Virus record (IMG/VR): IMGVR_UViG_3300020005_000004
Location: 4,336-68,335 of that record
DNA: 64,000 bases
DNA from: a virus
Strand: one strand, 5' to 3'
Part shown: positions 1-64,000 of the stretch, one piece after another
Position numbering within the stretch: position 1 is the first letter of the stretch
How the letters are laid out: each line of letters begins with the position of its first letter
Notes under the pieces: model-generated
Told to the model about the DNA's origin: nothing
Databases searched by the model: none
The model's input: only the letters and a program-made list of their open reading frames with translations
Position numbers and translations under genes: made by a program

Positions 1-22
1 TCCAGAGGGCTTAATAGCTACA

Positions 23-244
23 ATGAAATCAGACGGCATTCTTCTCCAATGGTACAGCGTTCCATTTGCAACAACTTACTGGATATCCAGAAGTGACAGG
101 GAAGCGTTAGGTGAAAAAGCTATCGCAATTATTACCGGAACAAGTTTTACCGATCATTACCCTGTTGCGGGAACTACTTATAAAGTTGCGGCAGTTGTGG
201 GTGATACTCTTGGAAACTTTTCAAATCCGGTAACTCCAATATAA
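23..244 (+). CDS. Small beta-rich (Fn3-like) protein, 5'-truncated by the window edge
   Basis: Near-identical to the C-terminal part of 46260..46562. Confidence 0.75.
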   Translation: MKSDGILLQWYSVPFATTYWISRSDREALGEKAIAIITGTSFTDHYPVAGTTYKVAAVVGDTLGNFSNPVTPI

Positions 245-534
245 TGGGAGCAAAATTTGATGCACTATTTAAGGCGTTTAAAGAAAATCCAACTGCTGCG
301 ATAATGACGCTATTGGTAATTGGCATTTCTGTTATGTTTGTTATCAATCAAAAAACTAATGAAGGCGTAAAAGATGATTTGAAGAAAGCTAATAAAGATT
401 GTGTTACTGAAAAATTTGTTCTTGCTACTCAAATGGATCAAATGAGAGGTCAGATAATTGATTTAACCGGAGCATTCAAAGAACTTAAAGGCGAAATGAA
501 TACACTTAGAAAACTTGGTATCGTAAAAGAATGA
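244..534 (+). CDS. Membrane-anchored coiled-coil protein (lysis region)
   Basis: One N-terminal TM helix then coiled coil; paralog of 46783..47070. Confidence 0.7.
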   Translation: MGAKFDALFKAFKENPTAAIMTLLVIGISVMFVINQKTNEGVKDDLKKANKDCVTEKFVLATQMDQMRGQIIDLTGAFKELKGEMNTLRKLGIVKE

Positions 535-1289
535 GAAAATATTTACCTATATTATTATTGTTTGTGGCTTGCAATAGCAGTTATGAAAAGGCAACTCCAA
601 TAACAGTAAGCGATAAACCATTAACAGATTCTATTTCTTTAATTGTAGATAGTTTAAAAGAATGGACAGAAGATATTTCTTCAGTTTCAAGTTATGCAAT
701 AAATGCACAAGCAAGGATTAAAGAGTTAGAAGAAAGAAAAGCACTAACACAGGCACAAGTTGAACATGAACCTTTTTATTTATCAATGATGAAGTCAGAA
801 GATTACAAGCCTACTGATGACAAGGACAAAGAAATTTACCGACTAACTCAGAAAATAAGAGAATATGAAAGGGAAATATCAAAGTTAAAGAATAGGTTAT
901 TTTACGATAGTATGATGAGAGTTGGGAAGATCGAATATGACCAAGTGCCTAACGAAGAAAAACCAAACGATAAAAGTTTAGTGATTACATTAAATAAGAA
1001 ATTACGGGGCGATGGTGACATTTCGGAACATGGTGTAAGTGTTTGGATAATGAAGTACACCAAGAAGGCAAAGAAACTATTCAAGGGGTATGAAAGTTGT
1101 CAGCAAAAAGACTTAAATTTATTAGATGCAAAAGAGGCAAGTTATTATAAAGGGCAGTATTTTTTTAATGACGTAGAACCTGGAAAGTATTTAATAAAAG
1201 TCTGTGCTTTGTTTGGAAACTGGATGGTGATTAATAAAAAAGATTATAAACAGGAGATTGAAATGTTGATGTCTCCGCCTATTCAATAA
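531..1289 (+). CDS. Lipoprotein
   Basis: Lipobox FVAC; shares YFFNDV.PG.YLIKVCA and MSPPIQ with 47067..47810. Confidence 0.75.
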   Translation: MRKYLPILLLFVACNSSYEKATPITVSDKPLTDSISLIVDSLKEWTEDISSVSSYAINAQARIKELEERKALTQAQVEHEPFYLSMMKSEDYKPTDDKDKEIYRLTQKIREYEREISKLKNRLFYDSMMRVGKIEYDQVPNEEKPNDKSLVITLNKKLRGDGDISEHGVSVWIMKYTKKAKKLFKGYESCQQKDLNLLDAKEASYYKGQYFFNDVEPGKYLIKVCALFGNWMVINKKDYKQEIEMLMSPPIQ

Positions 1290-1300
1290 AAATTAAAATT

Positions 1301-1591
1301 ATGAATGTAACAACTTCATCAAAACGGTTCAGTTTAAATGGTAATGATTTTATTAAGGGATTAATTGTGGCGGCACTTTCGCCTATTGTCCCAATTATAA
1401 CAGATACCATAAATTCAGGCAATCTTACTTTTGACTGGAAGAAAATTGCTCTTGCTGCATTGGGTGGCTTCGTTGCTTATATTGTTAAGAACTTCTTTGA
1501 CAAACCAAAAGTAGTTATCACCGATTTGAAAAACGACACAATCGAAGGGGTTCAGGACAAAACTATTGACGTTAAATTAACCACGAATTGA
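1301..1591 (+). CDS. Putative holin
   Basis: Two TM helices, charged C-terminus, lysis cassette; paralog of 47825..48118. Confidence 0.6.
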   Translation: MNVTTSSKRFSLNGNDFIKGLIVAALSPIVPIITDTINSGNLTFDWKKIALAALGGFVAYIVKNFFDKPKVVITDLKNDTIEGVQDKTIDVKLTTN

Positions 1592-2109
1592 AAAGGTGGT
1601 CGTTTATATTATTACTTGGACTCGTAGCCTGTAATACAGAAAAGAAAGCATTGTCCAAAACTCAGCTTTATCTTTTTAAACATCCTGAATTTTCTGCGGG
1701 TTATTGTGCTGAACAATTCCCTGATAAAGCGGATTCCGTAATAGTAAAAACCGATACCGTAACTGAGATTCAGTTTATGGATTCGATAGTTTTTGATACG
1801 GATACTCTTTACAAGGATTCATTAGGTTTTAAATACCGAACAATAACAAAGGTCGTAACCAAAACTATCACTAAGGATAACATAATTTACAGGGAAAACC
1901 GAGCAGAGCAAGAACGATTACAGCTTGCTCTGCTTTCTGCTAACAAAAACATTACAGACTTAATTGCAAAAAATACAATTTTAGAACAAGATAGAAACGA
2001 TTGGAAAGGGAAAGCTAAGACCCGTTGGTGGTGGATTGCCTTACTTATCGGTGGATTTGTGGGAACGATTGCTATTAAGGTATTTGGTAAAACGAAATTC
2101 CCGATATGA
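1588..2109 (+). CDS. Putative unimolecular spanin-like lipoprotein
   Basis: N-terminal lipobox LVAC, coiled coil, C-terminal TM helix; paralog of 48115..48639. Confidence 0.6.
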   Translation: MKRWSFILLLGLVACNTEKKALSKTQLYLFKHPEFSAGYCAEQFPDKADSVIVKTDTVTEIQFMDSIVFDTDTLYKDSLGFKYRTITKVVTKTITKDNIIYRENRAEQERLQLALLSANKNITDLIAKNTILEQDRNDWKGKAKTRWWWIALLIGGFVGTIAIKVFGKTKFPI

Positions 2110-2339
2110 CCAGATGGGATTCTACAGATTGGGCTATTATAATTTTAGCTCTATCAATTCCAATTGCTGAACTTGGATTAATAATAATGAGAATATTCAC
2201 AAATTCACCTTTATCAGATAATGCAGCAAATGTTATTGACGGGATAACTAAAATAATAGGAGGTGGTCTAATTTCAATTCTTTCAATAAGATACGTTAAC
2301 AATAAACACAAAAAAGAAAATGACACAAACAACACTTAG
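2106..2339 (+). CDS. Small two-TM protein (holin/antiholin-like)
   Basis: Two hydrophobic segments; DW...I.GG.I pattern as in 49501..49707. Confidence 0.55.
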   Translation: MTRWDSTDWAIIILALSIPIAELGLIIMRIFTNSPLSDNAANVIDGITKIIGGGLISILSIRYVNNKHKKENDTNNT

Positions 2340-2562
2340 AAAATTAAAGGATCAGGCAAAGTTCAAACTTTCAAAAAGAAGTAAAGTTATTTATACTAAA
2401 CAAACCAAGTGGAGAAGATCCGGAGGGTTGATGGCTTATGTCTTTACTTCTGATTCAAGCGGATTGACTTTTAAACGGGTGGGAAGTGTGAAAGTATGGC
2501 TTGTAGAGTTCATGGTAAATAAATCAACTGGATCAACGGTTGCAAGAAAACAAAAGAAATGA
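2320..2562 (+). CDS. Basic hypothetical protein
   Basis: ORF overlapping neighbours; absent from copy B. Confidence 0.5.
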   Translation: MTQTTLRKLKDQAKFKLSKRSKVIYTKQTKWRRSGGLMAYVFTSDSSGLTFKRVGSVKVWLVEFMVNKSTGSTVARKQKK

Positions 2563-3137
2563 TTACTGAAAAAGCGTTTAATGATTCAGCTACACTTTTA
2601 GGAGTAGAACCGGCAACAATCAAAGCGGTGGCAGAAGTTGAAAGTAAAGGAAGTGGATTTCTACCAAGTGGGCATCCGGTTGTACTTTTTGAGCCTCATG
2701 TCTTTTGGGCAGAACTTAAAAAGCGTGGAATTGACCCCAAAATGATCACAGGGGCTTCAGACATCCTTTATGAGAAATGGACAACAGGTAAGTACGGGAA
2801 AACTTCAGCCCAACCTGAACGCTTAAAACGGGCAATAGCGATAAGCAAAGATGCAGCCCTTTCTTCGGCAAGTTGGGGCAAGTTTCAAATAATGGGGTAT
2901 AACTACGGCCTTGCCGGATTTTCAGACGTTGATTCATTTGTTGCAGCCATGCACATTGACGAAGATCAGCACCTTAATGCCTTTATAAATTTCGTTAAGA
3001 ATAAGAACTTGGTTGATGAACTTCAAAGAAAAGATTGGGCGGGGTTTGCTCTTGGTTACAACGGTTCAGGATATAAGCAGAATAAGTATGATGAAAAGTT
3101 GGCTACTGCGTATAACAAGTTTAAGGGATCGCTTTAG
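2559..3137 (+). CDS. Endolysin, N-acetylmuramidase (DUF3380 family)
   Basis: AVAEVES.G, LFEPH, SASWG.FQIMG.N and YNG..Y..N.YD motifs. Confidence 0.9.
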   Translation: MITEKAFNDSATLLGVEPATIKAVAEVESKGSGFLPSGHPVVLFEPHVFWAELKKRGIDPKMITGASDILYEKWTTGKYGKTSAQPERLKRAIAISKDAALSSASWGKFQIMGYNYGLAGFSDVDSFVAAMHIDEDQHLNAFINFVKNKNLVDELQRKDWAGFALGYNGSGYKQNKYDEKLATAYNKFKGSL

Positions 3138-3152
3138 TTTCTACTTCCTTTC

Positions 3153-3284
3153 TTAATTAAAAACATGAAGCACTTTATCCAAGAATAAAAACATACCGTA
3201 AGCGCATAGCGTTCCAAGTATAAAGGCTATATATCCTTTTATCATTGTTTTTTGTAGGTTATTCATTCTACGATCCTTTTTCAT
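3153..3284 (-). CDS. 43-aa membrane peptide (not in ORF track)
   Basis: MKKDRRMNNLQKTMIKGYIAFILGTLCAYGMFLFLDKVLHVFN preceded by AAAGGAGG. Confidence 0.5.
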   Translation of the reverse strand: MKKDRRMNNLQKTMIKGYIAFILGTLCAYGMFLFLDKVLHVFN

Positions 3285-3303
3285 GTGTTCCTCCTTTGGG
3301 GTT

Positions 3304-3711
3304 TTATAGATTGTTTTGTTTTTTAAAATCTTGCCATTGTCCCGCTATTTGTTCTGCTGTAAACTCTCCTGTTTTATAAAACGAGTGCATATTAAAAATC
3401 AATCCTTTCAGTCTTTCCTTCTCTGCTTTTAGTTCCTCTATTGATAAATCTCTATGAAGTATAGCTTTTGAATATTTGCTTTTCCATTCCTCTATTTGTT
3501 TGGATTGTTCTTCGGCAACTTTTCTATAACTCATTGCGGTTCGTTCCCAAGTTTCGGCATGGTCTTTCAATTCTTCACACTCCTTCTCTTTCTCCTTTAA
3601 TGAGGATTGAAGGGCGGTGATTTGGTCATCTTTATTACCAAAATATTTATCAAGTGCGATTGACCAATCGGTTATGCTTCGGTAGTCTTTGCTTTGTGGT
3701 ATGTCTGACAT
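3304..3711 (-). CDS. Early coiled-coil hypothetical protein
   Basis: Shares LQSSL.EKEKEC.ELK and QSKQIEE with 50297..50854. Confidence 0.7.
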   Translation of the reverse strand: MSDIPQSKDYRSITDWSIALDKYFGNKDDQITALQSSLKEKEKECEELKDHAETWERTAMSYRKVAEEQSKQIEEWKSKYSKAILHRDLSIEELKAEKERLKGLIFNMHSFYKTGEFTAEQIAGQWQDFKKQNNL

Positions 3712-3714
3712 AGT

Positions 3715-4005
3715 TTATAATTTATTTTCTTTTTGATATTGCTGCCATCTATACCCCGATATTTCCTTATCGGCAAGCGGATATATAATGTTATAATTAT
3801 CCTTAACTTGTCTTTCTAATAATAATTTTATCCGGGCATTCTCCTTTTCCAATTCTTCCCGCCCATCGGTTGCAAGTTGGTAACCGGAAATAAAGGCTCT
3901 TCTACTTGCTGCGTTTGCATCATATTCACCAATTACTCCCGCTTCCATATCAACAGGGAATAATTCTTTTGCCTTATCCATTATCGGTTTCGGTATAGTT
4001 GACAT
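3715..4005 (-). CDS. Early hypothetical protein
   Basis: Shares MSTIPK and QLATDGREELEKE with 50297..50854. Confidence 0.7.
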   Translation of the reverse strand: MSTIPKPIMDKAKELFPVDMEAGVIGEYDANAASRRAFISGYQLATDGREELEKENARIKLLLERQVKDNYNIIYPLADKEISGYRWQQYQKENKL

Positions 4006-4010
4006 TGTTT

Positions 4011-4274
4011 TTATTTTTGGTTTGATTTAGGTTTCTTTTTTGGTGGAATCATTTTTAGTTCATGGCTATATGAAGCACTATTAATATCCCACTTTACATC
4101 ATGCGTCTTGCCGTCTACGTTCATCGGATGAATAATAAAATGGTCTTTATCTTGCATACCAACTCTAAACTCAATTATTCCTTGTGCGTAATACTCTTCA
4201 AGATACTTACACAGCTTACGGCCTATTCTATCCATAGCCATGTCTTTTTTTATTTTATCTGGTATTGTATTCAT
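4011..4274 (-). CDS. Hypothetical protein
   Basis: Tightly packed leftward ORF with A-rich start. Confidence 0.6.
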   Translation of the reverse strand: MNTIPDKIKKDMAMDRIGRKLCKYLEEYYAQGIIEFRVGMQDKDHFIIHPMNVDGKTHDVKWDINSASYSHELKMIPPKKKPKSNQK

Positions 4275-4310
4275 AATTTTTATTTTTTAAGACGGAAGCG
4301 GTTTAGAGAT

Positions 4311-5216
4311 TTAGAGTTTATTTTTCCTTTTGAACTTTTGCCAAGAATCTTCTTTGTTTTCAGGCCATTCAACTCGTTTTACTTCATGTTCAATCAACCC
4401 CTTCAATCTTTCAACTTCCTTTTTCAACTCCTCACAGTCTCGGTGGGCAGATAATCTTTTTATTAACTCCTTTGCCCTTGCAACACATCTTTCTATTTCT
4501 TCATAGGCGATTCCTTTTACGCTGCCGCCATCATAATTCTTTTCATGCAATAAATGTTCAGATGCCCATATCAATATTTCCAAAACTGTTTTTGTGTTGA
4601 ATGGTTGGTCATTATCAAGCGGCAACTCCTCACAGTCTCGGTCACCTGTGCGTATCTCTGATTGACTTGATTCGTTTGGGATAATATATTTTTCATCAGT
4701 TGGGATGCATTCTTCTTTTGTTGCTATTAATGAAATGCCGTCTGTTCTATCCCAAACATAATAATCATCACCGTCAATTTTATACAACTTTCCTATTGTT
4801 AAATAGTCTCCTACTTTTGGCTCTCGGTCACCTGTGGGGGAGGGGGAAGGAAGGCACAAATCATTAACTTTTTTATCAATGGTAAATTGAACATATTCCG
4901 TCATGTGAAACCACCACAGCCACCAACTATACATTCGCTCCTGAATAGGCCAATTACCATCTCCTTTTTTTACGTCAGGAACAAACCTTCTTTGATAATA
5001 ATCCTGTTGGTTGATGCAATATGTTTTAAAAGAAATCAAATCACCAACAGAAAGAAGCATGAGATTACCACCAAGTATTATATTTTCTTTTTCAATCAGA
5101 GAAGCGCAAATTCCGTCTGAAGATTTTGGATAAATATTACTCATATAATTTTTATTTTCTTCTTTTTCTGAAGAAGTAGCACAGGGTTCTATGGCCTTTT
5201 CTTTTTTATTATCCAT
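4311..5216 (-). CDS. Mosaic early protein with internal repeated junction motifs
   Basis: IEPCATSS, PSPTGDRE, TGDRDCEEL and RDCEELKKEVERLKGL segments. Confidence 0.7.
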   Translation of the reverse strand: MDNKKEKAIEPCATSSEKEENKNYMSNIYPKSSDGICASLIEKENIILGGNLMLLSVGDLISFKTYCINQQDYYQRRFVPDVKKGDGNWPIQERMYSWWLWWFHMTEYVQFTIDKKVNDLCLPSPSPTGDREPKVGDYLTIGKLYKIDGDDYYVWDRTDGISLIATKEECIPTDEKYIIPNESSQSEIRTGDRDCEELPLDNDQPFNTKTVLEILIWASEHLLHEKNYDGGSVKGIAYEEIERCVARAKELIKRLSAHRDCEELKKEVERLKGLIEHEVKRVEWPENKEDSWQKFKRKNKL

Positions 5217-5670
5217 TATGGTATTTTTTAAATAGTTCAGGCCATCTCTTGCCTCTTTTTATATCTGATACTGTACTTGGGTCAAGGTTATATCCTTTTG
5301 CGATTTGCTTATTTGGTACACCTGTTTTCAACAGGTCGTATATTTCTAACACTTTAGCTTCGGAAAGTTTTGACCTGTTGTGTGATTCGCCTTGTTTCTT
5401 AGCCTTCAATTTGGTTCTTATACTTTCATTAAAATCATACTTACGATGACATGAAGTGCATAGTTGTAAATAATCTTCAGGATTTGAAGAGTACTCGTGG
5501 CCTTCCCTTAAACACCATTCATACCTTTTAGCCGTTGTTGATTTACAATGCTCACATTTAGCCGCATTACCATAATTATTAATAATGCTTTTGTGAAACT
5601 TGTTATGTTTCCATTTTGGTATGTTGCCGACCATTTTCATATTACTCATTATTTTCGTCAAGCCATTCAT
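5209..5670 (-). CDS. HNH-like endonuclease with C-terminal HTH
   Basis: C..C...RYEW and LCTSCHRKYD; GESHNRSKLSE..V and STVSDIKRGKRW; real start may be a downstream Met. Confidence 0.7.
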   Translation of the reverse strand: MNGLTKIMSNMKMVGNIPKWKHNKFHKSIINNYGNAAKCEHCKSTTAKRYEWCLREGHEYSSNPEDYLQLCTSCHRKYDFNESIRTKLKAKKQGESHNRSKLSEAKVLEIYDLLKTGVPNKQIAKGYNLDPSTVSDIKRGKRWPELFKKYHNG

Positions 5671-5875
5671 AAACTTTTAATTTTTTAGGCAACCCTGTAT
5701 AAGAATCGTATTGCGATGGATGCTCCCAATGTTGCAAATTCCAAACCGACCCAGTATTCCAACACCCTGGTTTATCATCTTCATATCTTACTTTGACATG
5801 ATAATTTTTTCTAACTTCTGGCAACCGATCTGAGCATTTCACCCATCTGCATCCCTGCCTATTATTATTTTCCAT
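5642..5875 (-). CDS. DUF551-like small protein
   Basis: WVKCSDRLPE motif. Confidence 0.6.
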   Translation of the reverse strand: MENNNRQGCRWVKCSDRLPEVRKNYHVKVRYEDDKPGCWNTGSVWNLQHWEHPSQYDSYTGLPKKLKVYEWLDENNE

Positions 5876-5877
5876 GA

Positions 5878-6150
5878 TTAAAAGTTTGAGGGTTTATTTT
5901 TGAGTTGCTCATAATGAAGTTCGTAAGCGAGTTTGGTTAATGATTGTAATGCGCTTTTAAATTTTTCTTCAGTTGCTCGCCCTGCTAAATACTCTTCAAT
6001 CCAATACATACAATTTTGCATATACTCTATGGTTGTAGTTTCTTTTACAGGGGGTATAAATTTATATCTTGGCTTTAATGTTCTTGCTTTCTTTTTAAGC
6101 ATACTATCATAAAATCTTTGTTGGTCTGGTGTTCTCGCCGCCCGTTTCAT
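5878..6150 (-). CDS. Hypothetical protein
   Basis: Coupled leftward ORF. Confidence 0.55.
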   Translation of the reverse strand: MKRAARTPDQQRFYDSMLKKKARTLKPRYKFIPPVKETTTIEYMQNCMYWIEEYLAGRATEEKFKSALQSLTKLAYELHYEQLKNKPSNF

Positions 6151-6461
6151 ATACTTGGTTTATTTGGTAGTGGCATTGATTTTAATCTTTCTAAATATTT
6201 TATCACATTCCAATAAGCTATATCCATGTCAGTATGGTTTTCGGAATTTGCCGTAACCCATGTTTTCAATTCTGCAATTAAATCTTCAACCCTCGTCAAT
6301 CCCTGCCTATTGAGGGAGGCGGCAAACATGGCATCAATTATCGCTTGGTAAACATTTGGTGTCGTTCCTTTGCATCTTAGCCAATCCCAATGAGGAACTT
6401 CAATAGCCAAAAGAATTGATTCCAATTCGTCATATTTTTTATCTTCAATAGTAGGTGTCAT
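6147..6461 (-). CDS. Hypothetical protein
   Basis: MTPTIE start shared with 52699..53082; ASLNRQG shared with 52156..52695. Confidence 0.65.
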
Positions 6462-6979
6462 AGTCTTTTATTGTTTGTATCGTTAAAATTCAATCTTGCA
6501 AATTCTCCATAATACTTTATTGCCGCTTTATCGTATGCTTTTGCAGCTTCTTCTTTAGTTGCGAAACATCCCAAATGTATTTGATTGCGCTTGTAGCCTA
6601 TTTTTGCTGACCATGTTTTACATCTGGCATCTTTACATATTCCTTTAAAACCAAGTTTATTTTCTTTAGTCTTACTACGATTTGCCTGATTTTGGCCATT
6701 GGTTGCTTTCCTTAGATTTGATTTTTGATTATTTAATCCATTTAGGTCTCTATGATCTACGGCTATTTTATTACCTTTTAATTTCATTATTTCTCTGTGC
6801 ATAAAAACCTTTCTTCTTTTAACGTTTGGCAAAATAGAACACCTATAAGCATAATCACTCGTTCTATTTTTAAACCTTGTTATGTGCCAATTAAATTGAT
6901 TTAAGTATTCATAATCTTCATCATCAACAAGTATTTCAACTGCTGCGTATTTTTTAGCGAATGACAGTATTTTTTTCAT
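6458..6979 (-). CDS. HNH-AP2 homing endonuclease
   Basis: [31 protein letters not shown]...EEAAKAYD; start set at MKKIL. Confidence 0.88.
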
Positions 6980-7259
6980 ACGGCTTTTTAAGTGTGAACA
7001 AAAGATATGATCCTTCTGTGTTTTTTGAAATATTGTACTTATAACCGAAAACCTCATTAAACAATTCAATTTTATCAGCCATTAAAATAGGTGAACAATC
7101 AACTTCAATTCCTATAATGTTCTCAGAAGGTGATTCACGGCGAATCCTTATTGTGTATCTGGAAAGGATTAAAGCCGATTGTAATACTTCGTAAGCAAGG
7201 TTACCCTTTAGAACGCTGAATGAATCCTGAACGCTTACGGTTGTTTTTAAATTTAGCAT
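6954..7259 (-). CDS. Hypothetical protein
   Basis: [10 protein letters not shown] start identical to 53392..53727, remainder unrelated. Confidence 0.65.
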
Positions 7260-7287
7260 GGTTTTAATTTTTTGGTTTGTTAATAAA

Positions 7288-7320
7288 AGTCGGAGCTTAC
7301 TTTCGATTCAGCCCCGAACT
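7288..7320 (-). promoter_or_regulatory. RNA hairpin with AAUCGAAAGUA apex in the leftward early transcript
   Basis: Same apex but a different stem at 53986-54012. Confidence 0.6.
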
Positions 7321-7328
7321 CTAACTAT

Positions 7329-7562
7329 TTAAGATTTGTAATAAATGATTCCAATTCTTTCGTTGTTTGATTTTCTGCTAAACCAAATATGGCTGCCACC
7401 CCTACCAAAATGAAGTCCAGATTTATTAATAATGCCAGAAAATTGTAGCTCTAATATCAAATAATCTCCATTTATATCGCAATTAGTTTTTGATACATAC
7501 GAAAACAATGGGCTTAAGAATCTAAACTTTTCAGATTCTATTTTAAAAGATTTAGTTGTCAT
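7329..7562 (-). CDS. First gene of the leftward operon, hypothetical
   Basis: Start reassigned to MTTKSF, just downstream of the predicted promoter. Confidence 0.6.
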   Translation of the reverse strand: MTTKSFKIESEKFRFLSPLFSYVSKTNCDINGDYLILELQFSGIINKSGLHFGRGGSHIWFSRKSNNERIGIIYYKS

Positions 7563-7592
7563 TTTGTTAGAGTTTAATTGTGAATGATGATG

Positions 7593-7686
7593 CAAATTAA
7601 ACAGTCTTTTTGATATTGCCAAATATTTGTCATAAAAAAAATATTTTGTCAAATTGTGCGGAATATGAAAACTTTCATTATCTTCG
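7593..7686. promoter_or_regulatory. Divergent promoter region (copy A)
   Basis: Minus strand TTTG-N19-TTAATTTG (7623-7593); plus strand TATCTTCG at 7679; CTTTTTGATATT.CCAAATA shared with 54301-54320. Confidence 0.6.
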
Positions 7687-7690
7687 TCAA

Positions 7691-7861
7691 ATGAAAGCAA
7701 TCAATAAAAAACAAGAAAAGAACTGGATCACTATCAAAATTGATCCCACTCTTTACGAATCTCTGAAGAAATATTGTACCGACAAAGGTTTAAAAGTTGG
7801 TCATTTCGCAGGGAAGGCAATCGAAAAGGAAATTACGATTTTAAACATGCAAAACGCCTAA
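7691..7861 (+). CDS. Ribbon-helix-helix-like regulator
   Basis: TIKIDPTLYESLKKYC...GLK...F...AI pattern; first rightward gene. Confidence 0.6.
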   Translation: MKAINKKQEKNWITIKIDPTLYESLKKYCTDKGLKVGHFAGKAIEKEITILNMQNA

Positions 7862-7862
7862 C

Positions 7863-8000
7863 ATGCTATATCTTTTTATCAGCTCCGTTTTAATCGTTTT
7901 TGTTTTTGCTTCTTATTTAATATTCAGGATTCGCATACATCGCAATGATTTAAGAAAGGCAAAGAGGCAATGGGATGATTCAGACAATATTTATTTATAA
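7863..8000 (+). CDS. 45-aa single-pass membrane peptide (not in ORF track)
   Basis: MLYLFISSVLIVFVFASYLIFRIRIHRNDLRKAKRQWDDSDNIYL; only two residues differ from 54601..54738. Confidence 0.8.
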   Translation: MLYLFISSVLIVFVFASYLIFRIRIHRNDLRKAKRQWDDSDNIYL

Positions 8001-8015
8001 CTTAAAAAACAAACC

Positions 8016-8906
8016 ATGAACGAATTAATTAAAATAACCGAATTTGCTCCGGTTGAAAAAAGGATGCAGGAAGCGGGTTTTTCTATTGAGAAGGTAAAAC
8101 AGGAAGTTTCCTTTGCCCTTCAGTTAATCAATAAGTCTGCACAACTTCAAAAATGCTCTAAAGAATCACTTCAGCAAGCAGTTTTAAACATTTCAAATAT
8201 TGGGCTTTCACTTAACCCTGCGGCAAAAGAGGCGTATTTAATACCAAGATGGAACGGGGCTTTAAAGATAATGGAGGCGAGTTTAGAACCTGGATATGTC
8301 GGGCTTGTTAAACTCCTTACAGATGCGGGATCGGTTAAGTCAATGGTCTGCCAACTTGTTTACGATGGCGATACTTTTGAAATTGACTTAGCTAATAATA
8401 TGCAGCCAGTAACTCACAAACCGGAACTTTCAAGGGCTAAGAAAGGGAATATCAAAGGAGCTTACGCTTTAGCTACGTTAATTGACAATACCCGCCAAGT
8501 TGAATTTATGGACGTTGAAGAAATTGATGGCATTAGAGGCCGTTCAGAGACCTATAAAGCCTACCTTGAAAACAAGATAAAATCCTGCACTTGGGTTTCA
8601 GACTACGGGGAAATGGCAAGGAAAACGGTTATAAAGAGAATTTACAAGTATTTGCCAAGAACCGAAAGGATGGATCAGATTGACGAGGCAATAAAACAGG
8701 ATAACTCAGATTTTACGGCTTCCGATTCTCAGGTTTACTATATCGAAAATTTACTGAATAATTCAACCTTAGAAGAAAGGCAGAGGGCGCAAATAGAAAT
8801 GGAACTTCCGGTTATGGGATCACAAAGGGCAAACGAAGTGATAAATATGCTTAAAATGAATCAGCAACTTTCAGATAAAGAAACATTAAAAAGGATTCAG
8901 TCATGA
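8016..8906 (+). CDS. recT: RecT-family single-strand annealing protein
   Basis: GLSLNP...AYLIP, GY.GL, GAYA and EMARKTVIKR..KYLP motifs. Confidence 0.88.
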   Translation: MNELIKITEFAPVEKRMQEAGFSIEKVKQEVSFALQLINKSAQLQKCSKESLQQAVLNISNIGLSLNPAAKEAYLIPRWNGALKIMEASLEPGYVGLVKLLTDAGSVKSMVCQLVYDGDTFEIDLANNMQPVTHKPELSRAKKGNIKGAYALATLIDNTRQVEFMDVEEIDGIRGRSETYKAYLENKIKSCTWVSDYGEMARKTVIKRIYKYLPRTERMDQIDEAIKQDNSDFTASDSQVYYIENLLNNSTLEERQRAQIEMELPVMGSQRANEVINMLKMNQQLSDKETLKRIQS

Positions 8907-9256
8907 TAATCCTTCCTGCACAACTTGACGGGCTTAGAACTTTAGCGGATAAAACCCTAAAGATAACTTTTGAAACTCAGGAGTTAAACCCGCAGGACCT
9001 TTTAGGTCTGATGGAAAATATGCACCAATTTGGCTACTTGGCTTTCAAAAAAGAACCATTCAAAGAAGATGAAAAAGAAATGCTCCAGGAGTTGAAATCA
9101 GATTTTGAATTTAAAGGAAAAACCAGTTCGCAAAGATTACGATCCGTACTCTATGTAATGTTTCAGAATAATAACGAGGGCTTTGATAGTTCGGTTAAAC
9201 ACTATGAGCATTGGATGGAAAGGATAATTACTCAAATGAAAACTAAATTACCCTGA
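8903..9256 (+). CDS. Conserved phage hypothetical protein
   Basis: KT.SQRLR.VLY motif. Confidence 0.65.
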   Translation: MIILPAQLDGLRTLADKTLKITFETQELNPQDLLGLMENMHQFGYLAFKKEPFKEDEKEMLQELKSDFEFKGKTSSQRLRSVLYVMFQNNNEGFDSSVKHYEHWMERIITQMKTKLP

Positions 9257-9627
9257 TGGCAAAAGTAAAATCATTAAAAGGGTTAAAGAAAAAAGCGATC
9301 ACCGTTTTTAATAAGTGGATTCGTGTAAGGGACAAAAACAAAGGCTGTATTTCCTGCGGTGGTGGCGTTCACAATGCAGGACATTTTTATCATGGTCATA
9401 TTTATTCAGCCCTTCAGTTTAATGAGGTCAATGTTCAGGGGCAATGCGTTCATTGTAACTTATCGAAAGCTGGGAATGAAAAAGGATTCAGACAAGGACT
9501 TATAAGACGTTACGGACAGGATAAAGTTGATCTGTTGGATTCAGCAGCAAGGCACAGAAAGGTTTGGACAGAAGTTGAATTAACTTTTATAATAAATCAT
9601 TACAAATGCCAGGAGTTATCAAATTAA
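9256..9627 (+). CDS. ninG: NinG/Rap-like recombination nuclease
   Basis: FN.WIR.RD...CISCG, AGH, F.E.N..GQC..CN. Confidence 0.85.
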   Translation: MAKVKSLKGLKKKAITVFNKWIRVRDKNKGCISCGGGVHNAGHFYHGHIYSALQFNEVNVQGQCVHCNLSKAGNEKGFRQGLIRRYGQDKVDLLDSAARHRKVWTEVELTFIINHYKCQELSN

Positions 9628-9800
9628 TAAAATGGGCTATGACAGTAAAAAAAGTTCATTACTATTCTACTAAAGAATGGAAGTCAATAGTGGAAAGTTG
9701 GATAAAATTATATGGTGATAGCATTGATACTTATTTTATTCACATAGTTCCAGACAGGCAAACGGATAGATTTTTAGAAACCAAAAACAAATCAAAATGA
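9606..9800 (+). CDS. Hypothetical protein
   Basis: VHYYSTKEWKS and YFIHIVPDR shared with 56617..56817. Confidence 0.7.
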   Translation: MPGVIKLIKWAMTVKKVHYYSTKEWKSIVESWIKLYGDSIDTYFIHIVPDRQTDRFLETKNKSK

Positions 9801-10270
9801 AGCTAATACCACTTACACAGGGGCAGTTTGCGATGGTTGACGATGATGATTATGATGAATTATCAAAGTTTAAATGGCAAGTATATACAAGCAAAAGACA
9901 TATCATGTATGCCATAAGAACTACTCCAGATGATAAAACTGTTTATATGCACAGGTCTATTTTGAAAATAACTGATCGTTATCTTTTTACAGATCATAGA
10001 GATCATAATGGATTGAATAACCAAAAAGATAATCTAAGAAAAGCTACAATGGCAGAAAATAATGCTAATAGAAGAAGGTTTAAAAAGGGTACATCAATTT
10101 ATCGTGGCGTTTGGTTTGATTCTTATTATGGCGTTTACAAAGTGCAAATATCAGAGAATGGCAGGAAGGTACATTTAGGCCGGTTTAAAAATGAAATTGA
10201 TGCGGCAAAAGCATATAATGAAGCGGCTATTAAATACCATAAAGAATTTGCATTTTTAAACGAAGTTTGA
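9797..10270 (+). CDS. HNH-AP2 homing endonuclease
   Basis: LTQGQFAMVDD, DHRDHNGLNNQK.NLR, HLGRF..E.DAAKAYN. Confidence 0.9.
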   Translation: MKLIPLTQGQFAMVDDDDYDELSKFKWQVYTSKRHIMYAIRTTPDDKTVYMHRSILKITDRYLFTDHRDHNGLNNQKDNLRKATMAENNANRRRFKKGTSIYRGVWFDSYYGVYKVQISENGRKVHLGRFKNEIDAAKAYNEAAIKYHKEFAFLNEV

Positions 10271-10363
10271 TTCAAGAGGAAAACCCTGACCTTCGGGGAA
10301 CGGTGAATGAGGCAAGGCAAAAGGAAGGGGAGGAAGTAAGAAAACAAATTAAAAATTAAATAT

Positions 10364-10621
10364 ATGAAACTTGATATATCTGGAGTTATCACCACAAATA
10401 ACCCCGAAAAGATAAACCACAATTCATCAATCATGGTTTATACAAATAGGATTAGTGGAATACTTAGCCATAAGATGTGCATTGAAATAGTAAATGAGAA
10501 AGGCGAAGATATTAATGATTCTATTTGCATGGAGTTTAATAAAAATGAAGCGTTATATTTAATGAAGTTTCTATCAGCTTTTATTGCTGAAAAAGATATT
10601 GATATTAATGAAGAGGATTAA
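10364..10621 (+). CDS. Hypothetical protein
   Basis: A-rich start, operon position. Confidence 0.55.
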   Translation: MKLDISGVITTNNPEKINHNSSIMVYTNRISGILSHKMCIEIVNEKGEDINDSICMEFNKNEALYLMKFLSAFIAEKDIDINEED

Positions 10622-10623
10622 AA

Positions 10624-11025
10624 ATGGCAACCTACTATGACCCTAATTGGTTTAATTACTGTGTTGCTTGCCGAAAACATAAGACTTGGTATAATTTTAA
10701 AGATTTGGCAAGAGGAAAAGAAGGGGTTTGTTTAAGATGTCAAGATAGACAAAGTAAAAATATTATAATATTAAAACTCGATAGACTGTTAACAATTGCT
10801 ATGAAAAATAAAATGTCCGATTTGAGAAACCACCTCTTTGAAACGATTGAATCTTTAAGAGACAATTCAATTACTCCAGAAAAAGCAAAAGCGGTTTGTG
10901 AGGTTGCACAGGTGATAATAAATTCCGCAAAGGTTGAATTAGATTTTTTAAAGGTTATCGGTGGAAAGAAAAGTGATTTTTTACAAATAGAAGATAAAGA
11001 ACTTACAAATGGAAAAGATTCTTAA
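10624..11025 (+). CDS. Hypothetical protein, Cys-rich N-terminus plus LRNHLF..IE.L domain
   Basis: Two CxxC motifs; internal Met at 10801 may start a separate protein. Confidence 0.6.
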   Translation: MATYYDPNWFNYCVACRKHKTWYNFKDLARGKEGVCLRCQDRQSKNIIILKLDRLLTIAMKNKMSDLRNHLFETIESLRDNSITPEKAKAVCEVAQVIINSAKVELDFLKVIGGKKSDFLQIEDKELTNGKDS

Positions 11026-11290
11026 ACTCATAGTTTTTATCGCAATAATATTTGCTATCTTTTGTTCTTGCAGTAAAACAGAAATCAAAACCGAAGGCCA
11101 ATGTTTAATTATTTCTTTGAAGTACACAACTCAAAAGGCATTTTTAAAAACCGATACTCTTTACAACGATTACCTTACCGGACATTGGTTCCAGGTGTTT
11201 GTTGAGAATAAGAAGATTTGGGATTTAGACACAGGTTTTAGGGTTTGTGATCGGGATTTATTTGAGAGAAGAATTTATATTATAAAATGA
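11009..11290 (+). CDS. Lipoprotein
   Basis: Signal peptide ending FCSC. Confidence 0.6.
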   Translation: MEKILKLIVFIAIIFAIFCSCSKTEIKTEGQCLIISLKYTTQKAFLKTDTLYNDYLTGHWFQVFVENKKIWDLDTGFRVCDRDLFERRIYIIK

Positions 11291-11835
11291 AAGTATTAAT
11301 AGCTTGTGAAGAAAGCCAAGTAGTTTGTAAAGCCTTCAGAGAAAAAGGGCATGAGGCGTTTAGTTGTGATATACAAGACTGTTCCGGCGGTCATCCTGAG
11401 TGGCATATTAAAGACGATATTTTTAATGTTATTTATCAGGATTGGGATTTAAGAATAGGTTTCCCGCCATGCGATCATTTAGCTGTTTCAGGCGCAAGGT
11501 GGTTTGAAGAAAAAAGAAAGGACGGAAGGCAGCAAAAGGGAATTGAATTCTTTTTAAGGCTTGCAGAGGTTTGTAATGCGATTGAAAACCCAATAGGAAT
11601 AATGAGTTCTTTATTCAGGAAACCGGATCAGATAATTCAGCCCTGGCAATTCGGTCATGGAGAAACGAAGGCAACTTGTCTTTGGTTGAAAGGATTGCCA
11701 TTACTTAAAGCAACAAACGAAGTAACCGGGCGAGAAGGCAGGATTTGGCGAATGGCTCCTGGACCTAACAGATCAAAAGAACGATCAAAAACCTTTAGCG
11801 GAATTGCGGAAGCAATGAGTTTGCAATGGGGATAA
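11287..11835 (+). CDS. Short phage-type putative DNA cytosine methyltransferase
   Basis: VLIACEES, FPPC, IENP and RSKTF.GIAEAM..QWG motifs. Confidence 0.75.
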   Translation: MKVLIACEESQVVCKAFREKGHEAFSCDIQDCSGGHPEWHIKDDIFNVIYQDWDLRIGFPPCDHLAVSGARWFEEKRKDGRQQKGIEFFLRLAEVCNAIENPIGIMSSLFRKPDQIIQPWQFGHGETKATCLWLKGLPLLKATNEVTGREGRIWRMAPGPNRSKERSKTFSGIAEAMSLQWG

Positions 11836-11842
11836 AATAAAT

Positions 11843-11968
11843 TTTGTTTACTAACTGTTCTTTTATAAATTAGCGTTGAATTTTAGCCGGGTGCATCGGT
11901 TGAGATGGAAACTCGTAATGGGCTTTAAGGCGTAGGGATGCACCCCCGAAACCTTAAAGCCTTTTTTA
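11843..11968 (+). promoter_or_regulatory. Promoter plus two-hairpin leader/attenuator of the replication gene
   Basis: TTTG-N19-TAAATTAG; hairpins 11885-11901 and 11921-11961 followed by a T run. Confidence 0.7.
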
Positions 11969-11978
11969 ATTTAACTGC

Positions 11979-12659
11979 ATGGCTGAAGGAAAAAATAAAA
12001 TAATAGTCTATAAGGATTGGATTAAAAAATTTGAAGCCCTTAAAGATGTTGAGGCCGGTAAATTAATCAAACACTTCTTTCGTTATGTAAACGATCTAAA
12101 CCCTGTGGCTCCTGACAGGATAACTGAGCTTTCGTTTATTGACATTGAACAAACACTTAAAAGGGATTTAAAGAAGTGGGAAAGTTTTGTTGAAAAACAA
12201 TCTGAAAATGGTAAAAAAGGCGGCAGACCTGAAAACCCAAAAGAACCCAAAGAAAGCCAAATAACCCAAGCCTTAAATAATAAACCCAAAAAAGCCGTTA
12301 TTGATAATGTTATTGTTATTGATAATGATACTAAAATACAGAATATAGATATAGACTTCGCTTTGGAACTTCCAGAAATGAAAATTAATAACGCAATCGA
12401 ATATTTAAGCAGAACCAGAAAAACGGAAGCTGATCGTGACTTAGTGTTAACCCTATGGACTGCATTTAAAGAAAAGAATTTCACCGGCGAAAAATTTTAC
12501 AAATCTGAGGCTAAAATATTTGGACACTTTTTTGAAACTTTAAAATTTGAAAAAATAAATGGACATCCAAAAACTCAAACAAGCAATAGACACAAGGGAG
12601 CCATGCAACTTGTCTCAAATCTCAAACAAAATTACACCGGAAGAAAAGAAGATTCTTGA
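11979..12659 (+). CDS. Putative replication initiator (DUF6291-like N-terminus)
   Basis: AG.L.K....YVND.NP, LKRDLKKW, NGKKGGRP; paralog of 59617..60261. Confidence 0.7.
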   Translation: MAEGKNKIIVYKDWIKKFEALKDVEAGKLIKHFFRYVNDLNPVAPDRITELSFIDIEQTLKRDLKKWESFVEKQSENGKKGGRPENPKEPKESQITQALNNKPKKAVIDNVIVIDNDTKIQNIDIDFALELPEMKINNAIEYLSRTRKTEADRDLVLTLWTAFKEKNFTGEKFYKSEAKIFGHFFETLKFEKINGHPKTQTSNRHKGAMQLVSNLKQNYTGRKEDS

Positions 12660-13083
12660 ACTTAAATATTCCGGCAAAAGGTTTGGACAAATGCAGCCCG
12701 TTGAAATATTAGAATCTGCTCAGCAAGTTCTTTTAAGGGTTCATGTAATTGCAGGATGGGTAATGCCAGCCGATGAACTTGTGGCAATCCTGGTTGATGA
12801 GTTCTCAAAAAAAATAGTAGAATCTTATCCAAATGTTACGGCTGAAGAAATTGCTTATGCTTTTAGATCGGAAGGTTATAAGGTTAAAGAATGGGGAAAG
12901 GCTTTAAACATTGGATTGATTGATGAAGTCATGGTCCCGTACTTGGAAAAAAGATTTGAATTAAGCAGGTTTGAAGAACAAAAAAAACAGATAGAATACA
13001 AACCTGACCTTGCACAAATAGAAAAAGAATATCAGGATTTTTTACAAACCGATTTAGGCAAACAATTAAATCCTAAAATATGA
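12559..13083 (+). CDS. Putative replication accessory (helicase loader/inhibitor-like) protein
   Basis: Follows the initiator; C-terminus shared with 60191..60712. Confidence 0.5.
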   Translation: MDIQKLKQAIDTREPCNLSQISNKITPEEKKILELKYSGKRFGQMQPVEILESAQQVLLRVHVIAGWVMPADELVAILVDEFSKKIVESYPNVTAEEIAYAFRSEGYKVKEWGKALNIGLIDEVMVPYLEKRFELSRFEEQKKQIEYKPDLAQIEKEYQDFLQTDLGKQLNPKI

Positions 13084-13412
13084 CTAAAGAAATGTTTGAA
13101 TGGATTACAGCATGGCAGCGTGAAAAGTTCACCAAAGCCACGTCAATGAGTGCCGCCAATCATCTAAATGAAGAAATTAAAGAATTGTTATGTGAACTTA
13201 ACGACGGGCAAACCGGATTTTTTTCTGACAATCAAAAAGAGAAAATTAAAAAAGAGTATGCAGATTGTTTTCTGTTGCTATTCGGTTCTGCATCACTATT
13301 TGGGCTATCCTATGAAGATATTTGCAAAGCAATCAATGATAAAATGGAAATAAATAAAGCCCGTAAATGGGGCGAAGTTAATGAGCAAGGTTATGTAAAA
13401 CATATTGATTAA
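13080..13412 (+). CDS. MazG-like dATP/dGTP pyrophosphohydrolase (DUF550-like)
   Basis: HL.EEI.E, EYADC, KMEINKARKW. Confidence 0.8.
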   Translation: MTKEMFEWITAWQREKFTKATSMSAANHLNEEIKELLCELNDGQTGFFSDNQKEKIKKEYADCFLLLFGSASLFGLSYEDICKAINDKMEINKARKWGEVNEQGYVKHID

Positions 13413-13468
13413 AGGATACGCAAAGACAGATTTAATTTTTTCTGACATACTAAAAATAAGAAAATGAA

Positions 13469-13864
13469 ATGCCAATAGACTACAAAGAATATCATCCTGA
13501 ATGGAAAACAAAGATTCGTCCTGATATTTTAGAAAGGGATAATCATTGTTGTAAATTTTGCAAAGTGAAAAACCACAGTATAATTCACAGAACAGGCAAA
13601 GGGATGAATGATTGGTTTTACTGGCCGGAAGGAATGGAAAGCGAAGCATGGACTTTGGACGGGTTAAAAAGCACAAAAATTGTTTTAACTATTGCACATC
13701 TTGACCACGACAAAACTAATAACGATTATGAAAACCTTGCAGCCCTTTGTCAAAAATGCCACTTAGGAATAGATTTAAAACATCACATGAAAAACGCAAG
13801 AGAGACAAACGAAAAGAAGAAAAAACTTCAAAGATTATTCGATGAAAGCAATCAGAATATATAG
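13469..13864 (+). CDS. HNH endonuclease
   Basis: C.FC, LTIAHLDH...N....NLAALCQKCH. Confidence 0.85.
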   Translation: MPIDYKEYHPEWKTKIRPDILERDNHCCKFCKVKNHSIIHRTGKGMNDWFYWPEGMESEAWTLDGLKSTKIVLTIAHLDHDKTNNDYENLAALCQKCHLGIDLKHHMKNARETNEKKKKLQRLFDESNQNI

Positions 13865-13867
13865 CGC

Positions 13868-14230
13868 ATGAATATAAGCGAATGGGTACATAAGAAGAAC
13901 GACAACAATATTTCCGATGGGGAGTTTTTAAAAATATTAGATCAGGCTACTTTAAATTTCGGACAAGAATGTTTAATTACTTATTCAAAGTCGTACCAGG
14001 AAAACCCCAAAGCATTTATAAACTCGTTTATCAAATTCGATTCAGCAAAAATGGCTTGCCAGTATGTGATTAAATACGCAAGAAAGGAAGGCATTTTAAA
14101 AGAGTTGGAAGGGCAGAAAGATTTCACAGAATGGGTTAATAAACAAAGAATAGATGAAAAATGGAAACTCGTGCTTAGTGAATTATTATTGATAATTTGG
14201 GGCGCAACAAAAGACGAAAACCCAATTTAG
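13868..14230 (+). CDS. Hypothetical protein
   Basis: Operon position. Confidence 0.55.
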   Translation: MNISEWVHKKNDNNISDGEFLKILDQATLNFGQECLITYSKSYQENPKAFINSFIKFDSAKMACQYVIKYARKEGILKELEGQKDFTEWVNKQRIDEKWKLVLSELLLIIWGATKDENPI

Positions 14231-14280
14231 GGCGAATTTCTTACCTTAGTGTTTCACGTGGAACAATCTGTGAAACAACT

Positions 14281-14574
14281 GTGAATAAAAAACCCCGTTT
14301 AGAAAACCTAAAACCCTTTAAAAAGGGACACGACGAAAGGCGAAACATGAAGGGTGCGCCAAAACTTCCAAACCTTGAAGAGTTAATGGCTGAAGTTTTA
14401 GATGAACAAAAAGACGGCAAAACGGCAGCGCAACAAATCTTAGCCAAACTGGTTGCAAAGGCAATTAAAGGAGACATAAGAGCCGCAGAAGTATTATTTG
14501 ATCGTGGTTATGGCAGGGCAAAACAGGCTATTGATTTAAACGTTAAAGAAACGGACGTTGATTTTACTTTCTAA
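14281..14574 (+). CDS. Terminase small subunit (DUF5681-like)
   Basis: NLKPFKKG...N.KG.P, A.KGD..A...LFDR.YG; coupled to TerL; GTG start inferred. Confidence 0.7.
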   Translation: MNKKPRLENLKPFKKGHDERRNMKGAPKLPNLEELMAEVLDEQKDGKTAAQQILAKLVAKAIKGDIRAAEVLFDRGYGRAKQAIDLNVKETDVDFTF

Positions 14575-15830
14575 TGAAGATAAAAACTCCCCAACTATCC
14601 GACTATCAGAAGCAAATGATAGACTCCCCTTTAAACACAATCACAGAAGCAGGGACTAAAATAGGCAAAACGGTTTCGCATATGTGGTGGTTATTCAGGG
14701 AAGCTCAACAACCCCATGTTCAGGTCGGTTGGAATTATTGGTGGGTTGCTCCAATCAATGAACAGGCTAAAATCGCTTTTAACCGTATTTGTGCTAAGAT
14801 TAAGGGCAATCCGAACTACACGATTTACAATTCCTCACCGTACACGATAGTGACCCCTAAAGGCACTAAAATCGTTTTCAGGTCAGGTGACGATCCTGAT
14901 TCACTTTACGGAGAGGATGTTTACGGGGTAGTTATTGACGAAGGATCAAGGATGAAGGAAGGTGCTTTTCATGCTATCCTTTCTACGACAACAGCGACAA
15001 ACGGACGAATAAGGTGTATAGGAAACATGAGAGGGATTGATAATTGGTACTATCAGTTAGCAAGAAAGGTTCAGGACGGACTTTTGCCAACTTGGGAGCA
15101 TTTTAAGTTCACGGCTGACGATGCGGTTAAAGCCGGAATACTCACACAAGAGAAAATTGATGAACAAAGGGCAATTTATCCGGAAGGGATATTTTTAGAG
15201 TTGTTCTTTTGCATACCATTCATCAATATGGGTAATAGGTTTGCTTTTTCTTTCAAGACAGATAAGCACGTTTCAGAAACAAAGTTCAATCCAGAATACC
15301 CGCTTTACCTTTCGTTTGACTTTAATCGTAACCCGATTTGTTGTGCAGTTTTTCAACACTACTCAGATAGGATATTTGGGATAGAATCTATCAAATTACC
15401 TAACTCAGATATTTACCGGCTTTGCGATACGATAAAAATGAAATATCCGAAAGCCCTTTTAATTGTCAATGGTGATGCAACAGGTCAAGCAAGTTCAGCA
15501 CTCGTAAAAGATAATTTGAATTACTATAAAGTGATCAGGACACAATTAAACCTTAGTCCTAATCAAATAAAAATACCTACGGTTAATCCTGGCATTGCAG
15601 AAAATCAGGTCTTGGTAAACTCAATGCTTGAGCATTATCGCATAAGTTTAGACCCTACTAATTGTGCTCCTCTCATTCACGATCTTCAGTTTGTGGAAAT
15701 GCTTCCTGATGGCTCAATTAAAAAGGGTGACAGGGAAGACCCGAACCAACAGGCAGACAGTTTGGATTGCTTCAGATATTACCTTAATGCAAATTTTAAA
15801 TGGTTTCTTAAAACTTGGCAAGGAAATTAG
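14574..15830 (+). CDS. terL: Terminase large subunit
   Basis: Walker A variant GTKIGKT, VIDE Walker B, SFDFN nuclease start, D..D..RY. Confidence 0.92.
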   Translation: MKIKTPQLSDYQKQMIDSPLNTITEAGTKIGKTVSHMWWLFREAQQPHVQVGWNYWWVAPINEQAKIAFNRICAKIKGNPNYTIYNSSPYTIVTPKGTKIVFRSGDDPDSLYGEDVYGVVIDEGSRMKEGAFHAILSTTTATNGRIRCIGNMRGIDNWYYQLARKVQDGLLPTWEHFKFTADDAVKAGILTQEKIDEQRAIYPEGIFLELFFCIPFINMGNRFAFSFKTDKHVSETKFNPEYPLYLSFDFNRNPICCAVFQHYSDRIFGIESIKLPNSDIYRLCDTIKMKYPKALLIVNGDATGQASSALVKDNLNYYKVIRTQLNLSPNQIKIPTVNPGIAENQVLVNSMLEHYRISLDPTNCAPLIHDLQFVEMLPDGSIKKGDREDPNQQADSLDCFRYYLNANFKWFLKTWQGN

Positions 15831-15842
15831 TATATTTACTCT

Positions 15843-16127
15843 ATGAATATTCATATCCACATACATCACCATAACAATGATGGTGAGGATATCCTAAAAA
15901 TTTTAAAATTAATTAAAATGGAACAATCAGAATTAGCCGCACAATTAACAGCACTACAAACACAAACTGAAAAAGCCAAAGCCGAAATTCTTTCTAAGAT
16001 CGCTGACCTTGAAGGAGCTTTAGACGCAGCCGATGACGTTACTCCTGAAGTTCAGGCAGCTTTCGATGCACTTAAAGCAAGTGTTCAGGGTGTTGACGAT
16101 ATTGTTGCTGACGCTCCAACTACTTAA
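15843..16127 (+). CDS. His-rich N-terminus coiled-coil protein
   Basis: IHIHIHHH then acidic coiled coil; two ORFs occupy this slot in copy B. Confidence 0.65.
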   Translation: MNIHIHIHHHNNDGEDILKILKLIKMEQSELAAQLTALQTQTEKAKAEILSKIADLEGALDAADDVTPEVQAAFDALKASVQGVDDIVADAPTT

Positions 16128-16149
16128 AACTTTTTGTGGTTAATGGTTT

Positions 16150-16360
16150 TTTGAAACCGGATATTTCCATATTCGGTTTTTTGTATTATATTTAAATCTG
16201 ATAAGAGAAGGGGTTAGAGCCTTCCCTACAGTCAACTTCTGATCCCTCCCTATTTCCATAGGGAGATTCTTTTTAGAGTAAAGCGGTTAGTTACCGTTTT
16301 CATAAACTTGGTTTGTTTTAATAGTAAAGTCGAATTGTTTCTACATTTCGGCTTTTTTGT
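16150..16360 (+). other. Multi-hairpin intergenic region (terminators or structured RNA)
   Basis: At least four inverted repeats; first ~115 bp identical to 63884-64000. Confidence 0.6.
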
Positions 16361-16372
16361 TACCTTAGACAA

Positions 16373-16540
16373 ATGACTGATGTAGCAATTATAAAAGAAG
16401 AAATTGAAAGAAGGATAAGAGAATATGAAAATACTGCTGAAGAATGTTTTCAGGAATTAGACAATGAAGAAAGAGGCAATGCTTATTTAGACAGGGCAGC
16501 GGAATTAAAATCACTACTTGAATACATCTACAACTTATGA
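16373..16540 (+). CDS. 55-aa acidic hypothetical protein (not in ORF track)
   Basis: ATG at 16373 after TACCTTAG; ATGA overlap with 16537. Confidence 0.6.
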   Translation: MTDVAIIKEEIERRIREYENTAEECFQELDNEERGNAYLDRAAELKSLLEYIYNL

Positions 16541-17184
16541 TTTGTTTCAATTTCGCTTCTCGCTCTCGACCTACCAAATTCTACGAATGCTTAGATAATA
16601 TCCGTCAATTCATTTCAGATAAAGATTATTTTGTACTTGCTAAACTTGATAATAACGATAGGGAAATTGAAAGCTACAAAGCAAGATTAAACGATTACCC
16701 AGAAGTTATTCCCGTCTTTGGGATCAGTCAAAGTAAGATTCATGCAATCAATAGATGGTTAGAAGGCGTTAATTTTGACATTCTTTGTAATCATTCGGAC
16801 GATATGTTTTTTATCAAGAAAGGATTCGACATGGTAATTAAAGAACATTGTACCGATGATACGTTTATACATTTCCCCGATGCCAAAACAACTTTATGCA
16901 CTTATTCGATCATGGATAAGATTTATTTCAGTAGATTTAATTATGTTTACAACCCGGCTTATAGAAATCTTTGGTGTGATAATGAAGCTATGGAAGTTGC
17001 AAAGAGACTCGGAAGATATAAGTTTGTTGATGAGAAAATATTAGAACATAGGCATCCGGCGAACGGTTTCGGAAGGCCGGATATGCAGTACAGGAAAACA
17101 GAGGCAACTTATCACATAGACAAAAGGACTTTTGATATAAGGGAACGAAATAATTTTGGATTACCAATAAAACAAACCACATGA
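16537..17184 (+). CDS. GT-A fold glycosyltransferase
   Basis: SRSRP, SKIHAINR, SDDM, WCDNE, EHRHP. Confidence 0.78.
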   Translation: MICFNFASRSRPTKFYECLDNIRQFISDKDYFVLAKLDNNDREIESYKARLNDYPEVIPVFGISQSKIHAINRWLEGVNFDILCNHSDDMFFIKKGFDMVIKEHCTDDTFIHFPDAKTTLCTYSIMDKIYFSRFNYVYNPAYRNLWCDNEAMEVAKRLGRYKFVDEKILEHRHPANGFGRPDMQYRKTEATYHIDKRTFDIRERNNFGLPIKQTT

Positions 17185-17546
17185 TACAAGAAAGATTAGT
17201 TAAACAACTACAAACGCAACTTAATAAAATGGTTGCCGATTACGAAGCCTTAAAGATTGAAATTGCATCAAAGCAGCAAGAATCAAGTCAGAAAAAACAG
17301 GCCATTAATAAACTGAAACAACAAATAGATGAAGCCGATAAAAAAAAGGAAATCTATGTCTCCGAACACGCTTTAGTAAGATATTTTGAAAGGGTTAAAG
17401 GTTTCGATATTGAAGAAATAAAAAAGGAAATACTTTCTGATAGCATAAAACAAATGCTTTCTGTTCTTGGTGGAACGGGGCAATACCCAAATGAAAATGG
17501 TTACGGGGTTATTCTTGATAACTTTAGGGTTACTACAATTATTTAA
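17181..17546 (+). CDS. Coiled-coil protein with SEHA..RY domain
   Basis: VSEHALVRYFER...VTTI motif. Confidence 0.6.
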   Translation: MIQERLVKQLQTQLNKMVADYEALKIEIASKQQESSQKKQAINKLKQQIDEADKKKEIYVSEHALVRYFERVKGFDIEEIKKEILSDSIKQMLSVLGGTGQYPNENGYGVILDNFRVTTII

Positions 17547-17555
17547 AACATTTTT

Positions 17556-17699
17556 ATGAAAATAATAATCTACATCATCGCACTAATTTTCTTTTGTTTC
17601 TCTTGCTATAAAGCAGTAGTACATGAAGATTTAATTGCTATTTTTTTCATGGTAGCGACAATCGCAATACTTAAATTAGGAGAGAATCGTCCGGCTTGA
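17556..17699 (+). CDS. 47-aa membrane peptide (not in ORF track)
   Basis: MKIIIYIIALIFFCFSC...; stop overlaps the next start. Confidence 0.5.
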   Translation: MKIIIYIIALIFFCFSCYKAVVHEDLIAIFFMVATIAILKLGENRPA

Positions 17700-18247
17700 T
17701 TTACAAACTCGCAATATTAATTTGTTCTTTGGAAGAAAGACAGGATAAACTTGCCCGACTGATAGAATCTATTCCTTCCCATCCTGATTTAATAATCATT
17801 CCAGAAGTGGATAACAGAGAAATAACCACAGGAGCAAAAAGGAACAAGTTATTACAAAGGGCTTTGGATATTGGGGCTGAATACGTTTCTTTTGTCGATG
17901 ACGATGATAAATTAGATATTGAGTATGTTGCTGAAATGATGAAAGCTATCGAACAAAAGCCGGATGCAATAGGTTTTAAAGGATGGATCACTTTTGACGG
18001 TAAGAATAAAACAGAATGGAGAATTTCAGTAAGATACCCTTATGAAAAGCGGGGAAATGTTTATCTTAGGTATAATAATCATCTTTCCCCAATAAAGACA
18101 GAATTGGCTTTGCAAATTAAATATCCTGATATTACTTTTGGCGAGGACTATGATTATGCTAAGAGGTTAAAGGAAGCGGGACTTGTGCAGAAGGAAGTAT
18201 TTGTAAATAAACATCTTTACCATTACGATTATATAACGAAGAAATGA
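17696..18247 (+). CDS. GT2-family glycosyltransferase
   Basis: GAKRNKLL, FVDDDD, FGED motifs. Confidence 0.85.
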   Translation: MIYKLAILICSLEERQDKLARLIESIPSHPDLIIIPEVDNREITTGAKRNKLLQRALDIGAEYVSFVDDDDKLDIEYVAEMMKAIEQKPDAIGFKGWITFDGKNKTEWRISVRYPYEKRGNVYLRYNNHLSPIKTELALQIKYPDITFGEDYDYAKRLKEAGLVQKEVFVNKHLYHYDYITKK

Positions 18248-18921
18248 AGCTGCAATTACCGAGTGTTACTTGTATGATAATTGACAGCGTAAACGCAAAA
18301 GGCGCAATAAATGTTTTAGAGCATTGTAAAAACCTTTGTGACTTCGGGGCGGTAAAACTTCTTACAGACATTGAAATAGATTACGAGCATAAAGTAACGA
18401 TCCCTAAACTCAATTCTTTAGTTGCTTATTCTATTTTTATGCTGACGAAGTGTAAAGATTACTTTGATACTGACCATGTTTTAATCGTTCAAAGGGATGG
18501 CTTTATTTTAAATCCTGAATCCTGGAATCCGGCATGGTTAGAATACGATTACATTGCTCCCTTGTTTCAGCAAATGGACAGAGTGGGTTCGGGTGGATTC
18601 AGTTTAAGGAGTAAGAAAGTAATGGAAAGGCTTGCCGAAATTACTCCAGAGTGGGATTGGTCGCAAGGGCAAGCTGACACGATTCAGAAGATAATGGGGT
18701 ATTATGAAGATGGCGTAATTAGCTTATCGGGGCAAGGATTTAATATTGCTCCATTGCACGAAGGGGCTAAATTTGCACAGGGGGGAAATGAGAATCTTGC
18801 CTACTATGTAGAAAAACCATTTGGTTTTCACAGAACTTCTCAGTACATTGACTTTAATACGGGACAGGTTAGTTCTTCTTATGAGAACTTTTTTCAGCAA
18901 TACGAATTAGAAATCAAATGA
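18244..18921 (+). CDS. DUF5672-like putative glycosyltransferase
   Basis: L.VQ.DG, YDYI.P, VG.GGFSLRS, ED, FGFH. Confidence 0.8.
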   Translation: MKLQLPSVTCMIIDSVNAKGAINVLEHCKNLCDFGAVKLLTDIEIDYEHKVTIPKLNSLVAYSIFMLTKCKDYFDTDHVLIVQRDGFILNPESWNPAWLEYDYIAPLFQQMDRVGSGGFSLRSKKVMERLAEITPEWDWSQGQADTIQKIMGYYEDGVISLSGQGFNIAPLHEGAKFAQGGNENLAYYVEKPFGFHRTSQYIDFNTGQVSSSYENFFQQYELEIK

Positions 18922-19061
18922 AAATAGAAGTAAGGTATAAATCTCAGGGTAAAGTAAAAGGGAAAACCTATGTCTATACTACAAACAGTTTTTTTAAATT
19001 CATATCAATTTGGTGGGTTGCAAGACGGAGCAAGGCCGAAGCGGTATTAACTTATTTCTGA
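18918..19061 (+). CDS. 47-aa basic peptide (not in ORF track)
   Basis: Start and stop both overlap neighbouring genes. Confidence 0.45.
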   Translation: MKIEVRYKSQGKVKGKTYVYTTNSFFKFISIWWVARRSKAEAVLTYF

Positions 19062-19918
19062 TGATTTACTTAGAGAAAAACGATATTCATTGCACTCTCA
19101 CGACATATATCTATTGTCATATGTGGATGCTTTGGTCATTTGAGCAGAGGGGTATCAATGATGTTTATATAAGTTGGCCTATTGGTAAATCGGTTAAATC
19201 TTACGAGGATAAAGATTGGTTTAATAATTGGGGTAATCAGTTTGAATGGTATTTTAATCAACCAAAAGGCTGTCACGATTATTGCACTAAAGCAGATGAA
19301 ACTTATACTTGGGAACATTGGATCGATCCGGTTTCACCTTCTTTCATGTCACAACCACTATCAGTAATAAAAGACTATTATAAAAAAAACCTACACTTCA
19401 ATGAAGAAACTAACAAAAGAGGTCAAGCCATTGTCGATAGATACAACATTGACTTCAGGAAAACTATTGGAATTACATGGCGAGGAACTGATATCTATCT
19501 TGATGGAAGGCCAAGAATCCCGATTGAAAGATATTTAAGATTCGTGGATGAGATTATGGAACGAAACCCAGACTTCAAAATTGCAGCAACTGCCGAAGAG
19601 GTTGGAATACTTGACCCGTTGCTTGCCCGATACCCCAATGCCTTTATTATAGAAGAATTTATTCAGGCTCCATTAAATTCAAAGAATAATCCAGAAAGGT
19701 TTTCTCCGGTTAGCGGTTACGAGAGGGGCTTGCAGCCTGTGTTAATGGTTTGGCTATTCAGTAAGTGTAAACATTACATTAAGAACAGAAGTTCAACAGG
19801 GGCGGTTGCAAGTTGGTTAAGCGATGGAAGGATAGTGAATATTGCACATGAAGAAACTTTATCTTATTTAAAAATGGACGATCAGGTAGAAATTGAAGGA
19901 ATAAAATATCCGTTATGA
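19061..19918 (+). CDS. NodZ/fucosyltransferase-like GT-B glycosyltransferase
   Basis: IGITWRGTD, AT.E, FSKC..YI...SS. Confidence 0.7.
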   Translation: MIYLEKNDIHCTLTTYIYCHMWMLWSFEQRGINDVYISWPIGKSVKSYEDKDWFNNWGNQFEWYFNQPKGCHDYCTKADETYTWEHWIDPVSPSFMSQPLSVIKDYYKKNLHFNEETNKRGQAIVDRYNIDFRKTIGITWRGTDIYLDGRPRIPIERYLRFVDEIMERNPDFKIAATAEEVGILDPLLARYPNAFIIEEFIQAPLNSKNNPERFSPVSGYERGLQPVLMVWLFSKCKHYIKNRSSTGAVASWLSDGRIVNIAHEETLSYLKMDDQVEIEGIKYPL

Positions 19919-20469
19919 AAGTAGTTAATTCAAGAGAAGAATATTTAAAACAACTATCATTAGAATCGGGGATAGGTTATTGCTCTTTTGCTGAATTGGG
20001 TGTATATCATGGTGACTTCTCGGAAATGATTTTAAAAACTATTAAACCGAGTTGGCTTTGCTTAGTTGATCCTTATAAGAACGGAGTAGAAAAATATAAT
20101 AACGGTTTATCTACACAATATTCCACAGATGAAGATTACGATAAGCTGATTAAGAGATTTCCTAAAGAGATTTTAAAAGGTCAGATTTCGGTTTATAAAA
20201 TGCCCTCATATAATGCCGTAAGTTGTTTCCCTGACTTGTACTTTGATTTCATTTACCACGATGCAAGCCATTTGAAAGAAGACGTGAAAAGGGATTTATG
20301 GGAATGGTTGCCTAAATTAAAACTTGACGGAGTAATGTGTGGCCATGATATGATTGAACACGAAGACTTCGGCGTAATTGATGCGGTTGAAGATTTCTGT
20401 AATCAGTTCGGATTTAAGATATTTCTATATAACAAAAACGGAGGCGATTACGCTTTAAAAAGAATATGA
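19915..20469 (+). CDS. Class I SAM methyltransferase (Methyltransf_24-like)
   Basis: ELGV..G, DFIY.DA.H, G..CGHD. Confidence 0.85.
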   Translation: MKVVNSREEYLKQLSLESGIGYCSFAELGVYHGDFSEMILKTIKPSWLCLVDPYKNGVEKYNNGLSTQYSTDEDYDKLIKRFPKEILKGQISVYKMPSYNAVSCFPDLYFDFIYHDASHLKEDVKRDLWEWLPKLKLDGVMCGHDMIEHEDFGVIDAVEDFCNQFGFKIFLYNKNGGDYALKRI

Positions 20470-21428
20470 ATAACTATTGCGTAATAACAACAATAAACAA
20501 ACCAACAAAAGCAGTTGAGGCTTTATATGAGAAGTTCGGGGAAAGGCTGATTGTTGTATTGGATGAAAAAAGCCCAAAGGATTGGCATTACCAAAAAGCT
20601 AATTTTATATTGTCTTACGGGAACAGAAATGGATATGCGCCAATGAATCACTATGCTCGTAAGAACTTAGGATATTTAAGAGCTATATCTGAAAAAGCTG
20701 ATTTAATCTATGATACAGACGATGACAACATACCAAATAAAGAATGGGGTTTAAGATTCAAAGAAACTAAAGCGAGTAAATCATTTGGCGAAGGTTGGTT
20801 TAATGCTTACGAGCCAATGACCCCGACAAAGATTTGGCCTCGGGGCTTCCCGTTGAATCATGTAAATAAGGGTAAAGAATTATTCGGGGCAAAAGAAGCT
20901 GTTGTTAGTTCTATTCAACAAGGGTTAGCAGATGGCGAGCCTGACGTGGATGCTATTTACCGAATGACGAACAATAAACCCAATGAGTTTAAATACGAAC
21001 GGTCAATTTATTTGGATAAAAATACTTGGTGTCCGTTTAATTCTCAAAGTACTTGGTGGTTTCCCGATGCTTACCCGTTAATGTATCTTCCGGTTAATTG
21101 TTCATTCAGAATGACAGATATTTGGCGTTCATTTGTGGCGCAAAGGTGTTTGTGGGAAATCGGGCAAGGGGTAACGTTTCATTCACCGAGTGAAGTTTAC
21201 CAAGAAAGGAACGAACATGATTTAATGAAAGACTTTAAAGATGAAGTTCCAGGTTATCTTTATAACGAAGAAATAGTTAGTATTTTAGGCAAGTTAACGT
21301 TAAGAGGAAGTATGGATATTATGATTAGGACTTGTTATGCCGCATTAATTAACGCTGATATACTGCCAATGGAGGAGGCTATATCATTAAACGCATGGTT
21401 AGATGACATTGCAAAAATTATACGATAA
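20466..21428 (+). CDS. STELLO/DUF288-like (GT75-related) glycosyltransferase
   Basis: VITTIN.PT, YARKN.GYL, DTDDDN, PDVDAIYR, FR.TDIWRS. Confidence 0.85.
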   Translation: MNNYCVITTINKPTKAVEALYEKFGERLIVVLDEKSPKDWHYQKANFILSYGNRNGYAPMNHYARKNLGYLRAISEKADLIYDTDDDNIPNKEWGLRFKETKASKSFGEGWFNAYEPMTPTKIWPRGFPLNHVNKGKELFGAKEAVVSSIQQGLADGEPDVDAIYRMTNNKPNEFKYERSIYLDKNTWCPFNSQSTWWFPDAYPLMYLPVNCSFRMTDIWRSFVAQRCLWEIGQGVTFHSPSEVYQERNEHDLMKDFKDEVPGYLYNEEIVSILGKLTLRGSMDIMIRTCYAALINADILPMEEAISLNAWLDDIAKIIR

Positions 21429-21951
21429 ATACTACGATCCAAAAACCGGATGGCCGGATAAGGGGACACAGCATTCCTATATAGAAATATATGAAGAACT
21501 GCTTGCTCCTTATCGTAAAACAGCCTACAACATTTTAGAGATCGGTTTAATGTCCGGTGAAAGTTTAAGAATGTGGGATGAATATTTTAAAGGAGAAGTT
21601 TTTGGTATTGATTGTTCAATAAAACCCATTGATGGCAAAGCAGATTTAACGAAGGCTATTGAGGACGGGTTGTATATTTCAATAGGGGATGCTACAAATC
21701 CTGCTGACATCGAAAGGTATTATGAAGGATTAAAATTTGATGTGGTGTTGGATGACGGCAGTCACAATATCGAAGACCAAATAAAAACCCATTACATTTT
21801 AAAGGACTATATGGCCGAAGGATCAATTTATATCATTGAGGACATTCAGGATATTGATGCCAAGAAACATTTATTTTGGGAGGGTGAGATAATTGACCGG
21901 AGGCATATTAAAAATAGGTATGATGACGTACTTGTAATTTATAGAAAATGA
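21403..21951 (+). CDS. Class I SAM methyltransferase (sugar O-methyltransferase-like)
   Basis: HSY...Y, LEIG...G.SL..W, DDGSH, YIIED. Confidence 0.82.
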   Translation: MTLQKLYDKYYDPKTGWPDKGTQHSYIEIYEELLAPYRKTAYNILEIGLMSGESLRMWDEYFKGEVFGIDCSIKPIDGKADLTKAIEDGLYISIGDATNPADIERYYEGLKFDVVLDDGSHNIEDQIKTHYILKDYMAEGSIYIIEDIQDIDAKKHLFWEGEIIDRRHIKNRYDDVLVIYRK

Positions 21952-22577
21952 ACTATAGCCAATCAAACGAACAAGAAATTATTATTAATCTTTTCAAAGG
22001 GAAAAGAGACGGGACTTTTTTAGACATTGGCGCAAATGACGGGGTTACTTTATCAAATACGTTTGCTTTAGCCAATAACTACGGATGGACAGGACTTTTA
22101 GTTGAAGCAAGTCCGAAGGCTTACGAAAGGCTTTTAAAGAATTATGAGCTAATTGATCGGGATATAGATTTTCAAAATGTGGCGATTGGGAAAGAAGATG
22201 GTGTTTTGGAATTTTGGGAATCGGGGGAACTATTAGGGAAAGGAGATGTTGGCTTAGTTTCTTCGGGTGTTTTATTTGAATTAAACAGATGGAAGACATT
22301 AGATATGAAATTTGAAAAACTATCCGTTCCTATGACTTCTGTGGAAACAATGTTGGGAAGGTCAAGGCACAAAACATTCGACCTTTTGTCTTTGGACATT
22401 GAAGGAATGGAACTTGACGTTTTACCCCAGATAGATTTTAAAGCCTTAAAGATTCAAGTGGCGGTCATTGAGTTCAATGGTAAGGACGAACAGAAGTACC
22501 ATGATATAATGTTCCCACAGGGCTTTAAATTGGTTTCAAAGAACATGGAGAATTTAATTTATACTATCTTTAAATAA
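21948..22577 (+). CDS. FkbM-family methyltransferase
   Basis: YSQ, FLDIGANDG...SNT, LSLDIEG.E. Confidence 0.9.
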   Translation: MNYSQSNEQEIIINLFKGKRDGTFLDIGANDGVTLSNTFALANNYGWTGLLVEASPKAYERLLKNYELIDRDIDFQNVAIGKEDGVLEFWESGELLGKGDVGLVSSGVLFELNRWKTLDMKFEKLSVPMTSVETMLGRSRHKTFDLLSLDIEGMELDVLPQIDFKALKIQVAVIEFNGKDEQKYHDIMFPQGFKLVSKNMENLIYTIFK

Positions 22578-22583
22578 AAAATT

Positions 22584-23168
22584 ATGCACTCCGAAAAGCT
22601 AAACGCCAACGATAATAATTCAGCTTCGCTAATCAGAAACTCAGGCCACGAAGAGAAAGCAGAAGCACATGGTTTTTTTACTGTCAAATGTTTTGATAAA
22701 GACGGTAAACTAAAATGGGAAGACACTATTAACAATGTGGTTGCAACGGTTGGCAAGAATGCAGCACTTGATGCGTATTTAGCAGGATCGGCATATACGG
22801 TAACGGGGCCGTTTATGGGTTTAATAAGTTCAACAAGTTTCACAGCAGTAGCGGCAGCAGACACAATGAGTTCTCATGGTGGTTGGCTTGAAGCCGGTCT
22901 TGCTAACGCTCCAACATACACAGCCCCAAGAAAGACGGCAGCATGGTCGGCTGCTTCATCAGGTAGTAAGGCATTATCATCTGCATTATCTTTTGCGATT
23001 ACAGGAACAGGAACTGTAAAGGGTTGTTTCCTGGTATTCGGATCGGGCGCAGTTAGCACGATAGACAACACTTCAGGAGTATTATATTCAGCCGGATTGT
23101 TTACAGGAGGAGATAAGGCGGTTGTGAGTACAGATACGCTTAACGTTTCTTATACAGCTAGTTTATAA
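22584..23168 (+). CDS. Virion structural protein (minor tail/fibre-associated)
   Basis: W.D...N.V...G.N..LD pattern; Ala/Ser/Thr-rich. Confidence 0.65.
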   Translation: MHSEKLNANDNNSASLIRNSGHEEKAEAHGFFTVKCFDKDGKLKWEDTINNVVATVGKNAALDAYLAGSAYTVTGPFMGLISSTSFTAVAAADTMSSHGGWLEAGLANAPTYTAPRKTAAWSAASSGSKALSSALSFAITGTGTVKGCFLVFGSGAVSTIDNTSGVLYSAGLFTGGDKAVVSTDTLNVSYTASL

Positions 23169-23169
23169 T

Positions 23170-23805
23170 ATGGCAGATACCAAAATATCGGCTTTATCAG
23201 CAGCTTCGGCGGCAGCAGGGGCAAATGAACTTGCTATTAATGAAGCTGGCACTTCTAAAAAAATTACGGTAACACAATTGGTTACTTATCTGCAAACTCT
23301 AGGAATGCCAAGAGTTTTAAAGTTAACAGGTCAGCATTCTATTTCTTCAACAACGGCAACAAAAGTAACAGGGCTTGACATGGTTCTTGAAGACGCAACT
23401 TATGTTTATAAATATTCTTTACTCATTCAACAAGCAACAAGCACAGGTGATGCGCCTCAATTCGGTATAAACTTTTCAACCGGAACGGCAGCAGTAAAGG
23501 CACATGGGCTAAGGTTTTGGGATGCAACTGTTGCTGTAACTGCGGAAGTGCATATAATGGACAATATCGGTATAAAAGCAGCAGGGTTTGTTTCAGGGAT
23601 GGTTTCAAACGCATATACAACAACAGCTCCAGATATGGGTACAACTATTGGAGTAGCGGCAACAGGGGCAAATATTTTTTGCCATATCGAGGGGATTATA
23701 GTTGTAACGGTTCAGGGTACATTAGAATTATGGAGAGGGGCAGAAGGCGCAAACGCATCAACAACAGAAATAGGATCATCATTAGTAGTAATAAGAACAG
23801 CATAA
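23170..23805 (+). CDS. Fibre-like structural protein
   Basis: MAD.KIS.L...SKKIT N-terminal motif typical of fibre/adaptor proteins. Confidence 0.65.
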   Translation: MADTKISALSAASAAAGANELAINEAGTSKKITVTQLVTYLQTLGMPRVLKLTGQHSISSTTATKVTGLDMVLEDATYVYKYSLLIQQATSTGDAPQFGINFSTGTAAVKAHGLRFWDATVAVTAEVHIMDNIGIKAAGFVSGMVSNAYTTTAPDMGTTIGVAATGANIFCHIEGIIVVTVQGTLELWRGAEGANASTTEIGSSLVVIRTA

Positions 23806-23806
23806 T

Positions 23807-25048
23807 GTGGCAGATAGATATTTATTAGAAAGTAGTTCTACTGACGGGTATCTTTTAGAAGATGGCTCCGGTGTTCTTTTACTTCAATTTTCCACATTTA
23901 CTTCAGCAATAACGGAGTCCGCAACAGCTACAGATAGTAGTAGTGTATCATTGGTAACTTTGTCAGCCATTACAGAAACTGTTTCATCAACTGAAAGCAC
24001 ATCTTCAACACAGGTAACTTTATCGGCAATAACAGAATCGGGTAGTGCAACTGAGTCTCAAAGCAATAATTTTGTGACCCTCCCGTCTATACAGGAAAGC
24101 GGGACGGCTACCGAATCTAATAACGCTTTATCTGTCTATGTTGCAGCAATAATTGAGGCGGCAAATGCTACCGAAAACGAAACATCTTCCCAACTTTTTA
24201 TAAATAGTATTACAGAAATCGGCACAGCGACTGAATTAGCTAATTCAACACAGGATTTATTTCCAATAATATCAGAAACAGTAAGTAGTACAGAATCTTC
24301 ATCGGTAACTCAGATATTACCTACTTCTCTTGCTGAAAGCGTAACGGCTACCGAAGTATCGGAATCGCTAAAAACTTTAGAAGCATTAATTTCTGAACAA
24401 GGCTCAGCGTCAGATTTAAACGATTCATCAGAAGAAGATATAGCCGGAATAACAGAATCAGCAGAGGCGTTAGATATTGTACAGGCGGTAGGTATATACG
24501 GGACTGGTATTATAGAAAGTGGTAACGCAACCGAAACAACAGATGCTGGCTCCGGTATGATTTTAACGGCAGACGTTGAAGAAATTGCGTTAGCAGAAGA
24601 AACCACAACCGGAACAAGTGTTTATATAGAACCAGTTGTTGTAGATTCAACTGTTTGGATTAAATTTGGTAAATTTTCAATTATGCCTTGTGATCCATGC
24701 GCTCCAAAATTCATAGTTAGCTGCTTAACTGATGAACCTACTGACGATTTTGAATTTAATATTTACGGTCTTGCAGACGGTGTTTATTATTGGCGAATAA
24801 CGGAAGCAAGTACAGTTTTAACAAAAGCGTTCAGTCACGTCGAAGGGACGCCTCTTTCAATAGCAGTTTCAGATGTTCCTGATGGATTTTTTCAAACTAA
24901 GAGAACGTTCTTATTTGAGATACTTAAAACTGCCTCTTCTGAGAATCCTATTCCTTTTTTAATCGGTCAGTATGTGGAACAGCTAAGTATAGACATTGAG
25001 TGTAATATTTACCCAAGTCAAACAGTAGGAGAGGACACAACTCCATGA
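23807..25048 (+). CDS. Structural protein with about 12 Ser/Thr-rich 20-aa repeats
   Basis: YLLEDGSG N-terminus; I(T/S)E...(A/S)TE period-20 repeat. Confidence 0.75.
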   Translation: MADRYLLESSSTDGYLLEDGSGVLLLQFSTFTSAITESATATDSSSVSLVTLSAITETVSSTESTSSTQVTLSAITESGSATESQSNNFVTLPSIQESGTATESNNALSVYVAAIIEAANATENETSSQLFINSITEIGTATELANSTQDLFPIISETVSSTESSSVTQILPTSLAESVTATEVSESLKTLEALISEQGSASDLNDSSEEDIAGITESAEALDIVQAVGIYGTGIIESGNATETTDAGSGMILTADVEEIALAEETTTGTSVYIEPVVVDSTVWIKFGKFSIMPCDPCAPKFIVSCLTDEPTDDFEFNIYGLADGVYYWRITEASTVLTKAFSHVEGTPLSIAVSDVPDGFFQTKRTFLFEILKTASSENPIPFLIGQYVEQLSIDIECNIYPSQTVGEDTTP

Positions 25049-25284
25049 TTCATTGCTGTGACCATACCGTTTTTCCTTTTTCAAATACGGCTATTATGGA
25101 CATAGCTTATTCGGTAAATATGCAAAACAGGTTCGGGGTAGTTCCTCATGTGAAGGTTTATCACTTACAAGCGGGTGATTACATTGAGCCATTAATAGAG
25201 ATTAAATTAGATGGTAATCCGACAACAAACATCCATATTGATAACGGTGGGGCGGCTACGGGCTATGTAAAAATATTCAGATGA
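25045..25284 (+). CDS. Small beta-domain protein
   Basis: Homologous to the C-terminus of 31751..32527. Confidence 0.7.
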   Translation: MIHCCDHTVFPFSNTAIMDIAYSVNMQNRFGVVPHVKVYHLQAGDYIEPLIEIKLDGNPTTNIHIDNGGAATGYVKIFR

Positions 25285-25580
25285 TTGAACTAAGTGTTTT
25301 AATTGCTTTTGCTGTTCTTTTTATAAACTCAACTACTTGGGAAGGAATGATATTTGAAGATGTGGCTAATTATCTTGATACTAAGTTGCCTGAGTGGGTA
25401 AGCAAACCTTTATACGGCTGTCCAATTTGCTCTTCATTTTGGTATGGATCGGTTTTTTATCTTATCTATCATGGTTTTGATAAGTGGTTGATAATAGTGG
25501 TTTTCGCTGCTGCAGGAATTAACGCATTTATTGTTAATTTGAATAAACACATTAAGGAGGCGGGAACAAGTGACGAATGA
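25281..25580 (+). CDS. Membrane protein with CPICxSFW motif (DUF1360-like)
   Basis: KPL..C..C.SFW between TM helices. Confidence 0.6.
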   Translation: MIELSVLIAFAVLFINSTTWEGMIFEDVANYLDTKLPEWVSKPLYGCPICSSFWYGSVFYLIYHGFDKWLIIVVFAAAGINAFIVNLNKHIKEAGTSDE

Positions 25581-25806
25581 ATGTAAAGGCATACATAAAA
25601 CCCTTATAGATTTTGGGTTTAAGGATTTTGGATATTGTGCTTGTGCATCACGAATAAGAACGTATAAAAAAGGAAGATTTTCGATAAAGGTTTATGGGAC
25701 GAAATGTTTTTTAAGACTGTTAGATAAAGAAAAAGTAATTAAAAATGGTGGAACGATTGAAGAACTTATTCAGAAGGCCGTTCAAGAATCTCAGGTTACA
25801 GGATAA
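25570..25806 (+). CDS. Hypothetical protein
   Basis: Overlaps both neighbours. Confidence 0.45.
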   Translation: MTNECKGIHKTLIDFGFKDFGYCACASRIRTYKKGRFSIKVYGTKCFLRLLDKEKVIKNGGTIEELIQKAVQESQVTG

Positions 25807-26347
25807 ACAGAAGATAATAAAGGCTTTTGTTTACCAGGGTAAGTCTTACTTTATGTTTGACGATATTTTTTCCATCCCTTCAATTAGAGGGCTTCAGGCA
25901 TTGGATTATTACGAAGAATTTAACATGAGATGCACAAAGGATTATTTAGAAAAATGGACTGAATCTGCTGAAAAGATTTTAAGTGATAATAAGAAAATAA
26001 AACTGATTGACTTAGCGACTTTGGTTAAACACTTACAGGAGAGATTAAAAATGATTCCTGTTAGTGACCATATTTATAAAATAGCAAGTGTTATTTTTTT
26101 CGACCAAGATGAAAACCCGTATCACTTTGACAGGGAGTACAACAGAGAAAAGATTGAGAGATGGAAAAAAGACCCTAAAGTATTAAGTTTTTTTTTGCAG
26201 ACTCCTCTGAGAGACTTGATACCTTACTTAGATTCTCAAGGAGCAAGTTTACAAACTTATTCGGGAATAGTAAAAGAGTTGAACACGATACATTTTCGAG
26301 AAGTTTTAAAACACTTATCGCCGAAAGTCACGACAATAGATATGTAG
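25745..26347 (+). CDS. Putative tail assembly chaperone (gpG-like)
   Basis: Directly upstream of tape measure; contains slippery heptamers. Confidence 0.65.
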   Translation: MVERLKNLFRRPFKNLRLQDKQKIIKAFVYQGKSYFMFDDIFSIPSIRGLQALDYYEEFNMRCTKDYLEKWTESAEKILSDNKKIKLIDLATLVKHLQERLKMIPVSDHIYKIASVIFFDQDENPYHFDREYNREKIERWKKDPKVLSFFLQTPLRDLIPYLDSQGASLQTYSGIVKELNTIHFREVLKHLSPKVTTIDM

Positions 26348-26505
26348 AAATGGTTTGGTTAAGTGGCGATGATCCTATGAAGATTGAACATTTGGAGCGA
26401 ATGCCAATTATCGACTACTGGCATTTACTCAATAGAAAATATGCAGCTAATCAGAAAATGGCTGCTGAACTTCAAAAGTTGAAAAGTGGCAGAAATACTC
26501 GTTGA
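26179..26505 (+). CDS. -1 frame extension (gpT-like) of the tail chaperone
   Basis: Stop-free -1 frame from 26179 to TGA 26503-26505; T TTT TTT at 26188 and T TTA AAA at 26305. Confidence 0.6.
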   Translation, partial: SIKFFFADSSERLDTLLRFSRSKFTNLFGNSKRVEHDTFSRSFKTLIAESHDNRYVEMVWLSGDDPMKIEHLERMPIIDYWHLLNRKYAANQKMAAELQKLKSGRNTR

Positions 26506-29500
26506 GTTCATTGCGGACTTCACCAAATTAGAATCGGGGGTTGATAAGTTAGTAAATGATGGCACTATCTCAAAAGAGATGGGGGCTTTGTTCAATGATG
26601 CCGGAAAGTCTTTAGACCAATTCTCCAATAAGTTTGCCAATCTTCCAAAGAATATTGCCGACCCCTTACAAAAGATTTTAAAACCCGCATTAGATCAGGC
26701 AAAGAAAAACATCAATGCACTTTCAACGTCTGGAATAAAGGATTTAGGGGAACTTAAAAAACGGGTAGAAGGAATTACAAATTCATTTACTCAGGGTTTC
26801 GGAGAAGGTGTAAAAACCGCTTTAGATGAAGCAGGTATTTCGATGGAAGAGTTTAATAAGGAGCTTAAAAAACTTGTCGAAACTGAAGGGACTGTAAAAC
26901 AGGAATTAAGAGAAATCACGGAACAGCTTACCCAAATGAAGATTAGGGGTGAGGAGAATACCGTTCAATATCAGGAATTGGCAGCGAAGGCCGGACTTTA
27001 CAGGGATGCTTTAGGTGATGTCCAAAAGGAGATTAATAAAACCGCTTCAGATACTCGTAAACTTGACACAGCTATTGAGTTCATTCAAGGAATTGCCGGA
27101 GCTTTTGCGGTAATGCAGGGAGTGATAGCTTTGGCAGGGGAAGAAAGTGAAGAGTTCCAAAAGACATTGCTAAAAGTAAATGCGGCAATGTCCATTCTCG
27201 CAGGACTTCAGCAATTACAAAACTTACTTCAGAAAGAATCGAATATAATCAGGGCGGTTTCGCTTGTTCAACAAAGGGCGGGTATTGTAGCTACTAATCT
27301 TGAAACGGCTGCCCAATCAAAGAACGTAGTAATTAAAGGGGCTGCAATAGTCACACAACGTATTTTAAACGCTGTCATGGCTGCCAATCCTGCCCTTATA
27401 GTTGTTGCGGCTTTAGGAGCTTTAGCGGCTGCGTTGGTCTTCTTTACGGGTAAGACAAGGGATGCTGCAGATGTTACCGCAGAACTAAACAGGGAGTTGG
27501 AAAAGTCGGCTGATTTCGCAAACGAAAGTTTAGATATAATAGATCGCAGGACTAAGATTGAAGTTGAAAAAGCAAAACAAAGGGGTGCGGCTGAAACCGA
27601 AGTTCAAAAAATAATCAGCGATGGTTTAAAAACTCAGTCAAAGGAATTGGAGTTTTTTGCTAACGAGGCTGCGGCTACTGCTAAAGGTTTAAGCACTACT
27701 GTTTTTACTCAAACAGAAGGGCAGTTAAATTTAACTTCCAGGTTGTTTAATTCAGTCGCTGCGGCTGCCGAGAATCTTAATAACATAAAAGATTTTAAAG
27801 TAACTCAGGCGTTTAAAGATTTAAGCAAATCAGCGAAAGAATCGGTTAATCAGTTGGAACTTGCTACGAGTTCAGCTTTGAAATTTCAGCAACAAATAGC
27901 CGAGTTTAATGATAAGGTTGAATTAACGGGGTTAGAAGCACAAACGGCTGCGGCTGAGAAGGCAAGAGAAGCTGCTAAGAAAGCTGCTGAAGAAGCAAAG
28001 AAACGTGCCGAAGATGCTGCCAAAGCACAAGCTGAATTAATTCAAAGAGGTTTTGAAGATCAGATTGCAAAAGAAAAATTAAAACTGCTTCAGGTCGAAA
28101 AGGGTGGGCAGGATGAATTGAAAGTAAGGCAAGGTATTTTAAAAGCGGAATTACAATTAGCTCTTAACAATGATAAACTAACTTTCAATCAAAGGAAACT
28201 TTTAATTCAGCAATTCTTTGCAGACCAAAAAGAGTTATCTAAACAGCTTCAGGAGAATAATAAAAAACAGGCTTTAGAAGATCAGGCTTCTTTAATATCT
28301 GCACAACTTGCTGCACTTAATTTATCTTTTGACGAAAGGGAAAGATTAACTGTTGAACAATTAGAAATTGAACGGCAAATTCAACTTTCTGCGGTTGTAA
28401 ATAATAAGAGTAAAGAAAAAGAAATTAACGCAAAGTTTGATAAGGAAATAATTGAGCAAAGAAAATCAATTCGTCAGGCTGCTTTTGCTGAGGAATTGGC
28501 AGACTTACAAAGGAGTCAGTTTATTCGTAAGTCAGTTCTTCAAACAACAGCAGGAGATGAAACGGCGGATATTGACGAAAGAAAAAAGGCAGTTGCTGAA
28601 CTTTCAAGAATTGAATTAGATGCGATAACTCGTAGAAGGTTATTTAATCAGTCTCAGTTAAAAGCAGGATTAATTGATTTGGAAGAGTATAATAAAAATG
28701 CTCAGGATATTTCTAATGACGAATACACAGTTAAAGCAGGACTTGAAAAACAATATACCGATATTGTTAAATCAGAGTCAGAAAAAAGACTTGACCATTT
28801 AAAAGAAGTTATTGGTTCTATTGCGGGTTTTGCAAATCAGGCTATTGAATCATTGAGAGGTTTTTTAGATACTATTGCAGCAAATGAGGATAATCGAATT
28901 GCAGCCCAAAAAGATAGCTTACAAAGGCTAAGGGAAAACGGAATTGTATCTCAAAAAGAGTACGAGGCAAGGTTAAAAGTTATTGATCGTTTGGATAGGC
29001 AGACCAAACAGAAACAAGCAGAACGTGAAAAGGCTATAGCTTTATTCGATGCTTTTGTTAAAGGTGCTGCGGCTATTGTAGAGGCTGCGCCTAACCCTTT
29101 CCTTATAGCTGCAACATCCGTTTTAGTTGCCGCACAAATAGCCGCTATTGCTTCCAGACAAATACCTAAATTCGGCAAGGGTACAAAATCAGCTCCTAAA
29201 GGATTCGCTGAAGTAGGTGAAACCGGAACGGAGTTGATTCAAATGAACGGTAAATATTTTGTAGCCGATCACCCACAAGTTATTTGGATGAAAGGAGGTG
29301 AAAGGGTTTACAATCCAAATGAGACGAAAGATATTTTAACTCCACAGGCAAACATGACGGTTATAAATAATACAAATGGTCATTCTAAAGATTTACAAAT
29401 AGATTACGATAAGATGGCTAAAAAGTTCGGCGATGAAATAGCCAAGCATCCAAGAAGTCTAACAAACTTTGATGCAGAAGGGGTTTCTCATTTCTTAATT

Positions 29501-29548
29501 GAGGGGCTCAATAAATCCAAGTACCTAAACAACCGATTTAGATTTTGA
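26486..29548 (+). CDS. Tape measure protein
   Basis: 1020 aa helical, Ala/Gln/Glu-rich; AQIAAI...PKF.KG and VGE.G.E C-terminal motifs. Confidence 0.88.
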   Translation: MAEILVEFIADFTKLESGVDKLVNDGTISKEMGALFNDAGKSLDQFSNKFANLPKNIADPLQKILKPALDQAKKNINALSTSGIKDLGELKKRVEGITNSFTQGFGEGVKTALDEAGISMEEFNKELKKLVETEGTVKQELREITEQLTQMKIRGEENTVQYQELAAKAGLYRDALGDVQKEINKTASDTRKLDTAIEFIQGIAGAFAVMQGVIALAGEESEEFQKTLLKVNAAMSILAGLQQLQNLLQKESNIIRAVSLVQQRAGIVATNLETAAQSKNVVIKGAAIVTQRILNAVMAANPALIVVAALGALAAALVFFTGKTRDAADVTAELNRELEKSADFANESLDIIDRRTKIEVEKAKQRGAAETEVQKIISDGLKTQSKELEFFANEAAATAKGLSTTVFTQTEGQLNLTSRLFNSVAAAAENLNNIKDFKVTQAFKDLSKSAKESVNQLELATSSALKFQQQIAEFNDKVELTGLEAQTAAAEKAREAAKKAAEEAKKRAEDAAKAQAELIQRGFEDQIAKEKLKLLQVEKGGQDELKVRQGILKAELQLALNNDKLTFNQRKLLIQQFFADQKELSKQLQENNKKQALEDQASLISAQLAALNLSFDERERLTVEQLEIERQIQLSAVVNNKSKEKEINAKFDKEIIEQRKSIRQAAFAEELADLQRSQFIRKSVLQTTAGDETADIDERKKAVAELSRIELDAITRRRLFNQSQLKAGLIDLEEYNKNAQDISNDEYTVKAGLEKQYTDIVKSESEKRLDHLKEVIGSIAGFANQAIESLRGFLDTIAANEDNRIAAQKDSLQRLRENGIVSQKEYEARLKVIDRLDRQTKQKQAEREKAIALFDAFVKGAAAIVEAAPNPFLIAATSVLVAAQIAAIASRQIPKFGKGTKSAPKGFAEVGETGTELIQMNGKYFVADHPQVIWMKGGERVYNPNETKDILTPQANMTVINNTNGHSKDLQIDYDKMAKKFGDEIAKHPRSLTNFDAEGVSHFLIEGLNKSKYLNNRFRF

Positions 29549-31758
29549 TTGATTGGAGTTTTATATTAAATCCCGATACTGATAATTTAGAGATCGACGA
29601 GCCAATAGGATGGGCTGATATTGCTTTTGAGATCATCAGGGATAAACGTTTTCACGGGGTTTCTATTGGTTACTCACTTTCTGAAATTAAATTAGTTGGG
29701 GCAGGTGCTATTTTTCTTAAAACACAATACGAATTAACCGGGACTGATACCGATGTTAAAATAAGGATTTCGGCTATATGCGATAACGAAGTACAGGACA
29801 CAGAAGATTTTCAGTTAGACTTTAATCGGTACAAAGAAAAATGCGGTGATGAATGTTCTGTTTCCATAGGGATTGAAGATATTTCTTGTTTTACTTTATT
29901 CAATAACAATTTCGATAAGAAAGTTGACCTTTTAAGTGATGTTGCTTTTGACCAAGTAACCCCTTTGGCTGAATACGAAGGATTAGAAAAAGATGTTACT
30001 ATTCCAGGTAAGGCTTTAAGATTTAGAAACCATGCAACGACTACACAAGTAACAGAAAACATTGCCGACCCTCCTTATTTCAATGACGGGGATGACATAC
30101 AAAGCGATACGGCTATCCTTCCTGCCTTCCAAAATACGGTGGAATCTTCTTTGGGAACTTTTAATCCAAGCCCTATAATTGACGCTGTGGCGCATGACGA
30201 TGCGTTAACTTATCCTCCTTATTTGGATTGGTCACCATTAGTAAATACGGCTAACCTTTTCGGAAATATTCATTGCGATATTAGTGATATAAATTTCAGC
30301 TTCAGGCTTAAAGGGAACCTTGACACGGTACTTCCTGCTACCTTCGGGATGTATATTAGGGTAGACAGGCTTCCTGCGGGCGGTGATGCAACCGTCCCGG
30401 GTGATTGGGTTAGAGAATACGAATTAAGCATAGTGAATGTTTTCGGTGGAACGATTGCAAGTTGGGACGAAGAACATACTATCCCGATGAGCATTGAAGA
30501 AGGTGATTTAATTTATTTATACTACGAGTTCGTTACTACTGATCATATTGATGATTTACTTTTTACAAATGACGCTGAATCTTATTTCACTTTAGAAGTT
30601 AAAACTCTTTGCGATCCTTCAGTTTCTAAAATGTTTCTTGTTCATGAAACGCTTTCAAGAATGGCAGAATCAAACACTAATAACTGCCTGACTTTAAAAA
30701 GCGAATATTTCGGACGAACGGATAGCGAACCGACTTCTTATCCTGTTAACGGCTGTGGGGGCTTTGAGGCCTTAACGTCAGGCTTATTTATAAGACGGGC
30801 AGAGAATCCAACTTTCTTTTTGAGCATGAAAGATGCGCTTACAGGGCTTCAGGCGATACATAATATCGGGTTTGGATTGGAAAGGGAAGGAACTGATGAA
30901 CTTTTAAGGGTTGAAAAGGTTGACCATTTTTATCAGGACGTTCAGTTAATGGATTGCTCAGATTTGGACGTACAAACTAAATCAGTAGTTCCTGATGAAA
31001 TACCCGGAATCATTTTAGGCGGGTACGAAAAATGGGAAGTCGAGAACGTGAACGGGTTAGATGAATTTAATTCTAAAAGAGAATACCGATTAACAATTAA
31101 AAACGCAAAAGGCACACTTGATTATAGATGCAAATTTATTGCCGGTGGCTACGCTATTGAGCTGACGAGGTTACAGTCGTTTGCAGATACCGGAGCCGCC
31201 GACACTAAATATGACAATGAAACTTTTATTCTTTGCCTCGAGCAGGACGTTTACGGATATACTTATCCTTATGTTTACGGCGGTTACAGGGTAGAACAAG
31301 GTGGAATAACTGATTCGGCGAATATGTTCGATCCAGATACTGTCATAAACTTTAGAATTTCTCCTATAAGGAACATGATGCGTTTAGCTAAGTTATTCAT
31401 GGGTGCTTATAGAGATTACACAGGACTTGACAGTAAAATAATTTTAAGTTCAGGTGATGGGAATTTACTCGCTGAAGGTTGGTTAAGTTTAGATGATTGC
31501 ACTCCCGAAAATCAGGCAATAAGTGAAAGCGATGAAATTAAGGAAGATATTTACGCAAGAGTTGAAGATGTTATACCAATAATACGTCCTGAAAGTATTA
31601 TTTTTGAATATCCAATGAGCCTTTCCGACTTCAAACGGATAAAGGCTAATCCATACGGTTTTATTAATCATTGTGACGGTACTGGGTACATTTCAAAGAT
31701 TATTTACAAACCGAATGACGGAAAAGCAAGTTTCGAACTGAGAAATAAATATGATTGA
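29545..31758 (+). CDS. Tail tip/hub protein
   Basis: EP.GW N-terminal motif; follows tape measure. Confidence 0.65.
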   Translation: MIDWSFILNPDTDNLEIDEPIGWADIAFEIIRDKRFHGVSIGYSLSEIKLVGAGAIFLKTQYELTGTDTDVKIRISAICDNEVQDTEDFQLDFNRYKEKCGDECSVSIGIEDISCFTLFNNNFDKKVDLLSDVAFDQVTPLAEYEGLEKDVTIPGKALRFRNHATTTQVTENIADPPYFNDGDDIQSDTAILPAFQNTVESSLGTFNPSPIIDAVAHDDALTYPPYLDWSPLVNTANLFGNIHCDISDINFSFRLKGNLDTVLPATFGMYIRVDRLPAGGDATVPGDWVREYELSIVNVFGGTIASWDEEHTIPMSIEEGDLIYLYYEFVTTDHIDDLLFTNDAESYFTLEVKTLCDPSVSKMFLVHETLSRMAESNTNNCLTLKSEYFGRTDSEPTSYPVNGCGGFEALTSGLFIRRAENPTFFLSMKDALTGLQAIHNIGFGLEREGTDELLRVEKVDHFYQDVQLMDCSDLDVQTKSVVPDEIPGIILGGYEKWEVENVNGLDEFNSKREYRLTIKNAKGTLDYRCKFIAGGYAIELTRLQSFADTGAADTKYDNETFILCLEQDVYGYTYPYVYGGYRVEQGGITDSANMFDPDTVINFRISPIRNMMRLAKLFMGAYRDYTGLDSKIILSSGDGNLLAEGWLSLDDCTPENQAISESDEIKEDIYARVEDVIPIIRPESIIFEYPMSLSDFKRIKANPYGFINHCDGTGYISKIIYKPNDGKASFELRNKYD

Positions 31759-32527
31759 CATTAGAAGTCCGAGGTTCTCATTTGTTCAGCTTGCTACGGC
31801 TGCTTATGGATACGTCCCTGAGACTTACGATACTTGTAATTTCCCTAACGTTCAATTTTGTTTACCTGTTTACGCTTATGACGATATAGCGTTTATGTTC
31901 ATTTTACAAGGAACAGAGGAAGAAGCTGACGAGCTTTGTTTATTAGATAATCCGGTTGATAAAGTCAAGGTTGGTTTATTCAGAACCTGTGGAGAAGATT
32001 TTGACGTAGATTTTTCAGATGCTGCACTTTATGCTCAGAGAGTAAGAATTTCACCTACACAAGTTTTATACAAATGGCCTCACGGATTCCCTGGTTTTGA
32101 TAGCGAGTATGGAATAGGAGAATGTTTTTATTTGGGTGTAATAGTTCAAATGAACGAAGCCCCTGTTAGTGCTTGTTCAAATTGTTTTCAAAGAATAGGA
32201 GAAGATTGTTATACTTCTCTTTTAGAATACGGATCAGAGCAAAATATTTTCGGATTTAATTACTGTGATGGTGGCGTAGAAGATGAAGAAGCAGAAATTT
32301 GCGCCGACCCTACTATAATTGAGTTCACAGATGCTTTGACTTTAAATATCCCTTATACAGTTTCAATGAGCGAGAAATACGGTCAGGTTCCTACCGTTGA
32401 GATTTGGATTTGGGACGGGTCACAGTATGTTAAACCATTTATTCAAGCCGGATTCGATGCTTACCCACCGACTGCTATCATAGCAGATTTGGGTGGCGCA
32501 GCAACCGGATTTATTAAAATATCGTAA
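31751..32527 (+). CDS. Cys-rich tail protein
   Basis: Tail module position; C-terminal domain duplicated at 25045. Confidence 0.6.
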   Translation: MIDIRSPRFSFVQLATAAYGYVPETYDTCNFPNVQFCLPVYAYDDIAFMFILQGTEEEADELCLLDNPVDKVKVGLFRTCGEDFDVDFSDAALYAQRVRISPTQVLYKWPHGFPGFDSEYGIGECFYLGVIVQMNEAPVSACSNCFQRIGEDCYTSLLEYGSEQNIFGFNYCDGGVEDEEAEICADPTIIEFTDALTLNIPYTVSMSEKYGQVPTVEIWIWDGSQYVKPFIQAGFDAYPPTAIIADLGGAATGFIKIS

Positions 32528-32538
32528 AACTTAAAATT

Positions 32539-33225
32539 ATGGGAGCAAGAAACGTTGATGAAGAAACAATAAGAAGGTGGATTTCAGAAAACGGGGGTTC
32601 TCCCGGAGGTTCATCATATTTGCCTTTAGACTTAACAGATGACGTAACTCAAATTACCAATACCGCAGATGCTTCATTAGAAGAATTGCTATCTATTACA
32701 GAAGGGTTTGTTGGTTTTAGAACAGGAGATTTTGATTCATCTCATTTAAACGGTGGTTGTTTTGAATCGAATAATAACGGATGGGAGTTATCTGTTTCCG
32801 ATGCAATACATAGAAGCGATGGGGATAAATCTGCTATTTTAAGGGCTTGGATTTGGAGTCTTGTTAGTGAGGTAATAAGCAACACTTACGGAACGGCTGC
32901 TGATTTTCAACTAACCGCAGAAATAGACCCGAATACATTTTTAGGGGCATACGCTGGCAACCAAGGGGATTATGGCGCACAATCAATTAACATAGTTCAA
33001 AGTAATGTTCCACAATCAGAAATGAGTGCGTATGATTTAGTTAATCAGTCAGAGCTTCATGTTTTTGCAGATAAGGTTATAGCAACATTCGCAGAAAAGA
33101 ACGGAGACCCTGATGCAACAGATATCCCAGATGGTTTTTATGGGGTTTATAAAAACACAAGCGGCGGTGCAATTAAACTATGGGTGAATGATGGTGGCAG
33201 TTTTAAATCGGTTGCACTTACATAA
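32539..33225 (+). CDS. Putative tail fibre/spike protein
   Basis: C-terminal KNTSGG..KLWVNDGG....V.L motif. Confidence 0.6.
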   Translation: MGARNVDEETIRRWISENGGSPGGSSYLPLDLTDDVTQITNTADASLEELLSITEGFVGFRTGDFDSSHLNGGCFESNNNGWELSVSDAIHRSDGDKSAILRAWIWSLVSEVISNTYGTAADFQLTAEIDPNTFLGAYAGNQGDYGAQSINIVQSNVPQSEMSAYDLVNQSELHVFADKVIATFAEKNGDPDATDIPDGFYGVYKNTSGGAIKLWVNDGGSFKSVALT

Positions 33226-33269
33226 TTATAAAAATAAAAATTACAAATGATGGGAACAAAAAATAAAAT

Positions 33270-34505
33270 ATGCTAAACAGAGTTCGTTTACCGTTCTACC
33301 TTTCGAAGCCGCAATATCCGGCAGAGGAAGATATTTATCTAAAGGGTAACGGGCGAAGAGTTGTTTTAAAGTCAATCGTGAGTAAAGTAATGGACGGGAG
33401 GACGGATTATATGCCTTACAAATTACACGAAAGACTAACGATTGCACTCAGGCATGACGAAGTAAATGTTGAAGGGGAAAATTTTGTTGGCTCAATAAGA
33501 ATGTCGGGAGCTTATGATATTGCATGGCAGGAGTTTTTGGATTATCCTGTTGCTCCTGCTAACTTTAAAGCATTTGAAGAAGAATTTGTTGCACGTTCTA
33601 ATAAGTGCGATATATGCGAACCTGCGGGTAATTTGACTTTAGAAAATGATTCATTTGAAGAAAATATTATCGAAGGAACAGAAAACGAAATTAACGTAGC
33701 CGAGAACGATGATATTTGTTGTGATAGCCCTGTTTTCTCTATTGAAAGTTTCGATACCGATTACATTGATACGATAGGTATTACTCAACTTGGAGTGGTT
33801 ACATTAACGCTTAAAACTCCGTTAGATTCTGCGCCTGATAAATTACTGTTTACTTATAAGGTTGTTTGCGGAAATGGTCAAGAGGCTACGGCAGATGTTT
33901 ACGGAACGGTAGAAGGAAGTAATACTCCTTTGTGCGAAGCTCCTTTAAGTGTGGGATTGAATGTTGTTGACCCTTCTGATAATCCTGCGGAAATTCATGC
34001 AGTCTGGATTGAGCCTTCAGGCGGTGCGCCTACGGACGGTTACTACTGGCAATTATTAAATGAAGCAGGTGACACGGTAATAAGTTTCGGCAGTACGACG
34101 GATTTATTTGTAAACATAAATTCTCTGGATTGCGATACTACTTATAGATTCAGAGTAAGATCGGTTTGTGATGATTCTTTAGGAGATTTCAGTTCATGGG
34201 TAGAAGATGAGGTAACAACAACGTGTGAAGAAACTAAAAATATTTTCTTAGTAAACGAAACAGGCGGGGCTGTTCAAGTTGATGTCGATGGGGTTAATTG
34301 GAATTTCGCAACCGGAGTGAATGGAAATATGGAAATTTTCCCTAACTCGGTTTGGAAAAATGAATCCGGTTCGACTTTGAAATTTAGATTCCTTCAATCA
34401 ATGCCAAGTACTTTAATAACAGAACAAGTATTAGCAAACAATGCGACTTATGTTTTACCGGCTGATGTTTCACTTTATAATTACGTTAGAGTATCAATAC
34501 CATGA
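33270..34505 (+). CDS. Tail protein with Ig-like/fibronectin type III domains
   Basis: W..P...Y...L...TTYRFRVRSVC...S.W. Confidence 0.75.
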   Translation: MLNRVRLPFYLSKPQYPAEEDIYLKGNGRRVVLKSIVSKVMDGRTDYMPYKLHERLTIALRHDEVNVEGENFVGSIRMSGAYDIAWQEFLDYPVAPANFKAFEEEFVARSNKCDICEPAGNLTLENDSFEENIIEGTENEINVAENDDICCDSPVFSIESFDTDYIDTIGITQLGVVTLTLKTPLDSAPDKLLFTYKVVCGNGQEATADVYGTVEGSNTPLCEAPLSVGLNVVDPSDNPAEIHAVWIEPSGGAPTDGYYWQLLNEAGDTVISFGSTTDLFVNINSLDCDTTYRFRVRSVCDDSLGDFSSWVEDEVTTTCEETKNIFLVNETGGAVQVDVDGVNWNFATGVNGNMEIFPNSVWKNESGSTLKFRFLQSMPSTLITEQVLANNATYVLPADVSLYNYVRVSIP

Positions 34506-35359
34506 CAGGAATATTAATCATAGCAACCAAACACCCATATTATGGTAGAATGGCATATAACCTTGCTGCCTCTATTAAAGCTGCAAATAAAGAATGTCCT
34601 GTTTGTATTTTGCATTCAGGAAGAGGACTTGCTCACCTCTCAGAGTATCAGAAAGAAATATTCGATACGATTATTGAGATCAAAGAGAACGATATGGGGG
34701 TCGGAACTAAGCTCTTGGCAATTGACTATACTCCGTATGAAAATACATTAATGATAGATGCTGATAACCTTTGGTTTCAAAAAAGAAGTCCTGAACAACT
34801 TTTTAAAGAGTTGGAGGACGTAGATTTTTCAGCTATAAGTGAAGGATATATTGATTTCAGTACAGGTCACAATGAACTAAGAACGGATTACTTCATGTGG
34901 GCAAATATTGACGAACAGAAAAACGCTTATAATCTTACGGGTAAACTTTATCAATTCAGGTCTGAGGTAATGTGGTTCAAAAAAACCGAAAGGATAATTG
35001 AGATGTTTAACAAGGCTAAAGAGATTTTCCACGATCCCAAAATTGAGTTTATGAAATTCGGCGGGGTGATGCCGGATGAACTTCCTTTAAATATTGCTTG
35101 TTCTATTTATGGAATAGTTCCTCATTCGTATAAATGGCAACCATGTTTTTGGGACAGGATACACAAGAACGAATCTAAAAAGGATTCAGGTCTTTACGAG
35201 AAATTTTGGTTAATGAGTACGGGAGGAAATTCGGTAACGGCTTATTGTGTAAAATTATACAACAGGTTAGCGGGAGCTGCTTGTTATAAATTAGGGCTGC
35301 AATTTTTATTTACCTTACAGCCAAAAAAAAGAGTAATTGAAGAAAGAAAAATAATGTAA
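34502..35359 (+). CDS. GT-A fold glycosyltransferase-like protein adjacent to portal
   Basis: A.NLA.SI, K......TPYE.TL.IDAD, DE. Confidence 0.75.
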   Translation: MTGILIIATKHPYYGRMAYNLAASIKAANKECPVCILHSGRGLAHLSEYQKEIFDTIIEIKENDMGVGTKLLAIDYTPYENTLMIDADNLWFQKRSPEQLFKELEDVDFSAISEGYIDFSTGHNELRTDYFMWANIDEQKNAYNLTGKLYQFRSEVMWFKKTERIIEMFNKAKEIFHDPKIEFMKFGGVMPDELPLNIACSIYGIVPHSYKWQPCFWDRIHKNESKKDSGLYEKFWLMSTGGNSVTAYCVKLYNRLAGAACYKLGLQFLFTLQPKKRVIEERKIM

Positions 35360-35360
35360 A

Positions 35361-37118
35361 ATGCCTAAAATAATTTTTACTCCTGAAGAACTTGCTTACT
35401 ACTTTGACCCTTCTTATAAGTCAGAGATAGGAGTTAAGTCTAAGGAATTTGAAACCGATTTCCGTATTCATGCGGACGGGATATTTCCCGATAAAATTAT
35501 TTCTGAGGCAAGACCTAATGAGAGTGCAGAAGTATTTAAGTACAGGAAAACAATTTGGCAACCAAAAACAAAACCATCTTTTAATAAAGTATTTTCTTCA
35601 CTTCAAAAAATCCGCAGGAGTTCTGATTGGTCAGTAAAATTCAATGAAACAAGTTTTAAAATTCCAGAAGGTGAAACCTTAGAAGATTACTTAACTGAAT
35701 ACTATCCTAAGTTTGAAAGTTTAGAGAAGTATATGTTTGACGTTTGGCTTCGTGAATACTTAATTGATCCAAATGCGGTTTGTGCAGTCTTTCCAGGTGA
35801 AGCAAAAGAAGAAACAGAATTTAAAGAACCGATTGCGGAAATATTTAATTCGTGTTTGGTGGTATTTTTTAAGTCAGAAGATTACGTTGTACTTAAAAAT
35901 CCATTAGGAACAACTTTCAAAGACGAAAAAGGAAACGAACATTCAGGGGATTCGTTTTATATCTTAACAACTACTCAGTATTTAAAATACGATCAGATAA
36001 ACGTCAAAAGAGATTTTAAATTAGTTTCTGAGATTGACCATGAAATAGGATACTTACCCGCTTGGAAATTGGGAGGAGTTTTAATTAAATCGTTAGATGG
36101 TGAACTTTTATACGAGAGTAAGATTGCGGGTATGCTTCCAGAGTTCGACGAAGCCGTAAGAGAGTATTCAGATTTACAAGCTGCGGTTATTATGAACATT
36201 TTTCCTGAACGGTGGGAAATGGCAACGGCTGAATGTAATACTTGTCACGGTACTGGAAAAATCACAAATCAAGGCGATCCTTCAGGCTTTAGTGCTTGTA
36301 ATAACCCTAATTGTGTGGCAGGGTACGTTGTAAGCCCTTATTCTAAAGTCCTCGTTAAACCGGCTGATATTGGTCAACAGATGGCAATCCCTCCTGTGGG
36401 GTATGTGGAAAAACCTGTTGAAATCGTAGAGCTTCAGGACAAGAGGGTAGAGAAACATATTTACAATGCCCTCGCTGCTATAAATATGCAATTCCTTTCC
36501 GATGTTCCTTTAGTTGAATCAGGCTTAGCGAAGGGGGTTGACAGGGACGAGGCGAGTAATTTCGTTCACTCTGTTGCGGAAGATTTAGTTAATTCAATGG
36601 AACAAATTTCATACAATGTTTCTATTTTAAGATTTGGGGTTCAACACTCAGAAGCCGAGATTGAAGAAATGCAACCTGAGATAACTGTTCCTGAAAACTT
36701 CGATTTGTTTTCAATTAAGTTGGATGAGGAAGAACTTCAGAACGCAAAGACGAATAAATTGAATCCGGCTATTATAAATGAAATGGAAATTGAATACGCA
36801 AATAAGAAGTTTGCCGGTAAGCAAGAGATTCAACAAAAACTATCTGCGGTTTTAACACTTGATCCTTTGGCGAACGTTTCAGAAGATGATAAAGCAATGA
36901 GGCTTACTAATAACGGTATCACTCAGGAAGATTATATTCTTTCTTGTAATATAAATTCATTTGTCGAAAGGGCTATTTCTGAAAATAAGAACTTTTTGGT
37001 TTTAGATACTAAGCAACAAAAAGAAATTCTTTTGGTTTATGTTAAAGAAACAACCGAGGCAACTACAATGAAGGGTCAGCTTACAAAAGAAGAAGAGTTA
37101 GCAAATGCCGGATTATAA
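35361..37118 (+). CDS. Portal protein with zinc-finger-like insertion
   Basis: 585 aa, first gene of head module, ESG.AK..D motif, CNTCHGTG...CNNPNC..G. Confidence 0.75.
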   Translation: MPKIIFTPEELAYYFDPSYKSEIGVKSKEFETDFRIHADGIFPDKIISEARPNESAEVFKYRKTIWQPKTKPSFNKVFSSLQKIRRSSDWSVKFNETSFKIPEGETLEDYLTEYYPKFESLEKYMFDVWLREYLIDPNAVCAVFPGEAKEETEFKEPIAEIFNSCLVVFFKSEDYVVLKNPLGTTFKDEKGNEHSGDSFYILTTTQYLKYDQINVKRDFKLVSEIDHEIGYLPAWKLGGVLIKSLDGELLYESKIAGMLPEFDEAVREYSDLQAAVIMNIFPERWEMATAECNTCHGTGKITNQGDPSGFSACNNPNCVAGYVVSPYSKVLVKPADIGQQMAIPPVGYVEKPVEIVELQDKRVEKHIYNALAAINMQFLSDVPLVESGLAKGVDRDEASNFVHSVAEDLVNSMEQISYNVSILRFGVQHSEAEIEEMQPEITVPENFDLFSIKLDEEELQNAKTNKLNPAIINEMEIEYANKKFAGKQEIQQKLSAVLTLDPLANVSEDDKAMRLTNNGITQEDYILSCNINSFVERAISENKNFLVLDTKQQKEILLVYVKETTEATTMKGQLTKEEELANAGL

Positions 37119-38043
37119 CGAATTAATAAAAACTATTGACGATGCTATTAATGGCTTCAACGATTCTTTGCCTAAGATTCAAAAAGAAATCCTTGCTGAT
37201 GTTTTAGACCAAATAAAAAAGTTTGATACAAGGGATAAAAGGATAACAAACACGGTCAAGAATATTAGGTTACTGAATACGATTAAAAACCGTTTAAAGA
37301 AAATTATCTTAACTGATTCTTACAAGCAAGAGGTAAAGGATTTTTTAAAGGTTTTCAATGATGTTTCCACTTTCCAGAACGCTTACTTCGCTGAAGCTGA
37401 AAAGTCTTTTAAACCTCCGACGATTGTAAAGGAAATAAAATCTCAAACTATTGACGACACTATTAACCGTTTAACCGAGGCGGGGATAGGGGTAAATGTT
37501 TCCGATAAGATCGCTGAACTATTAAAACAAAACGTTACAACAGGAGTTAAATATTCTGATTTAGCGGCTCAGTTAAGGGAGTATATTTTAACAACCGAAA
37601 CGCCTGGGGTATTAGAACGATATGTTAAACAAATAGCCACAGATTCAGTTAATCAGTATTCGGCTCAGTACATGAACACTATTTCAGGTGATTTGGGTTA
37701 TGAGTGGTTCATGTATCAGGGGAAGGATATTTTAACTACAAGGCCATGGTGCGACGCCATGACAGATAGAAAATTCTTTCATATATCAGAAGTGCCTGAT
37801 TTATTAGCAGCAAAAGACCTTTATTATAGTTCAGAAGATGGATTAAAAAAAGTTACTATATATGAGAAAACGGGGCTTCCAAATGGAATGATACCGGACA
37901 CAAATGCGGAAAACTTGTTTATTAGACGGGGAGGATATAATTGCGGTCACCAAATTTTTCCAGTTATTGAAAGGTTAGTTCCAAAAGATATTCAGGACAG
38001 AGTTAAGGCAACGGCGGCTTATAAAAGATGGAAAAATATTTGA
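37105..38043 (+). CDS. Minor capsid / head morphogenesis (MuF-like) protein
   Basis: Y.G....TRP.C and GGYNC.H motifs. Confidence 0.8.
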   Translation: MPDYNELIKTIDDAINGFNDSLPKIQKEILADVLDQIKKFDTRDKRITNTVKNIRLLNTIKNRLKKIILTDSYKQEVKDFLKVFNDVSTFQNAYFAEAEKSFKPPTIVKEIKSQTIDDTINRLTEAGIGVNVSDKIAELLKQNVTTGVKYSDLAAQLREYILTTETPGVLERYVKQIATDSVNQYSAQYMNTISGDLGYEWFMYQGKDILTTRPWCDAMTDRKFFHISEVPDLLAAKDLYYSSEDGLKKVTIYEKTGLPNGMIPDTNAENLFIRRGGYNCGHQIFPVIERLVPKDIQDRVKATAAYKRWKNI

Positions 38044-38066
38044 ATTATTAAAATTCCTTATATTTG
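38039..38066 (+). promoter_or_regulatory. Putative promoter for the scaffold/capsid genes
   Basis: TATATTTG -7 box at 38059-38066; upstream TTTG with a short 16-nt spacer. Confidence 0.45.
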
Positions 38067-38075
38067 GTAAAAAAT

Positions 38076-38402
38076 ATGTCACTTCTTTTATCTAAAAAGC
38101 ATCTAAGGGTAGAAGTCCCACAAACGATTGACGGGATAAACTCACTTCTTGATGATAATAATAGACTTGTAACGAAAACCGTTTATCTCCCTTTTTCCGC
38201 AAAGAGAATGATTGAAAGCAATCAGGCAAAAAAGCCCAAACATTTACAGGCAAAAATTACAGTTGAACAAGGTGATTTAGTTGAAAAAACTGAGTTAAAA
38301 GAAACCGGACAATTTACACCCGAACAGATTGAGAAGTTAAAGGGGATGACAAAGAATAAAGGCGGCAGACCTAAGAAAGTTGAAGAAACCGAAAATAATT
38401 AG
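38076..38402 (+). CDS. Hypothetical head-module protein
   Basis: ATG at 38076; GGRPKK near C-terminus. Confidence 0.6.
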   Translation: MSLLLSKKHLRVEVPQTIDGINSLLDDNNRLVTKTVYLPFSAKRMIESNQAKKPKHLQAKITVEQGDLVEKTELKETGQFTPEQIEKLKGMTKNKGGRPKKVEETENN

Positions 38403-38404
38403 TT

Positions 38405-38455
38405 ATGTGTTGCGGCAGACCTAAACCATCACGTCCACGACCTAAACCCAGATAA
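38405..38455 (+). CDS. 16-aa micro-ORF MCCGRPKPSRPRPKPR
   Basis: Fills the gap between 38402 and the ATG at 38456 almost exactly. Confidence 0.5.
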   Translation: MCCGRPKPSRPRPKPR

Positions 38456-39373
38456 ATGGCAAAAGTAAAACTTCATTCGTTTTTATTCTCTTTAGCAGAA
38501 AAAGCCGGAATCGATCCTAAAGATGCCGGACTTACTGAAATCCTTTCAAACGCTGCGTTAGATAATGTTGAGTTATCGAAAGATTTAGAGAGTTCAATAA
38601 ACAAAAGTTTACTTTCTGTTGTGGATGCAAAAAATAATCATCCTGAAATAAAGACACACTACTTTGCTGAGATCATGGCGAATGTTGATAGGTCTTTGGA
38701 TGATTTTTACCGTGAAGCAGGACTTGACCAAAAAGTAATTGATGAGGTTTCAAGGGAAAGAAGTTCTACAAAAAGAATTGCTCTTTTAGGAACTAAGTTA
38801 AAAGAGGTTATTGAAGGGGCAAGTAAGGCAACTAAAAAACCTTCCGATAATGAGGCTGCTTTGAATCAGCAAATAAATGATCTTAATGAAAAATTAAGGG
38901 TTGAAAAAGAAGGCCGAAAAGCTGACAACGATAAGGCTAAAGGTGAAATGAACACTTTCAAAACTGAACTTAATTTAAATAATAAAACAGGTTCAGTTAA
39001 AACGATATACGATGAATTGCCTTCAGATGTAAGGGCAATTTCAATAAGAAATATTTTAGAAAAAGAACTTCAAGATAGCAACGCATCCTTTATCCTTGAT
39101 GAAAACGGTAGTTTGAAACTGCAAAAAAAGGACGGTTCAAATTACTTCGACGAAAATAATCGCCAATTAACTGTTGATGATTTCATCAATAAGACATTAG
39201 CGAAAAATAAAATCCTTAAACAATCTGCGCCTAACAGCGAACAACCGGGAGCAACTCCAAACAATGGACAACCGCCAATCATTCCGAGTAACGGGAAGTC
39301 AAAAATCAACATAGGTTCATTAATGGAAGAAAGTCTAAAAGGACTGGAAGCCGAACCTACTAAGATGATCTAA
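38456..39373 (+). CDS. Capsid scaffolding protein
   Basis: Charged coiled coil with Pro/Asn-rich tail, directly before the capsid gene. Confidence 0.7.
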   Translation: MAKVKLHSFLFSLAEKAGIDPKDAGLTEILSNAALDNVELSKDLESSINKSLLSVVDAKNNHPEIKTHYFAEIMANVDRSLDDFYREAGLDQKVIDEVSRERSSTKRIALLGTKLKEVIEGASKATKKPSDNEAALNQQINDLNEKLRVEKEGRKADNDKAKGEMNTFKTELNLNNKTGSVKTIYDELPSDVRAISIRNILEKELQDSNASFILDENGSLKLQKKDGSNYFDENNRQLTVDDFINKTLAKNKILKQSAPNSEQPGATPNNGQPPIIPSNGKSKINIGSLMEESLKGLEAEPTKMI

Positions 39374-39393
39374 CTTACTAATCTATTTTTTAT

Positions 39394-40563
39394 ATGGCTA
39401 CAGGTTACTGCCCGGCGTTACTACGTCAGGTTACCGAAGTTGCTAATGGCAACTCTGCGGTAGGCAAAATTCATGTTGCAGGTTTTTTAAAGATGCTTTT
39501 TTGTTGTCAAAATTCAACCGTAAACCCAATCAATGATGGTTTCGGTGGTAATTCACACAGAAAAACTTTAACAGTCGCTTATCGTCAACGTCCTACTTTG
39601 GCTCACGTTCAGGACACAGATGATTGCGATATTAACCGGATTCCTGCGAAAGCGGAATGGACACTTCCAAACCTTCATCACAAACAAACAACTTTTTATC
39701 TGTCCGATTCTGAAATTCAGAAGTATTGCGATGAAGCTTCTCGTACGGTTATGGTAGGGCTTCCGGCTACTGCTATGATGCAAGAACATTATTCTCTTTT
39801 TATTGAACACGCAAACATCCTTTACAAAGCGATCAATCAGGAATTAGTTACAGAAATGTCAACCCAATTCGGAAAGAACGTTACGACTAATTCTTCTTTC
39901 GCAAAAGCGATCAATATTGCTCGTAATGGTGCGACAATTAATTTAACTGATGGCATCATTGAAATGATGAACGACCTCAGAGATAATGAGATTTGCGATG
40001 ATCCTTGTATGGTAGGAGGCGGTTTGATGGCTTCTTACGATATGATCAGAATGGCACAGGGTCTTTCTCAGTCAGGTATTGATGCTTCACGCTTACCGAT
40101 TCCTTCGTTTTGGTTTGACAAAGACACTCAGAACATTTGGGGTACAGATTCAGTTGGTGTTTTTGCTCCAGGTTCTGTTAAGTTCCTTTCATGGAATAAG
40201 TATTTGGGTGCTTTTGCGGGTGAAAAAGGCGGTTCAATTTTCTTTACTGCGCCTTTCCCTGTTAACGAGTTTACTGGTTGTGTGGATCAACTTCAATGTT
40301 TAAGAGACTTACGTTTGGATATTCAAATGAAATATATAGACTGTCCTACGGTGGTTGATGTAAACGGAGTTCCTACGACTGTAAACAGAGGATGGCAAGT
40401 TATACTTTCTAAAGAGTTTGCTCTTTGGGTTCAGCCAGCAACAACTAATGAGTATGCTGCGGGAGATGAACTTTATCAGACAAACGGAACACTTCTTTAT
40501 GAGATTTCAAATAATTGTGAAGATTGTGTTGGAAATGAAAGTTCTTACGGAACAGGTTACTAA
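39394..40563 (+). CDS. Major capsid protein
   Basis: 389 aa after scaffold, followed by a terminator-like hairpin. Confidence 0.75.
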   Translation: MATGYCPALLRQVTEVANGNSAVGKIHVAGFLKMLFCCQNSTVNPINDGFGGNSHRKTLTVAYRQRPTLAHVQDTDDCDINRIPAKAEWTLPNLHHKQTTFYLSDSEIQKYCDEASRTVMVGLPATAMMQEHYSLFIEHANILYKAINQELVTEMSTQFGKNVTTNSSFAKAINIARNGATINLTDGIIEMMNDLRDNEICDDPCMVGGGLMASYDMIRMAQGLSQSGIDASRLPIPSFWFDKDTQNIWGTDSVGVFAPGSVKFLSWNKYLGAFAGEKGGSIFFTAPFPVNEFTGCVDQLQCLRDLRLDIQMKYIDCPTVVDVNGVPTTVNRGWQVILSKEFALWVQPATTNEYAAGDELYQTNGTLLYEISNNCEDCVGNESSYGTGY

Positions 40564-40578
40564 CCTTCGATAATATAC

Positions 40579-40612
40579 AGGGGTGTCGTGAAATGCGACA
40601 TCCCTTATTTTA
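40579..40612 (+). terminator. Terminator-like hairpin after the capsid gene
   Basis: AGGGGTGTCGT-GAAA-TGCGACATCCCT then TATTTT. Confidence 0.7.
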
Positions 40613-40615
40613 ATT

Positions 40616-41593
40616 ATGGAATGTTTAATTAACTACATTGGGATTCTCGATTGTGGCACTCCTCCTGAATCTGGACTTTACATTAATAATCTTCCGGGTT
40701 TAAATACTGAGATAATTGGGGCTATTGCAGACGGCGAGGAAATCACCCATAAGGGTGTTTGGTCAGATGTAAATAAGATTTCAGCACGAAGGTTTCAGAC
40801 TGACATCATGGTTCAGTTGAGAAAAAACTACAATGTTAAAAGGGTAAAAGAAACCATTGAGTTTATACCTGAAGCAAGTACAAGCGAACCCGCTTCAGCA
40901 AACTACAGAGGTCTTTTACTTGGATTCGATTACCAATACTTTACGTTTCAGGCTTTCATTGTTTCTACGGTTTATTTATATTCTGAGACTGCGGGAAGTT
41001 CTACTTTAAAGGTTTTTAACAGGCAGAACGTTGAACTTTATTCAAAAGACGTTGAGGTTGTTCAGGGTTTAAATTCTTTCCAAATAAACCAAACCTTCGT
41101 TTCAGATCGTTTATTTGTCGGGTTTGATTTTACAAACATTGACGGGTTTAGCTCTGATATTTCAAGCAATGTGAGTTCGTGCTTTTGTCAGGTTTTAAAC
41201 GAGGTCTTTTGCGATACTTGTAATCCTTCTTTTGGGGGAGCTACAAAATCAGGTGCTACAATAACCACTACTTCAACGAATGCTCACGGTGTGGGTATTT
41301 TAGGAAGTGCAGGGTGTGATTATTCTCAGATTGTTTGTAATCAGAAACAAATCTTTACAAGTGCATGGCTTTATCTTTTGGGAAATCAATTACTAATTCA
41401 CTTGTTAAACGCTGACAGGTTAAATAAATACACTACGGCTGACGTAGCTAAGTACAATGAGTTAAAAGATTACTATCAGGTAATGTATGAGAAAAGCCTT
41501 GAAGAGGCGGTTTTAGGAATAGAACTTGATGCTATGGATGATTGTTGTATTGAATGCAGTCCTTTGGTTAAATCAGTTCAATGGCTACCGTAA
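40616..41593 (+). CDS. Head-tail adaptor-like structural protein
   Basis: Position after capsid; GLYIN.LPG; Cys-rich. Confidence 0.55.
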   Translation: MECLINYIGILDCGTPPESGLYINNLPGLNTEIIGAIADGEEITHKGVWSDVNKISARRFQTDIMVQLRKNYNVKRVKETIEFIPEASTSEPASANYRGLLLGFDYQYFTFQAFIVSTVYLYSETAGSSTLKVFNRQNVELYSKDVEVVQGLNSFQINQTFVSDRLFVGFDFTNIDGFSSDISSNVSSCFCQVLNEVFCDTCNPSFGGATKSGATITTTSTNAHGVGILGSAGCDYSQIVCNQKQIFTSAWLYLLGNQLLIHLLNADRLNKYTTADVAKYNELKDYYQVMYEKSLEEAVLGIELDAMDDCCIECSPLVKSVQWLP

Positions 41594-42201
41594 ACATAGA
41601 CTACTCTCAGTTTAATGATGATTTGAGTAAAATCAAAGAAAAGCTATCTGATAAAGAAGCTTTTTTAAGACCAATGGCGGTTGAGTTATCGGGGATTATG
41701 AATGATAGGATTCATGAACAAGGCATAGCTTCTGATGGTTCTCAAATTGGAACTTATAGCGAAGGTTACATGAAAGTAAGAACGGGGAATTTTAAGAATA
41801 GTGAAAAGTTTGTAAGAGGAAAGAATAAGGGAAAACTGAAAGGGGCAGGATTTAAGACTAAGCAAAGAATAGCAACCCCTTTTGGTAAAAGTGCATTCAC
41901 TACTCAGAATATTGAAGCCGATAAAGTTCCAAGAATAAGATATAATCTTGATAGCAGTACAAAAGTGATATTGGTATTGACAAGAAAACTTTCAAACTCA
42001 TGGGCTGTATTTGCGACTGACAGAGGTTATGCAATCGGGTTTACTGATTCGGGAGCTACCGAAGGAGTTACAAGTCTTAAAAAAATTGAGTACGCTGAAG
42101 AAACTTATAAAAAAAGGATTCAGGATTTGACTAAGGAAGAAACACAGTATTACATTGAAAGATTAAACGAATTATCAACAGAAATAATTGGAAGGACTTA
42201 A
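41581..42201 (+). CDS. Neck/tail completion protein
   Basis: RI...G...DG..IG.YS..Y basic motif. Confidence 0.6.
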   Translation: MATVNIDYSQFNDDLSKIKEKLSDKEAFLRPMAVELSGIMNDRIHEQGIASDGSQIGTYSEGYMKVRTGNFKNSEKFVRGKNKGKLKGAGFKTKQRIATPFGKSAFTTQNIEADKVPRIRYNLDSSTKVILVLTRKLSNSWAVFATDRGYAIGFTDSGATEGVTSLKKIEYAEETYKKRIQDLTKEETQYYIERLNELSTEIIGRT

Positions 42202-42739
42202 AGACATAATTGCGATCATAAACGAAGACCTCAGAAATTCTTTTGTAAAAAACGGATTCGGGGCTTTGTCTTTATTTGGAATATCCGAAACTACGACAAG
42301 AGAAGATCAATCCTTTCCTGTTTTTTTCAAAACCAATCAAGGAACATGGGCGGGATTCGATGACAGAAAAGAGGTTATTCTTTATCATAAATTAGGATCA
42401 GTTCAAACAAGTCAGTCAAATACCGGCTATGGAAGGAGTTTGGGTGAAGTGATTAATAAATATTCCATGAACTTAGTTGTTTATTTTAAAAGTAACAAGG
42501 TGAAATCAGATGAAATGTTTGCTTTTATTCAAGCTGTCTTACCTGAGTCATTACAATTAGAAAATTCAAATTTTACTTATATTCGTACAAGCGTTATATC
42601 AGCTATTTTGAATACAATGCAGGTTTTTAACGGTGAGTACAAAGGAATAACATTCACCTTAAAACCTGAACAGAGCTTAATAAACATAAGCTACATTATC
42701 GAAAGCCGCTTTAAAAAAGGCTGCTTTAATTGTTGTTAA
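42188..42739 (+). CDS. Putative tail terminator protein
   Basis: Position before the tail tube candidate. Confidence 0.45.
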   Translation: MEGLKDIIAIINEDLRNSFVKNGFGALSLFGISETTTREDQSFPVFFKTNQGTWAGFDDRKEVILYHKLGSVQTSQSNTGYGRSLGEVINKYSMNLVVYFKSNKVKSDEMFAFIQAVLPESLQLENSNFTYIRTSVISAILNTMQVFNGEYKGITFTLKPEQSLINISYIIESRFKKGCFNCC

Positions 42740-42755
42740 ATTTCAAATTTAATCT

Positions 42756-43307
42756 ATGTCTATTTATTATCCAGAAGGCTGCGATTCAACCGTTCCGGAT
42801 CACATTTGCGATCCCTGCGAAACTCCAGAGCATGGGCGGGTTGGATCAGTCGCTTATATAAAAACCTCTTTTAATTTTGCCGACCAAACTGACCCAACAG
42901 AATGGCAAACAGGCATAAACTCAAGAGATATTATTGTTATTCCTGCTGTTTTCGGTTCGTTTGACGGAGGTTCTCCGGTTGAAGGTACGGGCTACGGAAG
43001 GCAGGCAACTCGTTTGACTGGCTACAATTTCTCGTTAACTTACAAAGACCCTAACTATAAAAGTAATTGTGAGTTTTATAACGGGTTAAAAAATTCAAGG
43101 AATTATAAGGTTGCATGGGTAACAGAAACGCAAACGCACATAAGCGATAATGCGGTTTCTGTAATTCCTAAACAACCCGTTACTGATGATGTTGCTTCAA
43201 TAGTAGAATATGATGTTGAGGTAAAATTTGCGCAAGGCGATTTGGCTTGTCCATTTGATACACCTGCGGGTATCTTTGACCAATGTCTTTTAGTAACTGC
43301 GGCTTAA
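42756..43307 (+). CDS. Putative major tail (tube) protein
   Basis: 183 aa beta-rich, followed by a terminator. Confidence 0.55.
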   Translation: MSIYYPEGCDSTVPDHICDPCETPEHGRVGSVAYIKTSFNFADQTDPTEWQTGINSRDIIVIPAVFGSFDGGSPVEGTGYGRQATRLTGYNFSLTYKDPNYKSNCEFYNGLKNSRNYKVAWVTETQTHISDNAVSVIPKQPVTDDVASIVEYDVEVKFAQGDLACPFDTPAGIFDQCLLVTAA

Positions 43308-43312
43308 AATAA

Positions 43313-43340
43313 GGGACGGGAAACTGTCCCATTTTTTTAT
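43313..43340 (+). terminator. Rho-independent terminator
   Basis: GGGACGG-GAAA-CTGTCCC then ATTTTTTT. Confidence 0.8.
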
Positions 43341-43341
43341 T

Positions 43342-45801
43342 ATGAAAAGAATACTTTTTTTCATAGCGATTTTATTTTCGCTTAATGCCTTTTCTCAGTC
43401 TACTGTTTTACTGAGGGGAGATACGATTAAAGTTTATAAACAGGGCGGTGACGCTGTCTTGAAGGTAGAAGGGCATTTAATGCTTAAAGATTACAGACAA
43501 GGAAATTCAAACGACTCTGTTCTTACATGGGATGCCACGACAAAGAAAGTCAGAATGATGGATAGAAATAGTTTTGCGGGTGGCAGCACTCCAACACTTC
43601 AACAGGTAACAGGGGCTGATAGTATAACTAATCATAGAATACGAATAGATAATGTGGCAGGTGATCCGGTTATTTATTTACAGAATGCGGGATATGTTGG
43701 AACGATAGACGTACTTAATCCCGCCAATTCTGCCGGAGTTAGTGTTCAAGGGGCAACGGGCTCTGTCCAATTATCAAATGCAGCAGGATTTACTGGAAGA
43801 ATTTCACCAACAGATTTAACCGCTAATCATTATTATGAATTAAGAAACACAGGAAACGGTAACGATACACTTGCAACACTATACGACGTTCGTGCAGGCG
43901 GCGGTGGAGGTGGTACAGGTTCTAATCTTTCATGGGATGCAGCAAATCACCAAGTAGATATTGACGGTGGAGGTACAAGCGCAACTATTCCTTATGCTAC
44001 AACAGCAACAGATGGTTTGATAAGTTCATCAAGTCAAACAATAGATGGTGCTAAAACTTTTAATAATGGTATAGTAGCTCCTTCAATTAGTGATGCATCT
44101 GCATTATTTAATTTACATATTACAGCAGGGCAAGGGGATTTATCATTATCAAATGGTTCTGCTACAGATCATATAAGACCACAGGCATCTTCATCAGGAA
44201 GTAGTAATAGATTACCGAATACAGGGAATGTGGCAGACACACTTGCAACGTTATATGATATTCGGGCTGGTGGCGGTGGCGGCGGTTATACAAACCTCAC
44301 CCAATTTGTAGCACAGAATAACTGGAAAATATTTCATAGCGATGGTAGTGGCGATGTACAGGAACTTTCATTAGGTGCTGCCGGTTCTCCATTTTATTCC
44401 GTAGGCACTTCTTCTACACCGGCATTCTTTGCAGGTGTTACTTACGCCACAAGCGGGACAAACGTAAAAATAACAACACAGAACACTACTGATGTAGGAT
44501 TAGAAATAAAATTAGCATCTTCTCAAACAGCTAACGCTTTAAATATTTCATCGAGTAGTGGAACAGGCGATTTGGCAATTATTGACGCAGCAGGTGCATC
44601 AAGATTTACAAGTGAAATAATTGGTACGGCATCGGCAAGAAAAATAGAACTATTCGCTAACGGGGAGGCGTTGTTTACAAGCGATGCAACTGCTTCTATT
44701 TACGATCCCGATGCCTTTGATAATACAACTCAAATTTACGGCAGTGGCAATGCAAGGCTTCTTGTTTCTAGCGGAAGCGGATATGACCATAGTTTAGTAG
44801 CTGTCACTGGTAATTTATTTGGAGTTTATTCAGGATTTGTAGATGGAGGCGGAATAGGAATGGAAACTAATAACGCATTAAATTTAATTACAAACAAAGT
44901 TACACGGTTAACCATAACCTCAGCAGGGGCAATTACTGTTCCAGAACAAGCGGCTTCGGCAACTCCGGGTGCTAATAATGTAACCATCTATCCTAAATCA
45001 GACGGTCTTTGGTATGGCAAAGATGATGCAGGGGTAGAAACTAAATTGAGTAATGATGCGGGCGGTACTCCAACATTCCAACAAGTATTAACAGCAGGTA
45101 GCACGTTAAGCGGAAGCAATACAGTAAATATAAATACATCAGATTTTACATTTGACGGAACAACCGGAGGCCTTAGAGCTATAACTTCAAATTCAATTCC
45201 TATTACAGCAAGGTACAGCGCAGCTTCCACAAATACGATAGCTACTGTATTATCTGTACAAAGATTTACAAGCGGGTCTGCTGCTTCTGGAATAGGAAGC
45301 AGAATTGAATTTCCGACATCAAACTCTTCTGGGGTTGTTAACGGGACGGAAATAATTTCAAAACTTACTGCTGTAACAGCCACCGCCGAAACATCTCAAA
45401 CTTTAATAACAGGAGTTTCTAAGGGTGTTATAGATACAACTATGGCATTAGGTGGTTATGTTACTTTAACTGAATCATCGGCTACAAAATTTACATCAAC
45501 AACAATAGCATCAGGAAAAATTCAAGGCGGTTCAATATTGATTACGATTGAATCAAATGATGCAACAGATTACCAAAGCAGAACATTAAGATTTATTTGG
45601 AGTGCGGTTAATAAGGCCGGGACACTTACAATAACATTAAGCACACCTGAAGAAGTGGTTGCTTTATCTTCTGGAACGCTTACTTGTACGATCACGGCAG
45701 TAGATGCAGGAAGCGGAGTTTTAGATTTTAAGGCTAATGCGGTTAGTTCGTTAACACAAACAACATTAAGAGCAACTTATCAAACGTTTAAAAATTTCTA
45801 A
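43342..45801 (+). CDS. Tail fibre-like protein with signal-peptide-like N-terminus
   Basis: Gly/Ser/Thr-rich; PT(L/F)QQV x2 and DTLATLYD.RAGGGGGG x2. Confidence 0.75.
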   Translation: MKRILFFIAILFSLNAFSQSTVLLRGDTIKVYKQGGDAVLKVEGHLMLKDYRQGNSNDSVLTWDATTKKVRMMDRNSFAGGSTPTLQQVTGADSITNHRIRIDNVAGDPVIYLQNAGYVGTIDVLNPANSAGVSVQGATGSVQLSNAAGFTGRISPTDLTANHYYELRNTGNGNDTLATLYDVRAGGGGGGTGSNLSWDAANHQVDIDGGGTSATIPYATTATDGLISSSSQTIDGAKTFNNGIVAPSISDASALFNLHITAGQGDLSLSNGSATDHIRPQASSSGSSNRLPNTGNVADTLATLYDIRAGGGGGGYTNLTQFVAQNNWKIFHSDGSGDVQELSLGAAGSPFYSVGTSSTPAFFAGVTYATSGTNVKITTQNTTDVGLEIKLASSQTANALNISSSSGTGDLAIIDAAGASRFTSEIIGTASARKIELFANGEALFTSDATASIYDPDAFDNTTQIYGSGNARLLVSSGSGYDHSLVAVTGNLFGVYSGFVDGGGIGMETNNALNLITNKVTRLTITSAGAITVPEQAASATPGANNVTIYPKSDGLWYGKDDAGVETKLSNDAGGTPTFQQVLTAGSTLSGSNTVNINTSDFTFDGTTGGLRAITSNSIPITARYSAASTNTIATVLSVQRFTSGSAASGIGSRIEFPTSNSSGVVNGTEIISKLTAVTATAETSQTLITGVSKGVIDTTMALGGYVTLTESSATKFTSTTIASGKIQGGSILITIESNDATDYQSRTLRFIWSAVNKAGTLTITLSTPEEVVALSSGTLTCTITAVDAGSGVLDFKANAVSSLTQTTLRATYQTFKNF

Positions 45802-45803
45802 TA

Positions 45804-46238
45804 ATGAAATATATATTCATATTAATAACAGGGCTTTTTTTATCAGCTATTATTTACGCTCAAAACATAGATACAGTTTATGTTCGTAATCTTCAATTAA
45901 AATACGAAGAATGGAGCTGGATCGCAGGTGGAATAAATCCACAAGGTTTAGATTCTGTTAATAAGAAACGATACAAAAAGTTGATAAAGTTTTTAGACAA
46001 TGCTAATCCTGCTGGCTTTGCAACTAATGTTACTTATGATTCTTTACCAGGAAGATTTGCAATGTTCGCTTTTCAGGAATACTGGAGCCACCATGAAGCT
46101 AGAGACAATATGGGAACTGGTATAGATACTAAATTAAGGTTATACACTCCTTTATCAAGTTTCATTGCTGCGGCAGATGCGGCAAGGTTATCTTTATTTA
46201 TAAACAGAAGAAATGCGGGGCGAGATGCCATAGAATAA
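45804..46238 (+). CDS. Exported hypothetical protein
   Basis: Signal peptide ending IYA-Q. Confidence 0.6.
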   Translation: MKYIFILITGLFLSAIIYAQNIDTVYVRNLQLKYEEWSWIAGGINPQGLDSVNKKRYKKLIKFLDNANPAGFATNVTYDSLPGRFAMFAFQEYWSHHEARDNMGTGIDTKLRLYTPLSSFIAAADAARLSLFINRRNAGRDAIE

Positions 46239-46259
46239 AAACATTTAAAAATAAAATAT

Positions 46260-46562
46260 ATGGTAAAAGTAAAACCTCCGAAACCGCCTCATGGCACACC
46301 TCCGAACACTATTCCTGCTCCAGAAGGATTAATTGCTACTATTAAATCAGATGGCGTTCTTCTTCAATGGTACAGCGTTCCACTTGCAACAACTTACTGG
46401 ATTTCCAGAAGTGACAGAGAAGCATTAGGTGAAAAAGCTATTGCAATCATTACACAAACAATTTTTACGGATCACTTTCCTGTTGCTGGAACTACTTATA
46501 AAGTTGCTGCAGTTGTTGGTGATACACTTGGAAACTTTTCAGCTTCTGTAACTCCTATATAA
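46260..46562 (+). CDS. Small Fn3-like protein with Pro-rich N-terminus
   Basis: Paralog of 23..244. Confidence 0.75.
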   Translation: MVKVKPPKPPHGTPPNTIPAPEGLIATIKSDGVLLQWYSVPLATTYWISRSDREALGEKAIAIITQTIFTDHFPVAGTTYKVAAVVGDTLGNFSASVTPI

Positions 46563-46783
46563 TGTCAGATGCAGTATTAATAGTAGTTGTACCCTCAGCA
46601 ATAACCACTATTGGGTTAATTGTTGTAGCTTACTTAAATACTAGGCAGAACAAAAAAATTTCAGAAAAGGTTGATGGATATCATAAAGAGGTGAATGGGA
46701 AAATGGGTGAGTTGTTAACGACAACAAAAGCACTAGGTAACGCAGAAGGAAAAGCACAAGAAAAAGCGAAAGGTAAAAAATAA
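46562..46783 (+). CDS. Single-TM holin-like protein (copy B only)
   Basis: N-terminal TM, H.EVNG.M motif; inserted with TAATG coupling on both sides. Confidence 0.6.
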   Translation: MSDAVLIVVVPSAITTIGLIVVAYLNTRQNKKISEKVDGYHKEVNGKMGELLTTTKALGNAEGKAQEKAKGKK

Positions 46784-47070
46784 TGGGAGCGAAATTTGAT
46801 GCACTTTTTAAGGCGTTTAAAGACAATCCTACTGCTGCAATTATGACGTTGCTAGTAATTGGCATTTCTGTTATGTTTACTATTAATCAAAGAACAAACG
46901 AAAATATTAAAGATGATTTGAAGAAGGCGAACAAAGATTGTGCAACGGCAAATTTTGTTCAGGGTGTTGAAATGAAACAATTGAGAAGTCAGAATGTTGA
47001 AACGTTTGGATTATTGAAAGAATTACAGGGACAATTTAAAATTTTGAAAGACTTAGGTAAAATACAATGA
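46783..47070 (+). CDS. Membrane-anchored coiled-coil protein
   Basis: Paralog of 244..534. Confidence 0.7.
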   Translation: MGAKFDALFKAFKDNPTAAIMTLLVIGISVMFTINQRTNENIKDDLKKANKDCATANFVQGVEMKQLRSQNVETFGLLKELQGQFKILKDLGKIQ

Positions 47071-47810
47071 AAATAATTATACCGTTTTTGATTTTTTTAG
47101 CTTCCTGTGGTGCGAATAATTCTAACTCTACGAAAACTCATAAACCATCTACAGTCGATTCGCTTATTAAAACATCAGACAGCGTTAACGATGCTCTCAG
47201 GGATATGAAATCAGACATGGCGCAAGCTATAAGTTTCGCAAAGAAGATAGTTAGTTTAAAGAAAGAAAAGGATATGTATGAGCAGCCTGTTTTAGCAGAT
47301 AAATATTCAGATGCTTACTATCTTCCTTCGGATGAGAAAGATAAAAAGATTCGTGAATTAACTGAACAGATATTACAATACGAAAGGGAAATATCAAGAC
47401 TTAAAAAACGTATCGAAGCAGACAGTTTAATTAAGTTCGGAAAGGTAAAGCCGATGCCTGATTATATAGAATCTGACCCTCCAAAACCCGATGGAAAGAG
47501 TTTAATCGTTAACTTAGACAAGAGAATGAGGGGCGATGGTGATATTTCAGATAGCGCAGCAAGTGTTTATATAATCCCGTATAGTAAGAAGATTAAAAAA
47601 TATATGCGGTATGACATATACTGCGCAGGGGTTGATCTATCGAATGCTAAACAGGCTTATTATTATGGAGGATTGTATTTTTTTAATGATGTTCCTCCTG
47701 GTGAATACTTGATAAAAGTTTGTGCTTATTATGGCAACTATAAAAAAATTAAAAGAGAAACCGATGGCTATCAAATGGTGACTATGCAAATGTCTCCACC
47801 TATTCAATAA
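47067..47810 (+). CDS. Lipoprotein
   Basis: Lipobox LASC; paralog of 531..1289. Confidence 0.75.
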   Translation: MKIIIPFLIFLASCGANNSNSTKTHKPSTVDSLIKTSDSVNDALRDMKSDMAQAISFAKKIVSLKKEKDMYEQPVLADKYSDAYYLPSDEKDKKIRELTEQILQYEREISRLKKRIEADSLIKFGKVKPMPDYIESDPPKPDGKSLIVNLDKRMRGDGDISDSAASVYIIPYSKKIKKYMRYDIYCAGVDLSNAKQAYYYGGLYFFNDVPPGEYLIKVCAYYGNYKKIKRETDGYQMVTMQMSPPIQ

Positions 47811-47824
47811 TTAAAAACAAATGT

Positions 47825-48118
47825 ATGAGTACAACTACAACAACATCGAAACAATTCACTCTTAATCTTAATGACTTTTGGAAAGGCTTGATCATGGCAG
47901 TTGGTGGCGCAGTATTTCAGATCATAGTTGATACTATTAATTCAGGTACTTTGACTTTTGACTGGAACGCTATCTGGAAAACAGCGTTAGGTGCAGCAGT
48001 TGTTTATTTGGGTAAAAACTTTTTTACATCTTCAGCTATCGTTGTAAAAGATGTTCCAAAAGAAACAGTTGAAGCAGTTAAAGAGGGTGATGCAAAAGTT
48101 ACTGTTACTAAGCAATGA
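47825..48118 (+). CDS. Putative holin
   Basis: Two TM helices; paralog of 1301..1591. Confidence 0.6.
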   Translation: MSTTTTTSKQFTLNLNDFWKGLIMAVGGAVFQIIVDTINSGTLTFDWNAIWKTALGAAVVYLGKNFFTSSAIVVKDVPKETVEAVKEGDAKVTVTKQ

Positions 48119-48639
48119 AGAAATGGGCATTCATATTATGTTTTGGATTCTTAGCCTGTAATGTAGAGAACAGGCAAAAGATTAAAGCACAACTTTACCT
48201 TTTAAAACATCCTGAATTTTCTGCGGGTTATTGCGCTGAACAATTCTCTGATAAACCGGATTCGGTAATAGTAAAAACCGATACTGTAACTGAGATTCAG
48301 TTTATGGATTCGATAGTTTTTGATACGGATACTCTTTTCAGGGATTCATTAGGTTTTAAATACAGGACAATTACAAAGATCGTAACCAAAACTATCAGGA
48401 AAGATTCGATCATTTATCGGGAGAACAGAGCCGAACAGGAACGATTGCAATTAGCCTTACTTGAATGCCAAAAGACAACGGCTGCTTTAGTTCAAAAAAA
48501 TACAGTCTTAGAACAAGATAGAAACGAATGGAAAGGGAAGGCAAGAAAAAGAGGCTGGATGTTTTTGGGTTTAATATTCTTGGTTGTAGGTGCTGTCGGA
48601 ATGAGACTATATTTAAAAAGTAAATCAATTATAATATGA
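48115..48639 (+). CDS. Putative unimolecular spanin-like lipoprotein
   Basis: Lipobox FLAC plus C-terminal TM. Confidence 0.6.
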   Translation: MKKWAFILCFGFLACNVENRQKIKAQLYLLKHPEFSAGYCAEQFSDKPDSVIVKTDTVTEIQFMDSIVFDTDTLFRDSLGFKYRTITKIVTKTIRKDSIIYRENRAEQERLQLALLECQKTTAALVQKNTVLEQDRNEWKGKARKRGWMFLGLIFLVVGAVGMRLYLKSKSIII

Positions 48640-49514
48640 AAAAACTAGTCCCTATAATTATAGCCGTGTTTCTTGCCGGTTGTAATGGTCAGCCAAAAGA
48701 TGACCGAGTGCCGAGAGAAGATACTACAGTTACGCCAATAGATACTACAATAATTGAAGACGGGATTTCGCCGGTAGCATCAAACGTTACCGCTAAAGCT
48801 AAACCACAAAAGAAAGAAAAAATAACTTGCTCATTCGGGTTTAAAAAACTGAACAACAGGAAACGACCAATTGAAGAAGCTCCAGGAGGGAAGAAAGGTA
48901 AGCCTGTTAAACCCGGAACCGAACCACCCCTTCCTCCTCAGCCTCCTACAATTTCAAACAATGTTATTTATATAAACTATTTCGGGAAAGATATTCCTCC
49001 TACCATGTGGAGCATAACGCCATTTACTGTTGGTGATGCTGGATTAGCACAGCCTGAAATCGACTACATAACAACAGCCGTAGCGGCACATTTCCCTGAT
49101 TATAATATAAGGATCACACAAGACAAAGCTATTTTTGATGCTGCTCCTATTGGTCACAGAATCGAAGTAGTAGTTACCGAAGATTACCAATGGTACGGAA
49201 GTGCAGGAGGAGTTGCTTACTTAAATTCTTTCACTTGGTCGGATGGATCACCCGCTTTTGTTTTTAGCACTCTGTTAAGTTACAATTCACATTACATCGC
49301 TGAAGCTATTGCACATGAAGCGGGTCATACACTTGGTTTAAGACATCAGTCAGAATGCGTAAACGGTGTTAAAACTGTTGAATATTCTTACGGTAAAACA
49401 ATGGGTAATAGCTATGGGTCATATCCACAAGGTGCTTGGGTTATAGGAGTAAATCCTTTTTGTGCAACACAGGATGACAATGCTTTATTAACAGCAGCAG
49501 TTGGGAGGAAATAA
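48636..49514 (+). CDS. Lipoprotein zinc metallopeptidase (metzincin-like), copy B only
   Basis: Lipobox LAGC; HEAGHTLGLRH; downstream Met-turn-like TMG. Confidence 0.85.
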   Translation: MKKLVPIIIAVFLAGCNGQPKDDRVPREDTTVTPIDTTIIEDGISPVASNVTAKAKPQKKEKITCSFGFKKLNNRKRPIEEAPGGKKGKPVKPGTEPPLPPQPPTISNNVIYINYFGKDIPPTMWSITPFTVGDAGLAQPEIDYITTAVAAHFPDYNIRITQDKAIFDAAPIGHRIEVVVTEDYQWYGSAGGVAYLNSFTWSDGSPAFVFSTLLSYNSHYIAEAIAHEAGHTLGLRHQSECVNGVKTVEYSYGKTMGNSYGSYPQGAWVIGVNPFCATQDDNALLTAAVGRK

Positions 49515-49707
49515 TATGAAATCAGGAGATTGGGTTTTAATAATGTTAGCCTTTTGCGTTACCGCTTCAATACTGATTACGGTTGCAGGGATAGTATTTA
49601 AGGGTAAAGAGGCAAATGAACATTCTGTGGTGATAAGGACGGCTTTGATTGATCTTCTTAAAGTAATTGTCGGTGGTGTCATCGGCGCAATAAGTTCACA
49701 TTTATGA
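49501..49707 (+). CDS. Small two-TM protein
   Basis: Counterpart of 2106..2339; true start probably ATG at 49516. Confidence 0.55.
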   Translation: MGGNNMKSGDWVLIMLAFCVTASILITVAGIVFKGKEANEHSVVIRTALIDLLKVIVGGVIGAISSHL

Positions 49708-50273
49708 TAACAGAAAAAGCCTTTAACGATTCTGCTGCACTTTTAGGAGTAGAGCCAGCAGTCATAAAAGCGGTTGCAGAGGTAGAAAGCTCCGGTGATG
49801 GGTTTCTTTCTTCAGGACATCCTAAAATCCTTTTTGAGCCGCACGTCTTTTGGGCAGAACTAAAAAAGCGTAGAATTGACCCCAAAACGATCACAGGGGC
49901 TTCAGACATACTTTATGAGAAATGGACAACAGGAAAGTACGGTAAAACTTCAGCCCAGCCTGAACGCTTAAAACGGGCAATAGCGATAAACAAAGAAGCG
50001 GCTTTAAGTTCGGCAAGTTGGGGCAAGTTTCAAATAATGGGGTATAACTACGGACTTGCAGGATTTGCAGATGTTGATTCTTTTGTTGCAGCTATGCACA
50101 TTGACGAGGATCAGCACCTTCATGCCTTTGTAAACTTCGTTAAGAATAAGAATTTAGTTCAATACCTGGTAACTAAAAACTGGCCTAAGTTTGCTGAAGG
50201 ATTTAACGGATCTGGGTATAAGCAGAATAAGTATGATGAGAAACTGGCGGCTGCTTATAATAAGTTTTCCTGA
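49704..50273 (+). CDS. Endolysin, N-acetylmuramidase (DUF3380 family)
   Basis: Highly similar to 2559..3137. Confidence 0.9.
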   Translation: MITEKAFNDSAALLGVEPAVIKAVAEVESSGDGFLSSGHPKILFEPHVFWAELKKRRIDPKTITGASDILYEKWTTGKYGKTSAQPERLKRAIAINKEAALSSASWGKFQIMGYNYGLAGFADVDSFVAAMHIDEDQHLHAFVNFVKNKNLVQYLVTKNWPKFAEGFNGSGYKQNKYDEKLAAAYNKFS

Positions 50274-50296
50274 TCATGTGTTCCTCCTTTGGGGTT

Positions 50297-50854
50297 TTAT
50301 AGATTGGATAAAATATTTAACGCTTCTTTTATTAAGATTAACGGATTGCCGTCAGGATGAAACCCGCCAACTTTGTTTACAAATCCTTTCAGCCTTTCAT
50401 TCTCGGCTTTTAGTTCCTCTATTTGTTTTGATTGTTGAAATTTATCTGCGTCTGCATCAAGCAATATTTGGGCATTATAAGATTTTAATTCTACACACTC
50501 CTTCTCTTTCTCATTTAAGGATGATTGGAGGGAGGTGATTTTATCAAAAATTGCATCGTATAACGGTTGACATGGTTCGCCAATATCATTCCTGCTAAAA
50601 ATAAGTTCCCGTACTTTATCGGTTTGTTCACGGTAAAATTCAACTTTCGTTTTATACAACGCCAATTCCTTCTCCAATTCTTCCCGCCCATCGGTTGCAA
50701 GTTGGCGCATTTCATCCCACATTACTATCTCTCCTGCCATGTAGATAGATTTTAAACGTGGCTCGTTTTCAGCAATAAGGTAATCTCTTACTTCTTTAGC
50801 GGCCTGTAATTGTTCTTCTGAAAAATTGTTTCTCTCTTTCGGTATAGTTGACAT
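50297..50854 (-). CDS. Mosaic early protein
   Basis: Carries anchor motifs of both 3715..4005 and 3304..3711. Confidence 0.7.
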   Translation of the reverse strand: MSTIPKERNNFSEEQLQAAKEVRDYLIAENEPRLKSIYMAGEIVMWDEMRQLATDGREELEKELALYKTKVEFYREQTDKVRELIFSRNDIGEPCQPLYDAIFDKITSLQSSLNEKEKECVELKSYNAQILLDADADKFQQSKQIEELKAENERLKGFVNKVGGFHPDGNPLILIKEALNILSNL

Positions 50855-50876
50855 TGTTTTTATTTTTGGTTTGAGG

Positions 50877-51086
50877 TTAAAGAGATTTTAATAATTCTTC
50901 TTTACTGCTAAACATTTTTTCGATGTTGTTTGCGATTCTGTTTTGGTCAATGGTTATATTGTAAGATTCGTAACTTGATGTACTATCACTAAATGTTTTA
51001 ATAGCATTTACTTTTCCCGTTTCGACTTTGTTGCTAAACAAAAACCAAACAATATCGCCAACATTATATTTCGTTTCTACCTTCAT
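50877..51086 (-). CDS. Small hypothetical protein
   Basis: ETKYNVGDIVW...F.SKEELLKSL pattern common in Bacteroidota phages. Confidence 0.65.
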   Translation of the reverse strand: MKVETKYNVGDIVWFLFSNKVETGKVNAIKTFSDSTSSYESYNITIDQNRIANNIEKMFSSKEELLKSL

Positions 51087-51134
51087 AATTTTTATTTTTT
51101 ATCCCCCAAGGGTTTTGTTTAATTTGTTTGTCAG

Positions 51135-51440
51135 CTAAGCAGCCGTTTTTAATTTTCGTTTCCTTCTGTTATTGGATTGTTCTTTTGGAGTTGACCACTT
51201 ACAATTACGCTTTGAATAGTTGCCATCATTTTTAATCCTGTCCAGAGACTTTCCTTCCGGTCTTTCGCCCATGTCAGCAAAGAAGTTCAAAAAGGATTTT
51301 AGCCATCTCTTACAAACAGAAATTCCCCTTGCTCCATAGTCTTTATACTTTGGGTCTTTAGGATTATAGCATCTTCTTTTCATGTGATCCCAAGAGTTCC
51401 ATTCTCTTGACTTCCATTTACCGTGTGTTGTTTTTGGCAT
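51135..51440 (-). CDS. HNH-family endonuclease
   Basis: MKRRC, YGARGI.VC.RW, SLDRI.NDGNY...NC.W. Confidence 0.85.
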   Translation of the reverse strand: MPKTTHGKWKSREWNSWDHMKRRCYNPKDPKYKDYGARGISVCKRWLKSFLNFFADMGERPEGKSLDRIKNDGNYSKRNCKWSTPKEQSNNRRKRKLKTAA

Positions 51441-51505
51441 CTTTATTTTTTTTATTTACTTCCTACTGCTCAATAATTCCCCCCGTCTAAAGACGGAAGC
51501 GGTGA

Positions 51506-51694
51506 TTAAGTGTTTTTTATAATAAATTCATTCCAATCTTTTTCAGACGCACACATCATTAAGGTTGGTATCATTTTAACGTCTCCTTTTTCGTACCAAA
51601 CAGATGTTTCGCTGACTTTAAAAACAAAGCCAATACTTTCTAATTGACTTGCTCTTTCGTTTATTATTTGTTCTTCTGATGTCATGGTTAACAT
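51506..51694 (-). CDS. Hypothetical protein flanked by direct repeats
   Basis: Lies between AAGACGGAAGCGGT copies at 51490 and 51706. Confidence 0.6.
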   Translation of the reverse strand: MLTMTSEEQIINERASQLESIGFVFKVSETSVWYEKGDVKMIPTLMMCASEKDWNEFIIKNT

Positions 51695-51728
51695 TTTTAT
51701 TTTTTAAGACGGAAGCGGTTAGAGATTG

Positions 51729-52097
51729 TTAAGATTGTCTTCTATTTTGCGCTGCTCTTAATTTTTCCAGATACTCGTCGGCATTCGTTTCGTATGTTGC
51801 TAACAACCCCTTCAATCTTTCAACTTCCTTTTTCAACTCCTCACAGTCTCGGTCACCTGTGGGGGAGGGGGTTTGGGATTTATCCATTAGTTTATTAAAC
51901 CGGCTATTGCATTGTTCAAATAACGACATCCAATAATTTATTTCTTTCAAAATATCATTTGGTAAAAGCAAATCAACGCCGATACAACCAATACAAGTAG
52001 TGTTTGCTTTATTATGCGCAGCGCCGTCATCTCCTATATGGTAAGCATATACAAATCGTTTTCTTATTTTGTCAAAGCATATTATTTTATTTGCCAT
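51729..52097 (-). CDS. Mosaic early protein
   Basis: PSPTGDRDCEELKKEVERLKGL shared with 4311..5216. Confidence 0.65.
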   Translation of the reverse strand: MANKIICFDKIRKRFVYAYHIGDDGAAHNKANTTCIGCIGVDLLLPNDILKEINYWMSLFEQCNSRFNKLMDKSQTPSPTGDRDCEELKKEVERLKGLLATYETNADEYLEKLRAAQNRRQS

Positions 52098-52155
52098 AAT
52101 TATTCTTTTATTAAAAGTAAGTGTGAATATTGTTTATACGATTATTATTTCTTCC

Positions 52156-52695
52156 TTACTCATTTACTTTCTGTTTTTGGTTTTGATAGATGGTGTATAG
52201 TTGCTCGGTTGTGTAGTGATAATCAAGTTGTATATTTTTGCCATCGCAATAGTCGTCATTGAAGCATTCCCAAATATTATTAAGAGCAAGCATTTTAAAT
52301 CCATTGCCTACCCAATCCGCAAATCCAATAGCATCTGAAGAAGTAGCACAGGGTTCTATGGATTCTGATAGCCATTCAATTTTATCAAAGTCTTTTTTAT
52401 AGATATAGTAATCTTCAAAAGCCCCGCAGCCATTCACCCAAAAAACTATTTCTCCTTCATTACTAATATCACAAAAATTTCCATTAACCTTATCGAACCC
52501 GTTTAGTCTAAAATGATAATTTGGGCTGTCTGATTCAGGCAATAGTTCACTTGCTTTCACCCATCTGCATCCCTGCCTATTGAGGGAGGCGTATTCGGTC
52601 ATAGCTGCGATAACATCATCACGGTGATAGTAGCTATCTTCGCTCCATTTTGATTTGTGCTTTTTCAGCACATCCTCTGGCATTATTTCCTTCAT
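52156..52695 (-). CDS. Mosaic early protein with DUF551-like segment
   Basis: ASLNRQGCRWVK and IEPCATSS anchors. Confidence 0.7.
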   Translation of the reverse strand: MKEIMPEDVLKKHKSKWSEDSYYHRDDVIAAMTEYASLNRQGCRWVKASELLPESDSPNYHFRLNGFDKVNGNFCDISNEGEIVFWVNGCGAFEDYYIYKKDFDKIEWLSESIEPCATSSDAIGFADWVGNGFKMLALNNIWECFNDDYCDGKNIQLDYHYTTEQLYTIYQNQKQKVNE

Positions 52696-52698
52696 TGC

Positions 52699-53082
52699 TT
52701 AATTATTTTCATTGTAATCTTTAATAAATTCTACTACTGCGTTATATGTAGCTTCAATTAAAGTGGCTGCGCTAAATAATGTATTGGCATTGAATCTTAC
52801 CATGTAATTACCTTCGCTATCTCTCATACCAAAAGTTCTCGGATAAGCGCAATCCTCCCATTCATTAGCATCATCAGGCTTTATGCCGCCCCAATAATCA
52901 GGATAATGAATATTTGAAATCTTTTCTACCACAGGCATAAGCCAATCCCATGAGTAATGATAACGTGCCTCTTTGAAATTAACCTTTGTAACTGGATGCC
53001 CGAATGGATATTTTTCACCCTTTATTAGATAAAGTTCCATAAACTCTGCAATCAATTTATTTCCTTCAATAGTAGGTGTCAT
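52699..53082 (-). CDS. Conserved phage hypothetical protein
   Basis: NKLIAEFM, YH.SWDWLMPVVEKI, Y.AVVEFI. Confidence 0.75.
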   Translation of the reverse strand: MTPTIEGNKLIAEFMELYLIKGEKYPFGHPVTKVNFKEARYHYSWDWLMPVVEKISNIHYPDYWGGIKPDDANEWEDCAYPRTFGMRDSEGNYMVRFNANTLFSAATLIEATYNAVVEFIKDYNENN

Positions 53083-53088
53083 AGTCTT

Positions 53089-53370
53089 TTATTGTTTGTA
53101 GGTTTGGGTGAAATATTGGTTGCCATCTTGCTTTTCGGGTCTGCCTTCAACAGGTGTATCAATTTGCCCTTGACAATAAGCATCTACTATCTGGGTCTTT
53201 TCTTTTTCTAAAAGCGATTTGGCTACTTTTTTTACATCGGTAATTGCTGTATCAGCTTCACTATTATATGTGCCTTCAACTAATTCCATGCTTTCGATAA
53301 GAATTTGCATTGCTGTCTTAGTAGGTTTGTCTTGTGTCATATATTTAGTTTTAAAAAGGGGATCGGCCAA
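53089..53370 (-). CDS. Hypothetical protein
   Basis: KTAMQ.LI, LEKEK.QI.DAY motifs; true start probably MTQDKP. Confidence 0.65.
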   Translation of the reverse strand: MADPLFKTKYMTQDKPTKTAMQILIESMELVEGTYNSEADTAITDVKKVAKSLLEKEKTQIVDAYCQGQIDTPVEGRPEKQDGNQYFTQTYKQ

Positions 53371-53391
53371 ACCAAATCCCCTGCTACCAAC

Positions 53392-53727
53392 TTAACAAGT
53401 TTCCTCTTGGTTTTCGTGGATCAGTCTCATTGTTGCTTTAAAGTCGAAATCTTTTAAAGCCTTGTTTAATGCTTGGAAAAATTCTTCTTCTGCGATATGC
53501 TCCCAAGAATCAATGGCAATTTTTATATTTCTTATATAATCTTCGGTTGCATCATTTTCTACTGAAACTCTTTTATTGGGGTACATGAAAATTGAAATAG
53601 TACATTCTTCAATAACGGCCATATACTTTGTGATGTTAGAAGAAACGATTTCTTTAAAGAAAGCCGGAGTTTCTAATTCAATAGATACTTCGGTTGGAAC
53701 GCTTACGGTTGTTTTTAAATTTAGCAT
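53392..53727 (-). CDS. Hypothetical protein
   Basis: [10 protein letters not shown] start shared with 6954..7259. Confidence 0.65.
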   Translation of the reverse strand: MLNLKTTVSVPTEVSIELETPAFFKEIVSSNITKYMAVIEECTISIFMYPNKRVSVENDATEDYIRNIKIAIDSWEHIAEEEFFQALNKALKDFDFKATMRLIHENQEETC

Positions 53728-53745
53728 GGTTTGTTTATTTAAAGT

Positions 53746-53955
53746 TTAAGAAAAATTGATAATATTATAAAGGCCGAATTTTTCGATTTCTTTTTTAACA
53801 TCCCAATTAACCTTACCCCATAAGTATTCGTTCTGAACAAAATAATCTATTTGCTCAAGTTTATTCCAGTCATAGGCGGTTATCTGTCCATCAGAGTAAA
53901 ACACATGAATTGATTGCTCGTTATAGTTAACTGCAAATTTTGAAACTGTTGCCAT
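53746..53955 (-). CDS. Hypothetical protein
   Basis: Leftward ORF with A-rich start. Confidence 0.55.
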   Translation of the reverse strand: MATVSKFAVNYNEQSIHVFYSDGQITAYDWNKLEQIDYFVQNEYLWGKVNWDVKKEIEKFGLYNIINFS

Positions 53956-53985
53956 AAAAAATGTTTTTGGTTTGTTTAAAAATTA

Positions 53986-54012
53986 GTTCCCCTACTTTCG
54001 ATTTCGGGGAAC
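53986..54012 (-). promoter_or_regulatory. RNA hairpin with AAUCGAAAGUA apex
   Basis: Counterpart of 7288-7320. Confidence 0.6.
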
Positions 54013-54021
54013 GTAAACTAT

Positions 54022-54267
54022 TTAAGAATTATTTTTTAATCTAAGTTTCATTTCGGCTAATACTTCTTTGTAACAATCAACCCCTTTCCATCTGTTCGGG
54101 TTGTACTTGATTGAATCTACAACCATTCCCTGATTAATTATTTTGCCCCATGTGCCGTTATTGTTAAAATCCTTTCCGGTTAAAGAGGGGTTATAATCTA
54201 CCTGAAAATCTAACAGCATTTCAACTGTGTTAGTAATCTCGTTTGTTCTGATTGATAAGCGTGTCAT
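54022..54267 (-). CDS. First gene of the leftward operon (copy B), hypothetical
   Basis: Directly downstream of a canonical promoter. Confidence 0.6.
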   Translation of the reverse strand: MTRLSIRTNEITNTVEMLLDFQVDYNPSLTGKDFNNNGTWGKIINQGMVVDSIKYNPNRWKGVDCYKEVLAEMKLRLKNNS

Positions 54268-54287
54268 TTTGTTTACGTTTTAGGATT

Positions 54288-54378
54288 CAAATATACAACC
54301 CTTTTTGATATTACCAAATAATTCTTTATAAATAATTATATAAATATTTGGCGGTTTGGATTAGGCAGATTACTTTAG
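54288..54378. promoter_or_regulatory. Divergent promoter pair (copy B)
   Basis: Minus strand TTTG-N19-TATATTTG (54318-54288); plus strand TTTG-N20-TACTTTAG (54347-54378). Confidence 0.75.
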
Positions 54379-54382
54379 CGTT

Positions 54383-54595
54383 ATGAAACACGAATTAAAA
54401 ACAGAGGTTAGCAATGAAGAAAAGCAAATAGTTCGTTTGCTTTTATCTGGTAAAAAAACAGAAGAAATTGCAAAGGTTGTTGGTATAAAGCCAGAAAACA
54501 TTGCTACCAAACTAAGAGAAATCAGAATTAAATACGGCTGCAAAAATTCGGTAGAACTTGCCGGATATTTTTTAAGAGAAGGAATAATAAACTAA
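54383..54595 (+). CDS. LuxR-type HTH regulator
   Basis: S.EE..I..LL..G....EIA...I..KYG.KN..EL pattern. Confidence 0.75.
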   Translation: MKHELKTEVSNEEKQIVRLLLSGKKTEEIAKVVGIKPENIATKLREIRIKYGCKNSVELAGYFLREGIIN

Positions 54596-54600
54596 AACCT

Positions 54601-54738
54601 ATGGCATACCTTTTTATCAGCTCCGTTTTAATCGTTTTTGTTTTTGCTTCTTATTTGATATTCAGAATAAGGATTCATAGAAACGATGTACGAAAGGCTA
54701 AGAGGCAATGGGATGATTCAGACAATATTTATTTATAA
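54601..54738 (+). CDS. 45-aa single-pass membrane peptide (not in ORF track)
   Basis: Near-identical to 7863..8000. Confidence 0.8.
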   Translation: MAYLFISSVLIVFVFASYLIFRIRIHRNDVRKAKRQWDDSDNIYL

Positions 54739-54754
54739 AACAAACCAATTTAAA

Positions 54755-55384
54755 ATGAGCATTATCGCATCAAATTCAGCACAGCAACGGGAGCTTATTC
54801 CCGCCGGAAACTACATTGCCCGTTGTTATCAAATGATACACATCGGCACAGTACAAGAGTTAATAATGGGCGAAGTAAAAACCGTCAATAAGGTTCGGAT
54901 CGGTTGGGAGCTTCCAGAAGAAAGAAGGGTTTTTAAAACCGAAAACGGGGAACAGCCTTTTGTAATTTCTAAGGAATTCACTTTATCAATGCACGAAAAA
55001 AGTAATCTGAGGAAAACTTTAGCTTCCTGGAGGGGAAAGGATTTTTCAGAGGATGAGGTAAAGAGCTTTGATATTACAAAACTTCTTGGTGTTCCTTGTA
55101 TGCTTAACGTAATCCATAAACAGGGTAAAAGAGATCCGTCAAAAAGCTACGAAGAAATTGCAGGGGTTAGTCCACTTCCAAAATCGGTTAAATGTCCAAA
55201 GCAGGAAAATGCAATGTTAGTTCTGGATTATACAAACTTCGATTATGATGTTTATAATAAACTTCCTGACTTCATTAAGGACAAAATAAAGGGAAGTGAT
55301 GAGTATAAGAAATTGCAGAACCCTGAATCAATGAGTATTGATAATTCACATGAAACTGAGGCAACAGACGATTTGCCATTTTAA
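54755..55384 (+). CDS. Putative ssDNA-binding protein
   Basis: PAG.Y.ARC...I..GT, acidic DDLPF C-terminus; start reassigned to MSIIAS. Confidence 0.7.
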   Translation: MSIIASNSAQQRELIPAGNYIARCYQMIHIGTVQELIMGEVKTVNKVRIGWELPEERRVFKTENGEQPFVISKEFTLSMHEKSNLRKTLASWRGKDFSEDEVKSFDITKLLGVPCMLNVIHKQGKRDPSKSYEEIAGVSPLPKSVKCPKQENAMLVLDYTNFDYDVYNKLPDFIKDKIKGSDEYKKLQNPESMSIDNSHETEATDDLPF

Positions 55385-55386
55385 CC

Positions 55387-55869
55387 ATGAACGATTTAAC
55401 AACTACTTCAATACTTGCCTTATTTGAAACAAATAAAGAGCAAAGACAATCCTTCGCTTTGGACATGGTTTCTAAGATCGAACAGGGCGAAGTTGATCCG
55501 CTTAAAATTCATCTTCAGGTTAAGGCAATGGAAGATATTATAAAACTCCTTAACGACAATACTATTTACAAGAAAGCGATTTTGGATGCCGCTGAAAAAC
55601 ATGGTAAGAAGTTTGAGTTTATGAATGCGGAAATAGCTATTAAAGAAGTTGGGGTTAAATATAACTTTGAGCAATGCTGCGATCACGAATGGTATTTATT
55701 AAACCAACAATCTGATTCATTATCTGCGCAACGAAAAGAAAGGGAAACTTTTTTAAAGACAGTTCCATCGAAAGGAATTGACATTGTAAGTAAAGAGACT
55801 GGCGAAATGGTTACAATTTACCCTCCTTCAAAATCTTCCACAACTTCAATCGCTGTAACACTTAAATAA
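55387..55869 (+). CDS. Conserved phage hypothetical protein
   Basis: G...PL, GVKY.F..C, K.RE.FLK, GE...IYPP. Confidence 0.65.
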   Translation: MNDLTTTSILALFETNKEQRQSFALDMVSKIEQGEVDPLKIHLQVKAMEDIIKLLNDNTIYKKAILDAAEKHGKKFEFMNAEIAIKEVGVKYNFEQCCDHEWYLLNQQSDSLSAQRKERETFLKTVPSKGIDIVSKETGEMVTIYPPSKSSTTSIAVTLK

Positions 55870-56273
55870 TGTTCAAAGCAACTAACATACAATCCCCTGA
55901 AGATTTGAATCGAATAGCAACCGATTTACAGGCTTACCTGGAGGCCCAATTTAACGCTGATGTTCCGGCTGCTTGTGTTCAAAGGTCTGAAGAATTAGCC
56001 GGATATATGGCTCAGACAGGAAAAATGCTTGCTGATGCAAAATGGCACTATAACAACCTTTTGAATAGTGAGATTATTAAGGCTTTGAAGGATCAGGATA
56101 AAATGACGGCAAGTACTTTGAATAATTACATTAAAGGAATGTGTAAGGATTATCAGTATTTAGTGGACTGGATAGATAGGATCAATGCAACTTGCACTCA
56201 TCAAATTGACCTTATTAGATCGTTAATTTCTAAGCATAAAGAAGAATTAAAGTTATCAGGATGGCAAAAGTAA
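55869..56273 (+). CDS. Helical protein, possible recombination mediator
   Basis: HQID..RS.IS..KEE; position in the recombination block. Confidence 0.55.
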   Translation: MFKATNIQSPEDLNRIATDLQAYLEAQFNADVPAACVQRSEELAGYMAQTGKMLADAKWHYNNLLNSEIIKALKDQDKMTASTLNNYIKGMCKDYQYLVDWIDRINATCTHQIDLIRSLISKHKEELKLSGWQK

Positions 56274-56632
56274 TACCATTACCAAAGCTCTTAAAAAAGG
56301 CTCAGATAGTTTTCAATAGGTTTATAAGGCTTAGGGATCAATCAAAGGGCTGCATTAGTTGCGGGGCAGAAGTGACGGAAGCTGGTCATTACTATTCACA
56401 AGGCCATCACTCTGCCCTTCGTTTTTCAGAGATCAATACGAATGGACAATGCCCCAGATGCAACAGGTGGCTACATGGGAACTTAATTAATTATCGAAAC
56501 GGATTATTAAGCAGATACGGAAAACAAGAATTAGACTTGTTGGATTCGGTAGGCACAAGGCCAAAAGCTAAGAAATGGGAACGTCACGAACTTGAATTTA
56601 TAATAAATCATTACCAATGCCAGGAACAATAA
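56261..56632 (+). CDS. ninG: NinG/Rap-like recombination nuclease
   Basis: Paralog of 9256..9627. Confidence 0.85.
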   Translation: MAKVIPLPKLLKKAQIVFNRFIRLRDQSKGCISCGAEVTEAGHYYSQGHHSALRFSEINTNGQCPRCNRWLHGNLINYRNGLLSRYGKQELDLLDSVGTRPKAKKWERHELEFIINHYQCQEQ

Positions 56633-56817
56633 AACTTTTACTTCCAAACGGAACAAAAGAAAAAGAGGTTCATTATTATTCAACTAAAGAATGGAAGTCT
56701 TTAATAAATACTTGGATTGAATTGTACGGGGCAAGGATTGAGAATTATTTTATTCATATAGTTCCAGATCGTGAAGGAAACAAACATTTGAAAAACCAAA
56801 AATATAAACTACAATGA
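56617..56817 (+). CDS. Hypothetical protein
   Basis: Paralog of 9606..9800. Confidence 0.7.
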   Translation: MPGTIKLLLPNGTKEKEVHYYSTKEWKSLINTWIELYGARIENYFIHIVPDREGNKHLKNQKYKLQ

Positions 56818-57290
56818 AAGAAATAATAGTTTAGTCTAAAAAATATGGTACTAAAATAGTTCTTTTAGATGACGAAGACTTTGCATTGGTTTCTAATTAT
56901 ACGTGGTGTGTTATAAACGGGAGATGTACATTCTATTCACAAACCAAAATAAAAGATAAGACGGTATTAATGCACAGGCTAATATTGGGACTAAATGACC
57001 CTAAAATACCTTGTGATCATCGTGACCATAATGGGTTAAACAATCAAAGGAATAATTTAAGGATTTGTACTCACGCTCAAAATTTATGCAATAGAAGTCC
57101 AAATAAAAACGGTACATCTAAATATCTTGGTGTTAGTTGGGATAAGGAACATAGAAAATGGAAGGTTTTAATACATAACAAATTTCTCGGAAGATTTAAT
57201 TTAGAAACAGATGCGGCTAAAGCGTATAATAAAGCGGCAAAAGAAATACACGGCGACTTTGCAAACTTAAATCCAATACCGTTTAATTAG
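56814..57290 (+). pseudogene. HNH-AP2 endonuclease with in-frame TAG at codon 7
   Basis: MKEIIV*SKKYGTKIVLLDDEDF continues in frame into the 56886 ORF; TAG at 56832-56834. Confidence 0.75.
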
Positions 57291-57391
57291 AAAACCCAGA
57301 GCTTAGGGGAACGGTGAATGAGGCAAGGCAAAAGGAAGGGGAGGAAGTTAGAAGGGAGATTTAAAATGTGGATAACTTATTTTGATAAATG

Positions 57392-57423
57392 TTTGCAGGT
57401 ATCAAAGTAAATGGTTAGCTTTG
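57392..57423 (+). promoter_or_regulatory. Bacteroidota-type promoter
   Basis: TTTG-N20-TAGCTTTG, 16 nt before ATG 57440. Confidence 0.7.
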
Positions 57424-57439
57424 GTAAAAATTAACCAAA

Positions 57440-57625
57440 ATGAAAATCACAATCAATTTAACACCGAATGAAGTTGCCGCTTTAAAGGCATACTTAAAAG
57501 AAGTTAGCCATGATATTAATCCTAAGATCACTAAAAAAGATATTGAAGAAGAAATAAAGGGGGCTGTTTCTGGTCACTTACAAGCCGGTTCGTTAGGCGA
57601 TTATTACCAACAATTTAATAATTAA
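57440..57625 (+). CDS. Hypothetical protein
   Basis: Follows the promoter. Confidence 0.6.
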   Translation: MKITINLTPNEVAALKAYLKEVSHDINPKITKKDIEEEIKGAVSGHLQAGSLGDYYQQFNN

Positions 57626-57629
57626 TATT

Positions 57630-57899
57630 ATGCCAAAAAATAAAGAAACTATTTTGCATTGGAAAGCAGACACAAAGGCTCTGTTTGAAGAGATAATTAG
57701 TTGTGGTGGTAGTATGTGGATTATGCAGCAACCATTAAAGATATTACATTCAATTATGTTAGAAGCTGCTCATCATGCGATGGAAATACAAGACGAAAAA
57801 ATGATTGCTATAATGGCAAGGCTTGGTCTTTACGAAGCCTGTAATCCTAAACACAAAGACCACAAAAAAATACTATCACTTATAAACAAATTTTATTGA
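57630..57899 (+). CDS. Hypothetical protein
   Basis: Operon position. Confidence 0.6.
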   Translation: MPKNKETILHWKADTKALFEEIISCGGSMWIMQQPLKILHSIMLEAAHHAMEIQDEKMIAIMARLGLYEACNPKHKDHKKILSLINKFY

Positions 57900-58352
57900 A
57901 TGACAAAACAAGAAACAAGGGGCGGCAAACGTGAAGGATCAGGCCGCCCCAAATCTGCCCCAACTAAAACACTTTCATACCGAGTTCCTTTGAAACTTGC
58001 CGCTAAGATTGATAAAGAAATCAGAAAAATAATTACCAACATGAAAGCATTAATATTTTTATTCCTGATGTGTTGTATCGCTTCCCTTTGTTCCTGTTCA
58101 AAATCATGGGAAGACATTGAGATCATGCCAGCAGCTAAGAAAGTTTTTATACTAAGTAAACGGTTTACAAACCCGCCTTCTTTGAACCAGGACAAGACAT
58201 GGAAGCCTTACAAGATCATTACGGAAGAAATTAAAGGGGTAGATTGGCAGGGGTATTATGGAGTAAAGGCAGACACTTTAATTTCGACTTGTTCAATAGA
58301 CAAAAGGGATTCATTATTTAAGATCGAAATAAGAACTTTTGAAATAAGATGA
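57900..58352 (+). CDS. DNA-binding-like N-terminus in frame with a lipoprotein (internal start 58041)
   Basis: RGGKREGSGRPK then MKALIFLFLMCCIASLCSC. Confidence 0.6.
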   Translation: MTKQETRGGKREGSGRPKSAPTKTLSYRVPLKLAAKIDKEIRKIITNMKALIFLFLMCCIASLCSCSKSWEDIEIMPAAKKVFILSKRFTNPPSLNQDKTWKPYKIITEEIKGVDWQGYYGVKADTLISTCSIDKRDSLFKIEIRTFEIR

Positions 58353-58398
58353 GGGTTTGTGATCGGGATTTATTTGAGAGAAGAATTTATATTGTAAA

Positions 58399-59469
58399 AT
58401 GAAACACGGATCACTATTTTCTGGGATTGGAGGCTTTGACCTTGCTGCTGAGTGGATGGGTTGGGAAAATATGTTTCATTGTGAATGGAATCCTTTCGGA
58501 CAAAAAGTTTTAAATTACTATTGGCCTAATGCAAAAAGTTATGGAGATATTACCAAAACAGATTTTACAGAATGGAGAGGAAAAGTTGACATTGTTTCCG
58601 GTGGATTTCCTTGTCAACCATACTCACAGGCGGGGAAACGAAAAGGAAAGGAAGATGACAGACACCTCTGGCCTTCGATGCTTAGAGCAATTAAAGAAAT
58701 TCAACCAGGTTGGATCGTTGGCGAAAACGTTTCTGGCTTGCTTAATTGGTCAGGGGGATTGGTACTCGATGAGATCAAGGCTGATTTTGGAGCTGCGGGG
58801 TTTGAGGTCTTCCCACCACTTGTACTGCCAGCTTGCGCCGTCAACGCTCCCCACAGAAGAGATAGGGTTTGGATTGTTGCCCACTCCACAAGCATCAGAA
58901 ATAAAAGATGTGGGGACGAATATGGAAAATCTACGGAAGTTGCCACCGAAGGAAAGACTAAGCCGAATATTGGCACATGGCTTAATGCCAACACCTACGG
59001 CATCAGACAAACCAACGAATATAAATCCAACTCAGTTGAAGGATACGGTAAGCGGTTTTGTAACGAATGCCATGTACCCGACTCCAACGGTAATGGATCA
59101 CATGATGATAAAAACGGGGAGGAAGGATTCAAACTTGGAGCAAGGCGGGAGGCACTCAGTAACATTAATGGGAATGGCAGCGAAGGGTTATTTGCCAACT
59201 CCAAATGCTTCGGACAACAGGGACAGAGGCGGCCCAGCGAATTCATCGGTACAAAGGAGAATGGAAATAGGAAAGCAAGTTGGTCTTACGATGATGGTAG
59301 ATGGCCGACTGTCTCCCCACTTTGTGCTGGAAATGATGGGCTATCCACCAAATTGGACGGAATTGCCTTTTCAAAATGGGCAACCGAATCAATCAAAGGA
59401 GCAGGAAACGCAATAGTTCCCCAAGTAGCTTATGAGATTTTTAAAGCAATAGAGGCAATGGAAAAATAA
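58399..59469 (+). CDS. C5 DNA cytosine methyltransferase, main (alpha-like) frame
   Basis: LFSGIGG, GGFPCQ, ENV, PHRR.RVW, GNAIVP; motif IX missing. Confidence 0.92.
   Translation: MKHGSLFSGIGGFDLAAEWMGWENMFHCEWNPFGQKVLNYYWPNAKSYGDITKTDFTEWRGKVDIVSGGFPCQPYSQAGKRKGKEDDRHLWPSMLRAIKEIQPGWIVGENVSGLLNWSGGLVLDEIKADFGAAGFEVFPPLVLPACAVNAPHRRDRVWIVAHSTSIRNKRCGDEYGKSTEVATEGKTKPNIGTWLNANTYGIRQTNEYKSNSVEGYGKRFCNECHVPDSNGNGSHDDKNGEEGFKLGARREALSNINGNGSEGLFANSKCFGQQGQRRPSEFIGTKENGNRKASWSYDDGRWPTVSPLCAGNDGLSTKLDGIAFSKWATESIKGAGNAIVPQVAYEIFKAIEAMEK
58769..59416 (+). CDS. Nested +1-frame methyltransferase subunit (beta-like)
   Basis: Four xPTP repeats and motif IX-like RLSPHFVLEMMGYPPNWT; frame open from 58529, start at ATG 58769 inferred. 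Confidence 0.72.
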   Translation: MRSRLILELRGLRSSHHLYCQLAPSTLPTEEIGFGLLPTPQASEIKDVGTNMENLRKLPPKERLSRILAHGLMPTPTASDKPTNINPTQLKDTVSGFVTNAMYPTPTVMDHMMIKTGRKDSNLEQGGRHSVTLMGMAAKGYLPTPNASDNRDRGGPANSSVQRRMEIGKQVGLTMMVDGRLSPHFVLEMMGYPPNWTELPFQNGQPNQSKEQETQ

Positions 59470-59471
59470 AT

Positions 59472-59615
59472 TTTGTTTACTGGCTCTTTGTTTTTATATT
59501 AGCGTACTTATTTTTAGTACGGATTTTGCAGATGAAGAGTGAATCATTCGCAAAATCTTATTTCAAGATTAAATAGTCGGTAAAGGTTTCACTCCCTGAG
59601 CCGGCTTTTTTATTT
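59472..59615 (+). promoter_or_regulatory. Promoter plus two-hairpin leader/attenuator of the replication gene
   Basis: TTTG-N19-TATATTAG; hairpins 59522-59557 and 59575-59606 followed by a T run. Confidence 0.7.
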
Positions 59616-59616
59616 A

Positions 59617-60261
59617 ATGGAAGGGAAAAAATCTTTCGTTCTTTATTCTGACATAATTCATACCGTCAAGAAACTACCTAATAACAAGGCGGGAGAACTG
59701 TTTAAATTAATCCTTTCCTATGTAAATGATGAAAACCCCACTACAAAAGATTTAGCCGTTGATCTTGCATTTGAGCCAATTAAACAGCAGCTTAAAAGGG
59801 ATTTAAAGAAATGGGATGATGAGAAAAAGCAAAGGAGTGAAGCCGGAAAAAAGGGTATGGAAAGTAGGTGGCATAACAAAAGTATAACAGAAGATAACGG
59901 TGTTAAAAGTGTTATAACGAAAATAACTGATAATGTAATTGTTAATGTAAATGAGAATGTAAGTACAATACAGAATATAGATATAGATCACAACTTGGAA
60001 CTTCCGGAAATGAAAATTAATAATGCAATCGAATATTTAAGCAGAACAAGAAAAACGGAAGCTGACCGTGACTTAGTATTAACCCTATGGACTGCATTTA
60101 AAGAAAAGAATTTCACCGGCGAAAAATTTTACAAATCAGAAGCTAAAATATTCGGACACTTTTTTGAAACTTTAAAATTTGAAAAAATAAATGGACATCC
60201 AATTACTTCAACAAAGCTTGGAACCAGCGAAGCAAGAAATAACGCAGTCACTAAGTGGTGA
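59617..60261 (+). CDS. Putative replication initiator (DUF6291-like N-terminus)
   Basis: KKSFVLY.D, AG.LFK.I..YVND; C-terminal block almost identical to 11979..12659. Confidence 0.72.
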   Translation: MEGKKSFVLYSDIIHTVKKLPNNKAGELFKLILSYVNDENPTTKDLAVDLAFEPIKQQLKRDLKKWDDEKKQRSEAGKKGMESRWHNKSITEDNGVKSVITKITDNVIVNVNENVSTIQNIDIDHNLELPEMKINNAIEYLSRTRKTEADRDLVLTLWTAFKEKNFTGEKFYKSEAKIFGHFFETLKFEKINGHPITSTKLGTSEARNNAVTKW

Positions 60262-60712
60262 TGAAAAAAGATTCTTGTATTTTGTTGAACAGAAGAAAAT
60301 AAAAGACAGGCCTGAAATTGATCTAAGGAACGCTTTAAAGTGGGCAATGGTAAAGGTTGGACTAAGGGGAGCAAATTTTCCTAAAGGCCTTGACAAGTCT
60401 GTATTGCTTACACACATCTTTGAAAATTACGGCAATCATACTCCTGATGAAGTTAGGCTGGCTTTTGATTTAGCAGTTACCGGAAAACTTTCTTTAGATG
60501 CAAATGAGGTAAATTGCTATGAGAGTTTTTCTTGTTTATACTTTTCTAAAATTATGAACGCTTATAGGGTTTGGGCTAACCAAGTTTATGAGCAACATAA
60601 AAAAACAGAGCAGCCGCAGATAGAATACAAACCCGACATTGCACAAATCGAAAAAGAATATCAGGAGTTTTTACAAACAGATTTAGGAAAGAAACTTAAT
60701 CCAAAGATTTAA
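60191..60712 (+). CDS. Putative replication accessory protein
   Basis: E...AF.LA..GKL, FS..YF..I..AY; ends as 12559..13083. Confidence 0.55.
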   Translation: MDIQLLQQSLEPAKQEITQSLSGDEKRFLYFVEQKKIKDRPEIDLRNALKWAMVKVGLRGANFPKGLDKSVLLTHIFENYGNHTPDEVRLAFDLAVTGKLSLDANEVNCYESFSCLYFSKIMNAYRVWANQVYEQHKKTEQPQIEYKPDIAQIEKEYQEFLQTDLGKKLNPKI

Positions 60713-60740
60713 TTTTTTCTGACATACTAAAAATGAGAAA

Positions 60741-61028
60741 ATGAGCGGAATGATAAAAATGACTTGCGAGGGATGCCAAAAGGTTTACGACCTTAAAAAA
60801 ACAAATGAAATTCCTTCTAATGTTTTCTTCATGCGTTGTAATTGGTGTCCTTGCTGTGAAGATAAAGCAGAAGGATATTGGGAAGAATGGTGGGACGAAA
60901 ATGAAAACGACCCAAACAAACCACAACCAATTCCTGTTGGTGATAATCAATTAGTGATGCCATTTATATTTGATGAATTAGAAATAAAAGAACTCCAACT
61001 TTTAAATGAAAGCAATCAGAATATATAG
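60741..61028 (+). CDS. Zinc-finger-like hypothetical protein
   Basis: CEGC and CNWCPCC. Confidence 0.6.
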   Translation: MSGMIKMTCEGCQKVYDLKKTNEIPSNVFFMRCNWCPCCEDKAEGYWEEWWDENENDPNKPQPIPVGDNQLVMPFIFDELEIKELQLLNESNQNI

Positions 61029-61278
61029 CGGTGAAGGGATTTATTCACCTGAAGCCTTAATTGAACTTGCTTCTCCAATGATCAAGCAAGCCAAAGAAGA
61101 TCGGCAATATCTTTTCACGTGGAACACTCCCAAATGGTATTTAAGCGAAGTTTACGGCTATTTAAAACACAACAAGGATTTACCCGAATTGAGTCGGCAA
61201 AGAAAACTGGATCTTTGGAATGAGGCAAAAAAGGATAAATTACTTTACTTATCTTTATATCTCATTGAAGTAATATGA
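61006..61278 (+). CDS. Hypothetical protein
   Basis: Coupled to TerS. Confidence 0.55.
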   Translation: MKAIRIYSGEGIYSPEALIELASPMIKQAKEDRQYLFTWNTPKWYLSEVYGYLKHNKDLPELSRQRKLDLWNEAKKDKLLYLSLYLIEVI

Positions 61279-61670
61279 GTGGAAGGCCTATAAAATATTC
61301 AGAAGCATACATTAAGAAAACTAAGGAATATATTGATTTATGCGAAGATGAATTAGTACAAGTTGTCTCAGGGGAATCAGAAAAATTTACAGCGTTCAAA
61401 GAAAAGGTAAGGGTTAAGATTCCAACTATTGAAGGATTAAGTCTTTATCTAAAAATTCACAAGGACACAATTTATGATTGGGAGAAAAAATATAAGCCAT
61501 TTTCCGACGTTATTAACATATTACGAGCAAAACAGGTTGATAATCTGATTAATAAAGGTCTTTCTGGTGACTACAATCCTATAATTGCAAAAGTGCTTCT
61601 ATCTAAACAAGGCTATTCGGAAAAGACTGAAACGAATATCACTACTCAGGACGTTGATTTTACTTTCTAA
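61275..61670 (+). CDS. Terminase small subunit (gp3/Sf6-like DNA-packaging family)
   Basis: GRP.KY, PTIEGL..YL.I...T.YDW, GL.G.YN..IAK..L. Confidence 0.8.
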   Translation: MSGRPIKYSEAYIKKTKEYIDLCEDELVQVVSGESEKFTAFKEKVRVKIPTIEGLSLYLKIHKDTIYDWEKKYKPFSDVINILRAKQVDNLINKGLSGDYNPIIAKVLLSKQGYSEKTETNITTQDVDFTF

Positions 61671-62914
61671 TGAAGATAAAAACCCCACAGCTTTCAGACT
61701 ATCAGAAGCAAATGATAGATAGTCCCAAAAACACAATCACAGAAGCAGGGACTAAAATAGGCAAGACGGTTTCGCATATGTGGTGGTTATTCAGGGAAGC
61801 TCAACAACCCCATGTCCAGGTGGGTTGGAATTATTGGTGGGTAGCTCCGATCAACGAACAGGCTAAAATCGCTTTTAACCGAATTTGCGCTAAGATTAAG
61901 GGCAATCCGAACTACACGATTTACAATTCATCTCCTTACACGATAGTGACTCCAAAAGGTACTAAAATCGTTTTCAGGAGTGGTGACGATCCTGATTCAC
62001 TTTATGGAGAGGATGTTTACGGAGTTGTGATCGACGAAGGGTCAAGGATGAAAGAAGGGGCTTTTCATGCAATACTTTCCACAACAACAGCAACAAATGG
62101 ACGGATCAGATGTATAGGAAACATGAGGGGGATTGACAATTGGTACTATCAGCTTGCGAGAAAGGTTCAGGATGGACTTTTACCAACTTGGGAGCATTTT
62201 AAGTTCACGGCTGACGATGCGGTTAAAGCCGGAATATTGACACAAGAGAAAATTGACGAACAAAGGGCAATTTATCCAGAGGGAATATTTTTAGAGTTGT
62301 TCTATTGCATTCCGTGGATTAACCTTGCCAATAAATTCGCTTTCAGTTTTAATACAGCAAAGCACGTTGGTAAAACCGAATTTAATCCTGATTATCCTTT
62401 ATACATTAGCTTTGATTTTAACGTTAGTCCAATATCATGCAGCACTTTTCAACATTACAATAATAAAATATTTGGCATTGAATCAATTAAATTATCAGAC
62501 TCAAACATTTATAAACTATGCGACGTTATTCATACCAAATATCCAAAGGCTTTAATAATTGTGAATGGAGATGCTACGGGAAATTCCAGGAGCGCACTTG
62601 TTTTGGATAGTTTGAATTACTATAAGGTCATAAGAAGCAAATTAAATCTTTCGCCTAATCAGGTTAAAGTGCCGACAATAAACCCTACTATGGCCGAAAA
62701 TCAATTATTGGTAAATGCCATGCTTGAGCATTACCCAATAACCTTAGACGCTACAAATTGTGCGGCATTGATTCACGACCTTATGTTCGGAGAAATGCTT
62801 GCTGATGGCAAGATAAAGAAAGGCGATAGAGAAGACCCTAATCAACAATTGGATTTATTAGATTGTTTTCGCTATTATTTAAACCAAAATTTTAAGTGGT
62901 ATCTCAAGATATAA
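61670..62914 (+). CDS. terL: Terminase large subunit
   Basis: ATPase half almost identical to 14574..15830; nuclease half diverged. Confidence 0.92.
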   Translation: MKIKTPQLSDYQKQMIDSPKNTITEAGTKIGKTVSHMWWLFREAQQPHVQVGWNYWWVAPINEQAKIAFNRICAKIKGNPNYTIYNSSPYTIVTPKGTKIVFRSGDDPDSLYGEDVYGVVIDEGSRMKEGAFHAILSTTTATNGRIRCIGNMRGIDNWYYQLARKVQDGLLPTWEHFKFTADDAVKAGILTQEKIDEQRAIYPEGIFLELFYCIPWINLANKFAFSFNTAKHVGKTEFNPDYPLYISFDFNVSPISCSTFQHYNNKIFGIESIKLSDSNIYKLCDVIHTKYPKALIIVNGDATGNSRSALVLDSLNYYKVIRSKLNLSPNQVKVPTINPTMAENQLLVNAMLEHYPITLDATNCAALIHDLMFGEMLADGKIKKGDREDPNQQLDLLDCFRYYLNQNFKWYLKI

Positions 62915-62929
62915 TTAGTATATTAGTTT

Positions 62930-63406
62930 ATGAAAGAAATCAAACTAACACAGGGGATGGTTGCCTTAGTTGATGACGAAGACTACGAACTATTGAATCA
63001 ATATAAATGGTATCCTCAAAAGGGGCATAAAACGTTTTACGCTACAACAAGTAGAGCAGTTTTAATGCACCGTTTGATATTAGGATTAAACGAAACAAAT
63101 ACTTATTGCGACCACGAGGATCATAACGGTCTTAATAATCAAAAATCAAATCTGAGGATATCTACCAACTCTCAAAATAGTATTAATTCACGCAAGAGGG
63201 CGAACACTACTTCTAAATATAAAGGGGTATGGCTTACTAAAAGCAAGTACAAGGATAAGACTTATTTATATTGGCAAGCGAGGGTAAATAAAGATAAAAA
63301 GGTTTTTCATTTGGGGTATTTTAAAAACGAACAGGAAGCAGCTATTGCCTATAATTTAAAAGCGACTGAGCTATTCGGAGAGTTTGCAAATCTGAATAAA
63401 TTTTAA
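62930..63406 (+). CDS. HNH-AP2 homing endonuclease (copy B only at this site)
   Basis: [40 protein letters not shown]. Confidence 0.9.
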   Translation: MKEIKLTQGMVALVDDEDYELLNQYKWYPQKGHKTFYATTSRAVLMHRLILGLNETNTYCDHEDHNGLNNQKSNLRISTNSQNSINSRKRANTTSKYKGVWLTKSKYKDKTYLYWQARVNKDKKVFHLGYFKNEQEAAIAYNLKATELFGEFANLNKF

Positions 63407-63449
63407 CTTCCCTGAAACATTGGCAAGGATAATGTAGTATATTTACCTT

Positions 63450-63638
63450 ATGTTAGATAAAGAAATCCATGTTCACGTCCATCACGAAAGGGATTGTGAA
63501 GTTATAAATCTCCTTACAGAGATAAGGGATTTGCTTAAAAAAAATGATGGGGAAGATTTAGGCAAACAGATGGATCAATGGTTGTTAGTTCTTAAGGGTT
63601 CTTTATCCAAGATAAAAGCGATAAGCGAAAAAGTTTAA
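63450..63638 (+). CDS. His-rich small protein
   Basis: IHVHVHH echoes the N-terminus of 15843..16127. Confidence 0.6.
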   Translation: MLDKEIHVHVHHERDCEVINLLTEIRDLLKKNDGEDLGKQMDQWLLVLKGSLSKIKAISEKV

Positions 63639-63667
63639 TAATTATTAATAATAAAAACTAAAATCTC

Positions 63668-63880
63668 ATGCCTACAAGACAAGAAGATTTCGATCAATTG
63701 GTTTCCGATCTTAATACGGTCACTAATGACATTGCCGCAGATTACGAAAAACTACTCGGCGAAATTCAAAATAATTCAGTAAGCGCAGAATCAATTGCAG
63801 CCGCAAAGGTTAATATTGACAAGCTAAAAGCACTTGGAGCATCGGTTGACAATCCAGTTCCAGAACCTCCGACAACTTAA
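63668..63880 (+). CDS. Small coiled-coil protein
   Basis: Ends PTT like 15843..16127. Confidence 0.6.
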   Translation: MPTRQEDFDQLVSDLNTVTNDIAADYEKLLGEIQNNSVSAESIAAAKVNIDKLKALGASVDNPVPEPPTT

Positions 63881-63906
63881 TTATTTTTTGTGGTTAATGG
63901 TTTTTT

Positions 63907-63937
63907 GAAACCGGATATTTCCATATTCGGTTTTTTG
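63907..63937 (+). terminator. Terminator-like hairpin
   Basis: AAACCGGATAT-TTCC-ATATTCGGTTT then T run; identical at about 16153-16183. Confidence 0.7.
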
Positions 63938-64000
63938 TATTATATTTAAATCTGATAAGAGAAGGGGTTAGAGCCTTCCCTACAGTCAACTTCTGATCCC

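Follow-up and report, generated by a model that had tools for sequence, protein, structure and literature searches.

The stretch of DNA analyzed here (the window) comprises 64,000 nucleotides, bases 4336–68335 of a 68,335-bp IMG/VR metagenomic virus contig (G000) that is classed as 'linear'. It carries a single-copy middle region, M, containing glycosyltransferase and methyltransferase genes followed by virion genes, between two arcs in which lysis genes, early operons and the large terminase gene (TerL) occur in the same order. A 116-nt non-coding element, S, follows each arc. The parts of the window are as follows.

1–16130, plus strand: arc A, a fragment of phage X in the present reading, collinear with arc B (26% aligned, mean identity 81%); its start, within a tail-fibre-like gene, lies 4,335 bases beyond the left edge of the window, and it contains lysis genes, two early operons (one leftward, one rightward) and TerL
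16131–16246, plus strand: S copy 1, 116 nt, non-coding, identical to the terminal 116 nt at the right end of the contig
16247–43445, plus strand: middle region M, single copy, with no internal repeat; its virion genes (PHROG matches) encode a 1020-aa lysin/tape-measure-like protein, a 737-aa virion protein, a portal-like protein and further structural ORFs
43446–63884, plus strand: arc B, part of phage Y in the present reading, with a tail-fibre-like gene, genes for lysis, two early operons (one leftward, one rightward), the small terminase subunit gene (TerS), TerL and, after TerL, an extra HNH gene
63885–64000, plus strand: S copy 2, the last 116 nt of the contig, an exact match to 16131–16246
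16131–63884, plus strand: proposed complete circular map of phage Y (S, M and arc B), 47,754 bp, which is also the period between the two S copies

Genes that bear on the comparison of the two copies, A and B, are the following.

2559–3137, plus strand: endolysin of copy A, 192 aa, 87% identical to that of copy B
8016–8906, plus strand: RecT-like annealing protein, copy A only (phrog_148, E = 1.5e-57)
11287–11835, plus strand: DNA methyltransferase cassette of A type, 182 aa (phrog_757, E = 9e-66)
14574–15830, plus strand: TerL of copy A, 418 aa, assigned by tblastn to annotated phage terminase genes and a weak Terminase_3 match
49704–50273, plus strand: endolysin of copy B, 189 aa (phrog_1224, E = 1e-72; phrog_2860, E = 3e-62)
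58399–59469, plus strand: DNA methyltransferase cassette of B type, 356 aa, of a different family (phrog_363, E = 2e-69)
61275–61670, plus strand: TerS of copy B (phrog_606, E = 6e-13)
61670–62914, plus strand: TerL of copy B, 414 aa, 87% identical to that of copy A

Two diverged copies in head-to-tail order

Self-BLAST of the window returned 19 collinear direct matches with identities of 70–98% and E-values down to 0, extending from a leftmost pair at 1–246 and 46319–46564 (87.4%, offset 46318) to a rightmost pair at 16092–16246 and 63845–64000 (91.7%, offset 47754). An earlier note on this DNA had described a collinear recurrence of 1–16246 at 46319–64000 with the offset changing between these two values, and had called the copies mosaic and the endolysin and TerL close; each of these observations was confirmed. 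In the whole contig, for which the note had proposed a self-comparison to count units, the repeat extends further to the left: bases 1–20581 of the contig are collinear with 47781–68335, such that the first 20,581 and the last 20,555 bases constitute copies A and B and the contig holds 1.43 units. The part of copy A that can be aligned to copy B amounts to 5,261 of 20,581 bases (26%). One exception to collinearity was seen, a gene for a 340-aa protein immediately outside the left edge of the window (contig 3256–4278), the copy-B homologue of which (53% identical) is shifted to window 48636–49514. Apart from TerL and the endolysin, proteins common to both copies are 39–89% identical, and many genes of one copy have no counterpart in the other.

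In headful terminal redundancy and in replicative concatemers the repeats are identical and usually amount to a few percent of the genome. The present arrangement resembles both in its head-to-tail order without a junction feature; however, the overlap corresponds to 43% of the unit and is highly diverged, far beyond headful redundancy as the note had stated, and with 26% aligned at a mean of 81% the copies lack the identity of a concatemer or terminal redundancy of one genome.

Much of the divergence lies in cassettes. The RecT-like protein of copy A has no blastp match in copy B, where the corresponding slot encodes an unrelated 232-aa protein (phrog_862, function unknown; window 54686–55384). 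TerS of copy B matches TerS families, whereas the TerS candidate of copy A matches neither these families nor TerS of copy B. The differences in annealing gene, methylase and TerS that the note had listed were therefore borne out; no SSB was identified. As to the different regulators that it had claimed, copy B encodes a 70-aa HTH protein (window 54383–54595), and the 123-aa divergent ORF of copy A (window 7329–7700) gave no matches. NinG/Rap-like nucleases are encoded in both copies. Pfam searches with ten proteins gave only sub-threshold matches (Terminase_3, 20 bits; SHOCT, 19.5 bits), and most structural proteins of this phage group have no PHROG family match. Modular mosaicism with cassettes in fixed slots is characteristic of lambdoid-type phages, and the non-homologous annealing protein, methylase and TerS cassettes found here in fixed slots, flanked by short conserved segments that in some cases lie at gene boundaries, are of the same kind. 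Such mosaicism is a property of a population, and does not show that both versions reside on one molecule.

Contig ends and related genomes

The last 116 nt of the contig are identical to contig bases 20466–20581 (window 16131–16246), so that the contig breaks off where an internal site that it had already traversed recurs exactly. A further 30 exact matches of at least 25 nt occur between copies A and B, the longest of 59 nt; the stop site is thus the sole A/B repeat longer than 59 nt. S lies after TerL and a 94-aa ORF, and contains a terminator-like hairpin (16153–16180), with a second starting at its last base (16246–16265). The 240 nt around S are 98.75% identical to a related contig, G002, the flanks of which are only about 80–85% identical. 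When an exact 40-nt core of S was searched for in IMG/VR, G002 was the only match, and no further contig showing the continuation of S in X was found by this search. At the left end of the contig, exact identity with the homologous site extends over 12 nt. The exact match at the right end suggests that the contig consists of a 20.5-kb fragment of X and a closed 47,754-bp circle of Y, with S copy 1 as the probable point of a false join.

The same behaviour was observed in the closest long contigs, all three of which (G000, G001 and G002) wrap round a circle and end on a site already used. G001 ends on a 126-nt exact match with a period of 46,377, and G002 on a 106-nt exact match with a period of about 47,331; the end overlap of G002 spans 741 bp at 91.5% identity and passes through a variant stretch before the exact 106 nt. 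G000 runs through 20.5 kb of variant sequence before it reaches its 116-nt exact match. G004, which is more distantly related, measures 46,275 bp; it has a terminal repeat of 87 bp that is exact, a single TerL and a structural module that is collinear. A still more distant contig wraps with an overlap of 4,054 bp at 100% identity, the outcome that a single population yields. The three relatives examined whole (G001, G002 and G004) are single units of 46.3–47.3 kb with which M is collinear. The contig is therefore longer than the unit genome of this group (68,335 bp versus 46,275–47,754 bp).

A search with TerL gave 52 metagenome loci, including 18 close relatives (L017–L034), two of which are metagenome copies of G001 and G002. 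These 18 are mosaic and mostly short fragments, 64–99% identical to G000 in patches. The middle regions of the relatives differ by 10–30%. Megablast of window 16247–41000 against 50,697 phage records gave no match, and tblastn of TerL found only relatives of less than 60% identity. A capsid-region protein (window 39394–40563) matched seven loci in IMG/VR, none of which is a candidate for a middle region belonging to X itself, and no separate contig with such a region was found in IMG/VR or elsewhere, in searches from which records of the source sample may have been excluded.

Variants and depth in public soil runs

Related sequences were also examined in public soil runs, represented by short Logan contigs of up to 2.4 kb, which offer neither read pairs nor long reads across S or the middle region. 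Sequences of A type, of B type or B-like, and of further variants were present side by side in all four runs. In run X1, 72 of 159 contigs were at least 99% identical, 38 were 95–99%, 22 were 90–95% and 27 were below 90% identical. Joints and loose ends in the runs match B alleles letter for letter, alongside A alleles, and include further cassette types; the methyltransferase slot is polymorphic across the runs. No pieces or loose ends at S were present among the matches listed.

In X1 the depth was 4.45 for the late part of arc A, 5.35 for M and 5.9 for arc B, with pieces from the early part of arc A at 9.4–13.9. In X2 the corresponding values were 6, 10.8 and 11.4–11.7, all parts lying at about 6–11.7. 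These depths are compatible with a 1:1 molecule accompanied by other variants sharing the early part of arc A, or with separate genomes, and do not refute a 1:1 molecule. Summed depth in X2 was 13–38 over the first 6 kb of M and 7–25 over arc A, and many positions in this part of M were mixed. The earlier note had named doubled coverage or mixed SNPs over the middle as evidence against its own reading; this was observed loosely, and only within these 6 kb. In X5, B-like contigs had a depth of 23–33, about six times that of exact A pieces (3.7–5.1); these contigs are not proven to be exactly B, since the variant lacks the methylase cassette.

Origin of the 68.3-kb sequence

The 68.3-kb sequence is very probably a path through a metagenome assembly graph, i.e. 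an assembly artefact, and not one molecule. The observed parts of this explanation are the exact 116-nt closure, the unit length of the relatives, the like behaviour of a sister contig and the co-occurrence of variants. A group of related phages with circular assembly maps of about 46–48 kb inhabits these soils. The assembler may have begun with some 20.5 kb belonging to one of them, X, from the tail fibre through the lysis and early genes to TerL, and then reached S, a non-coding terminator region that would be exactly common to X and a second member, Y. The path would next have made one full turn of Y, through S, the structural middle and the tail fibre, lysis, early genes and TerL of Y, and halted on meeting S again, as those words had already been used. 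We infer that the join from X through S to M is the false one, rather than that from M to arc B, and that a diverged middle region belonging to X is present elsewhere in the sample. The hetero-concatemer or tandem array proposed in the earlier note, one molecule with two alleles of these modules, is not supported in view of the exact stop, the single-unit relatives and the co-occurring variants, to which its mundane alternative, a metagenomic chimera formed at a stretch that two related phages have in common, conforms. A stop on a repeat is also to be expected from an assembler presented with a real hetero-concatemer; it shows an ambiguous path, not a wrong one.

A different course of the same artefact was also considered, in which the circles of X and Y share the whole 27-kb middle as well as S, such that the path follows arc A, M and arc B on a theta-shaped graph, or in which the first 47,780 bases are a complete genome to which arc B was added. 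Base 1 of the contig is homologous to the base immediately after M (contig 47781), the position expected for a path starting at a branch point, and in X2 the first 6 kb of M, with many mixed positions, exceed arc A in summed depth. However, if the contig started at a branch point, a long exact overlap would be expected there, where only 12 nt are exact, and exact M pieces in X1 are not doubled relative to the late part of arc A and arc B. Such a graph also needs two shared nodes rather than one, and an identical shared M would require very recent exchange, given how far apart arcs A and B and the middles of the relatives are; we regard it as unlikely. A real molecule would arise if co-infecting X and Y had recombined at S into a head-to-tail X–Y replication intermediate that was then sequenced. 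The exact 116-nt stretch shared at S, the RecT-like protein of copy A and the NinG/Rap-like nucleases of both copies, the similar depths of late arc A, M and arc B in X1 and X2, and the co-occurrence of A-type and B-type sequences in all four runs are in keeping with this. Short-read assembly cannot distinguish such a co-integrate from two circles sharing S, however, and the closure of three related genomes at 46.3–47.3 kb argues that the packaged, heritable form could not be a dimer of some 95 kb. Replication intermediates make up a small part of bulk soil DNA. Furthermore, the same wrap-around in G002, over just 741 bp, points to assembler behaviour, and the sixfold depth of B-like contigs in X5 also counts against a co-integrate to the extent that these contigs, not proven to be exactly B, represent Y. 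A real co-integrate is thus very unlikely, and it is correspondingly hard to credit that one was formed at S by the RecT-type and Rap-type functions of the phages themselves.

Two genomes would also lie on one molecule if a pair of related prophages had entered a single site of a bacterial genome in tandem, or if a stable episomal dimer were present, and tandem integration at one site would likewise yield an unbroken circular-permutation order across the junction. However, a six-frame search of the whole contig gave no match to Phage_integrase, Resolvase, rve or Peptidase_S24 at E ≤ 1, while positive controls were detected. The absence of integrase reported in the earlier note therefore held over the whole contig, as did that of the tyrosine and serine recombinases and rve transposases, for which it had suggested a search of the flanks; its statement that there is no CI-like repressor agrees with the Peptidase_S24 result, alongside which a single sub-threshold HTH_3 match was seen. 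The tRNA search found none, and Rfam at gathering thresholds gave no matches in the whole window. The contig ends contain no host genes, the left lying in a tail-fibre-like gene and the right in the S region. A TerL scan of one genome from each of 185,579 species found no close relative; its single match, a distant MAG contig of 39% identity, gave neither a host nor a prophage context. Judged from these enzyme families, the contig ends and the TerL scan, tandem prophages or an episomal dimer are extremely improbable.

An assembly chimera has precedents. In its treatment of IMG/VR, the CheckV paper (Nayfach et al., 2020; PMC8116208) regards contigs in which genome copies are concatenated as probable assembly artefacts, and states that another artefact, chimeras between closely related viruses, is not detected by CheckV; misassembled contigs in which two or more smaller phage genomes are strung together are described elsewhere (PMC10747093). 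The present contig resembles the concatenated ones in its excess over the unit genome and its head-to-tail repetition; however, the cases described there repeat the same genome, with a k-mer frequency well above 1, whereas the copies here share few k-mers. With the chimeric contigs as portrayed in these two sources, it has in common two related genomes joined via a shared exact stretch amid many co-occurring variants. It differs from simple end-to-end hybrids in that the join leads into a full turn of a second circle, mimicking a tandem dimer. A k-mer or exact-terminal-repeat test would probably not catch it. The record is in fact rated 100% complete and 'linear', whereas closed relatives of 46–48 kb are rated only 73–83% complete, which indicates that chimeras of excess length escape the usual repeat and k-mer checks when their copies are diverged. 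Such chimeras can distort references for genome size and completeness.

The usable genome is the 47,754-bp circle at window 16131–63884, and the first 20.5 kb of the contig are best regarded as a separate partial genome. If the X–Y co-integrate were nevertheless real, S would be a natural crossover hub at which this soil phage group swaps whole genome arms. As biology, the arrangement is of little import, two genomes on one molecule being most likely the walk of an assembler through a mixture of related phages. The underlying phage group is little known, and has clear mosaicism of the cassette type.

Organization of the contig and its closure

The window spans positions 4336-68335 of a single 68,335-bp IMG/VR virus contig (G000), which is classed as 'linear' with a CheckV completeness of 100%; the window has a G+C content of 36%, contains no N and yielded no tRNA in a search. 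Self-BLAST of the window gave 19 collinear direct matches, from 1-246 versus 46319-46564 through 16092-16246 versus 63845-64000, reproducing the offsets of 46318 and 47754 given in an earlier note. On the full contig the repeat extends to both ends (contig 1-20581 versus 47781-68335). Copy A (contig 1-20581) and copy B (contig 47781-68335) are strongly diverged: the alignment covers just 5,261 of the 20,581 bases in copy A, at a mean identity of 81%. As had been noted, the endolysin and TerL are close (87% protein identity each); the remaining common proteins are 39-89% identical, and for much of the leftward early operon the protein comparison gave no match in the other copy. The differences noted earlier in three gene slots were borne out: the annealing slot holds a RecT-like protein in A and an unrelated 232-aa protein in B, the methylase slot holds methyltransferases from different families, and the unrelated TerS products comprise a match to small-terminase families in B and a candidate without a match in A. 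The sole clear break in collinearity concerns homologous genes at contig 3256-4278, shortly before the window starts, and window 48636-49514 (53% identity over 316 aa), which precede the lysis-region genes in A and follow them in B.

The last 116 bases of G000 are identical, letter for letter, to contig 20466-20581 (window 16131-16246). This element, S, lies in a non-coding region 3' of TerL and a 94-aa ORF, contains one terminator-like hairpin, with a second starting at its last base, and has no match in Rfam. Besides S, there are 30 exact A/B matches of at least 25 nt, the longest being 59 nt. Since the copies of S lie 47,754 bp apart, G000 reads as arc A (20,465 bp; contig 1-20465, window 1-16130) leading into a closed circle made up of S, a 27-kb single-copy middle (M; window 16247-43445) and arc B (window 43446-63884).

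The 240-nt non-coding segment at window 16128-16367 (contig 20462-20701), with its two terminator-like hairpins, is the node through which the assembly forms its loop. Its identity is 98.75% in the related contig G002, 95% and 89% in the metagenome loci L027 and L024, and only about 70-83% in other relatives, with flanking genes about 80-85% identical; it looks recently exchanged or functionally constrained.

Unit size and co-occurring variants

A TerL search of IMG/VR returned the relatives G001 (46,527 bp) and G002 (48,073 bp), each of which traverses the same gene order once. G001 closes through a 149-bp overlap (99.3% identity, 126 nt exact). The self-overlap of G002 spans 741 bp with an identity of just 91.5%, and the last 106 nt of this contig exactly match its positions 637-742. 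All three long contigs thus end on an exact 106-126-nt match to an already-used site, and two of them pass through other-variant sequence before closing (741 bp in G002, 20.5 kb in G000). A more distant relative, G004 (46,275 bp, 50% G+C), encodes a single TerL and has an exact terminal repeat of 87 bp; its structural module is collinear. CheckV completeness is 73%, 83% and 73% for G001, G002 and G004, with circular closure or a terminal repeat at 46-48 kb; the CheckV size reference for the G000 group may be inflated. In one 61,446-bp metagenome contig of a distant relative (TerL 42% identical), TerL is present twice because 4,054 bp are common to both ends with 100% identity (period 57,283 bp); this same-genome wrap-around is the outcome expected of a single population.

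A metagenome scan with the TerL alignment gave 52 loci, including 18 close relatives (two being metagenome copies of G001 and G002) that match G000 at 64-99% identity in mosaic patches, mostly as 1.5-24 kb fragments. Part of an A-specific 10-kb stretch occurs in 15 public runs, labelled mainly as soil metagenomes and in two cases as freshwater or freshwater sediment, and 90-92% of its words occur in four of these. The contigs of four runs (X1, X2, X5 and X7), all short, were placed on window 2500-22499 at >=80% likeness. All identity classes are present in each run; the 159 contigs of X1 comprise 72 at >=99%, 38 at 95-99%, 22 at 90-95% and 27 at <90%. Several joints and loose ends match copy B letter for letter: a 17-nt joint between 13058 and 13428 equals window 60688-60704 and replaces ORF 13080-13412 in all four runs, a 6-nt joint between 3122 and 3281 equals window 50268-50273, and three loose ends reproduce copy B at window positions 53034, 53733 and 61619. 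Other loose ends represent a variant lacking the methylase cassette (X5, X7) or a cassette foreign to G000 (X1). A-type, B-type or B-like, and other variants therefore co-occur in all four runs.

Depth in two public runs
X1: A-early exact pieces 9.4-13.9; A-late 4.45; M 5.35; B-type joint 5.9
X2: A-early exact pieces 7-11.3; A-late 6; M 10.8; B-type joint 11.4-11.7

These depths fit M and B belonging together and are also compatible with a 1:1 molecule. In X5, B-like contigs, a variant not proven to be B, reach 23-33, versus 3.7-5.1 for exact A pieces. In X2 and X5, summed depth and mixed positions are higher over the first 6 kb of M than over arc A; for that part only, this loosely resembles the doubled coverage or mixed SNPs over the middle that the earlier note would have counted against a joint molecule.

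Origin of the double structure

G000 is very probably an assembly artefact. The path would start in a fragment of one phage, X, reach S, which is exactly common to X and a second phage, Y, circle the Y genome once and end on its second encounter with S. As a single shared node is sufficient, this is the simplest account. Were X and Y instead to share the entire middle, two shared nodes would be required, and the start of the contig does not support this variant; exact identity with the homologous site at the left contig end covers the first 12 nt only, in an alignment at 82.6%. Similar products have been described: genome-repeating IMG/VR contigs are probable assembly artefacts according to the CheckV paper, which also names chimeras between closely related viruses among the artefacts that still escape detection (PMC8116208), and a wastewater study reports misassembled contigs concatenating two or more smaller phage genomes (PMC10747093).

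A real hetero-concatemer, as inferred in the earlier note next to a tandem array, would lead an assembler to behave alike, so that the structure alone is no disproof. The family packages genomes of 46-48 kb, the sister contig G002 shows the same behaviour over just 741 bp and the runs give direct evidence of related variants occurring together, which makes a real, heritable double genome quite improbable. Tandem prophages or an episomal dimer are more improbable still: prophages are unlikely because neither an integration enzyme of the families searched nor a host flank was found, and no close relative was found among one genome each from 185,579 species. In agreement with the earlier note, which saw no integrase across one complete period, Phage_integrase, Resolvase, rve and Peptidase_S24 had no match at E<=1 in six frames of the whole contig, in which positive controls were detected; HTH_3 gave one sub-threshold match in this search.

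Gene content and cassette boundaries

Both copies encode NinG/Rap-like nucleases, together with several HNH endonucleases.

HNH endonuclease genes (window coordinates)
5209-5670 (-), HNH endonuclease, weaker match
6458-7069 (-), HNH endonuclease
9797-10270, HNH endonuclease
13469-13864, HNH endonuclease
51135-51440 (-), HNH endonuclease
56886-57290, HNH endonuclease
62930-63406, HNH endonuclease

There are three or four HNH genes per genome copy, and four of all these genes are phrog_99 paralogues (42-46% identical). The gene at 62930-63406, 3' of TerL and confined to copy B, explains most of the local offset change. Directly after S and ahead of the virion genes, window 16537-22577 contains two glycosyltransferase-family and three methyltransferase-family matches, and may encode a DNA- or surface-modification module. 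In the structural stretch 31751-46238, 15 of the 16 ORFs tested had no PHROG match at E<=0.001, the lone match being a weak portal (35361-37118). No match to window 16247-41000 emerged when 50,697 phage records were searched by megablast; the lineage of G000 is poorly represented among known phages.

Run contigs omit entire genes almost to the base, such as the HNH gene 9797-10270 in X5 and the small ORFs 4011-4274 and 5878-6150 in X5 and X7, and four or more alternatives occur at the methylase slot (window 11287-11835): the A type, the B type, no cassette at all and a further cassette. The leftward early operons and regulatory regions (3281-8000 versus 50274-54738) encode largely unrelated proteins and have 13 exact islands of 25-50 nt in common. 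Four of these straddle gene boundaries in both copies; in a crude simulation of random placement (2,000 trials) the mean was 0.34, and at least four occurred in 0.05% of trials. The islands look like conserved boundary linkers and could guide cassette exchange.

Follow-up and report, generated by a model that had tools for sequence, protein, structure and literature searches.

Short conserved intergenic cassettes, the PeSLs (promoter-early stem-loops), are present in T4-type phages and are reportedly also the subject of work by Comeau et al. in 2014. Arbiol et al. (2010, PMC2839356) proposed that PeSLs are preferred sites of homologous recombination. For lambdoid phages, the modular theory, as presented in PMC3029335, regards short conserved boundary ("linker") sequences as the sites of homologous exchange between unrelated modules. 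At the level of a single protein, the gp38 adhesins of T2/T6-type phages were described as hypervariable segments placed between conserved glycine-rich motifs, with a limited palette of segments and with exchanges in or near the motifs that lead to chimeric proteins (Trojet et al., 2011, PMC3157838). Another mosaic example is Ea22 of lambda, in which, according to PMC10834534, a short variable N-terminus is followed by a long coiled coil and then by a C-terminal domain that is portable; in Stx phages ea22 occurs as three variants of one gene, one of which has a DUF551 domain, called portable in the same source.

Here, we analyzed a window of 64,000 nt (the whole stretch of DNA under study) which comprises two ~46-kb units, diverged from each other but of the same phage type. 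Each unit has a leftward operon of small genes (3153..7700, copy A; 50297..53727, copy B), and the two operons differ in gene number. This operon, situated between the endolysin and a divergent recombination module, is the hyperplastic accessory-gene region of a ~46-kb soil phage type. As judged from DNA comparison, its genes consist of exchangeable bodies of 20-130 aa that alternate with short anchors whose DNA is almost the same throughout the phage group. Two kinds of anchors are present. About half of them are gene-junction DNA cassettes and not protein motifs, each running from the final codons of one gene through its stop and an unstructured, A-rich spacer to the ATG and opening 5-10 codons of the gene that follows; the multi-copy intergenic element ACCGCTTCCGTCTT, which occurs both with and without a hairpin, is counted among them. 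The others are in-frame pieces, located either at flexible joints of autonomous domains (such as ASLNRQG and IEPCATSS, which flank a DUF551-type domain) or within a long helical rod (QLATDGREELEKE, ITALQSSL.EKEKE, IEELKAENERLKG and TGDRDCEELKKEVERLK). The features are as follows.

Copy A
3281..3313, minus strand: gene-junction anchor (..NL stop, AAAGGAGG, ATG), 33/33 nt identical to 50274-50306
3304..3711, minus strand: gene, 135 aa, helical/coiled-coil, with anchors ITALQSSLKEKEKECEELK and IEELKAEKERLKG and tail WQDFKKQNNL-stop
3401..3442, minus strand: in-frame anchor IEELKAExERLKG, 93% identical to 50382-50423, at least 88% in 15 of 22 other sources
3565..3623, minus strand: in-frame anchor ITxLQSSLxEKEKECxELK, 88% identical to 50483-50541, found in 16 of 22 other sources
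3715..4005, minus strand: gene, 96 aa, with MSTIPK start, QLATDGREELEKE anchor and tail WQQYQKENKL-stop
3842..3880, minus strand: in-frame anchor QLATDGREELEKE, 97% identical to 50667-50705
3988..4025, minus strand: gene-junction anchor (..SNQK stop, A-rich spacer, ATG, MSTIPK), 38/38 nt identical to 50837-50874, common to 20 of 22 other sources
4011..4274, minus strand: gene, 87 aa (MNTIPD..), with a unique body and C-terminal ..SNQK-stop
4270..4313, minus strand: intergenic cassette, short form (ACCGCTTCCGTCTT, AAAAAATAAAAAT, ATG), multi-copy
4311..5216, minus strand: gene, 301 aa, with IEPCATSS near the N-terminus, three copies of a (PSP)TGDR(D/E)CEEL linker and tail ..KKEVERLKGLI..WQKFKRKNKL-stop
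4395..4444, minus strand: in-frame anchor DRDCEELKKEVERLKGL, with partial copies at 4623-4650 and 4822-4846 and a copy B match at 51804-51881
5164..5194, minus strand: in-frame anchor (S)IEPCATSSE, codons identical in 3/3 copies examined, matching 52334-52365
5209..5670, minus strand: HNH endonuclease ORF, within a net 458-nt insertion between ..EWLDE and IEPCATSS
5642..5875, minus strand: gene, 77 aa, DUF551-like, start MENNNRQGCRWVK
5837..5863, minus strand: in-frame anchor NRQGCRWVK, 27/27 nt identical to 52555-52581
5878..6150, minus strand: gene, 90 aa, counterpart absent from copy B
6147..6461, minus strand: gene, 104 aa, with MTPTIE start, ASLNRQG and tail ..MPLPNKPSI-stop
6294..6324, minus strand: in-frame anchor ASLNRQG, codons identical in 5/5 copies examined
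6434..6479, minus strand: gene-junction anchor ahead of MTPTIE
6458..7069, minus strand: AP2/HNH endonuclease gene (phrog_99, E 4e-39), filling one scaffold slot
7229..7264, minus strand: gene-start anchor beginning with ATG, 36/36 nt identical to 53697-53732
8016..8906, plus strand: RecT-family single-strand annealing protein, divergent from the operon

Copy B (50297..53727)
50297..50854, minus strand: gene, 185 aa (MSTIPK, body, QLATDGREELEKE, FYREQTDKVREL..CQPLYDAI module, ITSLQSSLNEKEKEC, IEELKAENERLKG, tail)
51135..51440, minus strand: HNH endonuclease gene (phrog_374/3377, E ~5e-39) between two intergenic cassettes
51459..51516, minus strand: intergenic cassette, long form, with 8-bp hairpin (CUUCCGUC UUUA GACGGGGG)
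51729..52097, minus strand: gene, 122 aa, containing TPSPTGDRDCEELKKEVERLKGL (anchor 51804-51881)
52156..52695, minus strand: gene, 179 aa (helical hairpin, ASLNRQG joint, DUF551-like beta domain, IEPCATSS joint, alpha/beta C-domain)
52699..53082, minus strand: gene, 127 aa, with MTPTIE start and a body unrelated to that of copy A

The anchor system has features in common with PeSL cassettes, with the boundary sequences of lambdoid phages, with gp38 motifs and with the mosaic Ea22 of lambda. Like PeSLs, it contains a repeated conserved intergenic motif (the ACCGCTTCCGTCTT cassette) concentrated in a hyperplastic region of small orphan genes, which would serve as shuffling sites, and one cassette form has a stem-loop: the long form carries an 8-bp hairpin (-15.1 kcal/mol, z -2.1) without a T-run, whereas the short form is unstructured. 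In contrast to PeSLs, the cassettes carry no sigma-70-type promoter signal (no site fell on a cassette in a scan of 3000-8100 with a tool that covers sigma-70 types only) and reach into coding sequence on both sides, many anchors are intragenic with sub-genic, in-frame shuffling, and the genome is not T4-type but ~46 kb in size with a RecT/NinG module. The short conserved DNA that joins otherwise unrelated modules in related phages is also the hallmark of lambdoid linkers; however, the anchors lie at nearly every gene junction of the operon as well as inside genes and are common to dozens of variants.

The strict order of short conserved in-frame motifs between variable segments is shared with gp38. 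However, gp38 is a single virion protein with a single fold, and host range depends on its variable loops, whereas the present scaffold covers about ten small non-structural genes whose bodies are whole domains or stretches of helix and differ in fold; among the operon proteins, Pfam and PHROG searches gave no match to gp38 adhesins. As in the lambda exo-xis region, which is early in lambda, these accessory genes adjoin recombination genes and are leftward, but the DNA-level anchor scaffold spans the whole operon and not one mosaic gene as in Ea22. A Pfam scan of the coiled-coil proteins gave no Ead_Ea22 match, with only weak generic coiled-coil hits below the cutoff.

Self-BLASTN of the window revealed 10 collinear same-strand matches between the two operons (copy A positions 3281-3313, 3401-3442, 3565-3623, 3842-3880, 3988-4025, 4276-4444, 4623-4650, 5837-5863, 6434-6479 and 7229-7264). 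Nine of them are 27-59 nt long with 88-100% identity (E 4e-6 to 9e-14), and the remaining one extends over 177 columns at 76% identity. The anchor edges are razor-sharp, passing from perfect identity to random-level mismatch over 1-2 bases. A preliminary description of this DNA had placed the anchors inside ORFs with frame retained, and the ORFs and motifs of both operons are indeed present as described, with equal codon phase in both copies for 5/5 intragenic anchors. The two chimeric genes that it proposed are also borne out: 50297..50854 joins MSTIPK/QLATDGREELEKE (as in 3715..4005) to ITxLQSSLxEKEKECxELK, QSKQIEE and ELKAExERLKG (as in 3304..3711), and 52156..52695 combines ASLNRQG (6147..6461), NRQGCRWVK (5642..5875) and IEPCATSS (4311..5216) of copy A. 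Its statement that the DNA between anchors is unrelated stands as far as DNA is concerned, with no self-BLASTN alignment between the anchors of the two operons, but not for all bodies: the 77-aa DUF551-like protein can be aligned from end to end with residues 39-114 of the 179-aa protein (34% identity, E 3e-9) and is a diverged homologue, and 12 of 29 N-terminal bodies form one similarity cluster.

The same anchors with different flanking bodies were observed in all three close relatives found via the endolysin, a sample unbiased with respect to anchors. By exact search with a 27-30-nt core, anchors with differing bodies were retrieved from 5 viral contigs and 18 metagenome stretches (all of which contain the 27-nt core of the QLATDGREELEKE anchor), and nine viral contigs were found through the other anchors. 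Anchors not used in retrieval showed at least 88% nucleotide identity in 13-20 of 22 other sources; since exact-anchor retrieval guarantees identity at the query anchor, unbiased evidence comes only from these other anchors and from the five endolysin-linked genomes. The linkers were joined to other inserts in every relative examined. The same tags also frame unrelated bodies, among them non-DUF551 bodies and HNH endonucleases, namely a 138-aa protein (L001) in which MSTIPK precedes NUMOD4 and HNH_3 domains, and a 205-aa protein (L002) that terminates with WQQFKTENNL.

The gene-junction anchors are conserved however they are read. Of four occurrences of the MTPTIE junction, that in copy A is read as TNNKRL-stop, those in copy B and L002 are read in a different frame as TYKQ-stop, and that in L094 falls beyond the ORF upstream of it. 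Of 16 sources with the MSTIPK junction, 11 have an ORF with the end ..NQK-stop ahead of it and five do not, and the ACCGCTTCCGTCTT cassette has 26 copies in 16 sources (1-3 per source) and is common to 13 of 22 other sources. At identical residues, the frequency of identical codons was 0.80-1.0 in anchors versus 0.607 (901/1485) in the endolysin, compared in the same five genomes. On the other hand, five DNA versions of ITALQS were observed, which implies that the DNA-level constraint on anchors is not absolute.

Comparison of complete proteins shows that the bodies combine reticulately. The QLATDG anchor is present in 29 distinct complete proteins, with 15, 19, 7 and 12 body clusters in the four slots, and all four left/right combinations are seen across it (P0002, copy B, L099 and others). 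L087 and L089 have a common middle body and diverge exactly at DGREELEKE and SSLKEKEKEC/EELK. Slot S0 bodies range from 31 to 133 aa. Within one ORF, the order of in-frame motifs is fixed with variable segments between them (alignment A2), and P0060 and P0068 carry the complete anchor series in a single chain. The earlier proposal of combinatorial proteins built from variable inserts on fixed short in-frame linkers is supported by these reticulate bodies and by the other bodies present in all relatives, and the two copy B "chimeras" are ordinary members of this series of combinations.

The three-domain architecture of the 179-aa form is a common one. The parts of this protein were found separately in other proteins (79 hits), and P0036 is a full-length homologue (43% identity) with diverged linkers. 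The structure model of the 179-aa protein (pLDDT 87.6) contains three units, with a lone confidence dip (65) at residues 111-120, the block that includes the IEPCATSS anchor. In the model each of the three parts folds on its own and the anchors sit at the joints, which fits the view of the inserts as autonomous domains. The 185-aa protein was modeled as long helices (pLDDT 84.9). The 77-aa protein of copy A matched DUF551 (PF04448) with 21.9 bits (E 3.4e-4; gathering cutoff 22 bits), and the copy B 179-aa protein had no Pfam hit to this family. All three "ASLNRQG-WTRVEDGLPE..MPLPNKP" proteins (L105, L107 and L108) matched it with 26.0-32.1 bits, and none of five other proteins with NRQG(C/K..)RW starts did so at E <= 0.01.

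Copy A contains the same parts as the copy B chimeras in broken-up form, partly because of an HNH gene at the EWLDE/SIEPCATSS anchor. The net 458-nt insertion lies cleanly between GACGAA and CCATAGAACCC, exactly at the anchor, and splits a gene into 5642..5875 (upstream half) and 4311..5216 (downstream half). In copy B and L104 the site is uninterrupted; the HNH ORF is present in copy A and absent from the same site in relatives, the flanks being intact, and the insertion supplies a stop and an overlapping start. In known "genes in pieces", a free-standing homing endonuclease splits a gene, for example that of ribonucleotide reductase in a T4-like Aeromonas phage. Here as well, an HNH ORF sits within a coding sequence that relatives have in one piece, and each half keeps an open reading frame with a new stop or start, although in this case a small accessory protein of several domains is cut, at a domain joint, and the endonuclease is a predicted one. 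The HNH genes of the operon have HNH/HTH PHROG hits, and each was seen in just 1-2 sources.

While the shuffling pattern itself is visible in the compared sequences, crossovers at the anchors are what we infer from it. It is most likely, with a probability of roughly 0.72, that homologous exchange at anchors among co-occurring relatives assembles the chimeric genes of the operon. Exchange between co-infecting relatives would resolve inside anchors because these are the only sequence that co-occurring variants have in common, and it would swap, delete, duplicate or fuse whole genes and sub-genic modules with reading frames kept open. The RecT-type annealing protein (108.5 bits) and the NinG junction nuclease (90.9 bits) of the phage may catalyze exchange across homologies as short as these, and double-strand breaks could come from the numerous free-standing HNH endonucleases. 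According to PMC3945230, Rad52-like recombinases including RecT act on short and diverged sequences, with a minimum of about 30 bp for Red-beta. No annealing protein was identified at the RecT position of copy B.

An unlikely alternative is illegitimate recombination followed by selection, by which in-frame junctions survive at tolerated places and the anchors are leftover ancestral sequence. Anchors do fall on structurally permissive places in the models, at least one junction (L090 versus L091, which switch at ..NGVIQDNP) is off any recurrent anchor, and most mosaic boundaries of mycobacteriophages were argued in PMC3029335 to be without conserved sequences. However, this would hardly account for identical junction positions in more than 20 independent sequences, for synonymous sites more uniform in anchors than in the conserved endolysin gene, or for junction cassettes conserved irrespective of reading frame. 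In addition, homology-guided exchange would be expected to give out-of-register products of paralogous anchors, such as the ASLNRQG/CRWVK fusions seen in copy B, P0007, P0060 and P0068.

It is quite improbable that the anchors are conserved mainly for expression (translation initiation or coupling, RNA stability, termination hairpins or promoter cassettes) with exchange as a by-product. The stop/ATG overlaps and unstructured A-rich leaders of junction anchors and the hairpin of the long cassette would fit such a role, and PeSLs, as described in PMC2839356, unite regulation with shuffling. But intragenic anchors in the middle of helices are left unexplained, and neither sigma-70-type promoters (27 found versus 20.6 +/- 5.6 expected) nor terminator-like sites (2 versus 3.4) are enriched. 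A role in expression is nevertheless compatible with exchange at anchors and not exclusive of it.

There is very little room for ordinary divergence of operons that are orthologous gene for gene, with fast-evolving bodies and motifs under purifying selection. The diverged DUF551-like orthologue, the clustered N-terminal bodies and the full-length alignment of P0036 are in its favor, but it is largely refuted by the reticulate combinations, all four left/right pairings being present, and it does not agree with one-slot bodies that vary in length and kind (DUF551, helical, HNH endonuclease), with anchors conserved at synonymous sites and across reading frames, or with the unequal gene number.

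It is similarly hard to believe that short-read assemblers jumped between co-occurring strains at shared k-mers, creating the chimeras in silico only. All sequences are short-read metagenome assemblies, the contig itself passes from one diverged genome unit straight into another, and several metagenome contigs (L085 and L087) end near an anchor. In an independent soil sample, k=31 contigs stop on anchors (4025/3996, 4424, 5193/5165, 6472/6443 and 7264/7235), which shows branching of the assembly graph at these sites; any one long-range combination may therefore be mis-phased. On the other hand, the same sample covers the entire copy A operon, with all its bodies, at 100% identity, and single contigs span four anchors (2916-4025) and two anchors; identical multi-anchor combinations recur in independent samples and assemblies (L091=L098=L101; L085=L096). 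An artefact cannot produce the shared anchors or the variety of flanks, both of which are in the data of many samples, and anchors of 27-59 nt are below the usual read length. A diversity-generating retroelement was rejected, as no reverse transcriptase was found among 85 + 21 proteins scanned and the variable bodies, which are of unequal length, cannot be aligned.

As regards the early host-takeover or anti-defence role that the preliminary description had proposed, a search of RNA runs yielded none that contained the region, and Pfam and PHROG family searches of the operon proteins gave no match indicating a function for the coiled-coil or chimeric proteins. By analogy with the lambda exo-xis/Ea22 region, which the operon resembles in position and architecture, these proteins are probably early accessory factors. 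With interchangeable pieces joined at anchors, related phages carry different chimeric proteins on one common scaffold, and the soil phage operon offers a clear natural example of linker-guided shuffling of genes and domains.

The window is a portion of one 68,335-bp contig, and BLASTN self-comparison showed that this contig contains about 1.5 tandem, diverged units of a ~46.3-kb phage-type genome, with window position 1 corresponding to about 46319. Conserved genes of the two units are 70-91% identical over hundreds of bases, and their endolysins align at 83%. This layout could be a true tandem of two related genomes, but an assembly path that ran round one strain and then into another is more likely. 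Contigs of close relatives are 42-48 kb long. Gene identities were assigned by PHROG and Pfam scans, in which HNH endonucleases were numerous and no window protein matched an integrase. A tape-measure-like protein and a virion protein were also identified, together with the following features:

3153..~7700, minus strand, small-gene block of copy A
50297..~53727, minus strand, small-gene block of copy B
2559..3137 and 49704..50273, N-acetylmuramidase endolysins
8016..8906, RecT-family annealing protein (108.5 bits)
9256..9627 and 56261..56632, NinG/Rap junction nucleases
14574..15830 and 61670..62914, terminase large subunits
9797..10270, 13469..13864, 56886..57290 and 62930..63406, HNH endonuclease genes outside the operons

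In each unit, the minus-strand small-gene block lies immediately downstream of the endolysin, convergent with it and divergent from the recombination and replication genes. At the position equivalent to that of the RecT gene, after the divergent control region, copy B encodes an unrelated 232-aa protein (54686..55384; phrog_862, without Pfam match), possibly a non-orthologous substitute for the annealing protein. The copy B rightward genes are headed by a gene for a GerE/LuxR-type helix-turn-helix protein (54383..54595; 33.2 bits), and no counterpart was noticed there in copy A. Following the terminase, glycosyltransferase and (DNA) methyltransferase PHROG matches (16537..17184, 17696..18247, 19915..20469, 21403..21951 and 21948..22577) form a gene run, 16537..22577, possibly a module for modification of DNA or the surface.

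The two operons have only ten collinear same-strand matches in the self-comparison of the window, nine of which are 27-59 nt long with 88-100% identity, and nothing could be aligned between them. These anchors are real and far beyond chance, as judged from their E-values (4e-6 to 9e-14 in the 64-kb self-comparison) and complete collinearity. Their edges are abrupt, perfect identity giving way to random-level mismatch within one or two bases, and codon phase is equal in both copies for all five intragenic anchors. The motifs named in the preliminary description were recovered at their places in both operons. Its claim that the bodies between anchors are unrelated holds at the DNA level; at the protein level, residues 39-114 of the 179-aa product of the copy B gene 52156..52695 match the entire 77-aa DUF551-like protein of copy A (34% identity, E 3e-9), so at least this body is a diverged orthologue.

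Junction anchors run from the last codons of one gene through its stop and a short A-rich spacer to the ATG and first 5-10 codons of its downstream neighbour, and in copy A (minus-strand block) they are located as follows:

3281-3313, junction anchor
3988-4025, junction anchor (..SNQK-stop / MSTIPK)
4270-4313, junction anchor
6434-6479, junction anchor (MTPTIE)
7229-7264, junction anchor

The in-frame anchors are QLATDGREELEKE, ITALQSSL.EKEKEC.ELK, IEELKAE.ERLKG, (TPSP)TGDRDCEELKKEVERLKG, ASLNRQG, NRQGCRWVK and IEPCATSS; three partial copies of (TPSP)TGDRDCEELKKEVERLKG lie inside the 301-aa gene of copy A. The MTPTIE junction is read as ..TNNKRL-stop in copy A and, in another frame, as ..TYKQ-stop in copy B and the relative L002, and it lies past the upstream stop in the relative L094 (4 occurrences). 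Thus, junction anchors are kept as DNA regardless of how they are read. Upstream of the MSTIPK junction, an ORF ending in ..NQK-stop is present in 11 of 16 sources, and the other five have no such ORF. A multi-copy cassette between genes, ACCGCTTCCGTCTT, was counted 26 times across 16 sources and continues into either AAAAAATAAAAAT-ATG or TAGACGGGGG, the latter completing an 8-bp hairpin (-15.1 kcal/mol, z -2.1). Three successive copy A genes have the paralogous starts MSTIP, MSDIP and MNTIP. The last junction anchor (3281-3313 / 50274-50306) carries a strong Shine-Dalgarno-like AAAGGAGG ahead of ATG, a feature that the A-rich leaders of the other starts lack; this anchor begins a 43-aa hydrophobic ORF in copy A (3153..3284).

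With the neighbouring endolysin as an anchor-independent probe, we identified 79 viral loci; three belong to close relatives, with 81-83% amino-acid identity on contigs of 42-47 kb. All three close relatives carry the anchors with unrelated DNA between them, and so provide the linkers joined to other inserts that the preliminary description proposed to look for; the remaining 76 loci are similar in the endolysin alone. An exact-match scan with the core of the QLATDG anchor (in frame at 3842..3880 in copy A and 50667-50705 in copy B) retrieved 5 viral contigs and 18 metagenome stretches, and the corresponding numbers of viral contigs were 3 for the MSTIPK junction, 8 for ASLNRQG, 3 for NRQGCRW and 4 for IEPCATSS. 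Reference prokaryote genomes did not contain the anchor core (exact-match scan, 0 stretches), a terminase-based scan of reference prokaryote genomes found no relative (25 pattern matches, 0 confirmed), and positions 2300-8000 had no match among 50,697 deposited phage records (BLASTN, distant mode).

The QLATDG core lies in an ORF and in the same frame in 28 of the 28 sequences holding it, three of these ORFs being cut by contig ends. Because exact-match retrieval forces identity at the probe, anchors other than the probe were measured; they are common to 13-20 of 22 other sources at a nucleotide identity of at least 88%, many sources being too short to reach them. Uniformity extends to synonymous positions: the same codon is used at identical residues with a frequency of 0.80 in ITALQS, 0.82 in EELKAEN.RLK, 0.93 in MSTIPK, 0.95 in SLKEKEKEC and 1.0 in ASLNRQG, NRQGCRW and IEPCATSS, the comparison figure for the endolysin of the five genomes being 0.607 (901/1485). 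Identical multi-anchor proteins were also found in independent assemblies (L091=L098=L101; L085=L096).

Proteins around the QLATDG anchor were collected from the loci and from a protein search (27 matches, 24 taken), which gave 29 distinct complete proteins among 35. Cutting them at the anchors gave four slots, in which 15, 19, 7 and 12 similarity clusters were distinguished, and switch points were scored by this clustering; an ungapped extension rule was discarded as unsound, as were 150-nt global alignments with free end gaps, in which random pieces reached a mean of 0.13 and up to 0.61. One cluster holds 12 of the 29 N-terminal bodies, many of which are therefore diverged relatives, and the other N-terminal bodies (31 to 133 aa) are unrelated. 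The copy B N-terminal body is joined to a different continuation in L099, and the next copy B body (..FYREQTDKVRELIFSRNDIGEPCQPLYDAI..) is joined to the common N-terminal type in the protein P0002 and occurs in at least six other contexts (P0005-P0010). Hence all four combinations across the anchor exist, and the relationships are reticulate. L087 and L089 have a long middle body in common and are unrelated exactly from DGREELEKE on one side and SSLKEKEKEC/EELK on the other, and sharing between L094 and L097 is confined to the part after ITALQSQ. Even HNH endonuclease genes are framed by the same tags, with a 138-aa protein in L001 (MSTIPK + NUMOD4 + HNH_3) and a 205-aa protein in L002 ending in WQQFKTENNL. 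The proposal of sub-genic shuffling of inserts on a fixed linker scaffold is partly supported by the anchors and the reticulate bodies, and has to be amended for at least one body that is a diverged orthologue.

In several relatives, one gene encodes a helical N-terminal part plus a DUF551 domain (three of three such proteins above the Pfam cutoff) and is followed by a second gene of the form MENNNRQGCRWVKASERLPE..EWLDESIEPCATSSE.., with NRQG ahead of the DUF551-type start in both. ASLNRQG is directly joined to CRWVK in the 179-aa protein, P0007, P0060 and P0068, and from the sequences this join would be the product expected of out-of-register exchange between two paralogous anchors. L104 has two MENNNRQGCRW..IEPCATSS genes next to each other in tandem (233 and 180 aa) whose bodies differ, an arrangement that unequal exchange between repeated anchors would be expected to give. 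A sensitive search with the 179-aa protein gave 79 matches at E <= 1e-3 in which its three parts were found separately: the DUF551-like middle is N-terminal, internal or C-terminal in proteins of 94-889 aa, the C-terminal part stands alone behind other sequences in P0045, P0063, P0089 and P0104, and P0029 has the middle and C-terminal parts without the N-terminal one. P0036 is a full-length homologue (43% identity) with diverged linker residues, so the architecture is that of a standard multi-domain protein, and only in this phage group are its joints frozen.

The AlphaFold model of the 179-aa protein (mean pLDDT 87.6; 44-sequence alignment) has three units:

residues 6-38, helical hairpin
residues 44-110, beta-rich domain (block means 87-97)
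residues 117-178, alpha/beta domain (block means 88-95)

ASLNRQG (residues 36-42) is at the first joint and IEPCATSS (113-120) in the sole confidence dip (block 111-120, mean pLDDT 65). The model of the 185-aa product of 50297..50854 (mean pLDDT 84.9; 24-sequence alignment) consists of four long helices (13-29, 32-87, 93-163 and 171-184), which places its anchors inside a helical rod and not at domain joints; according to this model, in-register swaps are structurally tolerated there. Anchors are thus placed at permissive sites in both proteins. Foldseek of the 179-aa model against PDB gave nothing at E <= 0.001 (best 0.22), the 301-aa protein gave no lead in the ESM Atlas (best feature score 0.82; Atlas model pLDDT 0.52), and Pfam searches of 20 family members returned sub-threshold coiled-coil noise only. 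A 140-aa body of L108, which we took to resemble a MazG-type pyrophosphatase, was without Pfam support for this identity.

One HNH gene sits exactly in an anchor. The uninterrupted form in copy B and L104 is ..GAATGGCTTGACGAA-TCC-ATAGAACCC.., encoding EWLDE-S-IEPCATSS, and copy A has a net 458 nt with HNH gene 5209..5670 between GACGAA and CCATAGAACCC; the intact anchor at this site includes EWLDESIEPCATSS. The insert provides the upstream half (77 aa) with its stop and the downstream half (301 aa) with an ATG overlapping the HNH stop. HNH genes of the operons are sporadic; every one of them is limited to one or two sources, and the slots they occupy vary. Outside the operons, three of the four HNH genes are 39-42% identical to the AP2/HNH gene 6458..7069, a resemblance that accounts for the inverted 80-nt match 6680-6758 / 10069-9991. 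The load of free-standing endonucleases is unusually high for a 46-kb genome.

Among the 14 soil or freshwater runs listed, two samples besides the possible source contain the copy A operon (0.92-0.96 and 0.28-0.41 of its words), and k=31 contigs of four runs were compared with it. Run X3 tiles the operon at 100% identity, single contigs spanning 2916-4025 (four anchors) and 5165-6472 (two anchors). The remaining contig ends coincide with anchors (4025/3996, 4424, 5193/5165, 6472/6443 and 7264/7235), indicating that the assembly graph branches there because co-occurring variants share anchors. In X5, X6 and X7, many contigs are confined to anchors or link one anchor to another, and most copy A bodies have little or no cover. 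Taken with X3, these contigs show that the anchors and the diversity of their flanks belong to the samples and not to one assembler. Summed contig depth of anchor bins was about 13-114 in X5 and X6; this measure cannot rank parts and serves as a hint only that anchors are common to many different contigs. The A-then-B layout of the window's contig may be an assembly path through two strains, and the long-range combination in any contig may rest on assembly.

Exchange is probably homologous and resolves inside anchors; RecT-type annealing would make homologies of 27-59 nt enough, and HNH cuts would stimulate it. Rad52-like recombinases including RecT are efficient on short and diverged sequences, the Red-beta minimum is cited as about 30 bp, and small gene fragments are swapped more often than whole modules, according to one report (PMC3945230), which supports the feasibility of anchor-mediated homologous exchange. 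We consider it possible, with a probability of only about 0.2, that the anchors are maintained exchange sites instead of passive leftovers. In this reading, free-standing HNH endonucleases would recognise intact anchors, one of them sitting exactly in EWLDE/SIEPCATSS; endonuclease-free genomes would be cut in co-infection, and RecT-mediated repair from a relative would copy the neighbouring body. The operon would be a combinatorial library of early accessory proteins that shuffles itself and preserves frame, and selection for it would act through evolvability, in an arms race against hosts or competing phages.

Among other explanations, illegitimate recombination followed by selection is in line with the reported lack of conserved boundary sequences at the majority of mosaic junctions (PMC3029335). 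Pure divergence fits the DUF551-like body and many N-terminal bodies, assembly artefact could concern the A-then-B order, and conservation of expression signals could concern the junction anchors with their spacers and starts. None of these explains, in combination, why identical junction positions recur, why synonymous sites are uniform and why conservation is independent of frame. We also weighed DGR, integron/shufflon-type site-specific systems and programmed frameshifting and rejected them: no reverse transcriptase or dedicated recombinase was found, the anchors are unlike each other in sequence, and every ORF is open without recoding.

The junction cassettes work like the PeSLs of T4-type phages (PMC2839356) and the boundary sequences of the modular theory (PMC3029335), and the in-frame anchors like the glycine-rich motifs conserved in gp38 adhesins (PMC3157838). 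The lambda exo-xis/Ea22 region is alike in position, as an accessory block beside recombination genes, and in architecture (short variable N-terminus, coiled coil and portable domains including DUF551), and Stx-phage ea22 genes are described as mosaic (PMC10834534). Unlike PeSLs, the operon is without a sigma-70 promoter signal and the genome is not T4-type; no homology of the operon proteins was detected to gp38 (Pfam/PHROG) or to Ead_Ea22 (Pfam). A limited literature search did not reveal any account of a DNA-level anchor scaffold that spans an operon and extends into many small genes.

It has long been asked whether phage mosaicism arises at special conserved linkers, as the modular theory first held, or whether illegitimate joins form at random and are then sorted by selection. 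Here, a natural population has dense, ordered linkers that reach inside genes, with dozens of combinations in soil samples, and the operon clearly exemplifies, at the level of a population, how genes and domains are shuffled under the guidance of linkers. The dense linkers, together with a recombination module and many homing endonucleases, make the mosaicism question directly testable. The anchors also offer natural rules for where modules can be swapped in frame within small phage proteins, namely at domain joints and in helical rods.

What the first reader, a model, noticed from the sequence alone, without database searches (positions are those of the whole stretch)
11843..11978. Kissing-loop attenuator in the replication gene leader, conserved in structure but not sequence
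Seen in both copies: promoter, hairpin 1, then terminator-like hairpin 2 with a T tract just before the ATG. The hairpin apices are complementary: GGGTGCATC (11889-11897) with GATGCACCC (11937-11945) in copy A, and GAGTGAA (59537-59543) with TTCACTC (59588-59594) in copy B. The leader sequences are otherwise unrelated. Established: loop-loop pseudoknots control rep expression in IncB/IncI plasmids, and antisense attenuation acts in P4 and P1 c4. Inference: an RNA switch gating replication, with allele-specific loops that could define immunity or incompatibility groups in a phage lacking CI.
Basis: partly seen in the sequence, partly recalled or inferred. Interest (0 to 1): 0.8.

Follow-up and report, generated by a model that had tools for sequence, protein, structure and literature searches.

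The report
Kissing-loop terminator leader of phage replication genes
Ahead of the replication-organizer gene of these Flavobacteria-type phages lies a short structured RNA leader, undescribed in the libraries searched, in which the loop of a first hairpin base-pairs with the loop of a terminator hairpin; its likely job of gating replication-gene expression is not yet shown.

Summary
Both copies (11866-11967 and 59495-59611) have a Bacteroidetes-type -7 box, a 5' hairpin, and a G+C-rich hairpin with a T tract 11-17 nt before the ATG of a DUF6291 replisome-organizer-like gene. The two apical loops are exactly complementary (9 nt in copy A, 7 nt in copy B).

It is not chance. Of 38 terminator-like sites in the window, only these two show such a complement. 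Among 102 non-redundant homologous loci, 54 carry the module directly at the DUF6291 start and 7 more lie up to 700 nt upstream.

In one alignable family retrieved by flank-only anchors, the 8-bp loop-loop helix is 98.1% paired in 66 distinct sequences, and 6 of 8 pairs change on both sides. At least six unrelated leader architectures keep the same arrangement, including three cultured phages (11b, tooticki6-1, Harreka_1).

Stems tolerate G·U far more than A·C, so the sense RNA folds. There is no Rfam match, no consensus antisense promoter and no third target site.

Regulation (attenuation) is inferred, not shown. The immunity or incompatibility idea is untested and gets little support. I rate it a new variant of a known kind, interest 0.65.

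The parts
11843..11846 (+). copy A: TTTG, possible -33 element
   Evidence: Read from the sequence. It lies inside the 14-mer shared exactly by both copies. Its role is inferred.
11866..11873 (+). copy A: -7 box variant TAAATTAG (consensus TAnnTTTG); predicted start near 11878
   Evidence: The -7 box sits at -12..-5 in Flavobacterium psychrophilum (passages of PMC9723704). The start site is inferred.
11883..11903 (+). copy A: hairpin P1 (7 bp) with loop GGUGCAU at 11890-11896
   Evidence: Centroid fold.
11920..11967 (+). copy A: terminator hairpin P3. Base stem 11920-11930 with 11952-11962, internal loop, apical stem 11935-11937 with 11945-11947, loop AUGCACC 11938-11944, then T tract 11962-11967.
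11889..11897 (+). copy A: 5' partner of the loop-loop pairing (GGGTGCATC)
   Evidence: The only two exact copies of this 9-mer in the window are the two partners.
11937..11945 (+). copy A: 3' partner of the loop-loop pairing (GATGCACCC)
11979..12659 (+). copy A: DUF6291 replisome-organizer-like gene (226 aa)
   Evidence: Pfam PF19808, E 4.8e-21; PHROG matches.
59495..59502 (+). copy B: -7 box variant TATATTAG
59522..59557 (+). copy B: hairpin P1 (8+5 bp) with loop AGAGUGAA at 59536-59543
59575..59611 (+). copy B: terminator hairpin P3. Base stem 59575-59581 with 59600-59606, 2x2 internal loop, apical stem, loop UUUCACUC 59587-59594, then T tract.
59617..60261 (+). copy B: DUF6291 replisome-organizer-like gene (214 aa)
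   Evidence: Pfam PF19808, E 1.9e-24; PHROG matches.

Best explanation
This is a cis-acting, structured 5' leader RNA of about 90-110 nt at the head of the phage replication module.

Shown: a sigma-A-type promoter box is followed within a few bases by a 5' hairpin (P1). Next comes a short spacer, which in some families holds a small hairpin. Then comes an intrinsic-terminator-like hairpin (P3) with a U tract that ends 10-45 nt before the next start codon. The apical loop of P1, or the extreme 5' segment in one family, forms a 7-10 bp strictly Watson-Crick tertiary helix with the apical loop of P3. This helix is maintained by compensatory change.

Inferred: there is no room for a promoter between the U tract and the ATG, so the replication genes can only be expressed by read-through. 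The element therefore acts as a transcription attenuator that sets or gates replication-gene expression.

All three helices (P1, P3, kiss) are mutually compatible and all are conserved. I therefore take the kissed, compact pseudoknot-like fold to be the terminator-proficient default state. Read-through would then need partial leakiness, or an unknown factor that recognises the shape rather than the loop sequence.

The direction of the effect (the kiss helps or hinders termination) is not determined.
For: Anatomy in both window copies.

Specificity:
- Only 2 of 38 terminator-like sites in the window pass the test.
- In 102 non-redundant homologous loci (431.6 kb, both strands), 54 modules abut the DUF6291 ATG and 7 more lie 60-700 nt upstream. 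Elsewhere there are 4 hits on the gene strand and 12 on the other strand; at least 5 of the 12 are mirror images of the leader itself, carrying its kissing word or P1 arm.

Cognate versus non-cognate partners: 57 of 63 unique leaders have a complement of at least 7 nt, against 251 of 3556 non-cognate combinations.

Covariation of the kissing helix:
- Family F1, 17 distinct sequences: 7 bp, 100% of cells paired, 2 of 7 pairs changed on both sides.
- Family F2, 18 sequences from the protein-based search: 97.2% paired, 5 of 8.
- Family F2, 66 distinct sequences retrieved by flank-only anchors: 98.1% paired, 6 of 8 (the other two positions were fixed by the search pattern). At most 42.5% of cells in the whole structure pair when the partners are slid. 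0 of 500 shuffles reach the observed covariation score.
- At offsets fixed beforehand, 485 of 498 free positions pair in cognate leaders against 539 of 1068 in non-cognate ones, over 14 word combinations.

The fold is RNA, on the sense strand: in the stems G·U outnumbers A·C 30 to 5 and 16 to 3.

Promoter: a TAnnTT[TA]G box lies 90-140 nt upstream of the ATG in 54 of 64 leaders.

The downstream gene belongs to replication.

The same module occurs in cultured phages 11b, vB_FspS_tooticki6-1 and Harreka_1.
Against: - No expression or termination data exist. No run on record as RNA was listed (one low-share run was a guessed RNA).
- The kiss touches only the loop and at most the top 1-2 pairs of P3, so no simple terminator/antiterminator alternative is evident.
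- No conserved leader peptide was found, and no co-occurring neighbouring protein that could act as the factor.
- 41 of 102 non-redundant loci lack the module. So do 0 of 18 Bacteroides-type viral loci and 0 of 10 bacterial-genome loci, so DUF6291 genes do not need it.
- Copy A's own leader type has no relative in the collections searched. Copy B has one near-identical relative (L007). Support for the window's two copies therefore rests on their own complementarity plus analogy with the other families.
- The kissing helix never uses G·U. This fits a kissing helix but would also fit a DNA inverted repeat.
Confidence: 0.6

Rival explanations
1. The terminated ~90-nt RNA is itself the product. 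It would be a stable small RNA whose two mutually complementary loops pair between molecules: homodimers, or a free leader binding the nascent leader of the same allele. It would then act as its own 'countertranscript', giving copy-number control or allele-specific exclusion. This is the first reader's immunity/incompatibility idea, analogous to P4 CI, P1/P7 C4 or phi29 pRNA loops.
For: - The element has its own promoter and terminator, and both ends lie in helices.
- There are many distinct loop words on otherwise similar backbones: 12 L1 words in family F2.
- Non-cognate words pair poorly: at most 5 nt in family F1.
- Two cassettes in one genome (tooticki) and the two window copies use different words.
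- Inference only: the short linkers would strain a head-to-head intramolecular kiss in some families but suit a symmetric dimer.
Against: - Complementary loops within one molecule are most simply intramolecular.
- The kissing columns are not more variable than the stems.
- No third target site.
- No integrase or CI among the tested ORFs.
- The module is absent from the 10 bacterial-genome copies examined, so a lysogenic setting for immunity is not evident.
- With no promoter after the terminator, the downstream gene still depends on read-through.
Confidence: 0.2
2. A translational pseudoknot enhancer or gate, of the IncB/IncI-alpha type. In read-through mRNA the loop-loop pairing just upstream of the start codon would control ribosome access to the replication gene, not transcription.
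For: - A hairpin loop pairs with a distal site 25-45 nt upstream of the start codon of a replication gene, with covariation.
- Bacteroidia do not use Shine-Dalgarno pairing (abstract of PMC9976891 in the listing), so other leader features could matter.
Against: - The distal site is the loop of a hairpin that is followed by a U tract, not the initiation region.
- In cultured phages and in a second cassette the module precedes other ORFs (a small ORF, an HNH endonuclease), not the DUF6291 start itself.
- There is no conserved leader ORF.
Confidence: 0.07
3. A DNA-level feature: an inverted repeat bound by a protein (operator or origin), or a single-stranded DNA hairpin structure of a replication origin next to the initiator gene.
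For: - The loop words are a strictly Watson-Crick inverted repeat (119 of 119 and 140 of 144 cells).
- The location beside the initiator gene would suit an origin.
Against: - Each word sits exactly in the loop of a hairpin whose stem covaries with many G·U and few A·C, which is strand-specific and hence RNA.
- There is a fixed order of promoter box, hairpins and U tract on the gene strand.
- No direct repeats (iterons) were noted in the leaders.
Confidence: 0.03

Closest known systems
Antisense-RNA (countertranscript) driven transcription attenuation of rep genes in pT181, pIP501 and pAMbeta1. Mechanism recalled; only search listings seen.
   Same: An intrinsic terminator sits in the leader immediately upstream of a replication-initiator gene. 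Loop-loop (kissing) RNA contacts decide the outcome. Loop words give specificity.
   Different: There the kissing partner is a separate RNA made from an antisense promoter, and it works by preventing an antiterminator ('preemptor') pairing. Here both partners lie on the same strand of the same leader, no consensus antisense promoter was found, and no alternative pairing with the terminator arm is evident.
IncB / IncI-alpha / IncL/M repA-repZ leader pseudoknot (recalled; not read here).
   Same: The loop of an upstream hairpin pairs in cis with a distal complementary sequence in the leader of a replication gene.
   Different: There the target adjoins the ribosome binding site, the pseudoknot activates translation, it is coupled to a leader peptide, and it is blocked by an antisense Inc RNA. 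Here the target is the loop of a terminator hairpin, and there is no conserved leader ORF and no antisense promoter.
Phage P4 CI RNA, P1/P7 C4 RNA and N15 CA RNA (recalled; only search listings seen).
   Same: A phage leader carries mutually complementary short sequences upstream of replication or anti-immunity genes. The outcome is premature termination. Heteroimmune relatives differ by compensatory changes.
   Different: Those RNAs are processed out of the leader, act on two target sites (three elements in P4), and belong to temperate phages. Here only two partners exist, processing is unknown, and no lysogeny genes were seen.
HK022 put RNA, and the lambda PR'-tR' (6S RNA) late leader (recalled).
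   Same: A structured, promoter-proximal RNA or a short terminated leader stands at the head of an operon whose expression needs terminator read-through.
   Different: put contains no terminator and no loop-loop pairing. PR'-tR' needs the Q protein and no RNA fold. Here the terminator itself is part of the conserved fold.
phi29-family pRNA interlocking loops (recalled).
   Same: Two loops of a phage RNA are complementary and covary between related phages while the rest of the sequence diverges.
   Different: pRNA loops (4 nt) pair between molecules to build a ring on the prohead for DNA packaging. It is not a leader with a terminator.
sRNA terminator loops acting in regulation (E. coli SdsR/RseX/ArrS on fepA; abstract and outline of PMC11979758).
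   Same: The loop of an intrinsic terminator has a regulatory role beyond termination.
   Different: That effect is in trans and 'likely without base-pairing' according to a section heading. Here a covarying base-paired contact forms in cis.

Membership tests
Any Rfam 15 family | Match to a curated covariance model | tested here: not met
   0 hits at gathering score in the whole window. 0 hits at E<=1 in 14 homologous loci. Only 4 far-sub-threshold hits at E<=10 in 11700-12100 (mir-3202 twice, snR56, ST7-AS2_1).
Intrinsic (Rho-independent) terminator | G+C-rich hairpin immediately followed by a U tract | tested here: met
   Present in 63 of 99 unique leaders within 45 nt of the ATG. Function not assayed.
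Bacteroidetes sigma-A promoter | -7 box TAnnTTTG a few bases upstream of the first helix | tested here: met
   The window copies carry the variant TAnnTTAG. A box is present 90-140 nt upstream of the ATG in 54 of 64 leaders. The consensus and its position are from passages of PMC9723704.
Countertranscript-driven attenuation (pT181/pIP501 type) | Antisense promoter/RNA gene overlapping the leader | tested here: not met
   No TAnnTT[TA]G box on the minus strand from -170 to +150 in any F1 or F2 leader. This is a consensus scan only; a non-consensus promoter is not excluded.
Countertranscript-driven attenuation (pT181/pIP501 type) | Mutually exclusive antiterminator (preemptor) and terminator pairings | tested here: inconclusive
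   The covarying long-range pairing reaches only the loop and at most 1-2 top pairs of P3. No systematic search for alternative folds was made.
IncB/IncI-alpha pseudoknot control | Distal partner adjoins the ribosome binding site of rep, with a coupled leader peptide | tested here: not met
   The partner is the terminator loop, 25-45 nt upstream of the ATG. Small ORFs in the two window leaders are not conserved in other families (read and 43 output).
IncB/IncI-alpha pseudoknot control | Hairpin loop pairs in cis with a distal complementary sequence, shown by covariation | tested here: met
P4 CI-type immunity RNA | A third complementary element (seqA/seqB/seqC) in the same transcript | tested here: not met
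   The only exact copies of the copy A 9-mer in the window are the two partners. One-mismatch hits (6) are no more than chance expects.
P4 CI-type immunity RNA | Processing of the leader into a stable small RNA that confers immunity | not testable with these tools
   No run on record as RNA was listed.
DUF6291 replisome-organizer-like protein (downstream gene) | Pfam PF19808 above its cut-off, in a replication-gene neighbourhood | tested here: met
   75.1 and 86.1 bits against a cut-off of 27.2. A DnaB helicase follows directly in L042. A primase follows in tooticki6-1.

The most novel reading that the evidence does not exclude
The leader is an RNA-only, allele-specific control device. Because its two loops are complementary to each other, the abundant terminated leader can kiss the nascent leader of any genome carrying the same word. 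Read-through into the replication genes would then fall as copies accumulate. That would be a self-addressed 'countertranscript' without an antisense gene, giving phages plasmid-like copy-number control and mutual exclusion groups defined by a 7-8 nt word. At least 12 words occur on one backbone.
Probability: 0.15. Interest if true: 0.85.

Novelty: new variant of a known kind. Interest (0 to 1): 0.65.

Why it matters
RNA loop-loop contacts that control replication genes are textbook for plasmids and for a few coliphages. They have not, to my knowledge, been described for phages of Bacteroidota, and not with the terminator's own loop as the cis partner. My searches were limited: Rfam 15 gave no match, and 'DUF6291' gave 0 papers.

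The element is widespread:
- One flank-anchored pattern alone gave 106 stretches in viral contigs.
- 566 viral stretches encoding a DUF6291 relative were seen in one scan.
- The element occurs in at least three cultured phage-host systems, so compensatory-mutant tests are feasible.

It would add a well-supported tertiary-contact RNA class to phage biology. It would also give a handle on how early and middle gene expression is timed in Flavobacteriia phages, where no such regulator turned up in the searches made here. Finally, it would offer a natural library of orthogonal kissing pairs attached to terminators.

Tried and rejected
- Rfam at gathering and at permissive thresholds: nothing.
- tRNA/tmRNA scan: none.
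- Sigma-70-type promoter and terminator scan of 7000-17000: it did not list the leader terminator, because its loop limit is 3-8 nt for a simple stem. Not informative.
- Public runs: no run on record as RNA was listed (one low-share run was a guessed RNA).
- Relatives of copy A's leader: the protein scan of viral contigs gave only copy-B-type and Bacteroides-type loci. A stem-anchored pattern in metagenome contigs gave 3 matches, all unrelated by eye.
- Third target site: none.
- Antisense promoter by consensus: none in families F1 and F2.
- Co-occurring protein in the +/-2-3 kb flanks that is present across leader types but absent from leaderless loci: none except DUF6291 itself. The small HTH gene upstream of F1 leaders is confined to families F1 and F4 (searches failed, 89).
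- Leader peptide: mini-ORFs exist in both window leaders but are not conserved elsewhere. An upstream in-frame ATG in L050 is closed by stops in L058 and L110 (read).
- Hammerhead or other ribozyme: considered because of GAAA motifs; no Rfam support.
- First crude terminator picker: it mis-placed several hairpins, copy B's included, and was replaced by the rules.
- The first protein alignment was too diverse for a locus search. A closer alignment worked.
- Diversifying selection on the loop words: column entropies of the kissing positions are similar to those of the variable stem positions, so this is not claimed.
- Supplementary files of the papers were not opened. The list of structured 5' regions in PMC9723704 (its Table S7) could bear on whether host-encoded examples exist.

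Full report
**What is in the window.**
The window is part of a 68,335-base virus record. It holds one whole phage genome and parts of two related ones in tandem, about 47.2-47.6 kb apart. The copies are mosaically similar, 75-100% identical in patches. G+C is about 36%.

Each leader lies between early genes on the same strand and a DUF6291 gene.
- Upstream are RecT at 8016, NinG at 9256 and 56261, HNH endonucleases, and DNA methylases at 11287-11835 and 58399-59469.
- Downstream of the DUF6291 gene (11979-12659; 59617-60261) come small ORFs, then the small and large terminase and the structural genes.

The DUF6291 proteins match PF19808 well above its cut-off. They match PHROG 'primosomal protein' weakly; a relative (L042) also matches 'replisome organizer'. 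In relatives the gene is followed directly by a DnaB-type helicase (L042) or a primase (tooticki6-1). It is annotated 'replication protein' in Olleya phage Harreka_1. The label 'replication gene' therefore holds.

**The observation.**
All four words are at the coordinates given.

Copy A contains, in order:
- a -7 box variant TAAATTAG (11866-11873);
- P1, a 7-bp stem with loop GGUGCAU at 11890-11896;
- a 16-nt spacer;
- a long hairpin with an 11-bp base stem, a 4x4 internal loop, a 3-bp apical stem and loop AUGCACC at 11938-11944;
- six T's, and the ATG 17 nt after the stem.

Copy B contains, in order:
- the box TATATTAG;
- a small 5' hairpin;
- P1 with loop AGAGUGAA;
- a spacer;
- a hairpin with a 2x2 internal loop and apical loop UUUCACUC;
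- a T tract, and the ATG.

The loops are exact reverse complements over 7 nt. In copy A the match is 9 nt if the closing pairs are counted.

Total folding energy is not special for copy A (z -1.17) and is moderately so for copy B (z -3.25). The specific loop-loop match is the unusual feature. Of 38 terminator-like sites in the window, only these two have a G+C-containing complement of at least 7 nt between the hairpin interior and the 85 nt upstream.

**Homologous leaders.**
Protein-based searches of viral contigs gave 36 and then 80 loci; the second search saw 566 relatives and kept the best 80. Reading the 150-200 nt upstream of each DUF6291 start showed the same plan in several sequence-unrelated architectures.

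| Family or leader | Loci | 5' partner word(s) |
|---|---|---|
| F1 | L010-L042 | GTAGGAG(T), GTCGGAG, GTGAGAG, GTGGTAG, GTGGAAG, each with its exact complement in the terminator loop |
| F2 | L050 and L110 types | word lies in the P1 loop; partner lies in an apical sub-hairpin of a long terminator hairpin |
| F3 | L046, L057, L123 | the extreme 5' segment pairs inside the terminator hairpin |
| F4 | L106, L111, L124 | GCAAATG, GTATATGA (L111 weaker) |
| Single leaders | L045, L098, L109, L112, L116 | 7-10 nt words |

Counts across the set:
- Of 99 unique upstream regions of at least 140 nt, 63 have a G+C-rich stem plus T tract within 45 nt of the ATG.
- In 57 of those 63, the best complement between the upstream segment and the hairpin interior is at least 7 nt. 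The same is true of 251 of 3556 combinations of non-cognate leaders.
- A stricter scanner over 102 non-redundant loci (431.6 kb, both strands) found 54 modules abutting the DUF6291 ATG and 7 more 60-700 nt upstream.
- Elsewhere it found only 4 on the gene strand and 12 on the other strand. At least five of the 12 are the leader's own mirror image, carrying its kissing word or P1 arm.
- 41 of the 102 loci have no module.

**Covariation.**
- F1 alignment, 17 distinct rows: the 7-bp kissing helix is paired in 100% of cells, and two pairs change on both sides (A-U to C-G or G-C; G-C to A-U). P1 is 95.4% paired and P3 86.0%, each with many compensatory pairs. 0 of 500 shuffles reach the observed values. 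The small spacer hairpin aligned poorly (56.5% paired), and I make no claim for it.
- F2, 18 rows from the protein-based search: the 8-bp helix is 97.2% paired, with 5 of 8 pairs compensatory.
- To avoid choosing sequences by their pairing, I scanned viral contigs with a pattern made only of conserved flanks. This gave 106 stretches, 102 of them with full context and 83 unique.
- At offsets fixed beforehand from L050, 14 word combinations appeared, comprising 12 different 5' words. 485 of 498 free positions were Watson-Crick paired, against 539 of 1068 for non-cognate combinations.
- The tool count on 66 distinct rows gives 98.1% pairing and 6 of 8 pairs with changes on both sides, with up to four pair types at one position. 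The two invariant pairs were fixed by the pattern. Whole-structure pairing falls to 34-43% of cells when the partners are slid by 1-3 columns.
- A 14-mer scan for F1 gave mostly chance hits: 26 of 115 had the F1 architecture, 16 of them unique. It added no new words, but cognate matches were 7-9 nt and non-cognate ones at most 5 nt.

**RNA, and which strand.**
- In the stems, G·U cells outnumber A·C cells 30 to 5 (F1) and 16 to 3 (F2). This is expected only if the sense-strand RNA folds.
- The kissing helix is strictly Watson-Crick (119 of 119; 140 of 144 cells).
- A TAnnTT[TA]G box lies 90-140 nt upstream of the ATG in 54 of 64 leaders.
- In Flavobacterium psychrophilum this box occupies -12 to -5 (passages of PMC9723704). 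That puts the start a few bases before the first helix.
- No such box occurs on the opposite strand between -170 and +150 in any F1 or F2 leader.

**Cultured phages, and a second cassette.**
A tblastn search of phage records found DUF6291 in 108 records. Most are Flavobacterium phages; there are also Cellulophaga, Olleya and Riemerella phages.

| Phage | Loop words |
|---|---|
| Flavobacterium phage 11b | CGGGCAGG / CCTGCCCG |
| vB_FspS_tooticki6-1 | GTGAGACG / CGTCTCAC |
| Olleya phage Harreka_1 | GTGGTGG / CCACCAC |

- All three carry the module one or two small ORFs upstream of the DUF6291 gene.
- The scanner missed 11b; I read that one by eye.
- tooticki6-1 has a second cassette with another word (GTCGTCG / CGACGAC) directly upstream of an HNH endonuclease gene. 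These two are the only boxed modules in its 36.9-kb genome.
- In 106 F2-type contigs (875 kb), only 4 have a further boxed module. Two of these lie upstream of an ORF whose N-terminus looks, by eye, like an HNH homing endonuclease.
- The cassette is therefore mainly, but not only, tied to the replication operon.

**Where it is absent.**
- 0 of 18 non-redundant Bacteroides-type viral loci have it.
- The Bacteroides and other genome loci L001-L006 lack it.
- 0 of 10 DUF6291 loci from bacterial genomes have it; 9 of 401 sampled Bacteroidia genomes carry the gene.
- No relative of copy A's own leader type was found. Copy B has one near-identical relative, L007.

**How it most likely works.**
Shown:
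- a conserved RNA fold in which P1, the terminator hairpin and a loop-loop helix coexist;
- a position at the head of the replication genes;
- no space for a promoter after the U tract.

Inferred:
- The downstream genes depend on read-through, so the element is an attenuator.
- The kiss reaches only the loop and at most the top one or two pairs of P3, so it does not compete with the base stem that drives termination. I therefore read the kissed fold as the default, terminator-proficient state. It could equally be a shape recognised by a factor.
- Whether the kiss raises or lowers termination is open.
- Simple geometry suggests a possible conflict. In F1, a 19-nt linker that can itself form a hairpin joins two stacks of about 28 bp in total. 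A head-to-head intramolecular kiss and the spacer hairpin may therefore exclude each other. The internal loops of the long terminator hairpins in F2 and in both window copies could serve as hinges. This is reasoning, not a result.

**Rivals.**
- Trans action of the terminated leader on molecules with the same word (dimer, self-countertranscript, exclusion groups). The many words and their poor cross-pairing make this attractive. Nothing here shows it, and there is no sign of lysogeny genes among the ORFs tested.
- A translational pseudoknot of the IncB type. This fits less well, because the partner is a terminator loop and the cassette also precedes other ORFs.
- A DNA-level inverted repeat. 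The strand-specific G·U pattern of the flanking stems argues against it.

**Comparison and novelty.**
- The element works like the RNA-controlled leaders of plasmid rep genes and like the leader RNAs of P4, P1 and N15. It fails the defining features of each that could be tested: an antisense gene, an RBS-adjacent target with a leader peptide, and a third site.
- It matches no Rfam 15 family.
- 'DUF6291' occurs in none of the papers searched. A five-term search (kissing, terminator, bacteriophage, leader, Flavobacterium) listed nothing on such an element (listing and abstracts only).
- A role for terminator loops in regulation has a recent precedent in E. coli sRNAs (abstract of PMC11979758).
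- I rate it a new variant of a known kind: a cis loop-loop contact between a 5' hairpin and the terminator's own loop, widespread in Flavobacteriia-type phages.

**Limits.**
- There are no expression data.
- All structure evidence is comparative.
- Related sequences are not independent, so the shuffle controls overstate significance. The slid-partner controls and the number of distinct words (at least 12 in F2, 5 in F1, plus unrelated architectures) are the sounder basis.
- The window's own two leader types are supported mainly by their own complementarity and by analogy.

Noticed in passing
window 1-3200, 3300-50273, 50274-64000: The record holds related but distinct phage genomes in tandem, with a period of about 47.2-47.6 kb. 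Similarity is mosaic (75-100%), with many short (25-60 nt) 100%-identical patches at gene boundaries. It could be tandem or co-assembled relatives, or a chimeric assembly.
   Followed up: partly
window 12305-12570 vs 59936-60202; 11843-12300 vs 59470-59930: The C-terminal half of the two DUF6291 genes is 91% identical, while the leader and the N-terminal DUF6291 domain differ. Leader plus N-terminal domain look like one exchangeable replication-specificity module.
   Followed up: no
L365 (Flavobacterium phage vB_FspS_tooticki6-1) about 11590-11685; also L147 and L183, 2.4 kb downstream of their F2 leader: A second promoter/kissing/terminator cassette with a different word sits directly upstream of HNH endonuclease genes. 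The cassette is not exclusive to the replication gene.
   Followed up: partly
window 11904-11927 and 59532-59576: Mini-ORFs lie inside both leaders. Copy A has 7 codons ending in the 5' arm of the terminator stem. Copy B has 14 codons ending just before the terminator hairpin. They are not conserved in the other leader families, so they are probably chance.
   Followed up: partly
F2 leaders (A5, A6), L127 2128-2240 and 1085-1190; F1 leaders (A4): Invariant single-stranded motifs recur next to the variable words: ACAUUAUA and AUGAAGU in F2 and in both tooticki cassettes (in different places), and CAUAGGU in F1. They could be protein or tertiary-contact sites.
   Followed up: no
window 10624-11025 (+): A 133-aa ORF just upstream of copy A's methylase matches phrog_2044, labelled 'RNA polymerase beta subunit' (E 5e-15), and has no Pfam hit. 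It might be an RNA-polymerase-related small protein.
   Followed up: no
window 17696-22577 (+): A run of glycosyltransferase and methyltransferase genes (Glycos_transf_2/TAGT-like, DUF5672, Methyltransf_24, STELLO-like, FkbM-type) lies between the terminase and the structural genes. This may be a DNA or surface modification module.
   Followed up: no
window 6458-7069 (-), 9797-10270 (+), 13469-13864 (+), 56886-57290 (+), 62930-63406 (+): There are many HNH endonuclease ORFs (two with an AP2 domain) scattered through both phage copies.
   Followed up: no
F1 loci, immediately upstream of the leader (e.g. L031 about 2740-2885; L042 2452-2865): A small helix-turn-helix (sigma-70 region 4-like) gene always precedes F1 leaders. 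It is also seen in F4 but not in the other architectures.
   Followed up: partly
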